The notes under the pieces: model-generated | What the model saw: only the letters and a program-made list of their open reading frames with translations | Databases searched by the model: none | Told to the model about the DNA's origin: nothing | Shown: piece after piece, positions 1-64,000 of the stretch | Layout: each line of letters starts with the position of its first letter | Position numbering within the stretch: position 1 is the first letter of the stretch | Assembly: GCA_965178125.1 (NCBI GenBank) | Contig: OZ237735.1 | Span: 1,178,001-1,242,000, forward strand | DNA from: Bilabrum cf. latius | Taxonomy: Eukaryota | Length of the DNA stretch: 64,000 nucleotides | Direction of reading: 5' to 3' | Program-made: the position numbers and the translations under genes

Positions 1-3000
1 GCACACATAGGGATATAGCTCGCAACTCGCGAGAATTTACATCTGCAGTCAACATACTACTGCATACCTGGTGCAATAGCTGGCCTGCACAATCAACGAC
101 ATCTGTAACGAGCTGATCCGCGTGGGAAGGCTAGCAGAGCCGCTCCCGCCAGTGCAAAAGACCCGTCGGATTTTCGCAAGCAGCTGCCGCGCCTCCAGTC
201 GCCTACTCGCTCTTATCAACTCCAGGGTGTAGCCCCTCGCGATCAATTGGGCTGAATAAAGCATTATGAAATGAACTTGCAGAATCTTCAAGAAGCTCGG
301 CCGCTTGACGATCAAGACCGCATTCCACCTCGAGCTCTTCCGCCTAGACAGAAGCTACAATTGACGCTACCCAGTGCTCCAACCCTCTCGCAGATACTAC
401 AGCTAACGCAGAAGAGCTCCGATCGTCATCGGAAGCCCAAGCCCCACGGAGAAAGTCGCGAAGTGAGCAGCCTGATCGAGACGTTCCACTTGGCTCGCTG
501 CACACGGTCCTCAGCATCGATACCATTTTTGCAGGCACCAAATCAAGAAGGCACTTGAAGAGAGACGTATCGTCCACAGTATCATGGGACTTACAAACAG
601 TGCAGATGGCTGCACAAAACCCATCATTTGATCTGAAGGCATCGTCGAAGGACTTGATATGAGGGCACCCGAGCCAAAATGCTGCCTCTGTTATTTCGCC
701 TGCCGTGGGTGGCACTGCTGGATCTGAAACAGAGTCCTTATTGCCCATCGTGTCGATGTGAGTCATTTCGTATTCCAAACTCATCGAGACTAGCCTTGAA
801 TTCGACGATATTCTCAAGTCTTTGAGCAGAACGTTGTCGATGTCTGTGCACCTGCGGTCATCGAGCAGCAAGACGACGCTATCAACATCACTCACACTCA
901 GAGCAGTAAACATGGAGCGCTTCAAGTCACCAATGCGCGTATTTTCTCCAATCTTGACCTCAACCATTGCCTAATGCTGCGCCTGCAAATCGCCGTACTA
1001 ACCGCGTAGGCCATGGAACAAGTCCATGACCAGGATACTAAGGTTGTGAGGCAATACATGGGAGGGCTCCGCAGTCTCAGGGCTACTGGGTGCCTTGATA
1101 TGCTTAAATCTATCGAGCGCGCGAGACAATGACTGCTTCCTCTTGTTGACCGCCTCTGCCACTCGCTCTTGCCATGCCTTCGACCTATCGATTGCCATGC
1201 ACAGCATTGTCTCCACCTGCCGCCGAGGTTCCTGCGCCTACCCAGAGGCACCGCCAGCAATGGGCCCAGAATGGTTAACACTGAAATTCGTGCAAGCATG
1301 TAGGAATGCCAAGGCTTGGCAGCTTGATGACTTCACCATATCCTTGATTCGATCTACCTGTGCTGCTGCGGTAGCTCTACCGCCTGCAGTTGAGCCTAGT
1401 CGGCGAACGTTGCGCAAACCGTCGAAACATTGAACAAACATGTCGGTGAGAATGGCGTTGAGATGCGGCACATCGTGCTTCCACAGCTCTGAGGCTCCCC
1501 ATAACTCAGATGGATCGCAGAGTACCAATATCCCAGGGCCAAGACCAAGCGGCTTGCTTCCGGCTGGACCTAGCAGCCGCCTGAACTCACCAATAACACT
1601 TCCGTCATAATCCTACGTTTTCATCCACAAGGAGGCTGTAGGCTTTTCCGCGTTGTCTGGCATAGACGCCATTCTAGACGTTCTAAAGTTCACCGAACGG
1701 ATTAGAAACCCGGCGAATTCCGCCGCTGCTGCTGACCTGTCGCAAAATTCAGACCGCTCAGCGCATCTGGGTCGAGTCTTGCTGATACTGCACAGCGAAC
1801 AAGAGCCAGCAAGCAACGCACTCAGCCAATCTTCCGATATCAGTGGTTTCGGTGCCTCAGCAGCATCACTGTGACTACCCCCAGCGGAGCCGTCCAGTGG
1901 GGCCTGCGACTGTGTCAGGTATTCAACGAGACTAAGACTGGGCTACCCAACCAACATCTTGATCCAGTGGAAGAACATGACTGTATCTTCTGAACATGCA
2001 GCATTCACAACGAGGTCCTCCCAAAGAGAGCACAAGATTTGTGGTATTGCATCACCGTTCGAGTCTAGAGCTGCACCACGCCTCAAGCCCGAAGCGATGA
2101 TACACTTGCCAAGCAAGCGAAGTAGCCGAAGAAGCACACCTTCGTGAGTAAAACGCGTCGCAACATCGCGATCAGCAACCTACATCCCAAGCCTCGAAAC
2201 TAGATAGGCTAGTGATGTAGACTACAGGCCTCTGTCGGCAGGTCCTGGTGCGGTTCCACTCGGGATCAGCGGAGGTGGTGCAGACAATCCGTAAGTCTCT
2301 TCAATGATCTAGTCCCTTTCAGCAGGCTTCATTGCTAGCAGCTTGCCAGAGACCATGCGCCACACAGCTTGCCTTGCGGACTGCATGTAAGAGCTGACGG
2401 CTCGCACCAACGACTGCACAACCGGTGGGGCAGCCTCTTCTGCGTCGTGTGCTACGTGCACTGGTATCGGCACAGGCCTCCACGATCTGCAGAGCCATCG
2501 GTACGCCTCGACTTCCTGCAAACCGCGCAAGTTTTCGTCTTCTTCGAGTCGCTACCTTCTGAGTTCATCTGCGCCCTCGGCCGCATCTGCAAGAGCCCGC
2601 CCTTCCAAATCAAGCGCAGCACACCGGTCACGGTCAAACGCTTTGTGCTTGTCCTCCGCCTCAAGCTCGAGCACCATCGCAGCATTTGCCATATCTTCAG
2701 TCTCTTCTTCATCCATCTACAAGAGATGGTCCACGACGAAGCTGGCCTGCACTAACGAGTCCCCAGCAGCGATGCGATCCACGAAAGCCCTGACGATGCT
2801 ACCTCGGAGCATCCACCCTACAGCTGTCGACCGTACTCCAGAAATCAGCTTTAAGGCGACATACTCCAGCATTTTGACCGTTGGTGTCTCAAACTGCTTC
2901 GGAAATGACAGCACCGCTAACCCGACAAACTCTTCCGGAATTCCGGCAGAGGCGAGAGCCTCCCGGGATGCTCCCGAGGGCAGCCGTACGTTTGGGCGGG

Positions 3001-5465
3001 ACCCACATGGGTCGTACAGCAGCGGGAGAACCATTGCCAGAACCTTCGAAAGGCTTTCAAGCTCAAAGTTTTCCGCGGCATGCGTGGCAGCTCTCTGTAA
3101 GCATGCCACCAGCACATCTGCGGCTTCTCCCGACAGACCGGCACTGCGCTGGCGCGCCTTGCCCGACGACCCCGAGTTTGTAATAGCCGCGAGTGCAGAC
3201 TGCGTAGACTCGAAGCTAAGCCCAGCTGAGACAGCTTCTTTGATGCAAGAGAGGGCAGCCACACGAATCACGGCCCCACCTGTAGTGGCAAGAGCAACGA
3301 CCTGATCGACCCAGCCAACGCTCGACGCCTCTGTGTCTTCCGCGTCGGTGTTGTCTACACACACGAGGACAGGACCCAACAGGCACAGGAGCTCATTGTG
3401 GGGCCTCGACACAAACCACTGTCGCAAAATGCCGCTCTCATGCAGTTCGGCTCGGATCCGATCCGGCATGAGGTGCAGCGTTCGCTTGTGCGATGTCAAG
3501 GGGACACGGTCGCTTGCCCGACGCGGCTTGCGTATCGACTCCTGGTCCTCCTTTACAACTTCGTCGGGCGCCATCTCAGCTAGAGACTCTTTGCGCTGCA
3601 GCGACATTCTACAGAGCTGCTGGATCATGTTCACGCCCCAAACTCTTGACTTCAGATCGCCCTGCATTGCAGCACTCAGGGCCACGCGCAGGCCAGCACC
3701 TTCAATGATGTCGCCAAGCTCCGCTGGATCCGAGTGCGGCAGCAACATGCCATTCAGTTGCTCCAGGCAGCCCATGCACTCAGAATGTGTTCCTGCGAGC
3801 ATGCTGAGTGGAGCCGACCGCAAAAGCCTCCGGAACTCGTGCGCAAGAGGTAACACTGCATTGCGGACCGTGTGATCTGTCCACATGTCCTTCCACACAA
3901 AAAGCGACCGGATTGCAGTACGCACCGCGGCGATGCACGGCTACAATCCCCCAACCAGCGAGTCATCCTCAAGCTACTCGTCCGCTGGGTTGCTACCTGC
4001 TCGGCTGCTGCCGGCACCGCTAGCAGGACCAGTGCCGCCCGGCGGCGATGGTGGCTGTGCTGGCTGCGCGCAAGATGCAGCGGCACTCGAAGCAAGCCCG
4101 TGCTGGGCCTTGCCATTAGGCCCACTTGAAGCCATCTCGTCGTCTCTGCTCCCAGCAAGTGAGTCAGAGAGGGCCACGCTTCCTGTCCCCTTGGATTCTT
4201 CGAGCACACCGCTTTCAGGCTGTATTACATGAAACGAGGGTGCAGCCAGGCGCGAGCACTGATCCGCCATAGACCCAACGAGCCGAGCGATCTCCACGAA
4301 AGTGTTGCCGTCCCCAAGCCCATTGGCGATAGAAACCCGTACTGCAGACGAAAGTTTCTCTTGCTTGATGCTGCGGGAGGCCCACTCTCCGGCTTGAGCG
4401 GCCAGGATGGCCCTCACTTGCGCTTTCTGCTCTTCAAGCACGTGCTGCAGGCGAGCCCCATACTCTTGCATGGCAGCTTGCGAGTACGCTGGGAGTCCCT
4501 ACTGCTGTCTCTCCTACACGGCAGCACTCATCATTTTGTTCAGAACCGCCTGCTGCGCCGCGGGGTCGTCAAGCATAGGACCCACAGTTGTCACCAGCTT
4601 CGACTGGTCTGCAGTTGGAACGCCAGCAGATCCGAGTGAGCCCCCACGCCCTGAAACATCTTGAAGCGCTGTGGAGCTGCGAATATAGGCTAAATCAACA
4701 TATTTCGAGCACGAGCATGTTAAATGCATTCGTTCACGTGCCTGCAAACTCCGAAGCGCGACGTCAAAGCGAGTGGTGGTCGGGGCTCACACTATGTCGG
4801 CGCCAACTCTGAGAATCCTGGCATTCCCATGAAGATGCTCTAATACTGTAATGGTATTGGCGGTTCCCTTTGCTTTGGTACCTTTCATTCCCTCTGCATC
4901 TGCTGTAGCAGGGCGGGCATGCGCATCGCTGCAACCCATCAACTTCATCTGCGACCCTATTAGATACTTCCTAAGTTTGTCGCACACAAGCGGCTAGACA
5001 GCAGCTATGGATACAGCCTCTAACGCCGTTGCAAGCGCCCCATTAATCTGCATGAGGGCTGCAGGACTTGCTTGCACTTGCTTGTCGAGGAGCCCTCGGA
5101 GTATTGCTCGGTGGACTGCCGGCCACGATCCGACCCATCCTGCGCTAATGTTTCGGTAATTTTTGAATGGAACTGGTGCGAAGAAGAATGACGAGGTGAA
5201 CGCCGACCGTATCGCAGCCGCACTTACTCGAGAATCGACGTGCTGCAGGCAATGCATCATCTCCTAGGCATTCAATTGAGTCCTTTGCATATGAGATCAA
5301 ATAACCCGATAACTCTAGGGGCGCCTGGCATGTCAAAATGCAGTCGCCTATCTCCTCAGGTACGCGATCTTGCTGCTCGTTCCGTCTCGATGAATCTGGC
5401 TGATCGACGGATACATCCGGAAGCAACAATGATTCTATCTTCTAGATTTCAGGTATATCTTGCAT
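1..5465 (-). CDS. Large protein, possibly the N-terminal part of a USP9/24/34-like deubiquitinase (runs off the window's left edge)
   Basis: ORFs 344-967, 998-1216, 1238-1528, 1613-1816, 1943-2137, 2309-2530, 2717-3925, 3974-4471, 4514-4747 and 4994-5260 share one frame and each ends at TAG. The in-frame TGA at 4787 falls in a frame-preserving GT..AG intron (4677-4790). A ubiquitin-like segment is present (VEVKIGENTRIGDLKRSMF). The start and first exon (5290-5465) are uncertain and no catalytic Cys box is visible, so the family call is weak. Confidence 0.5.
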
Positions 5466-5644
5466 GAAAAGAAGGAAAGATCGAAACGAATGAAGCAGAC
5501 CTCTGGATGGCTTCTTCTGGGACCTTGACAATATGCCTGTCCAGAGATGGGGAAGATAGTTCCGCAACAAATGCGCGGCGCCGCGGCGCAGTGATTGTGG
5601 CGTCGATACATCTTGTCGGGTTCTACAGCTCCCTTGCGAGAGCT

Positions 5645-8600
5645 ATGGCTGCATGGGGCGACCATAACGTCTACACAAAGCTGTCTTTTTGCGTAAGCCT
5701 TTGCTTTTTATCACTGGTCGCAATGCTTGCGCGCGACGCAAATCCATGGGCCAGCATTCCGACCTCCAGAATCTTGTGCGTCCGCAGGTAAAAGCTCGAT
5801 CGCGGTAGGGCGAAACAGTTGCTTTGTGTGGAAACACACCTGCTCTCGGCGACTACGATGCGGAGCAGGCTGTCCAACTCTACACCACTCCAGAAGACTA
5901 CCCTGTGTGGAAAACACTGCGTCCTGTTGTTGTACCTCGTGGAACAGCAATACGTTACAAGTACATTATTATGTCTGGTGGTCGTCCATCTTACTGGGAA
6001 GGAATTGAAGGGGAGCGAACGGTGGTACCAACGTCTTCACGGATGACCATTGAGGATACCTTTGGCCGGCACGACGACGGTGATGATGACGAAGTCGAGC
6101 AGAGAGCCCCCATCCATTTGTCATCTGGTGCTACTGCAAAGCCTTCGGTTGGCTGGGCAGCGCAGTCTTCTAGCGGCAGACCTGCTGTGACAACCACAAC
6201 TCACGAGCAAGCAGCCCCACAGGCCGAAGGTGCATCACCATGGGCTGCAGCAGGACACTTGCAGCCACAACTTCAGCCATCCTTGGAGCAAACACCAAGT
6301 CCCATGCATGGTGGCAGCCCTGTGGATCGATCAGACGGGGTCGTAGGCCTTCCAGCATCCTTCATGCAGTCGCTCGGAGACATTGGGACGATCGATGCCA
6401 TCCCCGGCGTGGGAGCCACACAGGCCGCGGCTAGTGAGCCAGTGGACGGTACAAGGGGTCACACAGAGCGCAGTATCGAGGATGCAAGTGGCGGCGCCTT
6501 GGGTGCAGGCAGGACACTCGGTAGTCCGCCACACCAGGGAAGCACTGGGGCCGAGGCGGCGGCTGGGTCCAGCCACACTACCCCGGGTCAGACCGCCATT
6601 TCCGGCTCTAGCCATGCAGCGTAGGACCAAGAGCAGGATCCCTAGCCTGCTTTAGACAGGAGTTCTCCGGCGGTAGGACCTCGGGACGGCTCGGCACCCG
6701 CTTCTGACCCGGCCTTCTCCAGCACCCCGCAGCGGTCGAGGGAAGCGGCGTCGACAAGCCGGGACACCGACCCGGAGCCGCACCAAGCAGTGTCCAACGC
6801 AGAGCAGAGTGGATTTGATCAGTCTCCCCCGGGCGCATCAACCCTGGCAGTATCCGCCGGCGGTAATGCCGCAGGGGGCGAGCGGACTGACGCCCCCGTC
6901 TCTACCGCGCAAGCTTCTCCCGCTGCAAAAGCCATGCTTGAGGAACCCGCTGAGAGCCAGAAGAGCAAGATTCGCCGGCTCATGAGGGGCCGCAAAATGA
7001 TATGCGTCACGTACCACCTGCCGGTCATCCTGAGGCGAGCAGCAGGAGGGGTGGGGCAATGGACTGCTCAGTGGGACCCTGACAGCTTCCTGGCTCGAAG
7101 CGATGAATCGCTCGCGGACGACACTGACATGCACTGGGTCGGAGTGGTCACTCGAGAGTGCATGGATCGCGTCACTGCGCGAGAGTAGGCGCGGCTGCGA
7201 AGGCACAGCGTGTCGTCTCACGGCTCGAGCGCAGTGGGGGCTGCGATGGACGCTGCCGTGGACTTGACGGCCGCAGACGGTGGACCCAAGCTGCTTCCCA
7301 CCGTGTCTGAGGATCGGCAGGGCCGGAATCGCTCGCTGTCGCAGACAATGTCAGAGTGCAGTGACGACGGCGAGGGCCCCCCTGACCGCTGGGAGGATGA
7401 AAGCCTGCGACTGAGCCTTGCGGACCGGCGCGGGATCACGAAAGCGCTCAGTGCAATGAAGGTGACCCCGGTGTTCATGGACGATGCTGTGCGCGAAGAG
7501 GCCACCCGCAGAATTGAAGGCAGGCGTATTTTGTAGCGTGGGATTGCCCGGAGCGTGGGAAGCGCGAACGTGGCTGCTGGTGGGTCAGCTGCGGTGCAGC
7601 AGCTCCGCCAGCTGTCCGAAGGACTAATGGGCGGCCCGGTTTCGGTGGGCTGGTCTCCCACCCTAGGGCCGGGCTCTGCTGGCCGCGATACAGGCGGGGA
7701 CTTGGACGGGGGTCCGTTGCCTGGCGCTGCCGTGAGCTCAGCCGCAGACCTGGAGGCAGCTGCAGGTCGCAGCCTCAGTCAGGACCTCTTCGGAGGCCGA
7801 GGGTCTGTATGTGGTAGCGAGGGGGAAGGCAGATACTCTCGTGAGGACGGTGCGCAACGAGCAGGCCAAGCAGATCCCGTAGCCATGGCACGAGCAGTCA
7901 TGGGTGTAGCGCCGTTTGCGGATGGAGATCACGGCGGGTTCTTCGACGACGGCGACTACGATGAGTCCGCTGGAGAGGAAGATGACGACGAGGGGGAAGA
8001 AGGAGGAGAGGACCCGAATAGGGAGCGGCCATCAGGTGCCACTGAAGGCGGTACAAGCGGCCACTCGGCCAGCGTGGCGGCTCACCCCGTTTCTGCCCCT
8101 GCGTCCGACATAGTGTCTGGCTCTGACAGTGGCGTGGAAGCTCCAAGCAGGGCGCCCAGGGCGATGCGGGCGGCAGACCGCCTGTTCAAGCTCTTCAATT
8201 CCTTCTGCGCCACGGTGCTGCGGCCTGCGCTGCACAATATTTTGGACACGGGAGACGACTTTGTCTTTGCCGACGACGCACAGGCGTCGCTCGGCAGCCC
8301 AACCGCCGCGTAGCGGGCACTCAAGACCCTGGATCCTCCTGACAGCGAGTCGAAGATGATTTGGGGCGGGCCGTTTCACCCGGACGCAGAAATTGCGGGC
8401 GATACAGACCCTTTCTCAAGTTCTAGCCACGTGGCAGTTGCGCGTCGTGGATGGCGCGCCTACGTTCGTGTGAACGAGCACGTCGCCAAGGTAGTCCGCG
8501 GGATCGCGCGGTCCGAGGACGTGGTGTGGACACACGACCACCACCTCTGCCTGGTGCCTGCCATGCTCCGCAGGCTGTTCCGGGCGGCTCCATCCCTGAT

Positions 8601-11600
8601 TTACTTTATGCACTAGCCCTTCCCTACTTCTGAGATTTTCAGAACGCTGGCGGCTAGAGAGAGGCTGCTGAGGGGAATGCTCTCTGCAGACATCGTTGGG
8701 TTTCACGCGTTCAATCACGCGAGGCACTTTCTGCACGCATGCAAGCGCACGCTCGGCGTGTCTTTTTCCTCTAGGACTGGAGGTCGCATCGGTATCGACT
8801 GGGACAGCAAGGACATCATGCTCGCTATTTCGCACGTTGGTGTAGATGCCGGCAGGCTCAACAGCCACATGCGCGACCCCGACACAGCTGCCTTTGCAAA
8901 CGAGCTGAGGAAGCGGCACAAGCGTCGAATCGTAATCGGAGGGTTTGATTCTTGCTAGCGACTGTCTGGAGTGGCCTTGAAACTGCTAGCCTTCGAGAGG
9001 CTGCTTGAAGACAACTCCGTGTACCGCCACAAGGTGGTTCTAGTGTAGCGGTGCGAGCTGCAGCACTCTCGCGGTGCTGACTACAGGCGCACTTCCCAAG
9101 AGCTCAAGTATCTAGTGGAGCGCATCAAGTCTAAGTTTGGGCCTGACGTCATTGACTACCAGGAAGCCGTCTCCTACTCTACGACGTTTCGGGTAGCCCT
9201 CTACTACTGCTCGGATGTGCTTGCGCAAGTGCCAGTGCGTGAAGGCATTAACCTGCTGCCTCTCGAGTACGTGTACTGCAGGACACGATGGCAGAACGAA
9301 CGAGAGGAGCTGGACAGAGCAGCGGTACAGGCCTCGGCTGCACAACACCCTCGCCGGCGGAGATCAAGCGAGGGAACAAGAGCATCAGATGCATTCCGGC
9401 GGTCCGGCAGCTCGCCGCACCTTGGCTCTGGTTTTCAGCCGTCCGCTGGTTTGGTTGGACTCCATAAAAGCCGCCCCGGCCCTCGGATCGGGCGCTAGGC
9501 CTGGTCTACACGCGGTCGTCGGGGTGGGGATTTCCCTCGGTCGTTCCTTGAGTCTGGCGGCATTAAAGAGGAGGATGACGAGGATGAGGAAGACGAGCCC
9601 GCTCGGTCCCCTCAAAGCAGCTAGAGAGTCTTTGGATCCACGGCTACTGGCTCTGGGGTGGCTGTATCTGGCTCCCACGCGTCGCTTGCTTCCCAGCAGG
9701 AGGCCCAGCGGTAGCAGAGCAACGGCTCTGTAGCGTCCACCCCCGTACTGCATGGGCAGTCAGTTGGCTCCACCCATGCTGTTGGAGCAGTCGGTGGCAG
9801 TGGCAGCCCAAAGCAGGCCTTTGCTGGCATGCAACCGTTCTCGCTGGACGATGTGTCACAGGGCGAATCGTTGCAGCAGCCTTCTTTTCCTTAGATGCTG
9901 CCCGACCAGCCATACGGAGAGGACGGTGGCTCTGGGGACGCCATGGATGATTCGTTTGAATCAGAAGCTGACCAGGGTCCGGTAGAGACCAGCGATGATG
10001 TCGGGGACATGGGCGACATGATGCAACGATCGGCATCCTTGCCGGACTTGCTCGATGCACAGATCAGCTCGGAGCCGCTTGAGCTGACTGCGCCGCTCCC
10101 GCCTCCACGGCGTGCCGGCTGCTTGGTGCTGAGCGAGTTCTCTACCGCAAGCCACGTCATCAATGGCAGCATCAAGGTGAACCCATTCAACATTCCAGAA
10201 GTCACGAACGCTTTAGACACGGCCGTGCTGATGCCCGCAAGTGAGCGGGCTACCCGGCAGTGGCGAGATTTCTAGTATGCCATGCAGAATCCTTCCAAGC
10301 AGTGGGCCCGCCAAGTCGTGATCGACGTGATTCAAGACAAGGAGCAGCAAGGTGCAGGGGCGTTCCAAGGCCTGGAGGGCTTCAGCCAGTAGAGTCAGCG
10401 GCGCATCACTGTAGGGAACGACGAGAGCTCCGCTGAGCTGGCCAGGCTTGACGTGCCACGCACTGCGGTGAATCTGCAGAGGTCCCGCCGTCGTGTAATC
10501 CTCGTCGACTACGGTGGCACTCTGGTAGAAAGGGAGGGCATTGGTACCTACATCAAGCACGAGTTCTTCGGCAAGAGCCAGGACAGCAGCACAGCCAACC
10601 AGATGTCTACCATGGAGATTCAGTGCCTCAGATACCTCTCCGACGACCCACACACGATGGTTGTCGTGACTACGGGGCTGAATACCTCACAGAAAGAAAT
10701 TGATCGGCTTCTTGACTTGCAGAACATCACCGTTGTGAGCGAGAAGGGTATGCTCATCACCTGGGGGGCGCGTGCGAGGTACACCCCAGCTGCCCGCAGG
10801 GCAACAATTGCGTATCTGCGCAGCCAAGGCCAGGAGCCGACTCAAGACGACGGCGGGCCGGGCCGTGAAGGAGAAATGGAGGGGCTGGCCCCGCCGCTGG
10901 TGCCGCCTGCCGCATTCTGCGAACCGGGTGAGACTCAAAAGTTCATTGAAGCGGGGAGGGCTTAGACCGTAGCTTCCGGTACTCCTCCTGCGACAGGGGC
11001 TGCGTCTGGACGGTCCGTAAAAGGTGCTGCAAATCGCGCAAGGAGCCAATCCTACGGGAAGCAGCTCAATCCCGGTCCTGAGTCAGCCTCTCCGGGACGA
11101 GAGCGGCGTACTGGTCGTCTTTGGCTCCCGCTGTGGCTTGCAGTCAGAGATCCTACCCCGAGCTAGACCGGTTCAGGGGCTGCATCACCCATGGTTCCAG
11201 GCGTTGCCGGCATCGCAGCGACCGCAGCAGACAAGGCTGCTGTTTCAGGCATGGGTCGAAGGCAGGCAATGCTCGCCCCCGAAAACATGGTGGATTGGAG
11301 AACTCTGGCGAGCCGGGCGAAGGCTGTCATGGATGCTTATATGTGGAGGGTGAACGGCAGCCGAGTGCGGGCGTACCCATACGTTGTCGCGTGGGACTAT
11401 CGTGATGCAGACCCAGAGTGGGCATCTAGCCAAGCCGCCTTCCTTGAGGCAGACCTGCGGGCTGGGCTCAAGTCGCAGAGGGTGGGCATACAGAAGCGTA
11501 GTTCCAGGATCGAGGTGTTCCCGCTTGGGCTTGACAAGGGCGCGATCGTTGATGCCGCCCTCACTGTGTGGCCATGTGCCGACTTCTTCCTTGCAGTTGG

Positions 11601-11955
11601 CGACGACCAAGCCGATGAAGACGTCTTCCGTCGCCTCATGGACGTTTTATCCGAGCAAGATGATGGCGATGACCGCCGCCTTGTGACACCCTCAGCAGGT
11701 CGCAGTGGTACACCCGGGAGTCAGGTCGAGCCACCTGGCATCGTTCCAGCGGGGTAGGAGCAGAAGAAAGCTTCGGGACTGCGGACTCTGTACACTGTGG
11801 CCGTAGGAAGAAAGCGTACTAGCGCAAGGTTCTACGTACAAAGCCCGAGGGAGGTCAACTATGTGGTTCGTGCGTTGGCTGCAGCCCTGCCACAGAGGTA
11901 GATCACACCTTCAGTCCGTGTTGCTGCGCGCGTTGGTGATGCAGTCGAGTCTTGA
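5645..11955 (+). CDS. TPS: CBM20 + trehalose-6-phosphate synthase (GT20) + trehalose phosphatase (HAD) fusion, ~2070 aa
   Basis: Exon 1 is 5645-5692, followed by an intron 5693-5787 (gtaagc...cgcag). One frame then runs 5788-11955 to TGA with 19 in-frame TAG (hand count) and no TAA/TGA. CBM20: FCVKARSR*GETVALCGNTPALG..YPVW..IRYKY. GT20: WTHDHHLCLVP, FMH*PFPTSEIFR, LSADIVGFH, EGINLLPLEY, LVLSEF, VNPFNI. HAD: ILVDYGGTL, DKG, LAVGDDQADEDVF, VGRKRTSARFYV. Confidence 0.93.
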
Positions 11956-12039
11956 TGTATTGCGATACACGTTGAGCTGAATTTAATAGTCTAGCAACAG
12001 TCAGCATTGAAATGTGTCAACGCTTCGCATCAACTTGAG

Positions 12040-15000
12040 TCATAATACCGTAAAGATCAGGTCAATGATGGAAGCCACTATACTGCACAGCAAGGCTAGC
12101 ACAGTTGGACCAGCTATAGCCACCCTCTATTCGAGCAAGAGCCTCTAGTCAGTGAAGCCCAAGTCACGGATTTCATTGGACAGCATGCATGCACCAACCG
12201 TACATCCACTAAGGCTGCATTGGAAAGCCCAGACCAAACACGTCAACAAATGAACATCCTCAAATACCCTTAGCAGTGACCCGTGCTTGTACACCAGCCG
12301 AGCAGCCTGATGGCGAACACTATCGTTGTTGCTGACTGCATAGACTCCTGCTGCCCTGGCAGCGTCACTGGCAGCTGCTTCGGAAGTGATGGAACCTTCA
12401 TCGGATGCTGGACTCCCAGCTGACTACGCAGACCTGTCAATTAGGGGCACAGCCGACTCACGCATCCTCCCTAGGCTGGACACAGCGAGCAGTCGCGCCT
12501 CCCACTGGACAAGCGAGGCAACCTGCATCAGCACCCAGCCAACTGTTGGCAGCGATTCTCTGAGAGCGTCTCGTGAGAGGGCGCTCTTTTGACGATCAAT
12601 GCCAAGGGTACTTTTCTCACCACCTAGCTCAGACTGGGTGCAGCACCAGCGAATAAGTACGCGGTTCTCGCGGCGAGGGTCGAAGGATTGGTCATTGCTC
12701 GCACCTGATCTCTACTAAGACTGTTCGTCGTCACTCCTGCTTGCCTCGGCTAGCACGGGAGCTGATAGTCTTTGCACATCGCCATCTCGCCAAAAACCAC
12801 GAGCATCTGCTGTGTTCGAGGGTGGTGTTTGCAGCATACCCGCTAGGTTCACTCTCGGCATATGCGAGGATTTTGTCGATGCCGGTCTAGACGTTGCTCG
12901 CCTCGGGGCGATCGCATCCCACGCGTTCGGGGTATCGGCAGCTTCAACGAGGTCATCTTGGCGCTTTATGGTCTGGTTGCCAAGCTTATACGGTGGCCTA
13001 AAGTCTACTTCTATATCAGTTGTGTCCCACTGCTCTTTTGACCTAAGGCGTCGATTCAAAGGTTGACCTTGGTGATGGCCTCCATCATCTACGGTGGCCA
13101 AATACGGTGCCACCGAGCCAACATGGTGGTCGATTCCCCTTTCGCATCCTCTTTGCATGCTAAGTATCCCCAGAATACTCAGCACTAGCAACAGCCTCCA
13201 CGAAATGAGGAGAATCTGTCCGACAAGCAGTCCAATCGCAGGGTATGACAGAGCGGCCGAGTACAGCTGTCCAACACACACGTAGACCAGCACTGTGCGA
13301 GAAATCCAAACCGCGGATCTTGTTCGCAGCCCTGCGGTACGTGTGTTCAGCGCGCACGAGCATCGCTCGGCAGGCTAGCGTATGCTCCTCCCGTCACACA
13401 CACAAGCAACAAGTGCGCTCACAACGACAACAAGTACGAAGCAGCCGGTGGCGATAGCACCGACTTGGACAGCGTGAAACTAAAACCAACCGCCTGCCAT
13501 ACATGCCGAAGATCGCTGAACTCCTAGTGCATGCAAGCACGGAAGCTGCACATCAAGATCTACGGTGGTGGGATCCACGTATGGGAGCCAGGTGCCAACG
13601 CCAGCTTGTGCCCGGGCACCTGAGAGCGCCGCAGCCAGCCTCTACCCAACAGCGCCCCCTGTCATGCTTGCCTGTGCCATGATCAGACGGCTTAAATTCG
13701 ACGCTAGGACAATTTCAGCTGGGGGTATTGTTAACCTCACGTGCAACCGCATCGACAGTACCGGCACTTGAAGCAGTGCACCCTTTGGCGGTTGACGAGG
13801 TGCGGGCGTCTCCACCCGAACAAGCTCAATGCTCCAAGCCCTACTGCTATCAGCCCACAGCTCCCCTACAGTATCTCGTATGTCATCCCTGACGTCAGCG
13901 ACGAACCACTCGCGTTGTGCTCTGGAAGGACTCGGGTAGTCTAGGCCAGGCGCCTGCCCGCGCCGCAGTGTGCTTGGGGCCAGAGACTAGGCCTGGGGAG
14001 CAGAGTTCCGATCCACCTCGATGACGAATGAAACCACCGCGCGGGAATTCTTGCTACGCTAGGCCCACCTGGTCTTGTATGCACCTTGCAGGCGAATCGA
14101 TGGTGGTTCGTCAGCTGCACAAGACATGCGCGGGGCTAGCAACCGAGTGCCATTTGGACCCTCCGACACCATGTAGAGCACATCCTTCTTATTTGGTGCT
14201 ATAGTATGCACAGTACCTAAAGATGGCACTTGTTCTAAGCGCTGGTTGCCGTACACAGCTGCTTGTGGAAGGAGAGCCGGGAAACCTAGCCACACAGAGT
14301 ACCACTGCCTGACGATCGAAGCAGCAAGAGACCAACCGGCTGACGGACTTCCGACCATGTCCTCGACCTGATTGTCAATTGGTAGGCGCTACGGATCATC
14401 ACATACAGCATTGCAGGCCACCCTACCACGGTATGCACCGTACGGTGAAGATCGATGGCACACCCATGAGCCACCTGCAATCGCCGGTAAGGACTCCTTG
14501 GGGTCCGGCGGATACACCCGGCCAAACACAGGACCACGATACTGCAAGTATGGTCCTATTACAACGCCACGAGTCGCCCAAGTCATGTTTCCTGTGCTAC
14601 TCTCCTTGCTGCGTCCGGCCGGCTGCTGCACCGAGCTGTCAACATGGTTCCTCTTGGACTGGCTTGCCGAAACCGAGACTGTGTCAGCGACTAGGTGTGG
14701 GCGCGTGTTCGTCTGATTCCATCTCCCACGATCCGCACGCTTAATGGCATTGTCAATGGCGTATGGCAGAGAAAAGCCTCCTATGGCAAAGCCAGCACCA
14801 TTCTGCGCTGCTGGCATGTCGATGGGAACCCCACTACTCTAAAATAGCGAGAAGTCGATGTCGTACGAGACAGCACAGCCTAATCTGGCAGTCGGAAACA
14901 GGCCAACGACTGCTTCTGAATTCGCATACTCTGTCAAATCTCGCTGGAACGGCGAATCGCCAGGTCCACCAACGCTTGACCAATTGGACAGCCGCGGCAA

Positions 15001-16626
15001 GCAGCTCTGGATGCCCACACAGCTCGCATCGGACAGCAGAACGGGTCTGGCACCCGTCAACTTCAAGCCCGGTACCGTTCCTACCGGCAGCATGCACGTT
15101 GAAGATAGCTGCGGCCCCGCGGCGTCAGGTGCTCCGTCCAGTTTGGTCAGGTCACCAAGCGTAGACGGAGGCACGTCCTGCAGCAAGCTCACCACTGGGC
15201 CTCTGTTCACGCGCCAGGGGTACTACGACCACTTTGGCGAGGCATGACCGGACCTGGGAGGGTCACTATCTGCACGGCCCTGCCTCCCATCGAATGGCAC
15301 AACTGCCACCGTGCCGGGCGGAAACACGGTTGCGTAGAACTGCTGCCAGACAGCCGAAGGGGCAGCTGCCGAAATGCCGCTTGGCCGGCGAATCAAGCGC
15401 ACCGAGGAGCGAGTGCACCCTCCTACGAGTCGAATGGTAGCAATGGTGCCTCTGTACACCCCATTAGGCATGTCTGAGACACGTACAGGAGGCACCCGAT
15501 CGATACTCACGTTGGCAAGGGTCGGGGGCGGGCGTGCCGGACAGCGGCTGGAATTCTGGACAGAATCTCGCTCCATCCTCTCAGGTGGCAGAATACTTTT
15601 TCCATTCAGAGTGTTCCACACCGTAGACTGCATGCACAGGTCGGCAGGGTCCACCGGAATCTCCACTGGGCTACACGCCTCGCTGTACATCCGCCTCGGG
15701 CAGTCGACCACCTAGTAGTAGAAACAGTAAGCGTCAGAGTCTTGAGCACGGCTGTAGCTTGACATGATGCGCATTGAACTTCCCAGTTGCTGCAGATTGA
15801 ATCCCTATCCGCTTCGAACGGCGGCCGCGGGTGCGTACACGTCCAGTCCAGAGAAACCATCAGAACCTGAGTACAGCTGGAAAATGTTGCCAACCAGGGA
15901 TGTCTACCTCGGGTTCGGCAGCGCTACATACCAAATCTCAACAGTCCAGGGTTCGGCTGCCCGCTCCGGCAGGGACATTGGCAGCGCTTCCCCAAAGCTC
16001 ACGGCCCCAAGCGAGGGAGGCGGAAGCTGCGCTGAAGCAGCTCCTGGAGCCCTGAATTGTGTACCAACGGACAGCGGCTCGGTCGGAGAAATAAGCGGGT
16101 ATCCGCCAGTTTTGTTAAGATACACATGAGGACCAGAACTTGGGCCAGATGGCCATTGCCAGCGGAATGGAGGCAGTGGTGCATTCTCAGAACCCGAGCC
16201 GCTCCACGGATGCCTAGTCAGATCGCACCCGTGATCGTTTAGTGAGTGATTCCCCGGCACATACTTTGCCTAAGAACTACCAAGAATTCTGTTCTATCGA
16301 ATGGAGGAGTTGCGAATCCCAAGCGATGTTGCGGGCGGTGACAGAAACCAACTGTCTGCGGGTGGGATCGACTTGCACGTGATCAAAGACACTTTGGTAA
16401 AAAAGCTGTCCAGCGGACGAATTAGTACTGATATATTCTTTTGCTGCTTACTGTTGCATTTCGTTATCGCTCCTGGTATTCCGTAGGGAACTGCGAGCTG
16501 AGGTTTTGCGGCCCAAGCTCCCGCAACCACAGAATTCGATATTGGAGAATGCTTTTGGTAGGATCCAACGGCCACACGAGCAAGAATGTAATATAGTGAT
16601 AACGTAAAGGCCTTCGAGTGCTTCAT
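12040..16626 (-). CDS. Large secreted/multi-pass membrane protein of unknown function, ~1530 aa
   Basis: Seven track ORFs (12715-13293, 14059-14358, 14389-14817, 14839-15210, 15223-15711, 15904-16260, 16294-16635) share one frame. The large gaps I checked contain only TAG, and the frame ends at TGA 12040. It has a signal-peptide-like start (MKHSKAFTLSLYYILARVAVG) and several hydrophobic segments near the C-terminus. Confidence 0.75.
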
Positions 16627-16801
16627 TTCATTCACGATGGAGCAATGTTAGCGATGCAAAAATTGTGTCGATTCCGGGTTCCTACACCGGCAGGCCAGGC
16701 TCGCCAACGCTGGTCGCAAGGAGGCAGCAGAGAACACGTCGCTACCCTGAACCAGGCTGGACGAGCAATACAGTTTGCTCCTGTGCCGCCATTGTCGCCA
16801 C

Positions 16802-18596
16802 TCAAGATATGATGGCAATGGGAGCTGGGCGCTTGAAGGTGACGTCCTCGAGCGTGAGGCTGCGTCTCGCCTCCTCACCCGCGCGAGTGGCAGCGTCCTG
16901 GAGCGCCTCGTCCGCCTGCCCGATCCTCGCGGCGATGAGGTCCTGCTCCTTCTTCGTCAGCGCCTTGGACCTGGATGCCTTGGGGTTTGATTCCAGCGCG
17001 AACGACTGCATCTCCATGAAGTACATGGCGTATGTGCTGCCCTTGACGTTGACAGAGAACTGCAGCCACTGGAGGAGGGTGGACTCCATGGCGTTCATGG
17101 CCTTGAGGTCAACCTTGGTGATGTGAGACACCTCAGGGCACACTGTCTTGTACACTGCATCGCAACAGAAACGGCAAAAGGACAGGGCAGCTGGAGTGTG
17201 GGCGCTGGGCGCTTCGGGGATACAGGGCGCGAGCTGTGTGGGACCGCCGGCGAGCGAGCAGCAGAGAAATGGGGACTCACCGGTGACGAAGTCAGCGTTG
17301 GCGAGGGCGCGGTCGTCCCACGTTTTCTGCGTCGTGATGACTAGCGATGTACGATAACAAATTCGAATTGGCTCCTCTTGACGGGGACGGGAAGGGAAGG
17401 GGGCGCGTGCGTTTCGCTGTCAGAGGCATCGGCGGCGGCAAGGGGCAGGAAGCAGTGCCAGTTAGGGCCTCTGGCAGATCCGTCGCGGCACAGACAACCA
17501 TAAAGAGCTTACCTGGGCCAGCATGATGCAAGCCAGCTTCATGAGACGCCACGTGCTGCCAGTGATGGGCATACCTGCGGGATCCATCCATGGGTTGTCG
17601 TTGATGGTCAACCAACGCATTCTATCCGCACTAAAGTGAGCACACAGCTATGGGTACAAGCTCAAATGCACACACCAACAACAGTCGGGCTTTGCAAAGC
17701 TCACCGGTGGCTCCGAGAAACCTGTTGAGCAGGACTTGACCGAGCACGATGCACTCCGCAGAGTACTTGGCCATCGAAAACACCTTGTCCAGAAACTTGT
17801 AGATCGTTTCGATGGTGGGTACAGGTTCACGTTTGAATGAACGATCGGTCAGGAATGCCCTCTGCGGTGGAAGGCGGTAAGCAAAGCACTGGCGCGATTT
17901 CACCTGCAAGCTGTAGAGCTCCGACTTGCTGCATGAGCCAAAGCGGGCCATAATCTCCGAATGGTCTCTTACCTCATGGAACTGTAGAAACGTTGGCTTC
18001 ATCTGCGATAAATCTTAGCAACTCTGCCCGATGGCAACACGGTGATCGTGACAACGCAGAAACCAGCGTCAAGAATGTGCAACCTGGCCAGGGTGCTGTG
18101 CAGCTCTCACATCGTCAGCAACCAGCTTTCCACCGTCGTAATCCTCAGCGATGGCGGCAAAGATCAAATGCGATGCTCCAAGAGTAAGTGCCGAGCAATC
18201 AGGAACCGTTACCGTTCCTCCCGAGTACTTCAGCGTGCTGCAAGAGTGAGAATTTTGCGACAAGACAGTCTGTAGCCTCAATACTTCCCAACTGAACAGA
18301 GCAGCGCCCACGATTACATGCATCACAATAATCGGCCAATGGTCTCACCTTGTTGTCGCAGCTTTAGTGCTCTTAAGTCTCCTCAGTTCGCGAATTTCAG
18401 TCGGAGCCTCGCTGTCGTCAGAGCCGCCAGACGGGCCAGCAGCACCTGTTGAAGGCAGCTCTCCACCACTAGAGCTGTATCCAAGAGCACTACTACCAGC
18501 ACCACCACTTGCTGCACTCGACTTTGCAGCGCTTGAAGGATCGCTCGAAAGGTCGCTCGAAGGGTAGGACGGGTCTGCTGGCGCTGCACCGGCCAT
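16802..18596 (-). CDS. CCNY: Cyclin Y-like protein (multi-exon)
   Basis: Segments SHSCSTL..TVTVPD, PTIETIYKFLDKVFSMAKYSAECIVLGQVLLNRF, QKTWDDRALANADF and MNAMESTLLQWLQFSVNVKGSTYAMYF match cyclin Y blocks as I recall them. They are separated by GT(GAG) introns. TGA stop at 16802. Exon boundaries are not all resolved. Confidence 0.85.
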
Positions 18597-18843
18597 GTTG
18601 AGATGCTTCAAAGTCAAGCGGCAAGACGAAGAATACACAAACTTATTTTGTCGACGTGACGGCGTGCAGCAGTAGGAATTCGGTTGTGGGTGGATTGTGC
18701 GTTTTTCCCACTTGCGTCGCGAGGTTCCGCAGAATGCGCGGTTCATGCTTGCCGGTCGCAAACCATATCGCAGAGATCGCAGATCGCAAATCCTTCCAGC
18801 CATGATTCCAGCAGCTGCGGGAATGAAAATGCCGCATGATTCC

Positions 18844-21800
18844 TCAAGTCATGTTTGTCTTAGCCCTGCTTCGTAGACCGCGCCTGCCCACTCCTCCCTT
18901 CGAGTACAAGCTTATGCGCCCAGGCGGCTTGCTGGCGCCCGCCCTGGTGCTTGACGACACGGCCGCAGACCGGAGCTTCCGAGCAATAGTGGCACCCGAA
19001 CCATCATCGGCAGCACTTGAATCGTCTCCCGAGATGATTCCACTCGACGAGACCTTCCCCTGGCCCTGGCCCTTGCCCTTCCCCTGGCCCTTGCCCTAGG
19101 TCGCAGCTTCCCCCTAGCTGCTCTCCTGGCTCCTGCCCCTGGTCGCCCTGAGCTTTGCGTCTGCGGGCTACTCCGCCAACGAATCGGCTCTCGTCCGGGA
19201 GGATTTAGTCTGCCGAGCGGCAGCTCTGCCCCCAGCGCTCGCCTCGCCACTGCCAGCACGCATGCCAGTCTCTTGCTTGCCTCTGTCCATCCGCTGGATG
19301 TGGCCCAGGGCCGACTTGAGGGAAGGGGGCAGCACCCCCTTGGTGTCCTCTCTCTCAAGCATCGCGACGATCCTGACCTTGCTCAGCTCCAGGGTGGTGA
19401 CCCGGCTGGAGGCGTCCTCGAGCTCCTCCTTGGCCCTCTGCAGCTCGTCGTGCAGCGCACTGCACTGCCGCGCACTCTCGCTCAACCGGAGCACCGCCTG
19501 CTGTTTGTCCTCTTGCTCCTTGTCCAGCTTCCGCTGCATCTCCCTGAGGCTGGCCTGGTAGCCCATCGCGCTCTCTGCCCCGCCGCCAGCCGACCCGGTC
19601 CCGCTGGCCGTCTCAAAGTCCCCCAGCAGCGCGTCTTGGTCCTTGCCAGTTGTGGCCCCAGCACTATGCGCAGCCCGGAGCGCCGGCCCAGCTGTTCCCC
19701 GGCGCAGTCGCCTGGCGCCACCCGCGCCCTCCTCCTCTGGGCTGCTGCCTCCCGTTGCGGATGCTTGGCCGTGCATGGGGGCACCACCGGCGCCGTCACC
19801 CGCCGACTCTCCCGGCCCTCCCGCAGCCGCTCTCGCCTGGGCATCGTCCAGTTTCTTCCTGAGGTCCTTGATCAGGCCCGTCTGGGACTCGACTAGCTGC
19901 TGCAGCTGCGACTCGGCCGCGCCATCCGCGTGCCTGGCCTGCCTCGACCTGCGGGCCTCGCTCTCCATCGAGTGCAGCCGCCGCTCCGCCTTCTGGGCCT
20001 TGGCGTCCGCGCGGTGGAGCTCCTCCTCCGTGGCATGTGCCTGCCGGCGCATAGCCTCTGCCTCCTCCTTGGCCTCCTTCAGGTCAGCCTGCAACTCGGC
20101 GACGCGCCCCGCCTCCACCTCCAGCTGAGCCTCCAGCGCCCGCCGCTGCGCCTGCTCCTCCTCAAGCTACCCCTGCAGCCGCGCGTGCCTCTCCGTCGCC
20201 TCTGCATCGGACACCGAGTGCGCCTCCTTGTAGGCCCCCAGCTCACGCTGCATACCTGCGATCTGCTCCCGGGCTCGAGACTGCTCGGCCTGCAGCGCCT
20301 CCGCAGCGCGAGCCGCTTCGTCTCGCGCCCGTGCCTGCTCGGCTTCCAGCGCTGCACCCGCCTCCTCCTTGGCTTCACGCAGCTCTTTGTCGTGCTGATC
20401 TTTGGTCGCTTGCATGGCCTGGGCATGCGTGCTTTCGAGCCCGTCCACCTGCCTCGCGTGGCCTTGCGCGGCTTCCTCGGCAGCTGCAGAGGCGGCCTGC
20501 ATTGCTTCCTCGTGCTCCTGGTGGGCTTGCTTGGCCTCTTCCTGGGCGGTGGCGAGAGCCTCTCGAGTCAGTTCTCCCTCCCGGAGCGCTTTCTCGAGGG
20601 AGGTCTGCAGCTCAGAGCACGTCACTTGGGCCTGGGAGGCTCTCCCCTTCCAGTCCTGCAGCTCGGCGCCCAGTCGCTCGCATTCTGCCCTGCTTGCCCT
20701 CAGCTCCTCCCTGGCCGACTCGAGGTCCTTGCGGCTCGCTTCCAGGCTGCGCTCCAGGCCGTCGCCGCGGGCAGACGCTGCCTGGTACTTGCCTTCGAAT
20801 GCCGCCTTCATGCGCCTGCTCTCGTCCAGCATGTTCTCCAATTTTCGTACCCTTTCCGGCGCCTCAGCGTCCCTCATCTCCTTCAGCTCCCTGTTCTCCT
20901 CCTCAAGCAGTCGGATGCGGGCGCGCACCTCGGGGTTAAACTCGGTCACACCGTCACCCAGCCCTCCCCCTTCCTGGTTCTCCCCGCCGGTCTCATCCTG
21001 TTCCCCGCCCTCCATGCCTCCAAGCCCACCTGCGTCCGCCAGCCCCAGCCCGCCCATGGAAGAGCAGTCGGCCGCTGCGTGCTCCCCGCGGAGAGCCTCT
21101 ACCGCCTGCTTGTATTCAGTCACCTGCTCCATGGCCTCCCTCAGCCTCGCCTCCGTCTCGGAGGCCTTCACCTCGCTGGCACACCTGGCCTCGCGAGCCT
21201 CTTCCAGCTGCGTCTTGAGCGGGTCTACCTGTTTGCTGAGCCGCTCCAGCTCTAGGGACTGGGAGAGCAGCTCTTCGTTCCGCTCTTCCAGCTGTCGGAT
21301 CTGCTCCCTGTGACCCGCGGCTGCCTTGAGCTTCTGCCTCAGCCGCTCCACCGCGGCCTCTGCCTGTGCCTTGGCGGCTGCCGCGGGCCTCAGGACATCC
21401 ACCTGGTCCCGGAGGGCAGACACCTCGTCTGCTTCCTTTTGTAGCTCCTGCACCTTGTTCTCTAGCTCCTCGATGCGCTTGTTGGCCTTGGAGAGCTCAG
21501 CTGCCTGCCTGCTTCTCTCTGCGTCCTGCTGCCTGCGCCGGGCCGCGTCGTCCGCCTGGGCCTCAGCGTCTGCGGCTGCAGCGGCCGCTGGGCCGGCCGA
21601 GCTTCCTGATTTCACACCTGGCCCTGGCGAGGATGTTGGGCTCCGAAACGCTGGGCTCGGTGATGAAAGTGATGATGATTGCGTGCGGCGGCTCGGTGAC
21701 AGGAGCGCAGCTGCTGGCGATGACTAGAGGGACGGCGACGACGCCGACGGTGATCGTGGCGGGCCAGTGCCCCCGGCGACCGACTGCTTATCTTTCGCGC

Positions 21801-22539
21801 CGACTGCTGCGTTACCTTCCTCTTCAGCATCTTCTTCCTCGCCCTCGTCCTCTTCTTCCTCATCCTCTTCCATTTCCTGAATGATCTCCATCAGGTGCCG
21901 CTGAACTGCAGCAGGCAGCTCCATGATGCCTTGCACGTACTCATCGCGGCTGTCGCTCCGCATTGCAGCCCCAAGGGCTGCTGCACACAAAGCTGAAAAT
22001 TCCTCCAGCTTGCCCTGGCGAATTGCTTCCGGATCTACCTCCAATGGTTCGCCCTGCGTCGAGCTCGATTTGGTCAGAGTGGGGAAGCCTCACGGTTGCG
22101 GTTGATATGCGCATGCATTGGATAGCACAGCTGCGCTGCAATTACTTACCAGCAAGTTACCAAAGCATTCAAGTGCGTGTTCTACGTCGTCTGAGACAGA
22201 CGCACTCGGCTCAAACTCAGGGTGCCTGCGATACGACGATTCAAGAGCAGCTGGTTGTACAAAAACGTGAGGTGCAAGTTCCGTATAGCAGCAGCCAGAA
22301 CACCAAGCTCCTCTTACAGGTCCTCGGCGATGCATACGAGGACACCGCAGTCCAAAAATGTGTCAAGGCTCTCGTTGTCAGTATCGGCAAACTTGCAAAG
22401 CCATGCAGCGAGTGCGGCCTGCCGCTCATCTACTCCGGCCATACTACACTAAGATTAAATTATGTATATTCTAGCAGTACCGCGAATCAGTCTCCACACC
22501 TAGCGACTGCCTGGTACAAGTTTCCGACCCGTTGACCAT
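18844..22539 (-). CDS. Hook/CCDC88-family coiled-coil protein
   Basis: Hook N-terminal-domain-like block (DPEAIRQGKLEEFSALCAAALGAAMRSDSRDEYVQGIMELPAAVQRHLMEIIQE) and EVSALRDQVDVLR, followed by a long coiled coil. ORFs 21724-22044, 20167-21615 and 19168-20118 are in one frame, joined through TAG, to TGA at 18844. The 5' exons and start are uncertain. Confidence 0.75.
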
Positions 22540-22678
22540 GTTGCGAGCAGTTTCGAGCCATATCTGGTTATTCGACGGAAGGAAAAGCTGGAAGCTGCAA
22601 CTTCGACACATACTCGACCAGTCGTTCTGATAAAGGCAGGCTAGGGCCGCTCTTTGAATTACTAAGTCAATTAATACG

Positions 22679-23707
22679 ATGGAGTCTCAGCCAAAGTCAG
22701 CCCAGAGAGCCCCACCACCAACGCTACAGGAGGCACTCGATCATTTGAAATCAGGACTGAGCGACGCGTGAGCGGAGGGTTTGTTTCTTGCTTGCCATGC
22801 AGAGGTGCATTCTTTGCAAGTCAATCGTTTCCTACTACGTGATTCTTGACGCAGGTCACGGGCTGTGATGCACTTCAAGCGAGCTCTTCCCAAACTTATC
22901 CGGAAAGAGGTGCAATCCCAGGTTGAGGCCCAGCTCAAGCGTGAGCTGAAGAAGTAGCTGCAGTCTGCAGTTGCATCTTCTGTTGCTGACGCAGTCAAGG
23001 CTGGCGAACCTGCCAAGAAACGCCGCAAGGTTGACAAGTCGGATCCAGACTACATCAAGAGGCCCCAGAGCTCATTTTTCCGGTTCATGGGGGAGCACAG
23101 GGAAAAGGTGAAAGAAAAGATGCCCGATGCTGGCAACTAGGAGATAGTCTAGGCCATCAGCGATCTGTGGAACAATTTGGACGATGACAAGAAGAAGCCT
23201 TATGTCGAGGCTGCCGAGAAAGACATGGCCGAGTACAGGGAGGCCAAGGCCGCGCAGCAGAGCGCCACCGAGAGCAAGAGCGCGGCGTCGTCTGACCACG
23301 AAGATGGCAGCGCCAAGATGACAGACACTGGCGATGCTTCGGACGCGACCGGGGTCGAAAGCAATGACGACAACTCCGAGAGCGATGAGAGCGATGACGA
23401 CGAAAGCGATGACGACGACAGCGATGGCGATGAGAGCGATGACGACGACAGCAGCTCTCGCCAGACGCCACTTGCGAGCAAGGCCAAGCCCAAGAGCCGC
23501 AAGTCTGGCTCCAAGTCCAAGTCCAAGGCATTGTCCTCGTCCTCCTCCGCCTCGAGCAGCAGCAGCAGTGGCGCGGCTTCTCCCCCTCCAGCCCCAGCCC
23601 AGAGCTCCCATGACAGCCCCTCGTTGGGGTCCAAGCGGAAGAGAGACGAGGCCAGCCCCAAGAAGAGCAGCAAGAAGAAGCACAAGAAGCACAAGAAGCA
23701 CCACTGA
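22679..23707 (+). CDS. HMG-box protein with acidic and Lys/Ser-rich tail
   Basis: ATG 22679, intron 22768-22854. HMG box DPDYIKRPQSSFFRFMGEHREKVKEKMPDAGN*EIV*AISDLWNNLDDDKKKPYVEAAEKDMAEY contains two TAG (23138, 23150). TGA stop at 23705. Confidence 0.88.
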
Positions 23708-24054
23708 AGGGACGGACGGGTGCAAGGGACGAGAGGATCTTGAATAAGCTGCCACCATGCAGGTGCCCAGCTGCAGGGTGGGAGGGTGTGACCGATCCAA
23801 TCCGATTTGGAATACACACCATACATTCGCATTGAATAGGCAGTCATCATATCGAAGCAATCCAGGTGGCACCGTCCCCATACCCCCATACCAGTCACCT
23901 GCCACCCACACACACACCCAAACCTCCGACCTCGACCCTCGCCATCAGTGCATCTGGCTCGGGAATGCATGCGCGATGGCTGGGCGCGCGGGTGGATTGG
24001 GCTGAACCTGCGCCAAACCGCATCGACCCTCCCGAATAAAATAACCCCCGCTAT

Positions 24055-25181
24055 TCAGACGTTCTTCTTGAAGCCCCCACTGGCAGAGGCAGCGGCGTCG
24101 TCATCGAGGCTCGCCTCCCTGTCGAAGGCCTGCGCCCTGTCGTGCTCGCCCACCTCACTCTCAGCGCCAGCGGCACCTCCCAGCTGCCCGCCGATCTCCT
24201 CTGCCATGTTGCGAGCCGTGTCGAGGCCCTTGCCGACGGTCGTGTCGATCTCCACCTCGTACTTGCGCAGCAGGCCGCGCAAGAAATGGTTGTACACAAA
24301 CTCGGCTCCCTGCGCGGATTGCATGTGCGCAGCACTTAAATAGACAAGCATAACATAACCGACCACTCCTTGAGCAGTGGATGAGCTGGGCGAACATCAA
24401 GCCAGGAAGCCAACGTGGCAGGCATTTGCTTGGCTGGCCAAAGACCACGGCCTGACGCACGCGACCGATCGCATCACGCGCTGGAACAATGTAATTCGCC
24501 GCAACTTACCTTAAACTGGGGCACTTGCAGCGCGATAACGAACAGAAGCTTCAGCGTGTAGTAGAATGGCACCCTGCGAGCCCACAGAAGAAAATCGAGA
24601 ATGGAACCACGAACTGAATACAAACGAAATGCGCGCGACGATAGGCGTGCTGATTGAGTCCAGCATCAAGTTCTTACCATGTAAGAATGAACCCAACGAA
24701 ATTCTCGATGAGCTCAAGAAACCCGAAAACTACCCAGTACGCGAGCCTGCGAATCAGAGGAGCGACAGAGGCAAGCACGAGGCGACTACCTTCAGGGACC
24801 AATTCGGACGGAATGCATGCGGTAAATGCGATCAATTTGGCAGCAATACTCGAAGAGAGTGGTCTCTCACCACTGCCTATCGTCAGCTGCATCGCGGCTT
24901 TCGATTGCCTTGAACGATTGGTATGCCGGTACAGCGAAGCCAATCAGTGTCGTGAGGAACTTCATGCCAAACCCGAAGAAAACGAACATGAGGCTAAGCA
25001 CCATTGCGCCCAATGCAAGATAGACGCGCTTTACGCCAGTCGCCTCGTGTGCCTTGTCTGCCAGCGACACACCGTCCAGGCGCTTGTCCCAATCTTCAAG
25101 CTTCGCGTTAACCTGCTCTAAAGTTTCTTGGGTAAAAAGCTGCATGATCATGTCTTGCATACCCTGCTTAACTTCGGACAT
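24055..25181 (-). CDS. REEP/DP1/Yop1/HVA22 family ER-shaping protein (multi-exon)
   Basis: LIGFAVPAYQSFKAIESRDAADDRQW | LAYWVVFGFLELIENFVGFILTW | GAEFVYNHFLR are the characteristic TB2/DP1 blocks. TGA stop at 24055. Confidence 0.88.
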
Positions 25182-25439
25182 CCTGACTTTTTCCGCGGAT
25201 CGTTGTGGCCATTCTCGGAATCCGTTCGAAATGTAAGGTGTTATTTTTCCAGGGTTAAAATCGCCCCGTACCCGCGCCGCGACGCCCAAGCAGTACTAAC
25301 CCGAACCTGACAACACGGGGTGTTGTAATCTTTCGCGTAATATCTGCATCCTGGTCGCCAGTCGTTGACATCTTGGCTTTACTTGATGGTGGCTGAAGTT
25401 TGAGTTGCAAGCTGCTGCAGTTGCAGTTTGCACTGGACC

Positions 25440-26435
25440 ATGAGCAGGAAACTATACAATGCATGCAGTCGCACAAACTTGCTTCCCATACAGGCAGGAC
25501 TTTTGTCTGCGTGGTCAAAACTACGAGGAGCCGTGCTTGATTCTAGGGAGCCTTGGCGAGTTGGCTGCCTTTCAACAGTGCGGCTGGAATCAAGGCATCC
25601 TTCGCCATCGAGCCGAATGATGGTGCTTCGCAGTATATCTACGAATAATGGAATCCCTGTCCTCTGCACGAACGCCGATTCGCGATCGCCAAAGGCACAA
25701 CAACTCGAAGATAACCCTTCCGCTTGCTGGCTGTTCTACGACGACTTTCAAAAAATGCAGCTTCGAGTGTATGGAGAGGTTCGCCAGGCAGACCATTTGC
25801 AAGAAACTGCTGCATGGGATGGGGTGTAGCCATTTGCCAGGCGGTGCTATGTGCAGCGACAAGCACCGTCGAGCGTGCTCCGCTCGGCCAGTTTTCGTAC
25901 CGAAACTACAAGTGGCCGTACTACTAGTAAGAGTACTTGCGCGGCTGTGGACAGCAGCAGCGACGACGAACACGCCAATATTCCAACGGCTCAGTGGGAT
26001 GTACCTGTATCTCCTGTCACCGGCACGAAGATAAGCGGAGACATCGACGGAACAGCTCGGAGCATGGCATCCCGTGCTGGGGGGCAAGCAATGCCGCAGC
26101 AAGTGGTGGATTCCTCTGTGCATTGGACCCCGGAGATGTCTGCCTCTGGCAGGGACAATTTCACCAGGCTGGAGCTGCTCGTGGGTCGCATGGACTGGGT
26201 GTGGCTGGGGGCTGGCGGTCATGTGCGTGCGAGGTACGAGTTCGATCGGGATGGTGCCAGCGGGGGTGAAGGGAACGGCCTGAATGAAGACCTGCAAGTA
26301 CCCGCAGATGTCTTGCGGGAGCTAGGTGTGAGCGATCGAGCGCTTCGCAAGATGGCAGTAGGCGAGGGCCAGGAATCGGACACGATCGACGTCTCCGTTC
26401 CGGTTCCTCGCTCCTGCGAATGGCTTGCGCCATAA
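25440..26435 (+). CDS. Pyridoxamine 5'-phosphate oxidase-like FMN-binding protein
   Basis: LSTV..PSSRMMVLR..TNADSRSPKAQQLEDNP..WLFYD..QLRVYG, NFTRLELLVGRMDWVWL..HVRARY and terminal WLAP. The two track ORFs join across TAG 25827. Ends in TAA at 26433. Confidence 0.82.
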
Positions 26436-26676
26436 TTGCAGTGCTGCCATCGCATCATAGTCTCGGGATGCACATCCACCCAGTCGACAGGGTCGCTGTG
26501 CAGCTAGTAGCTGATCGGGGCATTGTAGAAGCAACGGGTGAGGCGGCTTTCCAGCTGCAATAAAAAGTATGCTCAGCAAGCATACCAGAATTGAAATCGA
26601 TTGAGATGAAGCACAAAACTAGTTGCCTTTCGGGCAAGGCCGGGGAACATTAAAAAGTAGCGAAATCAACGCCGCT

Positions 26677-27936
26677 ATGTCGTCAAAAGCAGGAAAATCT
26701 CCGTTTAAGTTTGATGAATCCCTTATGGGACCCGGTGGCTTGGTCGTTGGAGGAGCCACGAAGGAGTCTCAGGGTGTAGTGTACTTGTCGCACTTGCCGC
26801 ACGGCTTCTACGAGGATCAAATGAAGGGTTTCTTTGGTTAGTTCGGCACAGTATCGCGCCTAAGACTTGCACGAAGCAAGAAAAGCGGTCGATCTCGCGG
26901 GTACGCCTACGTAGAGTTTGCCTCCAAGGCGGTTGCTGATATTGTAGCCACCACCATGAATGGTTACTACCTTGTGAACAAGTACGTTCGTGCCCGGAGC
27001 CTTAGCGCTGATCAGGTCCACCCTAGATTGTTTGTTGGAGCACACAGAAAGTTTCGGTGGATCCCGTGGAGGCTGAACGAGAAGAAGCGCAGAGAGAAGA
27101 CAGTCTCAGCCGAGTCGCTCGACCGTCGCGTCCGGAAGCTTCTCTCCGGTGAAGTCAAGCTCAGGAAGGCTCTGGAAGAAAAGGGAATTGATTATGCATT
27201 TGGTGGCTACTCGGAAGCTGTAGTACGCGCCATTTAGCGCCGCGAGGAGCTTCTTGAGGCTGGAGAGCTCGCCGAACCCGCCGCCGCGCCGCAATCGTCG
27301 TCCTCAGCTGCCGCATCTGCCGCATCCGGTGCTGGGTCCGCATCCTCAGGCAAGGCTGCGAGCAGCAGCTCCGCGGGCGATTCTGGCGAGGAGCTTGACG
27401 ACGAGGGGGAGGACAGCGAGGGCAGCGAGGGAGAGGTCGACCTGGATGACGAGGAGGCGATGCTCGCTCGCCTGGAGAGGATCGTTGGCACCGGGCCGGA
27501 CAGCGGGGGCGTGGTGCTTGAGGCTGAGCAGGTGGCCACTCCCGCAACTCCGGCTAAGGGAGCAGCAGGGAAGGGTAAGAAGGGTGCGGGCTCGGGCGCA
27601 AAGAAGAGCACACCGGCTTCCTCCAAGGCCTCGGGCGCAAAGAAGAGCACACCGGCTTCCTCCAAGGCCTCGGGCGCAAAGAAGAGCACACCGGCTTCCT
27701 CCAAAGCCTCGGGCAAGAAGAAATCCGCCGGTGCAGCGTCGGGCTCGGCAGGCACGAAGAGAAAGCGGTCATAGGGAGATGATGCAGGCGCCAGGACGCC
27801 CAAAGGATCATCAGGCAAGAAGGTCAAAGGCTCAGCTGGCAAGAAGGCAGTGTCAGGGGCAGGGTCGGCCAAAGGCAAGGGCGAGGGCAAGGGCAAGGCC
27901 GGGAGCGCCAGCAAGCGCAGGAGGCTGGAGAAGTAA
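26677..27936 (+). CDS. NIFK: Nop15/NIFK-like nucleolar RRM protein
   Basis: [60 protein letters not shown]. TAG 26839 occupies the Gln of the conserved F-x-Q-F-G. Further TAG at 27235 and 27772. TAA stop at 27934. Confidence 0.9.
27591..27714 (+). repeat. 39-bp coding tandem repeat, ~3 copies (SGAKKSTPASSKA)
   Basis: ctcgggcgcaaagaagagcacaccggcttcctccaaggc is repeated three times in the NIFK Lys-rich tail. Confidence 0.9.
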
Positions 27937-28120
27937 ACGTGTCCTCTGTTGGCGACCACAATACCTAAAGCGTCTGGTAAACTCGATTTGCATGCCCTGC
28001 AAGATTAGACTAGGTATGACACACTCCCCTATATCACTGAGGACGCTCGACAATGCAGCCGTCGCAGTCGGCAAAGCGCAGGCGGGCTCACTCCCACAGC
28101 ATCGCACCCGATTCGACGGC

Positions 28121-31100
28121 TCACGGCTGCTCGGCTGGCTCCTTGACCGACTGCTCGGCTGGCTCCTTGACCGACTGCTGGCCAATCCTAGAGCTGTCCA
28201 GCTGCAGTTCAGGCGATTCGGCGCCACGGCTACCCGCCCGACTCACCCTCCCGCCGTGTTCCTTGGTTGGCGTGCTGAATCGGGTGAGATCCAAAGCATC
28301 ACCCCTCGCGACACCCGCCTCTGGCATACCATCCGGGGACGCTAGCCGCAACTGCTCGGGTGCTGCATCTCCCTCGTGCACAGCGGTGCGAGCTGGCCCT
28401 GTTGCCCCAAGGATGCTGGTCCCTGTGGTTCTCTCCGGGTCGGCCGAGAGCTCCGACAGCTGGCTGCCAGCCTCCTCTGGCTGCTCCTTGCCAGCCGCTG
28501 CCTCTGCGACATCGCCACCTTGCCTCCCCGCAGGCAGCTCCCCCTCCTCGGCGACCAGCCCCGCGGCCTTGTGCCGCTACCTGCCCCGCCACACCGCCGC
28601 CCTCCGCTCCAGAAATTGTAGCTGCGCCTCCAGCTCCTCGCGCAGCACCGCGCCTGCCTGAGCCTCCATCACGCGCAGCACGGCCCCGGACACGAACGTG
28701 ACGTAGTCGTGCAGGTCGAGGTGCGAGGAACCGCTATTGCTCCTGGATCGCTTCCGCAGAACCACGGAGGAGCCCAGCTCGGAGGCGGGGCTTGACCCGG
28801 CTGAGGCTCCGCTACCTCCTCTCGACCGGCCGTACGACGGAGACCTTGATCCGCCATGACGTAGAACGCTGCTGGTGCTGCTGGTGCTGCTCGAAGCCTC
28901 AGCGCGGCGCGAGGCCCTAGTGTCCAGAAACCGAGCCAAAGCGCTCGACTCGTTGGCATCTGGCAGCAGCACGCCACTGTCGGCGCGCTCCTGCTGCCAA
29001 GCAGCTCCGCTCCCCGAGGATGCGTCGACGCCAGCAGCATTGACGACGGAATTGCCCGCAGGTTCGATTGCAATCGAGCTGCCACGAGCCCCACTTGCAC
29101 CTCTCCCGCCCCCATCCGGCAGGCTGGCCCCGTCACCCAGTGCCTCCTCCTCCACGTCCTCGCTAATCACGTCTAGCAGGTCACGATCCCGCGCACGACG
29201 TAGAGACATGACGCCCTCGAGGCCTCTGCGCGCCTCCGAGCGCCACGCCTGCAGCTGCTTCCTTGGTGGCCTGGGGTCCAGCTCGGTTGACCCTGCCATG
29301 GACAGGGCGGGGTCCCAGTGCAAGGGGGATCGCCGTGACCGGGCCAGCTCAGAACCTGCGTCTCGCCGCAGAACAGCAACAAGCTCTGCAAACCGCTGGG
29401 TCCTCCGGCGCACGATGAACCTGCACGCGTCCTCCACCCGGGTCGCTCGAATGAGACCGGCGACCAGCTCGACCACCGCAGCGTCCTCGGCGTGCTCCTC
29501 GGCGGCGCGCACCTTTGTCTCGGCAGCACCACCGGATGCTGCCCTCAGCTGCTGGTCCAGCGGCGGGGCTGCAGCGTCGCGCTCTAGGACTCGCCGCACG
29601 GCTGGTGAGCAGCGCAGCAGGCGGGTGCACCTGCGCAGAAACCGCCTGGACGGCCCGTCCTCTGTGCTGTCTACCACCAGCACTCCGTAGTGCTCAAGCA
29701 TTCTCCTCACCTACTTCAGCCCTCGGCCGGCGAAGCGCACGAGCACTTCAAACTGCGTGACTACGTTGGGCACCCCCTCTCCGAGGATCCGCGCTAGATC
29801 CTCTCTCCTAGCTCTGATCTCGGGCGCGTCGTCCCAAGGAGGCAGCTCGTCCAGCTCCGCCTGAGCCAGCGACGTGATGCGGTGGGACACCACTGAAGCC
29901 TCCACGTCTTGCGTGCGTATACGGCCGCGCAAGCTGTTCATCGCCTCCTGTTCCGCCTATGGGTCCGGCGGTTTTTGCTGCGGCAAGTTCTGCAAGAGCC
30001 ACAACGACCTAGATGTTGCGTCGCACATGATCTGGTACAGCCTGCCGGCGCCATGGGGAGATCTGTCCTTGCCTGCAGCATGCATCCCACTTGAGTTCGG
30101 GCCAGTCTGCTACACACCGTCTGCCGAGAGGAGGCTTTGCGATGCGCTCCGGCCTGCGGCCTGCAGCTCCGCCACTGACGGGCTTCCACCTCCCCTGCCT
30201 TGTCCACTGTGTGCTCCCACTGCGCCGTAGCTACCGCGGGACAGGCTGCCCGCAGATGACAACGACCCTTGGCGGGATCTGCCCAGTGCTTCTCCGCGTC
30301 TCGCAGCTACGCCCGAGTGAGGCGCGCCAGCCTGCCCGTTCTATGCAGGTGCCCCATGGGCAAATGGGCCCGCATAACGCTGTGTCGCACTGCTGCTGCT
30401 GCCGCCGGCTCCATGCTGCCCGACTTGGCGGGTCGCGGGCGGTCCAGACTACGAGGATGGCGGCAGAGCAGCCGGCGGATTGGCAGACGGACTCGGCGCT
30501 TTCGCCGTGCTGGAAGACCTCAGTCCGAAGAAGCCGGCAATCGTCCACTCCTCGTCCTGCTCCTGCCTGGCACCAGCCCCCCCGCTGCCAGCCCCTGGGA
30601 TAGCAAGGGACGAGACACCCCGCATCTACTGGCGAGCACCAGCACCGTGCCACGTCCCGGCTCGGGCTGGCACTCCTGCAAGCCCACCTACCGGCATGGA
30701 CCCAAACCGTGCACCCGCCATCCGCGCGCCTATCCTTGGGGCACCCACGCCAGACGACGCCGCACCATGCCTGAGCCCCGATCGCTTGGGCCCAGCTGGC
30801 AGTAAGTGAGCATGGCTGCCAGCTGGGTGACCCTGCCCGTGGTGTGGGTGCTGCACAGGCCTGGCAGCATATCCATGCCCCTACCCCTACGTATGGCCCA
30901 GTCCATATCCCCACACGTGAGGTGCATCTCCACGGCCCGCGCCGGTGCCACCGGGATGATCCATTCCCGCTGGCCGCCCGTAGGTTGATGGTGTATGGAT
31001 ACTGCCTTGTTGAGGCATGCGATAGGAGCTTACTCTCTGGATTCCACCCGCTGCCGCAGCCCCAGACTCCGAAGCAGCGACAGATCCGAGCCCGACCGAC

Positions 31101-31471
31101 ATGACGCTTGCGGACCGAATCGAGCCGCCATCGGACGTACCACTTTTCCCTTTGCGACGTTTGCGCCTGCGAGAGCTCTTCTAATGGCTGTGCAAATTTC
31201 TCTCCTAAAATCGGCGAGCGGTTTCCTGTTCGTACTCTTCTGGCGAGATTTTGCCTTTGCGGACAAGCTCCAGCAAGTGATCTGGCAGCTGCGGTAGCGC
31301 TGCTAGAACTCCGGGTGCATTCGCTGGCGGTAACGATATCTTGGCCCGTCTCCGCCTTCGCCTTTTGTGCTTCTGTGAACCTGTTGTGCTGCTGGTTACG
31401 CTGCCATGCGCTGCGGGCGAAGCGGCAGCAGCCAAGTCGCCGGATACCATGCCCACTTCACCCGGCACCAT
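28121..31471 (-). CDS. Hypothetical protein, ~1110 aa
   Basis: ORFs 31205-31471, 30887-31102, 30626-30856, 29711-29941, 28577-29710 and 28121-28381 are one frame; the large gaps checked contain only TAG. TGA at 28121. No recognised domain. Confidence 0.65.
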
Positions 31472-31727
31472 ACTAGACGACGGGCCGTCCTAGTCTAGAT
31501 GCTTCTGAGGAGTGTGGTTGGTGAGCTGAGCTGGGGCATCCTCCCCGATTGAACCGAAGTCAAGCTCATCAGCACCAATGCCACCACCCCGAAGATTCCC
31601 TTGTCTCCCCTCTTTGATCGGTGATATCCCCGGGATACCTGACATTTATAGAAATATAATGCACATATCACGAGAATTGACAATCTGACATTCGTGCAAG
31701 GTTTCAACCACAATAAACGGAACGCTT

Positions 31728-34700
31728 AAATACAGAAATACAGAAATACATTGTTGGGTAAAGATTCCACAAGCACCCAGATGCACCGTTGCCCCCGAAG
31801 GAGTTCGAGTGATCACCTGAATCCAGAGGAGTCCTCAAACAAGGACTACAAGACCCCCGACCCTTTCAGGCCAAAGGCCCCCCAATCTCAGCCTACACCG
31901 CCGAGTCCCCTTTATTCGCCATCAATGTGGTCCCCCACAAGCCCTCAGCCTGATGCCTTCACAGGGAGAAAGCATACAGGTGCGGAGCATGTGCCCGGCA
32001 CAAAGCGCGGTCCAGTCCCACATCAGGGTCCCCTGCCGGGACCCACCATTTCCTCCTCCATGACCGTCTCTGCGTCTCACGATCCTTCAGAGAGGCTAGC
32101 ATGCACGCGCTCATGCCTTTGGCCCATTGCCTCTCTATGTCCCTTAGCAAGCCGTGGGGCTTAAACATCCGTCGCTGTAGCCGAGCGTTCGCATTGGTTG
32201 CCGCTATCAGCTCTTGCGTGGCCGTGGCGGCAAGAGCAGCCGCCGCATCGCCTCGCATCCACTGCCTGCACGTCAGCTACTCCTGCTAGCGCAGCTGGTT
32301 CCTGATCACCTGCACCACTCGGTTGGCCAGCTCCTTGACAGCTGTCCGTTCCGATGACCGCGCAATCGTACGCTCTATCCGAGTGAGTGCGTCTTCGACG
32401 ATTGGCTTGGCCCTGCTGGTGCGCTCCAGCTTCTCGTCCCAAGGGTCCTGAGCGAGAGCTGTCTTCGCCCATGCTTTCCGGAGGGAGGCAGGGGACCTCC
32501 CTCTATTCTGATCCGCATCATCGGGTTGCCACGGTCTCGTTCCGGCATGATGGTCATGCTCGGCCCGCTCCATCTGCTCTACCGCGGTGCCCATCACTTG
32601 AAGGTTGGGCGTGCCCTGTTGCGGGTATTGTCCAGCTCGGATGCGCAGAATTCGTCTTCCTTGGTGGCCGTATTCCTGCACCACCGCTGCTGTTGGCATG
32701 GCTCCTGGTCCGAAGGCATACCGTCCCTTCGTTGCGTACCGGTTAAGCATGACCACTCCGAGCGCAGCTCTCTCCCGGTCCCAATCCGACAGTGCCGGAT
32801 CGTGCGAGCATCCCAGGCTCAGGCTTGTGAACGATCGGTCAGCAGCTCCGGATTTGGATTTCCTCCACTTTGTGCCTTTTTTTGCAGTCTCCTGGCATCC
32901 CAGCCAGTCCTTCGCGTCATCGATCCGGTGGGTCCACCCTGCCATCTTGATCCTGAATCCCAGTGCCAGCGCGGCCCCGAGTGGGCCTGTCTGTACTGGT
33001 GGTCCCTGCAGGAATCGGCCCTGGTGGATGAACCTGGCCGCAACATCAAGGCCCTTCTTCGAGGGACACTCGATCAGGTCCAGCAGGCCCATAGCAACAC
33101 GCCCTGCTGCCGATGCCGTCAGCAGCTCAGTGTCCATCGCAAGGTTTGGCACGTATCGACCGCCCATGGTGAAGGGCCTTACCTGTGTCGATCCGCTGAC
33201 AATCATCCAGCGCGTATCCAGCAGGAATTTGTCCAGCATCTTGAGGACTTCCAGGTTCAGTTCCATCCCGTAGAAAACTTGGGAACCATATCCTAATCCT
33301 GACAAGGTGTCCCATCCTGTTGCACATGCCGCTGCCTCTGCTCCGTAGAATGCACTCGTGATTGCTCCTGCATGGAGCAGCTGGGCGTGCAGGGAGACCG
33401 CCCAGTTGCCGTTCACCGCCGCTCGTGTGATGTCCCTGGCCGCCCGGTACGCCATCGCAATCCTCCTGCGTACGTGGGGTGCCATATCAATTACCCAGAT
33501 GTCTCTCGCCTGCGTCAGCCCAGCTACTTCATCTGGGCTGATCCGTACTGGTTGGGTCGAAATGAGTAGACCGAGGTACAGGTAGGATGAGGCAAGTGGG
33601 ATGGTCCACTCCCCATCCGTCTCTCCCGCGTCCGCTGCTCTGCATGCGACGCCCTCTGGCATGTCCCCAGGAATTGAGTCCCGAGCGTAGCCAAAGGCCA
33701 TGATCGCTGTCTTGGTTCCCTGGCCCGATGCTGTCAGGGGCTTGATTCCCAGCTACATGCCCGCAAGTGCAAACAGGCTCTTGACTAGCTTCATGACCGC
33801 CACTGCTTCGTTCCAGTTCGACGTCAGTGCCACGTAGTCGTCTGCGTACCCGACTTGTCCACATTCAACGTATCGTCCGGTGTCGGTCACGATCCTTTGA
33901 TGGTGCCCGTGCTGGAGCCTCTCTTTCCGCAGCGTTTCCAGGAGAACCCCCATCAGTACCAGGAAGATGGTGGGAGACAGAATCTCGCCCTAGGGGGTGC
34001 CCGCCGTCTTCTGCACTCTGGTAGAGACCCTCCTGGTGAGTGGGTCTCGAACGCGGATGGCCACCTGCATGCGGGCCATGAGAAAGCGGACCGTCTGGCG
34101 TCCCCATCCTTGCTCCGTCATGATGGCCTCGATGATGTTCCACTTGCAACTGTCAAATGCTCCTTTGATGTCAAAGAATACCAGAAAACCTCCAGCACCC
34201 CTTCGTTGGGTAATCCATTCCATCACCGCTGAGTAGGCCTGCTGGCAGTTCTTGCCGATGCGAAATCCGGCCTAATCCTGGCCGAAGAGTCCGTGGTTTT
34301 CGCAGTACCACATGACCTTCTGGTTTGCGATGGTGCTTACGACCTTCGAGAGAGCCGAGGTCCAGCATATTGGCCTGAATTCGTCGACTCCTGTGACTCC
34401 TGTGCCCTGCTTGCGCTTGGAGACCGGCCGCATGAACCCCTCCTGAAAGGCCTCAGGCTGAATCCCCGAGAAGAGTGTGAGATTATAAATGGCCCTGAGG
34501 AGGTCCAACAGAGCGTCACTTCGCCGCAGACACCCGTCCTCCTCAGAGCATGGCTAGCATTTGGTCAGCAATTCCGCCCTGATCCCATCAGGTCCCACAG
34601 CTTTGTTGTGCTTGAGCTTGTCCAGTGCTTGATCCACCTCTGCGTTCGACCTGCAGAATAGGTTGAGCGGTGTCGCTGCCCTGGGCATGTGCGGCGCAAT

Positions 34701-37360
34701 CCTGGCCATAAATCCGCCCACATCCGCACTTCCATTCCCACCTGCGTGAGAGAGCTGCTGTGCGTGTGCCTCTAGGATATCCTCGACGGCCGTAAGCACC
34801 TCTCCGCCTAGGTTCGTGATTGGTTCCAGTCCTGGTGCAGCTCGTTGCCTTCTAGAGATTGCATCAGCGATCTATCGGTGGGCTTCCCTCGGACTTGCTG
34901 TTCCCAGCATGTTCCGCAGTGCGTGGCCCGTCCTGCGTGCCCCTCGCTCGGTGGTCTCGAAGACAGCCCGTCGATCATGGTCCAGGTTGGCAAGGAGCAT
35001 CGTCCAGTACTCCTGTCCCTCATGGGCCTACTGGTTCACCTCTGTGCTCCCCCAGAGTGTTGCCTGCATCCGTCCATCTAGCCCCCGCTGTCGCCCTTCG
35101 AGGCGCAGGCTGGCTCGGCGATGTGCAGCCAAGCATGTTCTGGCCTCTGAAAGAGCTTGTTCCGTGGTTGGTCCCGCGATAAGGGCCTTGAGGCTGGCAT
35201 GGGCTTTTCCCCACGTTTCAGCCCATCTCGTCCGTGCCGCCCAGGTCCTGCGGTGGCGCTTGCGTGACGCTTCCACGTGCCCGGCCTGGCCGGTGTTTGC
35301 CATTTGTCGGCCTGTAACAGTCTCGGCTGCTGCCGTGAAACATCCTTGCAGAAGCAGTTTGACGGAGGACACGGCCTGCGTAACCGCTTGCCCTGCAGCC
35401 TCTCGGTCAGCCGAGGTTCCCGTCGAGCTTTTGAGGTCGCGAATTGCGTCGAGCACACAATGAGTGATGTCGCGGACTGCACTTGTAGCCTACCCGAATT
35501 CCTTGACGTAATAGTCCCAAACCAGGCGTTCTTGCTGCACATGCATGTCGGACACCCGTGAGTACGCTGCCCTGAAGGGGGCGTCATCGTCCTGCTCCGT
35601 TGTTGCTGGGACTGCAGTTGCTCGCGTTGCCGGGTCCTCCACTTCTGGGACTGTGACCAGCAGGTCTGCAATCACCCCCGTGTGGTCTGAATATGTGCCT
35701 GGCTCTTGAGCCACTTCACTGGACACTAGCTGCAGCTGCGCAGAAGTGGAGATGCAGATGGCATCCAGTGTGTTGCCTCCTCTGTGCGTAGGCCCGCCCC
35801 CTGCAGGTGCTCGGTACATGTCGATCATGCCCATGTCGTTCTCCAGATACCAGTCCATCTGACCAGCTCCCTCTTGGTCCCGGGCCTACGTCGGGTTGAA
35901 GTCACCGGTAACCACAAGTCGGTCCCTGGTGAAATTGCCTGCCGGTCCTTGACTCCGTCGCTGTCCAAGGGTCAGCTGGGGATCGACCACGAAAGCCTTG
36001 CCCAATACTGAGCCCCTTGTCTCTGCCCCGAGGGCAGCCCCTTGCGGTGGGTTGTAGCAGGCTATCACCGTCAGCATGCGTCGGTCGTGGTGCAGGACGT
36101 CACATACGAGGCAGTCCGGCGCATCCAGGTCATCATCTCCCATGTCTGCCCACCGTCTCAGTACGAGGCCTGAATCTCGTTTGACGGCGACGCATACCCC
36201 GTGTGGGGCTCCGTTTCCTGCCCTCGTCTCCATCGCGTACAGGTCCGGGACGTCAGTGACGTAGCGTCCTCTAGCATCCTGTGTCTCCGTGCCAACAAAC
36301 ACATCGGGCATCTTGGTCTCCGTAAGGGCAACCTCCATCGCTTCGAGGTTCCCTTTGCGTCCCAGATTTTTGGTTGCAATCCTGACGTACTTGGGCGGGG
36401 TCGTGTCCATGATCCTGATCTGATCCCAGCCCCCGCGAGTACCTTGGACGCCTCGTGGCTGATGTGCCGTGCTTGTCCCGGGGGCGACTAACCACACAGA
36501 TTCTCGGTCCCCCACTACCGCATTGCGGTTATTGATCCAGGGGAAGCACTCCGGTATCCAGGTCCTGTCGGTCCTCTGCTCATCCGTAAGCATCACCCGG
36601 AGAGCTCCAAGCAGTTCCGCCCCGGTCACTCCGTCCTCCCATTGGTCTCCTGGGCGGACTGATAGGACCATGACCGGTTCCTCGTTCAGTTCCCCTCTCG
36701 TTGACAGCGTACGCACAACTCTGGCATCCGCATCTCCTTCCTCCTCCCGTTGCTCAGGTCGCAGCACCAGGCAGGCGTGCCTCCGGGACCCGTGTCCACC
36801 CGGCGGATTGATTCCTGTAGGGATGAAGACCTCACAGTGGGTGCGGGAGATGGCAATATTCATCGTGCCCTGGATCGCTTGGTCATCGGTGGCGTCCGAG
36901 TTGAGTCGCTCACACCAGTTGGCAAGGCTGGTCCCCTCTTTGTCGGCTGGGTGGAGTCGCACTGAACCCCCTCGCTGCTGTGCCAGGGCCATCACTGACA
37001 GTGTGAGTCCTCGCAGGCTAAGCCCGTGGATTCCTTCCCCTTCCTCGCCAAAATAGGTGCGGAGTGTGTGCATGATGGTGGAGCTGGGGTCTAGGCCAGC
37101 TAGAACGGCGAGGGGGAGCTACGCGCATCCCTGCCAGCCTAAGTGCTCTGGCGGCCCGAAGAGGTTACCCGTGCCTACCACGAGTGGTTCAAATGCATCG
37201 TACGGAGTAGTCAGAAGCGCAGTTCCTCCGCCGCCGGGACTCCAGAGGCACTCGGCCACACTGTGTGGGATCGACGTCAGGGTTTCCTGGAGGGACTTGC
37301 TTCCGGACGAAAATGAAAAACCGTGTAGCCCCGAGTCCATTCTCATACTCAGCGGTAGAT
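31728..37360 (-). mobile_element. Non-LTR retrotransposon (APE endonuclease + RT), apparently intact
   Basis: The 3' end carries a (TGTATTTC)n octamer tail starting at 31728. The element contains a single APE-RT ORF and is bounded by CGCTT at 31723-31727 and 37361-37365. Confidence 0.9.
31959..37346 (-). CDS. LINE polyprotein: N-terminal region + AP-like endonuclease + reverse transcriptase, ~1795 aa
   Basis: APE: IATKNLG, PDVFVGTET, GVCVAV, VIACYNPP, VVTGDFN, TLDAI, SDH. RT: NKAVGPDGI, FRPIC, D*AGFR, FFDIKGAFDS, GTP*GEILSP, YADD, YLYLG. One frame from ATG 37346 to TGA 31959 with at least 11 TAG and no TAA/TGA found. Confidence 0.9.
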
Positions 37361-37365
37361 CGCTT

Positions 37366-37572
37366 ATACAGAAATACAGAAATACAGAAATACATTGTTG
37401 GGTAAAGATTCCACAAGCACCCAGATGCACCGTTGCCCCCGAAGGAGTTCGAGTGATCACCTGAATCCAGAGGAGTCCTCAAACAAGGACTACAAGACCC
37501 CCGACCCTTTCAGGCCAAAGGCCCCCCAATCTCAGCCTACACCGCCGAGTCCCCTTTATTCGCCATCAATGT
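37366..37572 (-). mobile_element. 5'-truncated second copy (3' UTR and tail only) of the same LINE
   Basis: Identical by eye to 31728-31928 apart from a slightly longer octamer tail. Flanked by CGCTT at 37361-37365 and 37573-37577. Confidence 0.9.
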
Positions 37573-37753
37573 CGCTTGCAGATCTACACAGTGACGTGCA
37601 TTTTCACTCGACGATAAAACCAGACCAAACTCTATTTCTAGTCTTTTCAGTCCCCCAATATGAGATACGCTGGTGTGATCGCTGCAGTAGTTGGGGTATA
37701 TTTCACGTATGGGTTTGACATGCCTGGCCACCCCGGGCGAATAATCATCAATG

Positions 37754-40700
37754 TTAGACTCCCATCATGTCGACCGTTGCCCCGCCAATGCTCCGCATCG
37801 TGGTGGAGGTCACCTGCCGCTGGGCCTGGCTCTGGCTCCCGCTCCCATCCGCCGGCGCGATGCCCCTGCGGTACGAGCGGGGATACGACAGGGAACTCTC
37901 GGAAGAATCGTACCGCATGGCACCACCGTGCCCTGCACCTGCACCTGCACCCGCGCCTGCACCACCCTGCCCTGCACCTGCAGGATACATTGAGGTGGGC
38001 GATCCGATCCGAGACGTCGGAGAGCCGACCCCTCGCCGCGTGGCCTGGCTGGGTCTCATCCTCGTGCCCAGCCCGCTCGCACTCGTCACACCATCACTCG
38101 TCACACCGTCCGAGGGCATCTTACCGGGCATGCCACTTCCACTGTTTCGTCCCGAAGGAGAGAGCAGCGAGCTCGGTGGCACATCGCCCCCCCTTCTTCT
38201 CTCCATTGCATGCAGCATGCTACCGAGGGCCAGTGGATCCGCAGATGGGACAGCCTCCACCCCTGGCACTCTTGGATCCCTCGCAGTGCCTGCCTCCACC
38301 CCGCGCCTCCTCCCGTGACTCGGCACACGGTCTTCATGCAGCAGCTGGACCCCGCTGCGGCTAGTCTCCTCAACACCGCTGCCCATGGCTTCGACCCTGC
38401 TCCTGTTCCTGCTCCTGCTGCTGCTGCTGTCCTCGCCCATGTACCGCAGTCCGGCCTCTTGCCTGTGTGCCCGGCTCGTCTTCCTCTTCCTCCTCCCCCC
38501 TCCCCTGCCATCCCCCTAACTGTTCCCTGCGAGCAGCAGGCACCCCGTCCCCGATGACGAAGATGAGCCGCCGCCGTCCCCTGTGCCATCCCCATCCCCA
38601 CCGCCGCCGGCGCCCACTCGCCCCCTCCTCCTCCTCCTGGACTCGGAATCACCGGTCATGCTGCTGCCCGAAGCGGAACCAGACGGCTGCGTCAGCGCGG
38701 CGCCAGACCCAGACCCAGACCCAGACCCAGACCCAGACCCGACACCGCTCCCGCTCCCGCTGCACCCGCTACAAATCGCCCGAGTCCTGGCTGCTGCCAG
38801 CTCGCGAGCCATGACGACTAGCACCAGACCCAGACCCAGGCGCAGCAGCAGCAGCGGCCATTGGAGCTGGCGCCCATCCAGGACCCGACCGCGGTTCAAT
38901 TCCATGTATTCCATGTACTGCTTCGTCGCCGCCGCTGTTCCTCTCCCCCGATTGCAGCCCCACTGGCAGGCTGGGAGGCACCATGTCAAGCTCGCTCCAC
39001 CCGTCACCTGTGTCCCTGTGGTTGCCAGCACCGCCCCCCTGCCCCCGCCTGCTGCTCGTGCTGCTCTCCTTGGACGTGTACTGCACCCGCAGCAGCCGGG
39101 ACCCGCTCGTCACCTCGTGACTTACGTACCCGCCCTGCCTCCCCCCACCCTTGTTCCCCTTACGACCACGCTGGCGCTGGCGCTGGCGCCTTCGCTCCTC
39201 CTCGGCCTCCTCGCCGGAGCTATCCGAGAAGCTGCCGGATGCAGCGAGCTCCATGGACTTCCGGCCCAGTCCCCTCGAGCTTTCGTGCCTCCCCGGTGCA
39301 TGCCGGCCCCGCTCCAACGCAAGCACCCCATCACGGGGACGGCCCCGTCCCTGTCTCCCCTTTTTGCGTTGCACTATGACGTCACTGCCGCGGCTAGAAT
39401 CCCGCTTCGACTCGGGCGTCTCGGCGGAATTGAACCTCCGCACTGACCCTGACCCGGAGGCTGACCCTGGCTCGAATGCCAGCCCGCTGGGGCGAGAGGA
39501 CTCGGAGCCGGAGAGGGCAGGTGCCTCAGCACCTCTGCATCCCTGCGGTTGGCCCTGGCGAAACCCTCCACGTGGGATAACGGCTCCGAGTCGGGCGTCT
39601 TGAGCACGTCCTCCCTTAGGCCCAGGCGCCTCTGTCTGGATGAAGCGATCGAGGAAGATCGGTCATGATCGGGGTCCTGGTCACGGTCCTGCCAGGCGCC
39701 CTCGGTGGTTTCGGAGGATCCTTGGCCGAACGTCCCCCCACTGCGACTCTTCTGAGCACCAGAGACTCCCAGATCGATCAGGGGCACCAGGAATGCCGGC
39801 TGCCCCTGCCCCTGCCCCCGCCCCTGCCCCTGCCCCTGCCCCTGCCCCGACTCATGGGGGCGAGACTAGCTGTCCTGGTCCGGGTCGCCGGTGGCGTGTG
39901 TGTGACCTGTACCACCATGTGATGCACCCTGCGGACGCCGAGGACCCGTTCGTCGCAACCTTGACCCCTGCGCGGCGCCACCGATGGTTCCGCTCGTGGA
40001 GCCGGTGCTCGGGTCTGAGATCCCAGTCACATCAGCCTCTCTGAATCCCGATCCAGTGCCGGCCCCACTTCCGCTGCTGCTACTGCCCGTGCCGGTGCCC
40101 GTCCCGCTGGACCTCGTGGTGGACCCAGCGACTCCCGCCTCACCTTCATGCGAGCCCTCCCCCTCCCCCTCCCCCTCCTCCTCCTCCTCCTCCTCCTCCT
40201 CCTCCACCACCTCAGTGAGCTCCACCAGCCTGCCGCTGCCCCCGCCCACAGGATCCCTCTGAGCACCGAGGTACTTGACGATGTTCGGGTGGTCCAGCTC
40301 CATGAGCAGCTTGATCTCCTGCTGCAGGGCGCACACGAGCTCCCTCGTCTTCTCGTCCAGGCCCTCCAACAAGGACCCCTCCAGTGCGGAACCTCCGCGC
40401 GCGGCGCCGCCCATGGTAGGACGCCGCCTGGCTCTCCTCCCGGACTCCGTGTTCCTGCGGTAGAGAGGCACCTGCTTGGCTGCCATGGTCCGTCCATCGT
40501 CCTGGTTCAGAGCGTAAAAGACCCTGCCAAACGCGCCCGAGCCGAGCAGCGCGCCCCGCTTCCATGGGACCCTGCCCATTGCCTTCGAGGGGCGCTGGCC
40601 GCTGGCTGGATGAAGAGATGCCAACGGGACGACCCGAGAGGGCAAGACTGTCGGTGCGGGGAGTAGAGAACGCTATGCTGCGCCATTCGGAGACTCGTTC

Positions 40701-40963
40701 GAATCATGCTTCCGAGGCGCTGGTCCGTTGTGAGACCTACTGCTGCCGCTAGGGTGCGATTCACGCAAGCTGATAAGTTGCAGGCTGTCTCCTGGCTGCT
40801 ACCCCGTGCCAGTATCGCAGCTTATACTTGCATCAGATTTCGCTGCAGTTGAGTTCGGCCTCTGGTGTTGCGCCTGGGCGGCAACTTGACTTGTCCCACT
40901 TCCTGTTGCGTTGGTGCTCTTATCCCCTTTACCGTCTGTTGGCTTCGAATTGGGCTGGCCCAT
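37754..40963 (-). pseudogene. MAP3K/MEKK-like kinase gene with N-lobe only and apparent frameshifts
   Basis: ATG 40963 (MGQPNS, myristoylation-like) is reached through TAG. Motifs WKRGALLGSGAFGRVFYALN..MAAKQV and QEIKLLMELDHPNIVKYLG are present, but no HRD/DFG was seen downstream. The low-complexity tail appears to switch frame around 39.5 kb and again around 38.5-38.8 kb. The last frame ends in TAA at 37754. Confidence 0.6.
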
Positions 40964-41958
40964 TGCAAACCCCAAATCGTTTCAGTGAATAGGAATGCGT
41001 TGGTGCTCTTCCACGCTCCTATATCTGGCTTTCGTGGAGAGATGCGCCGTCAATGGCGGTCCACTATCAGGGAGCAGCCAATCAGGCTATACACCGCTTC
41101 GATAAACTGCATCACAGCCCGATAATTTGTTTGATATCTTAAATTCAATAGTCGTACTCAGCTACTACTATATTGTCAACTACGCAAGAGCCTATGCGGA
41201 TTCAGAAGACTGACCCGTCGGTGGACTGGAATCATCCCATTGCAGTGCCGTGGTTTGCCGGGCGGCCCGGGCCGTTGGCGGCCACGCGGGCAGGGTACGA
41301 TTATTTTTCTCCACTCTTCAACAGGTCGACACTTTATATGTACCTTGTGTCTGTCCGCAGAGGGCGTGGTCACCCTAAAGTGCATGCAAATCACCCCTTC
41401 CTTCCGATCGAAAACTGGCAAAGTGTGGAATTGTCGTCTGCGTGGTGCTATTAAGAAACCCCCGCTGCGGCACTATGCGTGGTAAAGACCGCACGACGAC
41501 CTGGTCGTCACGACCAGCGTCGCTGGTCGGGTCGAGCGACTGTTTCGAATAGCACCTTACGTTGAAACGAAAACCAGAATACGCCGCCGATCTTACGCAA
41601 ACCATCGCACATCCTTGCATCATGCAATGTTTGGTGGCCATCATTACTTTGGGTACAATCACGTTTGCAAAACAGCCCGCGCCAGCAAAGGGAAATATCG
41701 TCCAGCTGTTTGAGTGCTTATCGTCGTCGCCTTCCATGTTTCTTATTTAACATTTTGTAAGGTGCTGTGTCGGGACGGGTTTCCGGGTGTACGTCCGGAC
41801 TCTGGACTGGAGCCTCATAGGGCAAGTTTGATTGCTGAACTGTCCCAGCATGCTCGTGTTTGCATCGCTCCTACTTGCGATATGTGTGTTGGCATCTCCG
41901 CCGGCTGTACAGCGCCTCCGTGTTGAGTACTTGACGGAAGATCAAGCAACTGCTGGCA

Positions 41959-44900
41959 TCACTTGCCCGCTTTGCCACTCGTAGCACTGGGTGGGAGGAT
42001 CGGGCACCCTCTATTCCCGAACTTGAACCAGCGCACCTCTCTGTTGAGCGCCACGTTGCCCGCGATGCCGTCCAGCTCCGATCGGGCGGACGCAAGCGCG
42101 GCGTCCCATGAAGTCCCGGTGAACACGACCAGGTTGAAACCTCCAGCCACTGCCGTTCGCTGCAGGTAGTGGCGCCCCATGGCGAGAAGCAGCCGGGTGC
42201 AAGACGTATCCGTACCGCTGGTTTCCTCGATGCATCCCTCTACCGATTTAAGCACCTCGGCTGGCCTGTGCGCGTCAAGCCATTTGACGGCGCACGCCGA
42301 CCTGCGCAAGAGGCCCATTTGTGCCTGCATCCTCAGTCGGTCCGCCTTTTTGACTCCTTTGATTGCATCGTACCAAGGTCCTTTATTTTTTGTCGCGATG
42401 CCGCGTAGGGCCTTTTGCAGACTTACGATGTGGTCACGCAACCTACTGTCGATGTTGCCCGTGTACCCAATGTATTGCTGCGAGGGGAGCGGATCGAAAG
42501 CGAGGACACATAGGAGCGATGAAGCAGCAGACGGGGCGCACCCGCTCTTCCTGTACGAACGGAGGGGGGACCTCACCAGCAATCCATCGCCGATTCGGAT
42601 CAAGATAAAATACGCAAACGCGTCGTCCGTGAGCTCGGAATCGGCCGGCTGCCTCCCAGCCTGCGGTTCCAGCTTTTGCATCGCGTGGCGCACGTGTATC
42701 TGCGATCGAAACGGGATGACAGATCCGTCGGCCCTGCACAGCACTACGCGTAGGCTGCCGCTTCTCGCGATGCCGACTAGGTCCAGCAGGCACAGCCAGG
42801 CGTCGCACGTTGCGGCGAATCGAAAGTCGTCCGAGCGACCCGTGGGTTGTGGTCCAGACGAACCCGACGCCGCCCCCCCTGCTCCTGCTGGTGCATCGAG
42901 TCCGTCCTGCGACTCGACGACCCAGAGCTCTGAGTGTTTTCGCAGCACGCGCCCTATGTCATCGCGCAGCGCAATGAATGAGTCAACCAGCTCCTGCAGG
43001 GCCTGCGCCGGAGACACCGGCTCGGTGCTCTCGTTCCCATTCCGGACCAAAGCATCGTACACGGCATCCGACGGTCCTTCCACGCGTGCATCGCCCTGGA
43101 GGCCTCTTGCAAACGACAGGGTGGCATACCCACGTGCGTGGAGCGTGCTCTAGGCCCCGAGCACCGTAGTCACGGCGAGCTCGGCTCGCTCGACGGCCTG
43201 CTCGGGCACGTCTGCTGAAACGAGCACGGAGCGCGGTGTGTTTTGATCCGGTGCACTTGAGGCACACGCGGCCGAACTAAGCCCGCCCGACGCGCTGCCC
43301 GGACTCGGGCTCTGGACCCCAGGAACGCTCGCGAGCAAAGCAGCGAGGTCTGCTGAGGATGTCATTGCCGCTAGGGTATTTTTGAACGCCGCGAGTGCCG
43401 GTACGAAGCGCGCGCACGCCAGAGCCCCACACGCTCCCGTCCCCTACTGTGCCAGCCGTCTCGCGATTTGGATGACTTCGTCGAAAGCACCACTGAATTT
43501 TTGCCCCACGCGGCTGCCCTTGAATTCGCCTTGGAACGATGGGTTGGCGGCCGCTGCCGCGTACCTGCTTGCGCTCAAAGCGAACTGCCGCACCCGTGGC
43601 TTGCAGGCCTCGGGGAGTAGCAGGCCGCACACGAGCTCGGCAACTCTGACAAATGTGTCGGCTCTGTTGAGATGAAGTGCTTGCCCTTGCAGTGTCTCGT
43701 TGAAGGCAGCCGTTTGGTTTTCCTTCCCCTTCGCTTCGCTCCGCGTTAACTGCGTGATGTCCACCGCCGCTCGGGCCCCGAGCACCCCTCCATGTTGGTG
43801 TGCCCGTTGCCTAGCCAGAACTTTAGCTCGCAGCACCGCCTACGTAGTTGCTTGCAATCCCTCTACCTCATCAAACACATCCACTCGATGATTTTTCCCG
43901 CATCCCCGATCCTTCTCGTCGAACCGAAACAAGCCCTGGCCTAGCCTGGGCCCGCAGACTGCATCACCCGCGAACGAAGCCAGCACTAGCTCCGTCGAGA
44001 TGCCCCGCTCCCCGGAATCGTTCAATCTTGTCGCAAAGTCTCTCAGCTTCCGCATGCTGACAGTCTTGAAGTTTTTAAAGGCATCCTTCTCCTCTGTGGT
44101 GGGCGGCTCGGCATCGTGCTGGTGACTGAGCATGATGTCGAACAGCGTTGCCCTAAACGTAAACCTCCTAAGCATGCACACGAAGGCCCGGTCCAGCTCC
44201 ATTGGCTGGGTTTGGATGCGACCATTACAAGTAGCTAGTGCCCGCGTTTCTTCGTGCTCGATTCGAGCGCCAATCTCCAACTTGTGCGGGGCGTACTACG
44301 CCGGTTGAATCGGCTCGAAGTCTTGGGAGAGGGCGTGCATCGCTCGGGCACTCAGTTCAGTCCTTCCGATGTGTTTCAGGATCGGTGGGCAGTCCGTTGC
44401 GCACGGCTTACGATTCAGCGATTCCTGCATCTGCTGTTCCCGCTCTCGTCTCCATGCCGCAACACTTTCCTCCTTTGTCCGTTTCTGGCGAACCGTCTTC
44501 GTCGTTGCCTCGGCTGGGGTCGACGCTCGCCTGCGTCTCGGCCTCAGGTTCCGACCTTCTTGCACCGCAGCATTCACTGCAGGATTCCCCGCCGCAGCCG
44601 CGCTTGGCAGCCCCTCGAGAACCGGTAGGCCGGAGTGGGCTTTGCTGCCAGAGACTGCGACAGCACCGGGATCTCCAGGGTCGGCACCTGCTCTGTCATC
44701 GTCACCAAACCCGGTCATCAGATCGTCCGCGTTGCCCACTCCCTCGTCGCAGTCGTCCTCGAACCCGCCCCCCACGCCGCCCATGTCCTCTGGCTCAAAG
44801 TGCTGCCACCCCGCCATCGAGTCTGGCTCCTGGCTAGGCATCTCGTCATCGGTTGAAGAGCTGTATCCGGGTAGAAGTTCAGGTATAAGCTGGAGAAGCT

Positions 44901-46458
44901 GGTCTGGCTGGCCTCCATTCTCGATCACAAAGCGTCTCCAGTACGCGATCGCGTCCTCTATCTTGGTGCAGTTGTACTCGGCCTGCAGCGACGCCTCCCG
45001 AAACAGATGGATGCTTGCAGCGTCCAACATGGGCTCCTCCTCATCACCGGCTCTGTCGTCGTCATCGACGAGCGCAACCCCGTGGACACTCTCGGGTGCA
45101 CCAGACCCCGTCTCAGGGGCTGCGGCTCGGTCCGAGTCGCTTCCACGTTCACCGCTTTCGCTGTGGCGCCTGATACCGTCTCTACCTTCATGTCGCCGAC
45201 GTCTGCCCTCTTCCTCCCCCGATCTGTCGTTGCTGGTGCCGCTGCTAAGAGGCCCCGCAGTCAGGGAACCGCTAGAGCCACCAGCATCGGTACCAGGCTG
45301 GGCAGCACCATGGCTCGAGCTATCGGCGCGACCATCCGCGCCAGAGACGCCAGCATAAGCACCAGGAGTGGAGCAAGCAGCAGTACGTCCACCAGCCAGG
45401 ACCCAGGCCGCGTCACCGGCACTCGGGTCGCCAGCACCAGCACCGGGAATGGCGCCAGCTGCACCAGCAGCACCACGGTCACCGGCACCGGCCAGGGCCG
45501 CCTCTTCCCCACCAACGTCTGACCCTGGCTGCCGCCCCCGGCTTCTCAACTTTTGGTCCAAGACCACCCTCATGCGCATCTCCCGAAAGGATGGCTTGGA
45601 TCCGCTGCCGCGCTACTCTTTCTCCCGCTATAGATCCTTTGCTAGCTCTCGAGCCCTCCTGGCGCTGTCCAGGTCCTCCTCTGAGGGGCCCTGCGGGTCG
45701 TACCTTCGACCCCCGGTTGCCCCTGCAAGCTTCGCAGTCTCTTCCAGCAAATACTTCGACTGGTAGTGAAGGCACAGCGAACCCTCCGGATCGGTCTGGA
45801 GCAAAGAGTACCACAGCTCCGAATCTTCGGCGTCACAGAGCTTTAGCCGCTTGCACATGTCATCGAATGCTCCGATGCATAGGTCCGGAACTAGACGCAT
45901 CCACTCAGTCATTTGATACACGCCCGACGCCCGGAGGCGCTGGTCCTAGAGCTGCAGCTTCTCGTCGCACAGCCCCACGACGGTCATCAGCACCTGCTTG
46001 GCCGCTCCTTTGCTCTGCTGGATCGCCTGCCATCGCTCTAGCTTTCTCGCGGTCTAGTCTTCCAAGCCCGCCCGCCTGTTGGTCTCCCCAAAGGCACTCC
46101 AGTCGTTCGTCACCCACCCAGTCAAGACGGTGCTCAAGTACCCGCGCGCCGGGCGAAATCTAGCACCAGCGGTGGCAGCAGCTTGCTCGTGGCCGTCCGA
46201 AGCTAGGTGTGGCGCGGCAGGAGACCAAGGGGCAGCACAGCTGGACGGATTTGCTGCTGCTAGTGCGCCCTCTCGGCCGCTCTGGATGGTCACTTTGGCA
46301 GTGGAACCCGTCGTCTCGACCCCAGAATCCGCGTCATCGACCATGCGCGCGGCACCAGAACCGAGAGCAGGAAGCGGCCTTGGGGTGGGGCTGCCATGGC
46401 TCTGAATCGACCCATCCTCGGAGGCATCTTCGTCTACCGATGCCCACTGCGACACCAT
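41959..46458 (-). CDS. ~1500-aa protein with C-terminal GIY-YIG (SLX1/UPF0213-like) nuclease motif
   Basis: Seven track ORFs (46054, 45628, 44296, 43840, 43444, 43150, 41959) lie in one frame separated only by TAG. TGA at 41959. Motif: LCVL..QQYIGYTGNIDSRLRDH..ATKNKGPW. Confidence 0.7.
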
Positions 46459-46994
46459 AGTTATAGCGTGAAAATAGTTTATAGCGAAAGGTGTGGCGAG
46501 GTGCGTTGCGATGGCACAGCATTGGTTCTTACATCGAGACCCCATTCTTCGTCAGACCCCCAGTACTCTGTACGCGGGCTGGCACCGGGAGAAATTTGAG
46601 CAAGGCCCTGCGAGGCGTGTTATCACGGAGTAAAGAGCCGTGGTGTGTTTGGCTCCCGAAGCGCCGTATTACCCCATCTACAGCGATGGCCGCGGCTCAC
46701 CACTCTCTCGTCCATCGAAGATGATTGCGTTTGACACAAAATCGGTACGGTCTGGTCAGTTGTTCCAACGCAGTGTCCCTGAGGCCGATACAGATCGTCA
46801 CCGCCAGGACCTTTGAGAATCCGAATTGAGCTTTGAAACTACACGCAATAAAATATCAGGAACCTGCTCGCCAGGAATCATTTCGACTGTTTGTCGGTCT
46901 CCGAGCACTGGACCGCGCTGAATCAGTGCCCTATCCGGTACATTCGACCCGCATAGTTCCTATTGGTTTGTTGTCTTGACCGTATCAGCGCTCC

Positions 46995-48219
46995 ATGGAA
47001 CGACACATCGGCCTCCAAGCAGCTACGAGCGCTAGCAGCGAACCCCAGGACCCGATCAAGGCCATCAAGTCGGACGACTACCGCACCAAAATACGCATTT
47101 TAAAGACGCATTTGATCCGCGCAGAGGCAAGCATCGAGGTGCTTGCGCGCCAAAATTCGGTGTTGCAACAGCGGATGGCCCGTCTCGAAACGAGAATGAG
47201 CCAGCTAGGCGCGGTTACGATCGACTCGCAGCTACATTCCGGGGAAACTATGCAAATGTCTCTGAATCCGATGGATGCAGTCCCGAAACGAAGCAAGAAA
47301 CGGGGTAATCCAGTTCTATCAGCGAGCTCTGCATCATCTTCTCGCTCCTCCCGCCTCGGGGGCGAAGAGCAGGAAATGATCGACCCGACGCCTGGCAGTA
47401 GAACCACTCCAAGCAGCGGTCGACTCGATGAAGCCGCCCCAGCCGCACTGGCGGCTGCAGCGCCCCTTGGTCCGGCCACCAGGGCTGCACGCGGCGGCTA
47501 CTAGGCTCTCCCTGCTGGACGCCGGCGCGGCGGGGCTGGTCGAGGGGAGGTCCAAGACACCAGGGGACTGTTGCTTCCACGCGCTCCATCTGCCGAACAA
47601 GCCCCCGCTGCTGCGGCCGTGCTCAAGAGTGAGACTCCGACCGGCCCGCCCCGCCCGTACCCCCGTGCCACATCACCCCCTTGCGCCGCTGCACCGCGTC
47701 CCACGCGCGACTTTGATGCTTTGTCCGTCCCCCACAGTGTACCCTGGGGCCTTCAGGCCGGACATGGTCGAGCTGAAGGTTCCCAAGAAGGGCAGGGCGA
47801 AGTTCTATGTGACCAACGTGGACAATATGCAGCGGTACCAGGCGGGTCCGGACGGGGAATGCATCAACGTCACCGGGAGAACGCTGCTGGATGGTGATGG
47901 ATACGTGGCGCACTGCAAGTTCAAAGGCATCTTTATGAATGACACGGGCAAGCGCTGCTACGCCCCCGTTCCGCCAGGTCTCAAGACCCATCCTCGATGC
48001 TCAGTGCTGACCGCGACCGTGTTCGAGCGCGACAAGCCTCCACAGAGGCTGACGGTCGTCCTGGTGAAGCGGTCTGGATGTGTCAAGCTCACCAAAGAGG
48101 CAAGACGTGGCGATGTTGCACCACTGCCAGGCACGCCGCCCACCGCCGCCGCTGGTGGTGCCAAGGCAAGTACGAGTACGAGGCAGGTGCGAACGTCGGC
48201 GAGGACGGCCGGGCTGTGA
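46995..48219 (+). CDS. Hypothetical protein (N-terminal coiled coil, beta-rich C-terminal exon)
   Basis: ATG 46995, read-through of TAG 47502, then a predicted intron 47629-47737 (gtgaga...cccacag) that joins in frame to the ORF ending at TGA 48217. Confidence 0.55.
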
Positions 48220-48773
48220 GACGCCGCACGACCCCAGTGGCAACTACCGATGACTAGGGTGTACTATGTGGTGCGTGCGAATCTGTTCGTTTGATACTGA
48301 TGATTTCGCGGGCGGGTGAATCGACGTCCAGGAGATTCAATGTGCAGATTTCAACTCGCTCTCGATTTCCGAGCATGTGCCGTGCTGACAATAGAAACTC
48401 CTATTCAAATACAACGCACTAGCGGAGCGGACCGCCTGCATCGTGCGTATCATATCGAGAGGAGCTGCCGGCGCTCGAGGCCTCGGTCGGTTTTGCTCCA
48501 ATCTTGGTCATTGCCGCGCAACACTTCGACACACGCAGAGCTACCAATGCACACACCCATATGCTACTCCGCATGCGCGGTTGAGTGCCAATCACGGACA
48601 GAAAACGAATTGGGTGGCAGTGCGACCGCATTCGTGAAATTGCTCGAATGGTTGCGACCGTCTGCACACTCAGTCGTCGATGTTTCCATTTAAGCTTGGA
48701 CAGCGAAGCAGACGCGACTTGCGCGCTCCTCTGGGTGTGATCGAATCGTTCTTGCTCGGCAGCCGCGCCTGCC

Positions 48774-49406
48774 ATGTCTGAAAGCCACCCGAAGACAGCA
48801 ACAGCGATGGTATGCTCGGTGTGTTTGAAGGTGCTAGACCAATCGCAGAACCCACCGCCCGCCGCTTTCGAGGCGACCTGTGGCCACATTTTCTGCGAAT
48901 CATGCAACACGGACACCAAATATGCATGCGAGGGGTGCAGGGATGACAGCAGGACGGTGCGGAGGATGTTTGAACCAAACGCCGGCGTATCCTCCCGGGA
49001 CCAAAGTTGCCTGGACGCCAGAGACTACTCGATCGAGAAGCCTCGATCATTTGCAGGCATATCCGCTGATGCTCTCAAGGACAAGCCAGACCAAGAGGCT
49101 ACGAGTAGCGTCCAGAAGTCACGCCCCCCGTCGACGGTGACAGACGCTAGGTACGCCGCCGCCAAAGATCACGCCAAGAACGAAAGGCGCGACCACGCGA
49201 ACCTACTCGAAGATGTGGTGGAGCGTCTTCTCGATCGCGCGTGCCGGGCAGAGAGCGAGTTGCGCAAGGCGCAAGAAGAGCTACGCCAGGAACGGGCAGC
49301 GCATAAAGTGGCGCGGCGGAGCAATGAGGTGGCTGACCTCGAAAGCACCGTGGTGTTCAAGGATGGGAAGGTTGGAGACAAGCGGGGCAGGAAGACTAGC
49401 CCCTGA
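48774..49406 (+). CDS. RING-HC finger protein with C-terminal coiled coil
   Basis: CSVC...ATCGHIFCESC...CEGC (C3HC4 pattern), then ESELRKAQEELRQE. TGA stop. Confidence 0.8.
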   Translation: MSESHPKTATAMVCSVCLKVLDQSQNPPPAAFEATCGHIFCESCNTDTKYACEGCRDDSRTVRRMFEPNAGVSSRDQSCLDARDYSIEKPRSFAGISADALKDKPDQEATSSVQKSRPPSTVTDARYAAAKDHAKNERRDHANLLEDVVERLLDRACRAESELRKAQEELRQERAAHKVARRSNEVADLESTVVFKDGKVGDKRGRKTSP

Positions 49407-49805
49407 AATGTATCATTGACTGCAAGATTTCTACCAAAAATTGCAAAGCAAACAGACACGATCAATCTCGCTCACGCCTCAAAGTTCGAGAGGGCCCCTG
49501 TCAGCCGAGCCAAACTTCCGACCCTTGCCCCTCCGGAGCATCCACTGCAGCTGCACCAGCAGCACACTCCGCTCCACCTCTCCAGCCAGATGACCGGCCG
49601 CCTCCTCCACGTCCTGCGCGTCCAACTGGAGCAGAGCATCCGCGCACAGCTGCGTGAGCCTCCTTCACGCCTGCCCTGGTACGGAGCAAAGCAGCAGATG
49701 CTCTGCACGCTCCCGGTATCTCTCGTGTCAAAGAACCCCAGCATCAGCCTATCGTACTTGCTGGCCAGCCACTTCAGGTTGGCAATCGTCAGCTTGGCGG
49801 GGGTG

Positions 49806-52285
49806 TCACTTCATGGAGGCTGCGTCTCACTTCATGGAGGCCGCGTCTCACTTCATGGAGGCCGCGTCTCACTTCATCCAGAACGCGTCTCACTTCATCG
49901 AGGCCGCGTCTCACTTCATGGAGGCTGCGTCTCACTTCATCCAGGCCGCGTCTCACTTCATGGAGGCCGCGTCTCACTTCATCGAGGCCGCGTCTCACTT
50001 CATGGAGGCCGCGTCTCACTTCATGGAGGCTGCGTCTCACTTCATGGAGGCCGCGTCTCACTTCATGGAGGCCGCGTCTCACTTCATGGAGGCCGCGTCT
50101 CACTTCATCGAGGCTGCGTCTCACTTCATGGAGGCCGCGTCTCACTTCATGGAGGCTGCGTCTCACTTCATGGAGGCCGCGTCTCACTTCATGGAGGCCG
50201 CGTCTCACTTCATGGAGGCCGCGTCTCACTTCATGGAGGCCGCGTCTCACTTCATGGAGGCCGTGTCTCACTTCATGGAGGCCGCGTCTCACTTCATGGA
50301 GGCTGCGTCTCACTTCATGGAGGCCGCGTCTCACTTCATGGAGGCCGCGTCTCACTTCATGGAGGCCGCGTCTCACTTTATCGAGGCCGCGTCTCACTTC
50401 ATGGAGGCCGCGTCTCACTTCATGGAGGCCGCGTCTCACTTCATCCAGGCCGCGTCTCACTTCATGGAGGCCGCGTCTCACTTCATGGAGGCCGCGTCTC
50501 ACTTCATCGAGGCCGCGTCTCACTTCATGGAGGCCGCGTCTCACTTTATGGAGGCCGCGTCTCACTTCATCGAGGCCGCGTCTCACTTCATCCAGGCCGT
50601 GTCTCACTTCATGGAGGCCGCGTCTCACTTCATCCAGGCCGCGTCTCACTTCATCGAGGCTGCGTCTCACTTCATTCAGGCCGCGTCTCACTTCATGGAG
50701 GCTGCGTCTCACTTCATGGAGGCTGCGTCTCACTTCATCGAGGCTGCGTCTCACTTCATGGAGGCCGCGTCTCACTTCATCCAGGCCGCGTCTCACTTCA
50801 TGGAGGCCGCGTCTCACTTCATCCAGGCCGCGTCTCACTTCATGGAGGCCGCGTCTCACTTCATCCAGGCCGCGTCTCACTTCATGGAGGCCGCGTCTCA
50901 CTTCATCGAGGCCGCGTCTCACTTCATGGAGGCCGCGTCTCACTTCATGGAGGCCGCGTCTCACTTCATCGAGGCTGCGTCTCACTTCATTCAGGCCGCG
51001 TCTCACTTCATGGAGGCCGCGTCTCACTTCATGGAGGCCGTGTCTCACTTCATCCAGGCCGCGTCTCACTTCATCCAGGCCGCGTCTCACTTCATCGAGG
51101 CCGCGTCTCACTTCATCCAGGCCGCGTCTCACTTCATGGAGGCCGCGTCTCACTTCATCCAGGCCGCGTCTCACTTCATGGAGGCCGCGTCTCACTTCAT
51201 GGAGGCCGCGTCTCACTTCATCGAGGCTGCGTCTCACTTCATGGAGGCCGTGTCTGACTTCATGGAGGCCGCGTCTCACTTCATCCAGGCCGCGTCTCAC
51301 TTCATGGAGGCCGCGTCTCACTTCATGGAGGCCGCGTCTCACTTCATGGAGGCCGCGTCTCACTTCATGGAGGCCGCGTCTCACTTCATGGAGGCCGCGT
51401 CTCACTTCATGGAGGCCGCGTCTCACTTCATCGAGGCCGTGTCTCACTTCATGGAGGCCGCGTCTCACTTCATGGAGGCTGCGTCTCACTTCATGGAGGC
51501 CGCGTCTCACTTCATGGAGGCCGCGTCTCACTTCATGGAGGCCGCGTCTCACTTTATCGAGGCCGCGTCTCACTTCATGGAGGCCGCGTCTCACTTCATC
51601 CAGGCCGCGTCTCACTTCATCCAGGCCGCGTCTCACTTCATGGAGGCCGCGTCTCACTTCATCGAGGCCGCGTCTCACTTCATGGAGGCCGCGTCTCACT
51701 TTATCGAGGCCGCGTCTCACTTCATCGAGGCCGCGTCTCACTTCATGGAGGCTGCGTCTCACTTCATGGAGGCCGCGTCTCACTTCATCCAGGCCGTGTC
51801 TCACTTCATGGAGGCCGCGTCTCACTTCATGGAGGCCGCGTCTCACTTCATCGAGGCTGCGTCTCACTTCATGGAGGCCGCGTCTCACTTCATGGAGGCT
51901 GCGTCTCACTTCATGGAGGCTGCGTCTCACTTCATCGAGGCTGCGTCTCACTTCATGGAGGCCGCGTCTCACTTCATCGAGGCCGCGTCTCACTTCATGG
52001 AGGCCGCGTCTCACTTCATCCAGGCCGTGTCTCACTTCATGGAGGCACGCTTCTCACTTCATCCAGGCCGCGTCTCACTTCATGGAGGCCGCGTCTCACT
52101 TCATCCAGGCCGCGTCTCACTTCATGGAGGCCGCGTCTCACTTCATCCAGGCCGCGTCTCACTTCATGGAGGCTGCGTCTCACTTCATGGAGGCCGTGTC
52201 TCACTTCATCCAGGCCGCGTCTCACTTCATCCAGGCCGCGTCTCACTTCATCCAGGCCGCGTCTCACTTCATGGAGGCTGCGTCT
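49806..52285. repeat. 21-bp tandem minisatellite, ~118 units
   Basis: Consensus GCGTCTCACTTCATGGAGGCC with recurrent variants (ATCGAG, ATCCAG, GGCT, GTGT, TTTAT). One 22-bp irregular unit near 52046. No spacers. Confidence 0.97.
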
Positions 52286-52459
52286 TCATCCACAGGCCGC
52301 ATATCCCACTTCAGCCAGAGGCCGTGTCTTGTTCGAGGCCGTGGCTCGCTTCAGTGAAGCTTCATGTGTCCGTTAGATCGAGGTGCAGGAGCCGTGAAGA
52401 CGATGTTTTTCATGTGGTTGAAAATATAACAAAATCTGGTCGGTAGTCTAGGTTCAATT

Positions 52460-55400
52460 TCAGCCAGGCGTTGCCTCGCCTTCACCGAAGGTCGGAGGTA
52501 ACGCTCTCTGCATTTGCTCCTTGCGAGCGTCCACCTCGTGCACGCGTTCCATCTTGCTCAGGGCGGTCTCCGTGATGGTGGCGGCCAGCCACTGCCGACT
52601 GTAACCGATAGTCGATCGGTCGAACATGTCGCTCCCTAGAAACATCGAATGCCTGAACTAATCTTGAATGGCGCGTTTCGTGGCGTGCGGTCCGAGCGCT
52701 GTGAGCACCCACTGCCGGGCATACTCGATCGCAAAGACGCCGCAATCACACCCGTTCGTCTGCTGTGGCACGTGCCGCATCACCACGGCCGGGAACCTCT
52801 GCGGATCTTGGAGGAACGCTTCGGGAGGCCTCGCCTCGCGACCGCTCTGGGCGTCCGCCCGCGCTCGTCGGCATGCGTTTTTGTACTCGGGTGGGGCGTA
52901 TAGCTCTTCGTACATGAGCTGCACGTACCTACGAATCCGTTCGGCGTACCCCTGCCGCGCGTGCGTATTTCTGTAAGAGTCTAGGAGCAGGATACACGGC
53001 GCCGGTTCGAGCTCGGCGTTGTGGGCCTCGTACCGCAGCCCGTCGCACGCCACTAGGAGATGCTGCATCTTGGCGTCGCTGAGCGGGGCTGGCATGCCAT
53101 CTATGCTCGGGGTGCTCGGAGATGACCCCGGATCGGCGGACCGCCTGCTCTCGCCGGCACCCGACGACGGGGCGCTGCTCGATGACGCAGCTGCCGCCTG
53201 CCGTGCACCAAGGGCCGAGGTGGTGGCTGGTTCCTTCCCAGGCGACACGAGCCGGTCCGCCTCGGCGCGACACTGCACGGCACGCTCCCGCATGCGATCG
53301 GCCCCAGCCCTTGCCGCGCGTTGCGAGGCTTGCAGCACCTCAAGCCGTCGCGCAATCCACGCCAAAGCGCGCACAAGCTCGCTGTGCGCGCTGCTGGCGT
53401 CTGACAGCGCCCTTTCCAGATCTTGGGCGGGTAAGGTTGGCTTCGTCCCGGCCGGATCCGATGCAATCTCCATGCGCGACCGCTTCCGCGTCCCGCGCGC
53501 TACTGACCTGCCATCCGGTGCACGCCCTCGCTTCGATCCTAGGGCGATCGAGCCGCCATCAGCACCGGAAATTGCTGTCAGGCAATCGCTGGCTGCCCGT
53601 GTGCTCGCATCCAGTCGGCCGCAGAGCACCTTTGCAGCGTCGGCAAGGGCGCCGCAGTACGCCTCCAGCGCGCAGAGCCTCGCGACAGACCGCTCCGCAG
53701 CCCCGGCCTCCCGCAAGAGTCCCTCGTGCTTGATCGAGACGGCCTAGGCGAGACCCTTAAGGCGCCACTTGGCGTGCTCGCGCACCGCCTGCTACACGGC
53801 ATCCTTGAGCACCTCGGTGTCGGTGGTCATCTAGAATCTATCGCCGCCCCGGGCGGTGAATGCTACCGAGGAGCCTGATGCCGAGTGGGCACGCCCCCCG
53901 TCACCAGCGCACTGTTCCTCTTCGAGGCTGAACCTCGGGCATTCCAGCGGGTGCCTTGGAATTTCCAGCTGCTGATCGCAGCGCTGCGCGTACCGTCGGA
54001 GAAACTCTGCGGCGGACTTGTGCCCGCTGCTGCCTTCCCCACCCTGCAGCTCATCACGAATGGCGGCCAGGCTGGATTCGATGCCCCCGGCACCCGGTGC
54101 CGCGCTGTGTGTGCATGCGCAGAGTAGCCAATCAACCGCCTCGATGGCACCCGCCGCCCTGCTCGCCACGCCAGCGTCTGCGGCCTCGGCCGACTGCGCC
54201 GACGCGATCAGCCTTGGGGCGGTCTGGCTGAGACGAGACAGGGCGCTCGCGCTGATCGCTTCCCAGACCTCTCGGCGATGCGAGGCTACAGCATCGGCGG
54301 CTGGGTCGTGCACGCCTTTGATCGAGCCCCCCTTGTCGCCGCTGCTCCGAGTCGCATCCGGGCTGTCAGCTGCGCCCCTGGTGTGGCTGCTGCTAGCGGC
54401 AGTGTGTTGTCCCGACCCGCTGGACGGGAAGCGACCGCCAGGCGCGGCACCGGCTGATTCGCTCGAGCCCGTGGCTCTTGACGACGGAGTCGGTCCACTG
54501 CCTCCTTTGGCTTTTCTACTTGTCGGGGTAGTCTAGGCCTCCCCCGCGGCAGCGTCACCCGCAGGGGCAGCGTCACCCGCAGGGTTCACATCCATTGCCC
54601 GCCACCACCCATCCAGCGCAGCGTGCAGCCCGGTGGCGGCGGTGACAGACGCTGCGGCAGTGTTGGCGTCATTGTCATCATCTGCAGCGCCGAGCTTCTC
54701 GCACAAGTGCTCCAGTCCAGACAGCAATGACTCTAGCCTCGACATGGATCCTTGGCTGCGTGCTGCCAGCCACTATCGCGCCCGCGGCCAGACCTCGTTG
54801 TCCCACCGCCCCACGACGGGTGCTAGGGAGTGGGGGTCTGCGTGCCTGTCGGGCAGCCTCTGGCTGGCGCCCGCCGAGGCATCCTCGTCGGAACGACGGG
54901 GTCCGCTCTTTGCGCTGGATTGCATCCTCGGACGCTCGCGCTCGTCGGAACCAGCCGTGACTGCCTGGCGCGCCTCCCGCGCGGTTGGCATGGCAAGTGC
55001 CGCGTTGCACACGATGGCCAAGCTGTAGTGGCTGCTATCCCAAAATGGGATGATGACGAACTGGCGCGAGAAGGGATTGAAATTGGAACCCATGAGACCC
55101 AAAATGTCTGTTGCGGAAAGCCTCATCGGATCACCGAGCGGCAGCATCATGCGCTCTACGAGCGTGCGCGGGAGGGTGTTCAGTTCCCGGGCGCGTGCCA
55201 CTGGGGGTGCTGGGTCCACGTACCCGAGCATGCTGCCGACAGCTTGGGGCAGGTCGAGCGATGCCGGTCTCCAGATGCTGTGCTTGCCACGAGGCACAAG
55301 TTGGGCCGGGCCAGCGGCGCGGGCCCTAGCCATCGTCTCCGTCGGGTCGATCGCGCGCCCGCTCAGTACCGCGGCCCCCAGCCGCGCCAGCTCGGGTCCT

Positions 55401-57194
55401 ACGCCGAGCTCTATACGATTCATACGCTGCCAGCAGTTGTCAGCGAGGCGGTAGGTCGACTAGAGCATCATATTCGCCCGGATCTGCTCCTTCCCGGGAT
55501 ACCGCGGCCCGACCTCGATCCACGGGGTGCGAGCGCCATAAGAGTCCAACCCTGCCGGCGATGCGTCTCCCACCCCTTGGCCCTCCCTCCGAGCGCTGAG
55601 CCTAATACCCCTACCACCCGCTGCGCTCGCGAGCGCGCTTGCCCCATCGGACTCCCGCGAATTCCTTGTTCGGTTCCACGTCAATTCCATCAGGGAGCAT
55701 CGCCGACGGATGGGAGCGGGGTATTCGTAAAACATGGCGTACCAGAGGCCAAACTCTACGATGTCATCCGACAGCCATGTACCGGGAGAGCACAGCTTGA
55801 TCGTTTCCGGCCTCACACTGATGCTCGGATACCCCAAGGCAGGGAATCTCCAGGGGTGGCCTCCGCTGGCCACGTCCTTACTGGCCAGGTAAACCACCTG
55901 CTCATCGCTGCCTCCACCGCGCCGCTCCTCTGCGGATCCAGCATCGCGGGCGAATCTCGTCACAGGGCTGGCGTCAGCCTGCGCAGTCCGTGCCCCCCCT
56001 CGCACCTGTGCAGAATGCAACAGGGGCTAGAGGCACTCCACTGCCGCAGCGTGGGCCATTGGAAAGCCGAGCGTGCCTGCCAAGACAGCAGCGAGCAGCA
56101 GCTCCTCGTGCGCCCCGCTGGTCCGCGAACCAGCGGACAGGAGGGCGTCGAGCATCTGTCGGCCCTGCCCCGTGCGCGACTTTGCTCGATCGGGAGGCGG
56201 CGGGATGCCACCGGCGTACGCGAGCGACATGATCGAAGAGTCATCCCCCTCTGCTCCCCGCACGTCCCGCTCCCATGTCCACGGTCTGACCACTGCATTG
56301 AAGCCACAAGCAGAGAGCGGGTGCCGGCTGGCAAACTCGTTGGTCGTCTGCTTGACGTAGACGAACCTGCGAACGCACGCAGAGAGAGAGAGAATAGATA
56401 CATCTGAATCAAAGCACGCAACGAGAGAGAGAGAGAGGCAGATGAGACAGAGTATGGAGTCTAGGGGAAGCAAAGAACCACGGCGCGAGACGAGAGCGGG
56501 GCGGGCGCGCGTCCTGGACTCACGATTGAATCGACATGAGACCCTTGCTCCGATGTACGAGAAGCTTGGGGACCCCGTCGATGGGGGGGTCTTCCCTGTA
56601 GCTGTGGATGGCGCGCGCCGCGAGGGCGCACTCTTGATCGCTGCGCAGCCGAATGACCCGCACGCCGGGCGCGCCGGGTTCGAACGGCTCGCACGCTGCT
56701 GTCTCAAGCAGCTGCGGTACAAAATCAATCGACGACCGGTCCCTCGCTTCATCGATGCATTCGGGGTGGTCGGCCCAAACATCTTCGACCACCACGCTCT
56801 CGTCAAGCTTGTCAATCACTCGCCGCGAGTCGTCTCCCCTGTCGTCTCCCGAGCTCGACCCATCTGATGTAGATTCGCTGTCGCTGCTCTCAACAGTGCC
56901 GGCCGACTGGATTTGCCCTGCTAGGCGCGTCCCGAACGAGGCGCCTTGCGGCTGCGCGTCAGCTTTCACGTCGACCCCCGTCGTGGCTGCCTCGGCCGAG
57001 GCACGCGCAGAGTCCGCCTCGATAAACCAGGCCAGCATTCCCCCGAACAGGGGGCCCGTCCGAGCACCCGCGACCCGCTCCGACTGGCTGGGGTCTGCGG
57101 CCCCGCCAGCAGCTGGTCTGCTCGACCTGGTGGCCCCCGGTCCGGCCAGCGGCTTGTGACGCTCGAGCATCTCGGCCCCAGCGGACCCCTCCAT
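52460..57194 (-). CDS. Ulp1/SENP (peptidase C48) SUMO protease, Ulp2/SENP6-7-like, with long insertions
   Basis: PGTWLSDDIVEFGL, QFVIIPFWDSSHYSLAIVCN (His), ILLLDSY (Asp), VPQQTNGCDCGVFAIEY (Gln, Cys). The track ORFs share one frame down to TGA 52460. Intron 56367-56523. Start uncertain. Confidence 0.85.
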
Positions 57195-57252
57195 CGATGC
57201 GAAGCAGAGCAGCACGGCGCCAGTCGGGACGTTCGTCAACAGTGCGTCCCGG

Positions 57253-58176
57253 ATGCTGCTGTACTACACATCGCTTGGCTCGCAATCTGACATTGATGTG
57301 CTGCCGCGAGACCAGAACTACGCATACGGCGTGCTCACTGCGCGCCGGAGCTGGAACTATAGCAACGTGGCGCACTCCGATCAGGCCTACTTCGGAATCA
57401 AGGCAGGCAACAACAGGGAGAACCACGGGCATCTGGATCTGGGCTCCGTCATCTACGATTCTGCCGGGCACAGGTTCATTCACGACCTGGGCGCCGACAG
57501 CTACGCCCTGCCCGGCTACTTTTCGCCCAACCAGCGCTGGACCTATTACCGGCTGGGAACTTGGGGACACAACACGCTCACGTTCGACGGCAAGAATCAG
57601 AACAAGGATGCCACTGCCGCGATTGCGGAATCGCTTGCGCAAGCCGACTTTGCATATGGCATCGTGAATCTCACTGCAGCTTACGTTGGGCATCACCCAG
57701 CGTCTATTGTGCGCGGCGGAGCCCTGGCCGGAGACCGCAAAAGCATGGTAATTCGCGACGAAATCTCCTGGAAGAGCCAAGCGAGCGCGCCGAGCAACAT
57801 GTCCATCCGGTTCCATACCTTTGAAACGGTGGCTGTGCAGTGCTACAAGGGTGACGGACAGGCTACCGTGGATCCGCACGTGTGCCTCACATACGTCATC
57901 CCGGGTGACGAGCGGAAGATCAATGTGTACGCTCGCATCGTGTCGGAGTCCACTGACTGCCCAGGGGCGAAGTGGGCCACAGATGAGGTCAGGCTGTCCA
58001 AGCCACAGGAGAGCACAGACGGTCTTACGCGGATCTCTGTTGTTGCTGACTCGCAAGATGCCGTGTACAGCTGCAACCATGTGTCAGTCGTCATCGGGCC
58101 GGAGACGCCCGACACCTCGCTCAAGGTTCCCGCTCTGGCATCGTGGGGCACGGCTGGCCCTCTTAATGGGGCATGA
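57253..58176 (+). CDS. Heparinase II/III-like protein, C-terminal half only (bacterial-like)
   Basis: ARRSW..AYFGIKAGNNRENHGHLDLGSVIYDSAGHRFIHDLGADSYALPGYF..RWTYYRLGTWGHNTLTFDGKNQ matches the Hepar_II_III H-x-H-x-D-x-G and HNT blocks. An upstream in-frame TGA at 57157 leaves no room for the N-terminal helical domain. Confidence 0.75.
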   Translation: MLLYYTSLGSQSDIDVLPRDQNYAYGVLTARRSWNYSNVAHSDQAYFGIKAGNNRENHGHLDLGSVIYDSAGHRFIHDLGADSYALPGYFSPNQRWTYYRLGTWGHNTLTFDGKNQNKDATAAIAESLAQADFAYGIVNLTAAYVGHHPASIVRGGALAGDRKSMVIRDEISWKSQASAPSNMSIRFHTFETVAVQCYKGDGQATVDPHVCLTYVIPGDERKINVYARIVSESTDCPGAKWATDEVRLSKPQESTDGLTRISVVADSQDAVYSCNHVSVVIGPETPDTSLKVPALASWGTAGPLNGA

Positions 58177-58361
58177 TTTGGCAACGAGATTGAGGGCTAG
58201 ACAAGGGGTTAAGGCTAGAACGCTTTCCTGTGAAGCCCGAATTAACTGTGACAGGATTCTTTGCACATGCTATGTATCCGGATACTTTTGTCTAAACAGC
58301 AGCTACTGTTGTCATGCACAATCAGCTGAACGTTCGCGAACGAACAGCTGACCCTGCCCTT

Positions 58362-61300
58362 TCAATACTCCTCAGGCAGCTCCGTTAGTGACGGCATGAG
58401 TCTCTTGAGTACAGCCATGTGCTTCCCACCGGTGGTTGACAGCTGCCCTCCGTTCCGCGTCCGACGTGCTGTGCTCGTTGTGGACCCACTCTGACCTCCT
58501 CGAGGCACAGACGCTTTTGTACCTCGATCTACATGCAGCTGACCTGGGTGCTTCGGGTTTGGGGTGACCAGGCCTGCAGCTCCACCGTTACTTACCCGTG
58601 CCAGCAAGATCTGCACATCAGTTTGACCCGCGGCCCCTGCAATGTCCCAGGCCGTCCGCCCCTCGGCATCCTTTTGGGTAGGCTGTGCACCGTGCGCAAG
58701 CAACAAGGCCGCAGCTTTGAGGTGCCCTCCCGCAGCAGCACACATCAGCGCGGACAGCTTTGTTGGTGGGGGGGCATAATTCGGCGAAGCTCCTCGGCGT
58801 AGAAGGGCTGCCATAACGAAAAGATGGCCATGGGCAGCCGCTACTGCCAATGGGCTCGGCGTGGAGGCATGCAGCGGGTGATTCGGCCGCACTCGAACTG
58901 CCGGCCTCTCGATCAGGACTGGTACAACGAAGACGTCCGTACTGTTGGTCTGAACGCCAAAATCTGTCGAAGGACCCGCTGCTGATGGTGCGTCGGCTGC
59001 AGATTTCAGTAAGGGCAGCGAATTTGCATCACCGCCGTCGTGCTGCGAGACATGGTCAAAGCTCTCCTTCGCCTCTCGGTCCATCACGCTGCCGGTATCA
59101 CTTGCCGAGGCATTGAGCAACATGCTGGGAAGCCTGTACAACCGCTTGTTCTCCAATCGAGTTGAGCCAGACGACAGACTCGCAGTTGCACCGCGCACTG
59201 AATGGGCATGGTGAACAGGCACTTGCATTTCAGGCGCATATGCGGGAGCCTGCAGGGCCCGTCGGTCATCGGGAGGCAGCAGATGAGGGTTCGCTTGCAT
59301 GTACTACTACACCTATGAGATGCCTTCGTCACTGACAAACGAGGCCCTAGCAACCAATTGTGCGCCTCGCATCGACGCCGCTGCTGGCTGACCAACAACG
59401 AATCTTCCCCGCTGGCTACTGGGTCGCAGCGTACCGCTCAGCCGAAGGCGTTTCATGCGCTCTGCAAGATCCACGAGAGCATAATTCGGCAGCAGCACGG
59501 AATTCTCCTTGGCGTAGCCCACCGACGAGTCTGGCGCAGGCGCAAACTGTCCGCCGTACAAAGCCCTGGCACCAGCGAGAGGTATTGTCGCCGCGAAGCG
59601 TGTGGCCCAGCTCAGTGCACTATGCCCGCCCAGACCTCCGCCACACGGAATCTCTGGATTCGCGCCCTATTCTACGGCCCGCAAGACTTCTTTAAAGTCC
59701 ATTCGAAGCATCGCTAGCTAAAGGTCAGCCTGCTTTCTCTCGCCTGCCTGTTTGGACCGTAGGATGAGCCGCCTGCCTACGATCGATCGGCCAGACCTGT
59801 CGTCTGTGATGATTCCAGCTCGATCCACCGCCTCAATGCAGGCATCGATAACCTCATCATGAGACAGAGAAAATCCAGATTCGTACGAACCTTCTGCAAC
59901 AGAGCCAATGTGGTCAGAGCGGTTGGCTCTACGCTGCCTCCCTGCTCCACGGCGTTCGAAGACTCTCCAACCAATCTCGCAGCAGCCCAATATGCTGGAC
60001 TGCACGCTATCAAATGATATGACTGTCTCTCCATTTCCGCTGCAAATTGCACAATTCACGGGCTGCACAGCATCAAGCCCCGGAGGGTCAGCCATAAGCG
60101 ACAAGGTGCTGCCTTGGGCGGACACCGACGCTGCCTGCCCACCGAATACCATCGACTCGCCGGCAATAGAGCTGTGGTCATCGGCAACGGACTGCACCTC
60201 CCCGATCAAGTCAACAGTACCCATTCCTGGCCGAGCCTTCGTACTCATGCGACGAGTTCCGCTTGCCACGGCACGCTCGATGATCGAATGCCTTCGACGC
60301 TTGCGCCCTTGTCCTCCGGTTGCTCTGGCTGCGGCGACCGATGTCCTACGCGCCCTTGCGCGTGATGGTGCACCTTCCGTATCGACATGAAAGCGGGGAT
60401 TACCCGCCCGTTTTCTGGCCAGCATTGATTGTCGCTTGAGCGCCTGCCTCTTAATGAGGTCTCGCTGTTGCTGCAATGACCTCGATACTCCGAGCGCAAG
60501 GGAATCAAAGTAGGCGCCCTAGTCGAGCGAATCGATCTGCAGGACGCGCATATCGTCGCCTCCAAGCGAACCAGCGATTCCAAGGTGGGCATCGCTTGAA
60601 ATTGGGTCTGCTTCTCGATATGCGTCGCTCGAAGGCTTTGATCCTGCGTTTGAATCGACTTCAGGGACTCCCAAGGTCTGCAGGGTATTCTAGCTGTGGC
60701 GAAGCGACGGCTGCATAGCTATCAGCCTAGCCTGCTCCAACACTATGGCAAATACATTGGGGTCGAGCAAGGGGGCTAACGAGCCAGGAGGAGTACGAAT
60801 GGGCCGGATATACGACCGTCGTCTCACCACCGGCAAGCCCCATCGTAAAGCAACGAGGCCAAGCCAGCGGCACACTCTCTCATTACCGTTGTACGCAGCC
60901 TCCACCAAGGGCACACGATGCTCTTCCCGGCGGTCGCGATACTTGCGAAGGTCTGCTTGGAGCGCAAGATAGGCAGCGGCGTCTGCGATCACCCGATTCC
61001 CGCCCATGTTTCCAAGGCGGGCACGATCCTCGGAAACCTGCCACCTGGCATACAGCCAGAACGATTCCAGCATGGCGCATGCGGATTTCCCGAGGCTCCA
61101 TTGTTCCGGCGGATCGTCGGCTTCCTCATCTTCATCGAGAAGACCTACATCAGGGTGTGCTTGCTCTAGCTCCTGTTTGTTCAGCTTTCCATCGCTGTGC
61201 AGTCGCTTCATGGCCAGATATCTGCGCTGGATAGCTCGCTCTTCCTCCCACCAAGGCGGGATGCGGAATCCAACAGCTTGCATCAGCGGGTTGGCGCCCT

Positions 61301-64000
61301 CTACGCTACCGTACTCACTGAATGCAAATTCATTCTTAGGCATTTGAAACCCCTGCGGCAATGGCTTTGATGATGACGTAGCCTTGGTTGCACCGTTGTG
61401 ACCTGAAGATGGGTTCTCGGCATCGTTCTGATCGGGTGCGCCCGCTGGCTCCCCTTTCCCTTCAGATTGATCTTCCCCTGGCTTTCTTGCTCCGACGCTC
61501 GTGGGGAACTTCGAGAGCAACAGGGCGGCCGTGGCACCGGTGATACCTGAAAACCGAACATCTGCACCAACTGGGTCGGAGCCTCGGCGAAGGAGGAGCT
61601 CGGCTCCAGCTAGATTCCCGACGGCACACGCCCACGAAAAAGCCGTGTGGCCGTTGCCGCACCGAAGGTGAAGAAGTCTAGCAACCCAGAGCGCTCGCTG
61701 GAGCGGAAACACGTCGGCCTCCGCCACCCTCCGGACGACCTTTTTCCTTTCATGCAGCACTACTAGCCGACGGAGCTCTTTCCGAAGGTACCTTGCGTGC
61801 ACCGCGCCAGTGGGCTTGGCCCTGGCAGCTGCCATGGAGGAAGACTCCACGTCGCACTCATCATACGCCGCAAGGATGGATTGCCTGGCTTTCGAGCGTA
61901 TCCCACCTAGGCCTTGGCGCGCCAATCGTTGCTCCCTTCGTTCAATCGCATCTAGCTTCGCCTGCACCCGCTCGAGCTCACTTGCGGTGTCAGCTTCTTC
62001 CTGCCTTGCTCGGTTGCGAGTCCGGCGAGCTCGACGCAGCTGCCACATAAAAGCAGTCACATGGCAGGATACGTGCGGACGACCGCCAACGGTTATCTCA
62101 TCGACCAGATCGTTGTCATGCCTGAGGATCGCGCTGAAAAGCTGAGACTGCACCGCACTGAGCTGCGTGCTGGTGAACAAGAATTGATAAATGTCACCGT
62201 GACCCCGGCGCTTCGCCTCTGACAATGCTGATACCTTGAGCTTGTTAATCCGGCGTGGGAGGGCCTGGAATCGCTCCACAAGCAGCTTGACTAGACTCAA
62301 GTGGTTCCCTCTGACAGCCTCGATCAAGGCCGTGTAGCCTCGCGAGGTTTCGTGATCCACACCGACTCCAGCATCCAGCAGCACCACGCAAACCTTCTCG
62401 TGGCCATGCATCGCTGCGAGCGTTAATGGGGTGTGCCCCTGCGATGACTCAATCAGCAGGGCATCAAGGCTGCCTAGCGTGGCGAACTGACCAACCAATG
62501 AGTGATCTCCGGTGCGGCATGCGCGAAATAGCGGTGAGCTGCTGTACACGGGGTCGAACAGCAATACACCACCGGTCACAGCCCCAGGCCAACTTGCAGG
62601 AGACACATCAGTATCGTCCAACCCTGACCCACGGCCCGCAAGTGAGTCTTCTGCAACCGATGCAGAGACGAGAGAGGATGAATCGCGGGCCTCGACTTGC
62701 CTAACGGCGTCGGGCACCCGAGCAGCTGCACGAAGGACCTCTTCCATGATCACCTGATGCTGTGACTTCTACTGCTAGCGACCTTGCGCTGCGTCGTGGT
62801 CGCTAGCCTGTCGCCGGAACCATCGGAGAAGCGGTTTTGAGTTGGAAAGCACTGCAGCCTCATAGACTGGGTCTGGTACATGCCCAAGGGCCTCCCACCG
62901 TGCCTGCTGCTCCCACCTTCTGCGAGCCTGCATTTGCGCAAAAGCAGCGCCAGAGCTAGAAAGTTGTTCGGCCCATAGTTGCACCTCCCACCCTGGAATG
63001 AAGACGCTGCCACCGCGACGACGGCTAGTCCTTGCTACGGGCGTGTCTCTGCCGGCTTGCTCCAGCTGCTGCACGTCAATCACACGCTCGGCCCCCGCTT
63101 CGTCCTCGTTAAAGTCAAGGGCGTCAGGTTCGCTGGCCATTGCAGACACATCGCCAAGAAAACTAGCGTCCTGGTGGCCGGTGGCAAGTCTACGATCTCG
63201 CACGTGACCAGATTCTTGGTCCTGCCTCTCTTCGGCGCGAGCTAAGCGACGGAGCATTCTCCGCTGCCGACGCTGGAACTTGATTCGCGCATCGGAGGCA
63301 GGGACTCCCTTTGCAACTGCTTCGTCCCTGTCTTCCTGCATCGAACACTGTGGGAACTCAACGACAAGCGCAAGAGGGTGTGGGTACGCAATCCAGTCCG
63401 CCATGGGTGCCACTGTGGAAAAATACCGAGACAGACCATCCTGTGCATCTGCTCCTCCTGCGCTACCGTCCGCGGCATTAGATTTGTTCTATCTAGCAGC
63501 TTGTTTCTCGGCTCGAATGGCCTCTACCCTTGCCATCTCAGGGTCGAAAGGTACCAGCTGTAGCTCGTCGGATGTGGTTGCGTGCTGGCGACCCAAAAGC
63601 TTGCCAGATGACCGGCTGCCACGCACACCCAATTCGCGCAGAATCTCGCCCCCCCCGCGCGACACAATCCCGGTTCTGTAGTCCTCTACATCGTCTGCAA
63701 ATGCACCCGCGTCATCAAAGTCAATCGCTGCTCCCTAGTGGTTTTCACTGGGCGCACCTGCATCGTGGTCGAGTAGACCCGCGTCTGGTAAGTCGACAGC
63801 ATCTCCAAGCACACCTTCGACAGGCATTCCTGCCGCAACAAGTTCAAGTTGAAGAGCGGACAGCTTGATTTCGCCCTTTTTTATTTTTTGAACAATCTCT
63901 GGGGCATGCCCTGTGTCCTACGACCCACCCCACCGCTGGGCCAGCAGCTGCCTCTCCCTTGCTTCTTGCATGCGCAGGAGATCTCTCATGGCATGCAGCT
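58362..64000 (-). CDS. Large ankyrin-repeat protein (5' end beyond the window)
   Basis: GHTPLTLAAMHGHEKVCVVLLDAG, GYTALIEAVRGNHLSLVKLL, GHTAFSWACAVGN, SPLAVAAAHGH, SALMCAAAGGH. One frame stays open from 64000 to TGA 58362, with only TAG interruptions in the gaps checked. Confidence 0.88.

What the first reader, a model, noticed from the sequence alone, without database searches (positions are those of the whole stretch)
5645..64000. Nuclear genetic code variant: UAG reassigned to a sense codon (Gln) while UAA and UGA stay stops
Seen in sequence: about a dozen unrelated genes on both strands are multi-kb single frames broken only by TAG. TPS has 19 TAG and zero TAA/TGA over 6.2 kb; the LINE has at least 11 TAG over 5.4 kb. 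Family knowledge places TAG at conserved Gln sites: TPS KVVLV*R (9046; KVVLVQ), Nop15 FFG*FG (26839; FxQFG), RT D*AGFR (34272; QxGFR) and GTP*GEILSP (33990; GxPQGxxLSP). Established: UAA and UAG nearly always change meaning together in nuclear codes, and uncoupled UAG=Gln (translation-table-15 type) is known from very few eukaryotes, such as the fornicate Iotanema and some ciliates. Inference: this GC-rich, intron-poor genome does not look like those lineages, so it may be an independent, possibly unreported reassignment. My impression of a stramenopile-like flagellate is unverified.
Basis: partly seen in the sequence, partly recalled or inferred. Interest (0 to 1): 0.97.

Follow-up and report, generated by a model that had tools for sequence, protein, structure and literature searches.

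The report
Nuclear UAG codon read as glutamine
In this GC-rich piece of a eukaryotic chromosome the stop codon TAG sits inside almost every long gene and is evidently read as glutamine, while TGA and TAA still end genes; this rare kind of genetic-code change is known from only a few protist lineages.

Summary
Reading TAG as sense opens nine ORFs of 1081-2095 codons, against a longest ORF of 950 under the standard code. Those nine ORFs hold 110 in-frame TAG, 0 TAA and 0 TGA in 14,178 codons. Spliced contigs from three runs of two other studies carry the TAGs unchanged, so RNA editing, tiny introns and assembly error are excluded. A Codetta-like count on 8 well-aligned TAG columns gives Gln (+14.8) far ahead of Glu (-9.6). 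Gln is the residue in 154 of 158 and 152 of 153 aligned stretches at two reverse-transcriptase motifs, and in 73 of 75 at the Nop15 motif. In the control, 56 of 58 sense codons were decoded correctly. Of 12 complete genes, 11 end in TGA, 1 in TAA and none in TAG. About 46 in-frame TAA would be expected if TAA meant Gln; none is seen. This is the known UAG=Gln, UAA/UGA=stop code type, in what looks like a new lineage. The closest named homologue, of the trehalose-phosphate synthase (TPS), is from Cafeteria; the lineage is unresolved. Unlike published cases, the genome is GC-rich and UGA is the main stop. The tRNA-Gln(CUA) and eRF1 could not be examined.

The parts
2..4786 (-). Partial ORF (P0003, 1595 codons; its 3' end lies beyond the window start) with 17 in-frame TAG. 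No Pfam family.
5746..11955 (+). CBM20 / trehalose-6-phosphate synthase / trehalose-phosphatase gene, taken from the first ATG of ORF 5668-11955. It has 19 in-frame TAG and ends in TGA. TAG at 8956 and 9046 fall on columns that are Gln in 38 of 47 and 36 of 47 homologues.
12040..16647 (-). ORF of 1535 codons (P0002, no Pfam family) with 18 in-frame TAG; ends in TGA. X5 contigs cover 13 of the 18 TAG with no differing letter.
16802..18596 (-). Seven-exon gene of 340 aa. 'Cyclin-like' is my reading of the sequence; no family search was run. Its six GT..AG introns are seen only in runs X5-X7. It has 0 TAG and ends in TGA. It serves as a TGA-stop example and as proof that those runs hold spliced RNA.
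18844..22089 (-). HOOK-type coiled-coil ORF (P0004, 1081 codons) with 5 in-frame TAG; ends in TGA.
22679..23707 (+). HMG-box gene of 313 aa in two exons (intron 22768-22854). It has 3 in-frame TAG at 22955, 23138 and 23150 and ends in TGA. Spliced contigs of X5, X6 and X7 carry all three TAG unchanged.
24055..25181 (-). Four-exon gene of 232 aa. 'HVA22/TB2/DP1-like' is my reading of the sequence; no family search was run. It has 0 TAG and ends in TGA, and its transcript converges with that of the HMG gene.
26677..27936 (+). Nop15/NIFK-type RRM gene of 419 aa with 3 TAG in the CDS (26839, 27235, 27772). It is the only gene ending in TAA (27934-27936). TAG 26839 falls on a column that is Gln in 73 of 75 aligned homologue stretches.
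28121..31645 (-). ORF of 1174 codons (P0005, low complexity, no Pfam family) with 12 in-frame TAG; ends in TGA. An X5 contig covers all 12 TAG with no differing letter.
31959..37478 (-). Non-LTR (LINE) retrotransposon ORF of 1839 codons with an RVT_1 domain and 11 in-frame TAG; ends in TGA. TAG at 34274 and 33992 fall on RT-motif columns that are Gln in 154 of 158 and 152 of 153 aligned stretches.
41959..46551 (-). ORF of 1530 codons (P0007, no Pfam family) with 8 in-frame TAG; ends in TGA.
52460..56815 (-). ORF of 1451 codons (P0008) with a C-terminal Ulp1/C48 protease match and 8 in-frame TAG; ends in TGA.
58362..63998 (-). Ankyrin-repeat ORF (P0009, 1878 codons; its 5' end lies beyond the window) with 12 in-frame TAG; ends in TGA.

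Best explanation
The window is nuclear DNA of a GC-rich (about 60%) eukaryote that reads UAG as glutamine. UGA is the usual stop codon and UAA a rare one. This is the code type of NCBI table 15, as in Iotanema.

Shown here: TAG lies in frame throughout real, expressed, conserved genes. It is present in the spliced RNA. It falls on invariant Gln positions of homologues. It never ends a gene in this window. TAA and TGA never occur in frame.

Inferred from published cases, not seen here: a tRNA-Gln with anticodon CUA, one base away from the normal CUG, decodes UAG but cannot pair with UAA; and the release factor eRF1 has lost recognition of UAG while keeping UAA and UGA.
For: (1) Reading frames. 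Nine ORFs of 1081-2095 codons appear only when TAG is sense. They hold 110 TAG, 0 TAA and 0 TGA in frame in 14,178 codons. The other two frames hold 39 and 47 TAA and 223 and 312 TGA.

(2) These are real genes. Pfam finds CBM20+GT20+TPP, HOOK, RVT_1, Ulp1, ankyrin, HMG box and RRM domains. Homology runs across the TAGs.

(3) RNA. Runs X5, X6 and X7, from two studies other than the full holder X1, carry 10 GT..AG joints that X1 lacks, so they hold spliced RNA. Their contigs cover 32, 12 and 11 of the 42 TAG in 12000-31999. No differing letter was listed at any TAG, and no joint was listed inside the long ORFs.

(4) Amino acid. On 8 TAG columns filled in at least 60% of homologues, the score is Q +14.8 and E -9.6 as next best. 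The same method decodes 56 of 58 sense codons correctly, and 93% of random 8-column subsamples (2278 of 2450). Gln is the majority in 5 of 8 TAG columns, 1 of 59 GAG/GAA columns and 16 of 1086 columns of all other non-Gln codons. The single-column counts are RT 154 of 158 and 152 of 153, Nop15 73 of 75, and TPS 38 of 47 and 36 of 47.

(5) Stops. Of 12 complete genes, 11 end in TGA, 1 in TAA and 0 in TAG. TAGs are spread evenly along the ORFs; the ten-bin counts are 11, 13, 12, 6, 14, 15, 13, 10, 10, 13.

(6) TAA is not Gln. In frame there are 430 CAG, 181 CAA and 110 TAG. If TAA related to CAA as TAG does to CAG, about 46 in-frame TAA would be expected. None is seen.
Against: Only 64 kb was available and no genome is held.

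Use of TAA as a terminator rests on one gene. Its 3' end is inferred from the look of the downstream sequence and from a fall in RNA depth, not from a mapped poly(A) site.

Three of the 8 well-aligned TAG columns are not Gln in homologues: TPS 983 is V/A, 1536 is mostly P, and 1575 is mostly E. A further 22 TAG positions in the three aligned proteins fell in poorly aligned regions and were dropped by the 60% filter. Among them, TPS 47 aligns mostly with L and Nop15 187 mostly with K.

Random sets of 8 non-Gln columns were called Q in 114 of 5000 trials.

No tRNA gene lies in the window and eRF1 was not seen, so the mechanism is inferred.

For the long, weakly expressed ORFs the covering X5 contigs could come from DNA carried over into that run, which the tool labels 'probably DNA'. 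Firm RNA support is limited to the HMG gene (spliced contigs) and to Nop15, whose contigs in X6 and X7 stand well above near-zero depth in the bins beside them.
Confidence: 0.85

Rival explanations
1. Both UAA and UAG encode Gln (the common table-6 code) and UGA is the only stop. In-frame TAA is simply too rare to see in a GC-rich genome.
For: 11 of 12 genes end in TGA. TAA is the rarest stop triplet in the window: 393 against 910 TAG and 1827 TGA on both strands. Only one gene ends in TAA.
Against: There are 0 in-frame TAA in 14,178 codons, against 39 and 47 in the other two frames. CAA, the A-ending Gln codon, is common in frame (181, against 430 CAG), so A-ending codons are not avoided. The same ratio predicts about 46 TAA. 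Reading TAA as sense lengthens no long ORF by more than a few dozen codons. After the Nop15 TAA the next in-frame TGA is 70 codons away, in sequence that looks non-coding, and RNA depth falls there.
Confidence: 0.05
2. TAG is ambiguous. It is read as Gln inside genes but also ends some genes depending on context, as in Condylostoma, karyorelict ciliates or Blastocrithidia.
For: Only 12 gene ends could be examined. In TPS and P0002 the last TAG lies only 17 and 28 codons before the TGA, so termination at those TAGs cannot be excluded from this window alone.
Against: 0 of 12 genes need TAG as their stop. TAGs show no depletion towards the 3' ends; the last three of ten bins hold 10, 10 and 13. 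A dedicated stop (TGA or TAA) closes every ORF.
Confidence: 0.05
3. TAG encodes another amino acid, with Glu the next best candidate.
For: On the five well-aligned TPS columns alone, E (-16.9) and Q (-17.1) scored alike. Glu is a minor residue at the two conserved TPS columns (5 and 10 of 47) and the majority at TPS 1575.
Against: At the RT and Nop15 columns Gln is nearly invariant and Glu almost absent: 0 of 158, 1 of 153 and 0 of 75. The joint score is Q +14.8 against E -9.6.
Confidence: 0.03
4. Artefact or decay: assembly errors, RNA editing of UAG to CAG, tiny introns that remove the TAGs, or pseudogenes.
For: None found.
Against: DNA contigs of X1 match the window with 0 other letters across 12000-31755. 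Spliced contigs of X5-X7 carry the TAGs, and no differing letter was listed at any TAG. All listed joints are ordinary 87-200 nt GT..AG introns outside the long ORFs, apart from a few one-contig long-range joints with short sides. Eleven unrelated genes being broken only by TAG, and never by TAA, TGA or frameshifts, is not what decay produces.
Confidence: 0.01

Closest known systems
Iotanema spirale (Fornicata): UAG = Gln with UAA and UGA as stops (Panek et al. 2017, PMC5304391; abstract and passages read)
   Same: It has the same codon table: only UAG is reassigned, and to Gln. The mechanism proposed there, a tRNA-Gln(CUA) plus an eRF1 weakened for UAG, is the one inferred here.
   Different: In Iotanema UAA is the primary stop (passage read). 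Here TGA ends 11 of 12 genes and TAA 1. Iotanema is an anaerobic metamonad known from transcriptome data. The window is a 60% GC genomic contig whose TPS groups with Cafeteria-type sequences. Neither the tRNA nor eRF1 was examined here.
Ciliates with UAG-only = Gln: Protocruzia tuzeti and two phyllopharyngean lineages (McGowan et al. 2024, PMC11687900; passages read)
   Same: UAG = Gln while UAA is kept as a stop. UAG is used widely as a sense codon.
   Different: Those taxa use UAA almost everywhere as the preferred stop, and their GC content is given as 27.4-53.6% (passage read). The window has about 60% GC, TGA as the main stop, a LINE element and 87-200 nt introns. From recall, that is not how ciliate macronuclear DNA looks. 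No ciliate was named among the TPS hits, though few of those hits carry names.
UAR = Gln code (NCBI table 6: many ciliates, hexamitin diplomonads, some ulvophyte green algae, Streblomastix, Amoeboaphelidium; list from passages of PMC11687900)
   Same: A stop codon becomes Gln, probably through a mutated tRNA-Gln.
   Different: In that code UAA is also Gln. Here TAA is absent from 14,178 in-frame codons and ends one gene.
Other uncoupled UAG reassignments: rhizarian exLh and a ciliate MAG (UAG = Leu), Scotinosphaera (UAG = Ser) (passages of PMC11687900 and PMC5304391)
   Same: UAG and UAA have different meanings.
   Different: The amino acid differs. Leu scored far below Gln here and is not among the six best.

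Membership tests
Nuclear code with UAG = Gln and UAA/UGA = stop (table-15 / Iotanema type) | UAG occurs in frame inside bona fide protein-coding genes | tested here: met
   117 TAG in 11 ORFs with Pfam domains or homologues. 110 TAG in 14,178 codons of the nine long ORFs.
Nuclear code with UAG = Gln and UAA/UGA = stop (table-15 / Iotanema type) | UAG is present in the mature, spliced mRNA (no editing, no excision) | tested here: met
   Spliced contigs of X5, X6 and X7 carry the 3 HMG TAGs. Contigs of X6 and X7 carry 2 Nop15 TAGs. No differing letter was listed at any of the 42 TAG in 12000-31999. For the long ORFs, RNA origin of the covering contigs is less certain.
Nuclear code with UAG = Gln and UAA/UGA = stop (table-15 / Iotanema type) | UAG aligns with Gln in homologues | tested here: met
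   Score Q +14.8 against E -9.6 on 8 columns; the control decoded 56 of 58 sense codons correctly. Gln is the majority in 5 of 8 TAG columns and in 16 of 1086 columns of other codons.
Nuclear code with UAG = Gln and UAA/UGA = stop (table-15 / Iotanema type) | UAA is not a sense codon | tested here: met
   0 in-frame TAA in 14,178 codons, where about 46 would be expected from the CAA/CAG and TAG/CAG ratios. Reading TAA as sense does not lengthen the ORFs materially.
Nuclear code with UAG = Gln and UAA/UGA = stop (table-15 / Iotanema type) | UAA is used as a terminator | tested here: inconclusive
   1 of 12 genes (Nop15) ends in TAA. The downstream sequence looks non-coding and RNA depth falls there, but no poly(A) site was mapped.
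Nuclear code with UAG = Gln and UAA/UGA = stop (table-15 / Iotanema type) | UGA is a terminator | tested here: met
   11 of 12 complete genes end in TGA, and there is no in-frame TGA.
Nuclear code with UAG = Gln and UAA/UGA = stop (table-15 / Iotanema type) | A cognate tRNA-Gln with anticodon CUA | not testable with these tools
   No tRNA in the window by ARAGORN or Rfam. No genome is held.
Nuclear code with UAG = Gln and UAA/UGA = stop (table-15 / Iotanema type) | eRF1 domain 1 altered so that UAG is no longer recognised | not testable with these tools
   eRF1 is not in the window and no genome is held.
UAR = Gln code (table 6) | In-frame UAA at Gln positions | tested here: not met
   0 in-frame TAA.
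Ambiguous stop/sense codes (Condylostoma, karyorelicts, Blastocrithidia) | The reassigned codon also ends genes and is depleted near true gene ends | tested here: not met
   0 of 12 genes end in TAG, and TAG is spread evenly along the ORFs. The sample is small.

The most novel reading that the evidence does not exclude
This would be an independent origin of the uncoupled UAG-to-Gln reassignment, in a lineage for which my searches found no nuclear code change reported. The lineage is a free-standing, long-branched relative of the Cafeteria-type (stramenopile or other SAR) group. It would also be the first such case in a GC-rich genome where UGA, not UAA, is the main terminator.

That would mean the reassignment did not follow loss of UAG under AT pressure. 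It would also mean that eRF1 here has to tell UAG apart from both UAA and UGA while UAA is hardly used.
Probability: 0.5. Interest if true: 0.8.

Novelty: new member of a known kind. Interest (0 to 1): 0.7.

Why it matters
Nuclear codes in which UAG and UAA mean different things were unknown before 2017 and are still documented in only a handful of lineages (passages of PMC5304391 and PMC11687900). Each new case tests the idea that the two codons are mechanistically coupled.

This case differs in its setting. In the published cases whose stop usage I read about (Iotanema, rhizarian exLh, phyllopharyngean ciliates), UAA is the dominant stop. Here the genome is about 60% GC and UGA dominates, which speaks against simple loss of the codon under AT pressure.

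There is also a practical consequence. Standard-code gene calling truncates this organism's proteins at every TAG. One database protein, P0059, is 99% identical to the LINE ORF and ends exactly before TAG 1731. Public protein sets for this organism are therefore likely fragmented.

Tried and rejected
- Whole genome: none is held. Genome-wide Codetta, a tRNA-Gln(CUA) search and inspection of eRF1 were therefore impossible.
I dropped that step.

Searches that found little or nothing:
- tRNA or other RNA families in the window: none.
- Homologues of P0003 (residues 300-1595): none at near lengths.
- Metagenome scan with TPS, looking for close relatives to compare codon by codon: one distant locus only (L001, 27% identity). 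Not used.
- PDB search with the Ulp1 C-terminus: no hit.
- Literature search for the TSA prefix of the best EukProt hit: nothing.

Searches that did not help place the organism:
- Nop15 homologues: haptophytes, fungi and brown algae all lie at 45-52% identity.
- TPS tree: the window sits on a long branch in an open fork. A first IQ-TREE attempt timed out, as did a first MAFFT --auto run.

Sequencing runs:
- No RNA holder is listed on record. X5-X7 are only guessed to be RNA; their spliced contigs are what shows RNA.

Weak or abandoned leads:
- The kinase fragment at 39122-40981 ends at a TAA inside a GTACGTAAGT string that looks like a 5' splice site. I did not count it as a gene end.
- Database fragments of related LINE copies end just before a Gln of the window's ORF in 3 of the 5 cases with a fully aligned C-terminus. 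This is suggestive only. Two of those proteins sit on contigs of the same length, so they may come from the same organism.

Full report
**1. The observation**

The window has 55-65% GC throughout and contains no N.

Under the standard code the longest stop-to-stop ORF is 950 aa. With TAG read as sense, nine ORFs of 1081-2095 codons appear on both strands. Reading TAA as sense changes nothing. Reading TGA as sense also lengthens ORFs (13,734 aa in ORFs of 500 aa or more, against 21,141 for TAG), because TGA is the commonest stop triplet here. ORF length alone is therefore not proof.

The specific signal is in the codon counts. In the nine ORFs (14,178 codons) the reading frame holds 110 TAG, 0 TAA and 0 TGA. 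The two other frames hold 39 and 47 TAA, 156 and 96 TAG, and 223 and 312 TGA.

Adding the HMG-box and Nop15 ORFs gives 117 TAG in 11 ORFs, spread evenly from 5' to 3'.

**2. These are real, expressed genes and the TAGs are in the RNA**

Pfam finds these domains:
- CBM20 + GT20 + trehalose-phosphatase (TPS gene)
- HOOK
- RVT_1 (LINE)
- Ulp1/C48
- ankyrin repeats
- HMG box
- RRM

. Alignments to solved structures run straight across the TAGs.

One search for public runs found four runs of one sample that hold all sampled words. These are probably the source DNA. It also found three runs from two other studies holding 0.84, 0.45 and 0.43 of the words.

I laid X1, X5, X6 and X7 on 12000-31999:
- X5, X6 and X7 show ten GT..AG joints of 87-200 nt that X1 lacks. 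Six are in a gene on the minus strand at 16802-18596, one is in the HMG gene, and three are in a gene at 24055-25181. These runs therefore contain spliced RNA.
- Their contigs cover 32, 12 and 11 of the 42 TAG in the laid stretch.
- No differing letter is listed at any TAG, and no joint is listed inside the long ORFs. All listed letter differences but one (19275, in a single low-depth X6 contig) lie at the repeated LINE end, 31769-31964.

This excludes assembly error, RNA editing and tiny introns.

RNA origin is firmest for two genes. The HMG gene has spliced contigs in all three runs. The Nop15 contigs in X6 and X7 stand at depth 13.7 and 43.1, against 0.68 and 0.91 in the bin before. For the long, weakly covered ORFs the X5 contigs could in part be carried-over DNA.

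**3. Which amino acid**

I collected three sets of homologues:
- 47 TPS proteins
- 150 relatives of LINE ORF residues 350-1549
- 74 Nop15 proteins

I aligned each set to the window protein and tabulated the residues in each column by the window's codon. I left out two near-identical LINE fragments (P0059 at 99% and P0062 at 87% identity). I kept only columns filled in at least 60% of the sequences, which left 1138 columns.

*Control.* 56 of 58 sense codons with four or more columns were decoded correctly. The misses were AGT and ATC. Random 8-column subsamples were right in 2278 of 2450 trials.

*TAG.* Eight columns passed the filter:

| Column | Residues in homologues |
|---|---|
| RT 'QxGF' motif | Q in 154 of 158 |
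| RT 'GxxQG..LSP' motif | Q in 152 of 153 |
| Nop15 'FxQFG' | Q in 73 of 75 |
| TPS 1097 | Q in 38 of 47 |
| TPS 1127 | Q in 36 of 47 |
| TPS 983 | V/A |
| TPS 1536 | P 23, Q 7 |
| TPS 1575 | E 21 of 39 |

The score is Q +14.8, E -9.6, M -17.8.

Gln is the majority residue in 5 of 8 TAG columns, 6 of 44 CAG/CAA columns, 1 of 59 GAG/GAA columns and 16 of 1086 columns of all other codons.

A further 22 TAG positions of these three proteins fell in poorly aligned regions and were dropped. Among them, TPS 47 aligns mostly with L and Nop15 187 mostly with K.

On TPS alone E and Q had tied. The RT and Nop15 columns decide for Gln.

**4. Stops**

Twelve genes have their end inside the window. Eleven end in TGA and one, Nop15, ends in TAA. 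None ends in TAG.

After the Nop15 TAA the next in-frame TGA is 70 codons on. The sequence there looks non-coding and RNA depth drops.

TAA is not a rare Gln codon. A-ending CAA is common in frame (181, against 430 CAG). If TAA stood to CAA as TAG stands to CAG, about 46 in-frame TAA would be expected. None is seen.

The code is therefore UAG = Gln, UGA = stop, and UAA = stop but rarely used.

**5. Mechanism (inferred)**

Following the published reasoning (PMC5304391, passages), the only anticodon that reads UAG but not UAA is CUA. It is one base away from tRNA-Gln(CUG). eRF1 must also have lost UAG recognition.

Neither could be checked. The window has no tRNA gene and no genome is held.

**6. 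Whose genome**

The best named TPS homologue is from Cafeteria roenbergensis (57% identity over the conserved part; 2090 aa against about 2069 here). Oomycete homologues lie at 43-45%.

In a FastTree of 48 TPS sequences the window is a long branch (0.77) in an open fork. The fork also holds:
- the Cafeteria clade,
- a clade with an EukProt transcript and a cluster that includes a record labelled Symbiodinium sp. KB8,
- a third, unnamed clade.

All of these are apart from the oomycetes.

The organism is not close to any named sequence I could reach.

**7. Comparison and novelty**

The code type is known. UAG-only = Gln occurs in Iotanema spirale, Protocruzia tuzeti and two phyllopharyngean ciliate lineages. 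UAG = Leu or Ser with UAA kept as a stop occurs in a rhizarian, a ciliate MAG and Scotinosphaera (PMC11687900, passages).

In Iotanema, the rhizarian exLh and the phyllopharyngean ciliates, UAA is described as the dominant stop. The phyllopharyngean ciliates are given as 27-54% GC. Here GC is about 60% and TGA dominates.

Five full-text searches found no report of such a code in a stramenopile or another matching organism.

I therefore file this as a new member of a known kind, with an unusual genomic setting.

**8. Verdict**

Confidence is about 0.85 for 'UAG = Gln with UGA and UAA as stops'. The weakest link is the use of UAA as a terminator, which rests on one gene.

Interest is 0.7. The finding is rare and useful for the question of UAA/UAG coupling, but it is no longer unprecedented.

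Noticed in passing
window 49806-52285: A tandem array of a 21-base unit with 118 copies and 92% matches. It keeps several reading frames open on both strands and produces spurious ORFs of 600-990 aa.
   Followed up: partly
window 31343-31999 (3' end of the LINE ORF and beyond): In the DNA run X1, word depth here is about 2200, against about 18.6 for the single-copy flanks. Many variant letters and loose ends are listed. The 3' end of the LINE is therefore present in the order of a hundred copies in the genome.
   Followed up: partly
window 12000-31999, runs X1 and X5-X7: The same sequence, with 0 differing letters over kilobases, is on record under three different coded organism labels in three studies. 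Either one organism is filed under several names, or it lives in other organisms' cultures. The owner of this code variant may be mislabelled in public records.
   Followed up: no
LINE ORF 31959-37478; proteins P0059, P0064, P0106: Public database proteins predicted with the standard code are fragments. P0059 is 99% identical to the LINE ORF and ends exactly before TAG 1731. P0064 and P0106 end just before Gln residues of the window's ORF.
   Followed up: partly
TAG columns in TPS, LINE RT and Nop15: TAG columns are more often Gln-conserved (5 of 8, mean Gln frequency 0.59) than the window's own CAG/CAA columns (6 of 44, mean 0.135). The sample is small and I have no explanation.
   Followed up: partly
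window 16802-18596, 22679-23707, 24055-25181: All ten introns seen lie in three short genes with the highest contig depths. The nine ORFs of 1-2 thousand codons show no listed joint. The HMG transcript (+) and the transcript of the gene at 24055-25181 (-) converge and overlap: one X5 contig joins them.
   Followed up: partly
window 37600-40981, minus strand: A protein-kinase N-lobe (Pfam E 3.5e-07, below the curated cut-off) is followed by long acidic and Gly/Ser-rich low-complexity sequence. A TAA sits inside a GTACGTAAGT string that looks like a 5' splice site. The rest of the kinase domain was not found.
   Followed up: partly
window 27591-27714: A 39-base coding repeat of 3.2 copies in the lysine-rich tail of Nop15. 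It breaks the short-read contigs of all four runs at this spot.
   Followed up: no

Follow-up and report, generated by a model that had tools for sequence, protein, structure and literature searches.

There is a high degree of confidence that the 64-kb stretch of DNA analysed here (the window) is nuclear DNA of a protist with few introns and a GC-rich genome, probably a Cafeteria-related stramenopile, in which UAG encodes glutamine and only UAA and UGA terminate translation. The core of the original prediction, that TAG has become a sense codon while TAA still stops, is supported by comparative sequence evidence, and a code with these two properties is not the one in which both UAA and UAG (UAR) encode glutamine. 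UAA and UAG share one release factor, and wobble usually lets a single tRNA read the pair, which is why the meanings of these two codons nearly always shift jointly. To our knowledge changes that involve UAG alone are few, being restricted to Iotanema, a rhizarian and some phyllopharyngean ciliates.

What, then, permits the two codons to separate? The candidate enablers are a tRNA with a CUA anticodon, specific substitutions in eRF1 and a low prior use of UAG, and a further independent case, from a different supergroup and of opposite base composition, would help to distinguish what matters. As UAA is a minor stop here, the case would also bear on whether the split requires UAA as the dominant stop.

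Codon counts in the reading frames

Fundamental to this reading are the codon counts in twelve frames that are either long or supported by homology (15,055 codons), where TAG is found in frame 117 times and TAA and TGA not once. TAG thereby makes up 15.6% of the glutamine codons (117/751), alongside 190 CAA and 444 CAG. With stops limited to TAA and TGA, 19 frames in the window reach 500 aa or more (together 21,159 aa), whereas the standard code gives 7 (4,962 aa). Reading through TAA instead produces no change, and when TGA alone is taken as a stop, read-through of TAA fuses none of the supported genes.

The counts have to be set against the UAR code (NCBI table 6) of many ciliates, hexamitid diplomonads, some ulvophytes, aphelids and oxymonads, which has glutamine at UAG in common with the present code but in which UAA also encodes glutamine and UGA is the sole stop. 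Under such a code in-gene TAA would simply be rare through high GC, and the genome is indeed around 60% GC, out-of-frame TAA is less frequent (92) than TAG (262) or TGA (565) and the supported TAA termini number only two. However, CAA is not rare, and hence about 50 in-frame TAA codons would be expected in the twelve frames were TAA used like CAA. For the 4,153 codons that are bounded by homology on both sides, where again neither TAA nor TGA occurs in frame, the expectation is 15.5 TAA from the CAA:CAG ratio (P ~2e-7) or 12.7 from the off-frame rate. The earlier claim that TAA is missing from the interior of conserved domains is thus borne out in the window, with no internal TAA at conserved columns in the homology-bounded spans, within the bounds of a 64-kb sample that leaves room for rare or context-dependent UAA read-through. 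Taken with the TAG codons at conserved glutamine columns and the TAA at one defined C-terminus, both described below, an observed zero against an expected 15 to 50 upholds the predicted distinction from the UAR code and makes the latter very unlikely.

TAG at conserved glutamine columns

The identity of the amino acid comes from TAG codons at conserved glutamine columns in three unrelated genes (TPS, NIFK and a reverse transcriptase), as set out in the following features.

5746..11955, + strand: CBM20-TPS-TPP fusion gene, 2,069 aa, 19 in-frame TAG, ending in TGA (Pfam CBM_20, Glyco_transf_20 and Trehalose_PPase; 120 homologues)
8956..8958, + strand: TAG at TPS residue 1071, conserved Gln column (Q in 49/57 homologues)
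9046..9048, + strand: TAG at TPS residue 1101, conserved Gln column (Q in 55/57 homologues)
26677..27936, + strand: NIFK/Nop15-like RRM protein frame, 419 aa (Pfam RRM_1; PDB NIFK/Nop15 orthologues at E 1.8e-30 to 6.1e-25)
26839..26841, + strand: in-frame TAG at NIFK residue 55, invariant Gln column (Q in 64/64 homologues and in three aligned PDB orthologues)
27235..27237, + strand: in-frame TAG at NIFK residue 187, variable column (K 27, gap 16, A, Q and E 5 each, of 64)
27772..27774, + strand: in-frame TAG at NIFK residue 366, in a Lys-rich tail that is not conserved
31959..37346, - strand: multi-copy retroelement frame with reverse transcriptase, 11 in-frame TAG, ending in TGA (Pfam RVT_1)
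33990..33992, - strand: TAG at the Gln of the reverse-transcriptase P-Q-G motif (Q in both the R2 and the LINE-1-like PDB chains shown)
34272..34274, - strand: TAG at the Gln of the reverse-transcriptase Q-x-G-F motif (Q in 8c8j_A, A in 9nl2_A)

The retroelement has a summed contig depth of 150-1430 in DNA run X1, compared with about 18.6 in its flanks. At some other TAGs the column is not glutamine: TPS residue 957 faces I 22, V 16, A 12 and S 6 times among 57 homologues, and HMG residue 95 lies opposite K in the three PDB alignments. Such cases are expected for variable columns, yet give no support.

Could the in-frame TAGs be untranslated, either as pseudogene lesions or assembly errors or as codons edited to CAG in the RNA? 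In favour of this is the observation that many of the window's proteins are orphans with long low-complexity inserts. Decay or sequencing error is nevertheless an unlikely source, since neither would yield 117 TAG with 0 TAA and 0 TGA across the twelve frames, and the TAGs occupy conserved glutamine columns. Editing is addressed by contigs from several sequencing runs, some of them with the joints of the following spliced gene.

24055..25181, - strand: gene with three RNA-supported introns, ending in TGA (24055-24057), identified from spliced joints and read as a spliced frame

This gene, which from a sequence motif we take to be HVA22/TB2-DP1-like, has joints at 24308/24509, 24572/24677 and 24745/24870 with CT..AC ends, which among the contigs listed are present in runs X5, X6 and X7 and not in DNA run X1; the same division holds in those contigs for GT..AG and CT..AC joints as a whole. 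It is from the spliced joints that X5, X6 and X7 are regarded as RNA-derived, no run being on record as RNA and X5 having been classed automatically as 'probably DNA'. Spliced-form contigs cover the TAGs of NIFK and of the neighbouring PNPOx-like gene (see below) with 0 differences from the DNA. For instance, the PNPOx-like TAG is kept letter for letter in contigs X5 25302-26645 and X6 25354-25830, the NIFK residue-55 TAG in contigs of X5, X6 and X7, and one X5 contig also spans the PNPOx-like TAA, likewise with 0 differences. The RNA-type contigs over NIFK, among those listed, end at 27620, at a 39-bp repeat. As the RNA-derived contigs carry TAG and TAA unchanged, there is no RNA editing, and more broadly the X1 DNA contigs and the spliced X5, X6 and X7 contigs, which stem from different studies, show 0 differences from the window where the TAGs lie. 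The idea that the TAGs go untranslated is therefore close to refuted, in favour of TAG being read as glutamine.

A TAA codon at a family-defined C-terminus

That TAA still terminates is argued most strongly by a gene for a PNPOx-like protein.

25440..26435, + strand: PNPOx-like (Pyridox_oxase_2) frame, 331 aa, with lineage-specific inserts (Pfam PF12766, E=4.8e-10, 40.4 bits, cut-off 26)
25827..25829, + strand: in-frame TAG at PNPOx-like residue 130, variable column (P 30, S 26, R 25, Q 20 of 150)
26433..26435, + strand: TAA stop at the family-defined C-terminus (SCEWLAP-TAA), by alignment, motif and fold
27934..27936, + strand: TAA closing the NIFK frame (RRRLEK-TAA), read in the sequence and not homology-defined

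The search for homologues of the PNPOx-like protein gave 1,353 at E<=1e-3. In a MAFFT alignment 150/150 homologues have nothing past the last residue of the query and 137/150 end in P, while a C-terminal W[LIVMA]xP motif is found in 121/149. Within the window's own proteins this motif occurs once in 15,067 residues (twelve proteins), namely at the PNPOx-like C-terminus, and a relative with 75% identity likewise ends in EWLAP. The predicted fold points to the same end. An AlphaFold model (mean pLDDT 81.9) has a terminal strand at 325-329, and over model residues 4-331 it aligns with 2ou5_A (Z 17.0, rmsd 3.0, 175 aligned) such that the final residue of that chain lies opposite residue 331; residue 331 likewise falls opposite the last aligned chain residue of the PNP oxidases of E. 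coli (218), human (261) and yeast (228), with Z 13-14. The sequence and the model thus assign the protein, including its C-terminal W-x-x-P strand, to the PNP-oxidase-like FMN-binding split-barrel group, with a putative enzyme function.

The match at the terminus is composed of a four-residue motif, a global alignment and a predicted fold, since the local phmmer alignments stop early: in 148/149 homologues they end at about query residue 277, which leaves some 55 residues up to the stop uncovered, and no alignment extends to the end. An insert of around 50 residues precedes the final EWLAP. A sequence search of the PDB likewise gave a match confined to the N-terminal part, and for this reason the C-terminus had to be defined through a large HMMER search and fold comparison.

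Were the TAA read as glutamine, as the UAR code demands, the protein would gain 52 residues up to a TGA at 26592, an extension seen in 0/150 homologues, and the coincidence of the TAA with the family's last residue by both sequence and fold also argues against that code. WLAP-TAA accordingly does lie at the family's usual C-terminus, by alignment, motif and fold pairing alike. The internal TAGs noted in the two TAA-ended genes are present in frame, one in the PNPOx-like gene and three in NIFK.

NIFK does end in TAA, as had been stated, although here the tail beyond residue ~200 is not conserved, which leaves the terminus without a definition by homology. The next in-frame stop is a TGA at 28144, 68 codons on, within the convergent neighbouring frame 28121-31645. 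There are thus two supported TAA termini, of which the PNPOx-like one is homology-defined (n=1). The original prediction had spoken of direct evidence that TAA terminates; termination is supported, but with one homology-defined TAA terminus and with evidence for the uncoupling that is comparative, not proteomic, the word 'direct' overstates the case.

The distribution of termini and in-frame TAGs

Twelve complete 3' ends are supported, of which ten are TGA, two TAA and none TAG. The earlier tally of 17 termini (14 TGA and 3 TAA) is consequently reproduced only in part, in its TGA majority and in two TAA codons, and a third TAA is doubtful.

39122..39124, - strand: doubtful TAA 'terminus' of a kinase N-lobe fragment (frame 39122-40963), context GGTACGTAAGT, with a donor-like GTAAGT

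As a third terminus this TAA was rejected, given that it sits in a donor-like GTAAGT site and that only the N-lobe of the kinase was found; a Pfam scan of 37400-40963 in all three frames of the minus strand, with stops written as X, did not detect the remainder of the domain. The four RNA-supported splice donors of the window read GTGAGC, GTAAGT, GTAAGA and GTGAGA, and the TAA at 39122 probably lies inside a splice donor. Another doubtful TAA-ended frame, also on the minus strand, is found at 37754-38914.

A different account of the termini is offered by context-dependent termination, of the kind found in Condylostoma and Blastocrithidia, whereby UAG, or UAA as well, would be sense or stop according to its position in the mRNA. 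Twelve termini make a small sample, and in the TPS gene a TAG is found 18 codons upstream of the stop, in a tail of low conservation covered by only 5/57 homologues, where it could conceivably have a terminating role. Against such a mechanism, TAG is used at 0/12 supported termini, and the 100 TAGs in the eleven frames that reach a stop are evenly spread (22, 18, 21, 19 and 20 per successive fifth), with neither a pile-up nor a depletion near the 3' ends. In the Condylostoma and Blastocrithidia codes UGA and/or UAA serve as in-frame sense codons as well as stops, whereas here neither TGA nor TAA appears in frame, versus 565 and 92 occurrences off frame. Context-dependent codes also have very short 3' UTRs, while the X5 contig over the PNPOx-like gene runs for 210 nt beyond the TAA, with three more in-frame TAGs before the next TGA. 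Context-dependent termination is hence improbable, if a shade less so than the UAR code, and a plain division in which UAG is glutamine and UAA and UGA are stops fits the termini better.

Decoding and relation to known codes

The mechanism can be sketched from the argument made for the fornicate Iotanema spirale (Panek et al. 2017, PMC5304391). UAG would be decoded by a tRNA-Gln with the anticodon CUA, which should pair with UAG and not with UAA, making the two codons separable, and eRF1 would have kept its recognition of UAA and UGA while that of UAG was lost or weakened. The window itself contains no tRNA genes according to ARAGORN and Rfam at gathering thresholds, no other RNA genes by Rfam at the same thresholds, and no eRF1 gene among its frames by Pfam.

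A code of the present kind is in practice the 'table 15' or Iotanema-type code. The nuclear code of Iotanema is likewise one with UAG as glutamine, UAA and UGA as retained terminators and neither in frame, and by the same reasoning it takes a CUA anticodon, and no other, to separate UAG from UAA; no bona fide UAG terminus is described there, and TAG is found at 0/12 termini, a small sample, here (PMC5304391). Iotanema is, however, an unrelated metamonad, as opposed to a probable stramenopile, and its main stop is UAA (104 UAA versus 15 UGA of 119 termini), as opposed to 10 TGA versus 2 TAA of 12 in a genome of ~60% GC. Its case is also built on a transcriptome, whereas here there is genomic DNA with introns and a TAG-carrying retroelement.

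The phyllopharyngean ciliates Hartmannula sinica and Trochilia petrani also have UAG alone reassigned to glutamine and UAA retained as a stop (McGowan et al. 2024, PMC11687900). UAG there accounts for 18.5-31.8% of glutamine codons, compared with the 15.6% found here, and UAA ends most genes (91.9% in H. sinica) with UGA rare, whereas UGA is the main stop in the window. A comparable uncoupling, with UAA as a stop, is reported for codes in which UAG is leucine, in the rhizarian exLh (PMC5304391) and in three TARA phyllopharyngean genomes (PMC11687900); the difference lies in the amino acid, the conserved columns here being glutamine. The TAG=Gln 'code 15' of phages and giant-virus-like genomes follows the same table with TAA and TGA stops, but those genomes are viral and the present DNA is cellular and nuclear, with spliceosomal introns and housekeeping genes.

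The principle of uncoupling UAA from UAG is therefore not new (PMC5304391, PMC11687900), and the change of UAG alone to glutamine is already published for Iotanema spirale and the two phyllopharyngean ciliates, although its occurrence in this lineage is apparently new. In the open-access literature searched, supplements aside, no case of nuclear stop-codon reassignment in a stramenopile or bicosoecid was found. We suggest tentatively, and with rather less than even confidence, that the window records an independent and unreported UAG-to-Gln-only change in a stramenopile lineage near the bicosoecids. If true, stramenopiles would have their first non-standard nuclear code, and a UAG-only code would for the first time be seen in a GC-rich genome, one with UGA, not UAA, as the main terminator. 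In that event eRF1 would have kept its recognition of UAA although UAA ends few genes, and organisms of this type would become candidate hosts for giant-virus-like genomes with TAG=Gln.

Lineage and annotation

The relationship to Cafeteria within the stramenopiles is probable and comes from a single-gene FastTree analysis of TPS, this being the one usable marker because the orphan protein at 41959-46545 has no homologues at E<=1e-5, and so no taxonomic signal, and because the best named matches of NIFK are haptophytes and brown algae at 47-49% identity. Scans of metagenome contigs with the retroelement protein and with an alignment of the C-terminal half of the PNPOx-like protein confirmed no relative.

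Gene callers that assume the standard code fragment the genes of this organism, and annotation must consequently take TAG as glutamine and both TAA and TGA as stops. The PNPOx-like protein of the closest relative, for instance, is present in protein collections only as a 198-aa fragment.

Reading frames and gene content

The window has a GC content of about 60% and, with the standard code, holds seven frames of at least 500 aa with a sum of 4,962 aa. Reading through TAG gives 19 such frames with a sum of 21,159 aa, the longest of 2,096 aa, whereas reading through TAA in its place leaves the tally of the standard code unchanged. The TAG-read-through frames contain ordinary eukaryotic genes, matched by Pfam:

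5746-11955 (+), CBM20-TPS-TPP fusion
25440-26435 (+), PNPOx-like protein
26677-27936 (+), RRM protein, identified as NIFK/Nop15 by PDB orthologues
HOOK-like coiled-coil protein
HMG-box protein
reverse transcriptase
Ulp1 protease
ankyrin-repeat protein

The TPS-TPP fusion owes its length of 2,069 aa to long low-complexity inserts that separate the conserved blocks; its listed homologues are mostly of about 1,140-1,700 aa, with a few of about 2,000 aa or more, such as a Cafeteria protein of 2,090 aa. The large gene at 2-4729 is preceded upstream, at 4787-5707 (minus strand), by three same-frame open stretches of lower GC that are separated solely by TGA codons; they are probably the leader or promoter region that this gene has in common with the divergent TPS gene. 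The region 49806-52285 contains 118 copies of a 21-bp unit (92% matches). Translated, it is open and gives heptads resembling MEAASHF, with many spurious Pfam matches, and a minisatellite is more likely here than a gene.

TAG as a glutamine codon

The tally covers 15,055 codons in 12 frames that are either long or supported by homology. In frame they contain 117 TAG, no TAA and no TGA; in its two remaining frames this DNA has 262 TAG, 92 TAA and 565 TGA. Eleven of the frames run to a stop, and their 100 TAGs are distributed evenly over the length (22, 18, 21, 19 and 20 per fifth). In all, TAG accounts for 117 of 751 glutamine codons (15.6%). What residue does the codon specify? In TPS, residues 1071 and 1101 fall in columns that are Q in 49/57 and 55/57 homologues, and NIFK residue 55 is Q in 64/64 homologues and in three aligned PDB orthologues. 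In the reverse transcriptase, both of the PDB chains shown have Q opposite the TAG of the P-Q-G motif, and one of the two has Q opposite that of Q-x-G-F. Further TAGs, among them residue 957 of TPS (homologues have I, V, A or S) and residue 95 of HMG (K in aligned sequences), occupy variable columns and are uninformative. On these counts and alignments, TAG is a sense codon meaning glutamine.

The retroelement frame that carries the reverse transcriptase (31959-37346, minus strand; 1,795 aa) has 11 in-frame TAGs, two of them at conserved glutamine motifs. Summed contig depth in the DNA sequencing run X1 is 150-1430 over this element vs about 18.6 in its flanks; it is thus present in multiple copies and seems to have persisted under the altered code.

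TAA as a stop codon

The point needed to name the code is whether TAA still terminates. The original prediction found no in-frame TAA in conserved domains, and there is indeed none in 4,153 codons with homology bounds on both sides, a restriction that removes the circularity of frames defined by their stops. If TAA:TAG is taken as CAA:CAG (59:122 in the homology-bounded spans, 190:444 overall), 15.5 TAA are expected in these spans (P ~2e-7) and about 50 in all 12 frames (P ~2e-22), with none observed in either; the off-frame rate predicts 12.7 in the bounded spans. With TGA as the sole stop, no supported gene in the window is joined across a TAA, and the long frames that contain TAA fall into three groups: shadows on the strand opposite real genes, 5' leaders, and the 3' extensions of the PNPOx-like gene and NIFK. 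Four lines of evidence agree that TAA is a stop. Together with TAG at glutamine columns, this bears out the proposed distinction from the UAR=Gln code: the code is of the table 15 type (TAG glutamine, TAA and TGA stops) and not table 6. The observation that TAG is sense while TAA still terminates is confirmed, and its interpretation as a change of the codon table is supported, a discriminating eRF1 being predicted from it.

RNA-derived sequence and introns

Spliced forms are present in contigs of the runs X5, X6 and X7 and absent from X1. The RNA nature of these three runs rests on the spliced joints, X5 itself having the automatic label 'probably DNA'. Four introns are supported by spliced contigs from three runs:

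22768-22854 (+), 87 nt, GT..AG, in front of the HMG gene
24310-24509 (-), CT..AC, gene 24055-25181
24574-24677 (-), CT..AC, gene 24055-25181
24747-24870 (-), CT..AC, gene 24055-25181

Their donor sites read GTGAGC, GTAAGT, GTAAGA and GTGAGA; every acceptor is GCAG. Introns in this genome are few but not absent, so that frames seemingly ended by a TAA within GTAAGT need caution.

Contigs of X5 (25302-26645) and X6 (25354-25830) cover the PNPOx-like gene. X5, X6 and X7 all have contigs over the conserved part of NIFK, at 26660-27620, and every one of these contigs is identical to the DNA. The RNA-derived sequence therefore retains both UAG and UAA, and editing does not account for the in-frame TAGs.

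Termini of the PNPOx-like gene and NIFK

The coordinates originally predicted for both genes are correct by sequence. The PNPOx-like frame has one in-frame TAG and ends EWLAP-TAA. A HMMER search of 1.84 billion representative proteins gave 1,353 homologues; when the top 150 were aligned with MAFFT, no homologue extended past the query's final residue and 137 ended in P. The W[LIVMA]xP ending is found in 121/149 homologues and occurs once in the 15,067 residues of twelve window proteins, at this C-terminus. In the AlphaFold model (mean pLDDT 81.9) residues 325-329 form a strand, and residue 331 pairs with the final position of 2ou5_A (Z 17.0, rmsd 3.0, 175 aligned). Its counterparts in the PNP oxidases of E. 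coli, human and yeast are residues 218, 261 and 228, respectively (Z 13-14), which are the ends of the aligned ranges in those chains and which we take to be the final residues of these enzymes. Reading through the TAA would add 52 residues, to a TGA at 26592, an extension that no homologue has. Local phmmer alignments halt near query residue 277 in 148/149 homologues and none reaches the end; as an insert of about 50 residues precedes EWLAP, support for the terminal match comes from the motif, the global alignment and the predicted fold. On these grounds the TAA is at the C-terminus typical of the family, as had been proposed.

The closest relative, P0123 (75% identical), is stored only as a 198-aa fragment and also ends EWLAP. 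The fragment, which aligns with window 25851-26432, begins a few codons past the position of the window's TAG, just what a standard-code gene caller would give with an in-frame TAG; from the protein fragment, the relative probably shares the code. The PNPOx-like protein itself, at 331 aa, exceeds the median length of its homologues (206 aa, n = 149), with one insert (about 150-229) predicted disordered and a second (about 277-324) predicted folded as strand, two helices and strand (pLDDT 81-93).

NIFK has three in-frame TAGs and, as also proposed, ends in TAA (RRRLEK-TAA); the next in-frame stop lies 68 codons on (28144), within the coding frame of the convergent neighbour. The tail is not conserved, and the terminus is therefore weakly supported. 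In this tail a 39-bp unit repeated 3.2 times (27591-27714, 98% matches) encodes a repeated SGAKKSTPASSKA stretch, at which all RNA-type contigs listed break.

Count of 3' ends

Twelve complete 3' ends are supported, with no TAG among them:

TGA (10): TPS, 12040 frame, HOOK-like, HMG, spliced 24055 gene, 28121 frame, retroelement, 41959 frame, Ulp1, ankyrin protein
TAA (2): PNPOx-like, NIFK

The original prediction of 17 termini, 14 TGA and 3 TAA, is of similar shape. A third TAA is doubtful. This codon (39122-39124, minus strand) closes a frame with a kinase N-lobe only, in the context ...GGTACGTAAGT..., and as it lies in GTAAGT, one of the four RNA-supported donors, an intronic position is likelier than a terminating role. 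In the frame (39122-40963, minus strand) the kinase match is limited to the N-lobe (positions 3-43 of the 263 in Pfam), after which comes a long low-complexity stretch, and an open stretch in the same frame (37754-39109, minus strand) follows after TAA..TGA; the locus may be a pseudogene, contain an unmodelled intron or reflect an assembly problem in repeats.

Mechanism, organism and known UAG-only codes

The codon table is observed here; the proposed mechanism follows the logic set out for Iotanema in PMC5304391. By this logic a tRNA that reads UAG while ignoring UAA could only have the anticodon CUA, for which the simplest origin would be one change in tRNA-Gln(CUG), and eRF1 would still recognise UAA and UGA but yield at UAG. 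The 64-kb window contains no tRNA gene and no eRF1 gene.

All named TPS homologues among the matches listed are stramenopiles, the best being Cafeteria roenbergensis (57% identity), and in a single-gene TPS tree the query adjoins the clade containing Cafeteria. NIFK gives no taxonomic resolution, and no homologues of the large orphan protein were found. With moderate confidence, we regard the organism as a probable stramenopile close to the bicosoecids. Searches of openly accessible literature found no reassigned nuclear stop codon in stramenopiles.

The same code is described for Iotanema spirale, in which 126 genes hold 204 in-frame UAG and the termini are 104 UAA and 15 UGA (PMC5304391), and for Hartmannula sinica and Trochilia petrani (PMC11687900), and UAG as leucine with UAA kept as a stop for a rhizarian and TARA ciliate genomes (PMC5304391, PMC11687900). 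Lineage and base composition differ here from the known cases, and the main stop is TGA, not TAA, so that TAA termination has been kept though few genes depend on it. UAG-only reassignment to glutamine is already known elsewhere, and this lineage is a further case.

Follow-up and report, generated by a model that had tools for sequence, protein, structure and literature searches.

The window, as the whole 64,000-nt stretch of DNA analysed is called here, carries an APE-type non-LTR retrotransposon (LINE) of a young, active family, and the insertion of this family is targeted: the target duplication starts 21 nt from an upstream motif, whatever the sequence at the cut. The core of this account, comprising the code use, truncation, motif, offset, duplications and tandems but leaving docking aside, is held with high confidence. 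It is about an even bet that the data as a whole are best explained by a LINE docked at a promoter-type element of the host and cutting at a measured distance from it.

The copies, of which there are about 145, share a common 3' end with a simple-repeat tail, are variably truncated at the 5' end, are flanked by short target duplications and carry no LTRs. In the window, the insertion site is made up of the following features:

37591..37604, minus strand: host target motif, a loose fit to AAWNNR-CACRYWAY; first core C at 37598; weight-matrix score 13.2
37573..37577, minus strand: 5-bp target-site duplication, 5' copy
37366..37572, minus strand: 207-nt mini-copy of the same family (3' UTR and octamer tail)
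37361..37365, minus strand: the same 5-bp duplication, between the two tandem copies
31728..37360, minus strand: 5'-truncated family-A LINE copy, equal to nt 2842-8473 of the 8,473-nt longest copy
31959..37346, minus strand: remaining ORF of 1,795 codons with 11 TAG=Gln, equal to residues 942-2736 of the full polyprotein
36408..37346, minus strand: ~310-aa internal domain; one Cys and one His conserved in families A-C; dN/dS 0.22
35640..36407, minus strand: APE-type endonuclease; Pfam Exo_endo_phos E=0.007 (below cut-off); dN/dS 0.09
33750..34388, minus strand: reverse transcriptase (RT) core (YADD); TAG=Gln at 34272-34274, 33990-33992 and 33753-33755
31962..33479, minus strand: thumb and mostly helical C-terminal region; model pLDDT 61.6
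31728..31958, minus strand: 3' UTR ending in a (TATTTCTG)n tail (31728-31748)
31723..31727, minus strand: 5-bp target-site duplication, 3' copy

The window copy is 99.2% identical to the longest family-A copy, L059, which has 8,473 nt and a single ORF of 2,736 codons starting 35 nt into the copy. The first-pass annotation had described the element as intact, with a ~310-aa N-terminal extension. The window copy is, however, 5'-truncated at about 37360, and other copies run 941 codons further upstream in the same frame; the supposed extension is one internal domain, since the first Met of the window ORF is residue 942. The octamer tail was correctly noticed, but the three copies of the 5-bp target duplication were missed, as were the 207-nt 3'-end copy directly upstream of the window copy and the target motif upstream of both. 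This motif lies 21 nt ahead of the target duplication, whose 3' copy (31723..31727) precedes the ATG of host ORF 28121-31645 by 78 nt. The mini-copy matches the long copy's 3' end over 201 nt at 100% identity and, judged by the insertion geometry, it is probably the later of the two insertions at this site. The 201-nt repeat was also considered as a terminal direct repeat or LTR; this was rejected, as it is a tandem mini-copy that is missing from other copies. An Rfam scan of five loci gave no matches.

The motif, AAWNNRCACRYWAY, was observed just upstream (within 45 nt) of 36 of 44 junctions, or of 31 of 39 once the targets that are paralogous repeats are collapsed. Its orientation is always the same: it was found on the other strand at 0 of 44 junctions, and shuffling gives a mean of 1.95 (maximum 8 in 1,000 shuffles). 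Among the junctions fetched after the pattern had been fixed, 15 of 19 carry the motif. The eight junctions without it include that of the sole full-length copy, and in families C-F it was seen near 3 of 9 single junctions examined. The target duplication covers offset 21 in 25 of the 36 motif-bearing sites, starting at exactly 21 in 20 sites and at 20 in four, while the other 11 failed the scripted duplication test. The longest shared word is 5-7 nt in 26 of 40 junction pairs, and no base preference at the cut was found at offsets 8-26. Empty paralogous sites (L116, L128, L130, L146, L137 and L147) hold the duplicated word once, at offset 21.

The same motif is also present where no element has been inserted. 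It occurs 803 times in the genome as against 119 times for a reversed control (6.7-fold), mostly ahead of genes on the opposite strand. Genes were called with a crude codon model, and on the 5' side of the motif a gene begins and reads away from it at 19 unselected sites versus 6 (p=0.0013) and at 27 insertion sites versus 6 (p=2e-5), the control being 97 versus 134. A strong motif was found within 500 nt of only 9 of 54 host genes, and the window site itself is not head-to-head, as the ORF on the motif side ends toward the element. The motif is associated with gene starts and appears to be an upstream element of the host, of the promoter type. The neighbours of the insertions are protein-coding ORFs. 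Targeting of tRNA genes was considered and rejected, as ARAGORN found none in the window and 29 loci.

A mechanism can be proposed from these observations. The retrotransposon particle would dock on a host protein bound to the motif, as TRE5-A does on TFIIIB; docking is slightly favoured. As the duplications show, the first nick is made 21 nt from the first C of the motif, in one orientation and at any base, and the second some 5-7 nt beyond it, with the order of nicks taken from the standard model of target-primed reverse transcription. Reverse transcription is primed at the target from the octamer tail and mostly halts early, a step to which the anatomy of the copies attests. The motif is left intact, and later copies hit the same base, yielding tandems separated by the duplication; the survival of the motif thus accounts for tandem copies such as the 207-nt mini-copy. 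As the motif lies mostly ahead of genes on the other strand, insertions come to rest head-to-head and outside the putative promoter, in a genome that is ~75% coding. More speculatively, the signal-like and membrane-like segments at the N-terminus may anchor the new polyprotein, together with its RNA, at a membrane, and release of the endonuclease-RT part may be the task of the Cys/His domains.

A serious contender, somewhat less probable than docking, is direct recognition of the motif by a protein of the element, which would cut at a constant spacing from it and accept any sequence at the nick. The association with genes would then follow from the element having come to recognise a word already in use by the host. 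The single-base spacing and single orientation speak for such reading, being tighter than the 44-54 bp window of TRE5-A. R2Bm depends on a 13-bp motif at positions -34 to -22 (PMC10499050), and the account in PMC3820030 ascribes the upstream motifs of the ingi clade to their own endonuclease. Moreover, ~1,100 residues of the polyprotein are without an assigned function. On the other hand, the search of the polyprotein for a zinc finger, Myb or other DNA-binding domain found none, and the motif is enriched and gene-oriented even at element-free sites, which suggests that a host protein occupies it.

The polyprotein has the following order: a signal-peptide-like start, membrane-like helices, two Cys/His domains, the endonuclease, the RT and a helical tail. 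The membrane-like N-terminus was judged by hydropathy, and its first 200-270 nt come from one copy. The ORF had been read as APE-RT. Its RT half is firm (Pfam RVT_1 E=2.4e-17; best PDB matches R2 and L1 ORF2p; dN/dS 0.09). The APE endonuclease, N-terminal to it, is weak by score, with Exo_endo_phos below the cut-off in both family A (E=0.007) and family F (E=0.00069), but is strongly conserved (dN/dS 0.09). Cys670/His929 and Cys1015/His1111 are conserved across families A-C. The motif of the ~310-aa domain may be protease-like, and an OTU label is likewise tentative; that the Cys/His domains are cysteine proteases is unproven and failed every test run. The ~310-aa domain has no Pfam, PDB or usable fold match, PDB sequence searches with the two Cys/His domains and with the C-terminus gave nothing significant, and an hhalign comparison of the domains of families A-C with those of E/F was not significant. 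The AlphaFold model of this region (pLDDT 33.8) is unusable, and a profile search with both domains returned one match among 8,000 scored, a 154-aa near-relative. As annotated earlier, neither an RNase H-like sheet nor a zinc knuckle was seen in the C-terminal region; RNase H, a domain typical of the ingi/L1Tc clade, had no Pfam or fold match, with a model of moderate confidence. Foldseek with the C-terminal model gave no match at E<=0.001. The best matches in VIA-align were R2 chains, weak and within the background range (Z 7.0-7.2, rmsd 6.4-7.2; the top one Z 7.2, rmsd 7.2, 390 aligned).

Six related families were found in the genome. Outside the host group, the nearest RTs share only 25-34% identity with that of the element, and a word search with the RT region among proteins of 1,504-4,788 aa gave 0 of 5,395 candidates. 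In a quick RT tree of 76 rows, drawn from the best 70 of 125 usable library rows and without named clade references, the six host families form one group (SH-aLRT 96) that is separate from 68 other RTs. LINEs of the RTE and CR1 groups have a short 3' UTR, a short tandem-repeat tail and heavy 5' truncation, all of which the element shares. The RTE group combines a single ORF with a short-repeat tail, as does this element with its one 2,736-codon ORF; the CR1 group has a separate ORF1 before the APE-RT ORF, and no such ORF is present in the longest family-A copy. The element differs from both in the membrane-like N-terminus of its 2,736-aa product and in its low RT identity outside the host group. 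We suggest only tentatively that it represents a new LINE lineage, which hits protein-coding promoters at single-base precision by measure-and-cut (motif at -27 to -14) and in which a membrane-anchored, self-processing polyprotein replaces ORF1 and ORF2.

As for the genetic code, the host reads UAG as Gln and keeps UAA as a stop. In its trehalose synthase, TAG is placed at columns with Gln in 113 and 114 of 120, and at a further TAG column Ile is found in 87 of 118; five of 30 long host ORFs end in TAA, and family E terminates with TAA at the shared C-terminus. This enzyme is closest to stramenopile proteins (45-49%), and the host looks stramenopile-like. The same codon assignment is described for Iotanema spirale (PMC5304391). 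No case in a stramenopile was found in the literature searched, and UAG=Gln with a UAA stop in a stramenopile-like nucleus deserves a separate look.

Within the element, one frame (31959-37346, minus strand) runs through 1,795 codons with 11 TAGs, no internal TAA or TGA, and a TGA stop. TAG is indeed used in core RT motifs, at 34272-34274 (Q1025, DQAGFR) and 33990-33992 (Q1119, PQG), positions at which Gln is found in 132 of 139 and 134 of 140 aligned homologues. The TAGs are not private to the window copy, as all aligned family-A segments carry each of them (11/11 to 40/40), so that Gln and not decay is the right reading. Recent activity is supported by copies that are 98-100% identical and by open frames in 15 of 15 family-A loci, while long residence is better shown by the six families, all of which read through TAG. 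As a separate observation, contigs in sequence sets X1-X3, guessed to be RNA (X1 'probably DNA'), skip a 99-nt GT..AG stretch that is kept in X6; three X1 contigs span 9 of the 11 TAGs unchanged, which is not counted as proof of transcription.

The first-pass annotation went further and held that the element is specially adapted to the host code, with code-locking as its notable feature. This is very improbable. Core RT motifs of family A do carry TAG, and six of six families read through it, but the TAG share of Gln codons equals that of the host (11/93 in the window ORF and 20/146 in the full ORF, as against 343/2,067 across 30 host ORFs; Fisher p=0.25 and 0.42). Further, the sister family has CAG or CAA in place of family-A TAGs, family B lacks TAG in the corresponding RT stretch, and only three TAG sites are common to families A and B. 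To judge from the codons compared, TAG use by the element is neutral synonymous turnover, an ordinary use of the host code. Code-locking is a trivial consequence, because the 20 TAGs of the full ORF would halt a standard-code ribosome.

It is still harder to believe that insertion is random or merely biased by AT content or chromatin, with selection retaining copies in promoter-side intergenic DNA. AT content is higher in the flanks than in the genome (GC 0.47), and genes are densely packed, but such a process cannot yield a single-base offset or a single orientation (36 versus 0), nor repeat hits at the same base in tandems and paralogous repeats. A dead copy whose TAGs arose by C-to-T decay or assembly error can be dismissed, even if CAG becomes TAG by one transition, as the TAGs are fixed in all family-A segments and occur also at conserved Gln columns of host genes, with open frames in all 15 family-A loci and the RT under constraint (dN/dS 0.09).

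When APE-type LINEs choose a site, this is usually ascribed to the bases that the endonuclease reads where it cuts. In the present family any sequence can be cut, and a motif 14-27 nt away sets the position with one-base precision. If docking is on a host factor, the safe-site strategy of TRE5 and Ty3 at tRNA genes would extend to protein-coding promoters; no LINE docking at such promoters was found in the literature searched. If, instead, the element reads the motif, DNA recognition would be naturally uncoupled from cleavage, a point that matters for LINE-based tools for gene insertion. The insertions also mark a likely promoter element in a little-studied protist.

Cysteine-protease domains are known from other mobile elements: the NeSL/Utopia elements are described as carrying an Ulp1 protease (PMC4640811), and Ginger1 and Helitron as carrying OTU domains (PMC2836005). 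The present Cys/His motifs, N-terminal to the endonuclease, are similar in kind; those elements, however, belong to the RLE elements or the DNA transposons, whereas the present domains are putative proteases.

A parallel in strategy is TRE5-A of Dictyostelium, likewise an APE-RT LINE in a compact genome, whose insertions lie upstream of a gene at a defined distance and run opposite to it. According to PMC5911963, it targets tRNA genes via TFIIIB within a window of 44-54 bp and has two ORFs and a zinc finger. The present element differs in its protein-coding neighbours, with no tRNA gene in the window and 29 loci, in an offset that is one base wide and in its one ORF.

R2Bm is reported to use an upstream 13-bp motif and to tolerate only one extra base of spacing (PMC10499050). 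The fixed motif-nick spacing and the single ORF recall it, as does the C-terminal half with its weak match in fold (Z 7.2 and 7.0). R2, however, has a restriction-like endonuclease, a sequence required at the nick and an rDNA target. The present element carries an APE domain, shows no base preference at offsets 17-26 and has its targets dispersed over hundreds of sites.

In the trypanosome ingi/L1Tc clade, as PMC3820030 describes it, the duplication is 12 bp, the pattern TTTTxxxxxA^A reaches the nick, and tandem copies are separated by one target duplication. A conserved pattern upstream of insertions and tandems split by the duplication alone are thus common to both. The duplication of the present element is, however, mostly 5-7 bp and its motif ends 13 nt before the nick; its nick sequence is free, and the motif is tied to the starts of host genes.

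The target of the element is marked by a short host word that was first noticed because it recurs upstream of 5' junctions; its pattern was fixed before further sites were taken. The 44 junctions analysed are those that score best among about 145 candidates. In 36 of them this motif is found no more than 45 nt upstream; none has it on the other strand or at 46-90 nt. Shuffling gives a mean of 1.95 (maximum 8 in 1,000 shuffles), and 2.0% of window segments match. The motif is present in 15 of the 19 junctions taken after the pattern was fixed and, with paralogous targets collapsed, in 31/39; its extended form is AAWNNRCACRYWAY. The junctions lacking it are the full-length copy and seven others. 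The usual motif is also missing at L005/L032 and L079, where the family-D 3' UTR has antisense insertions at one and the same base, of a family-A copy and of short A/B-type 3' ends.

Offset 21, counted from the first C of the motif core, was spotted first and then scored on largely the same sites: 36 of 42 junction pairs have a strong motif, and the target duplication covers this offset in 25 of the 36. It starts at 21 in 20 pairs, at 20 in four and at 18 in one, with tail Ts blurring the edge there. Among the 11 failing pairs, two have a 6-nt duplication at 21 in the initial junction comparison, and in two more it appears at the first copy of a tandem; three others carry no duplication, their 5' junction falling at offset 21 or earlier. 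No base preference was seen at offsets 8-26. Independent support for offset 21 comes from empty paralogous sites (L116, L128, L130, L146, L137, L147), which carry the duplicated word once, at this offset. As the motif survives the first insertion intact, a second can follow at the same base; tandems split by one word are found in the window and at L002, L024/L025, L026, L029/L011, L052, L076 and L089. The window has such a pair: a 207-nt 3'-end copy immediately upstream of the long copy, with one 5-bp word at both outer edges and between the two.

Genome-wide (48.6 Mb), the motif has 803 occurrences and the reversed control 119. At 41 unselected sites (40 loci in listed order, leaving out two contig-start sites, two already taken and a cluster of nine), the scored ORF on the motif's 5' side starts away from the motif at 19 sites, ends toward it at six and is lacking at 16, against 97, 134 and 69 for random intergenic controls (p=0.0013); the 3' side (13, 17 and 11) has no bias. 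At 42 insertions the 5' side gives 27, 6 and 9, the window site being one of the six exceptions with an ORF ending toward the motif. From the gene side, a strong upstream motif is found on the antisense strand in 9/54 genes, on the sense strand in 2/54 and in 7/300 random segments. The gene calls behind all these counts come from a crude codon model. The motif also lies within dispersed host repeats struck repeatedly (L116, L128, L130, L146; L137; L147), and a local cluster occurs at G000:C1:1878304-1880896.

The insertions have TPRT-type anatomy, a fixed offset, one orientation, a free cut sequence, tandem re-insertion and an association with gene starts; the family follows a precise distance-based target rule. 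The first nick would fall at +21 on the bottom strand. The motif may be a promoter element whose binding protein serves as a dock for the retrotransposon particle. Such docking on a putative host binder is the reading we lean towards, by a little; that the element itself reads the motif directly is a serious but somewhat less probable alternative. Speculatively, copies might be transcribed from the adjacent promoter.

Other copies extend in frame upstream of the window copy's start, so the latter, called intact in the first-pass annotation, is 5'-truncated. The longest copy, L059, measures 8,473 nt from one duplicated target word to the other and has one ORF of 2,736 codons with 20 TAG; among four matches, it alone reaches the first 300 nt of the element. 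The family is a LINE with an unusual giant ORF, in which the following are placed in order.

Start of the full polyprotein (sequence of L059): signal-peptide-like hydrophobic stretch
Residues 302-320 and 398-416: hydrophobic peaks
After these peaks, before the Cys/His regions: RG-rich and Q/P-rich linker
670/929 and 1015/1111, before APE: two regions with conserved Cys/His pairs
C-terminal part: APE, then RT, then a 500-residue helical tail

The second Cys/His region, internal to this ORF, is what had been described as an N-terminal extension of about 310 aa. By their motifs these regions might be labelled OTU or papain-like; Pfam, PDB, folding and profile comparison did not bear this out. Family F, its N-terminus known from one copy, has a 2,955-codon frame that likewise opens with a hydrophobic stretch and a membrane-like helix, after which come basic residues. 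Speculatively, the polyprotein might be tethered to a membrane and self-processed. The 5' end of L059 has stacked hairpins (z=-6.5) and no Rfam match; at L059:9800-9933 (minus strand), an A-run and stacked near-perfect palindromes span the start codon. About 4 kb upstream of this copy lies another repeat, L033:6860-7800 (G000:C22:778459-779399), which is matched at 100% on C14 and at 79% in three further places.

The single open frame of about 1795 codons was borne out: with TAG read as Gln, 31959-37346 (minus strand) runs for 1,795 codons, 11 of them TAG, and meets neither TAA nor TGA before its TGA stop. Its RT domain is clear (Pfam E=2.4e-17; best PDB matches R2 and L1 proteins) and the APE match weak, at E=0.007 here and 0.00069 for one related family. 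Both TAGs assigned to core RT motifs lie within DQAGFR and PQG, with Gln in 132/139 and 134/140 aligned homologues. In a genome search, 33 of 145 candidates were scored and yielded 41 matches, at 98-100% for family A and 84-86% for family B. The TAGs are not private to the window copy: every aligned family-A segment keeps each one rather than CAG (11/11, 12/12, 16/16, 17/17 at three, 18/18 at two, 21/21, 39/39, 40/40; a few overlapping loci are counted twice). At these 11 sites family B has CAG/CAA at seven, TAG at one and a different residue at three, and it has TAG at six sites carrying CAG in family A. The frame is open to the common stop in 15/15 family-A loci and broken in 2/3 of family B; dN/dS between them is 0.09 for RT and APE, 0.16 for the C-terminus, 0.22-0.26 for the middle domains and 0.41 for the membrane-like region. 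The TAG share of Gln codons (window ORF 11/93, full ORF 20/146) does not differ from that of host ORFs (343/2,067; p=0.25, 0.42). Being fixed in family A, exchanged in family B and host-like in share, TAG is a neutral synonymous codon in the element. The code-locked, adapted element first proposed would indeed fail in a standard-code host, but there is no sign of adaptation; the code point is real but ordinary.

Neighbouring host ORFs likewise require TAG read-through. In host trehalose-phosphate synthase, whose named closest relatives are stramenopile proteins (45-49%), two of eight scorable TAGs stand where Gln occupies the column in 113 and 114 of 120 homologues; five lie at variable columns and one at a column with Ile in 87/118. 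TAA is still a stop, terminating 5/30 long host ORFs. The whole window, including 5746-11955, points to a stramenopile-like host with UAG as Gln and UAA kept as stop. The fornicate Iotanema is a published case of this code (PMC5304391, available text); the parts of the literature surveyed held no stramenopile case.

TAG is also read through in four families at greater distance (RT identity 57%, 46%, 27%, 24%). In a quick RT tree with TAG as Gln, a check proposed at the outset, all six families and two environmental near-copies form one group (SH-aLRT 96) apart from 68 other RTs; the tree contained no named clade references, so the LINE clade is unplaced. In families F (3' ends L084-L086, L088) and E (L083), 3' UTR words resemble the reverse complement of the target motif, in the orientation seen ahead of host genes. 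Family-C copies (L074, L075, L076, L081, L082) have in common an extra 500-600-nt block in the 3' UTR; a further insert of 1.1 kb, present in L089 too, occurs in one of them.

Elsewhere in the window, a 21-bp unit is repeated 118 times at 49806-52285 (92% alike, open in several frames). A 99-nt in-frame GT..AG stretch at 42478-42576 (minus strand), likely an intron within ORF 41959-46551, is absent from contigs of sequencing runs X1-X3 and kept in X6 (runs guessed to be RNA, X1 probably DNA). About 55 kb left of the window, L103-L107 (G000:C1:1078005-1122601) contain, with TAG read as Gln, one frame of 10,394 codons and another of 4,287.

Direct precedents for a LINE targeting protein-coding promoters, a membrane-anchored LINE ORF or a code barrier to TE transfer were not found in the literature covered, with most subscription papers and Repbase outside its scope; the available portions of PMC9940879 and PMC13269885 contribute nothing specific. 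The comparisons here draw likewise on the available parts of each source. NeSL/Utopia, Ginger1 and Helitrons are known to carry protease domains (PMC4640811, PMC2836005). TRE5-A binds TFIIIB and integrates 44-54 bp upstream of tRNA genes, in opposite orientation to them (PMC5911963). The ingi clade resembles this family in having upstream patterns and tandems in which one duplication separates the copies; it differs in its 12-bp duplication and a pattern reaching the nick (PMC3820030). Similarly, R2Bm has a 13-bp upstream motif at strict spacing; however, it also requires bases at the nick (PMC10499050), whereas the cut sequence is free in this family.
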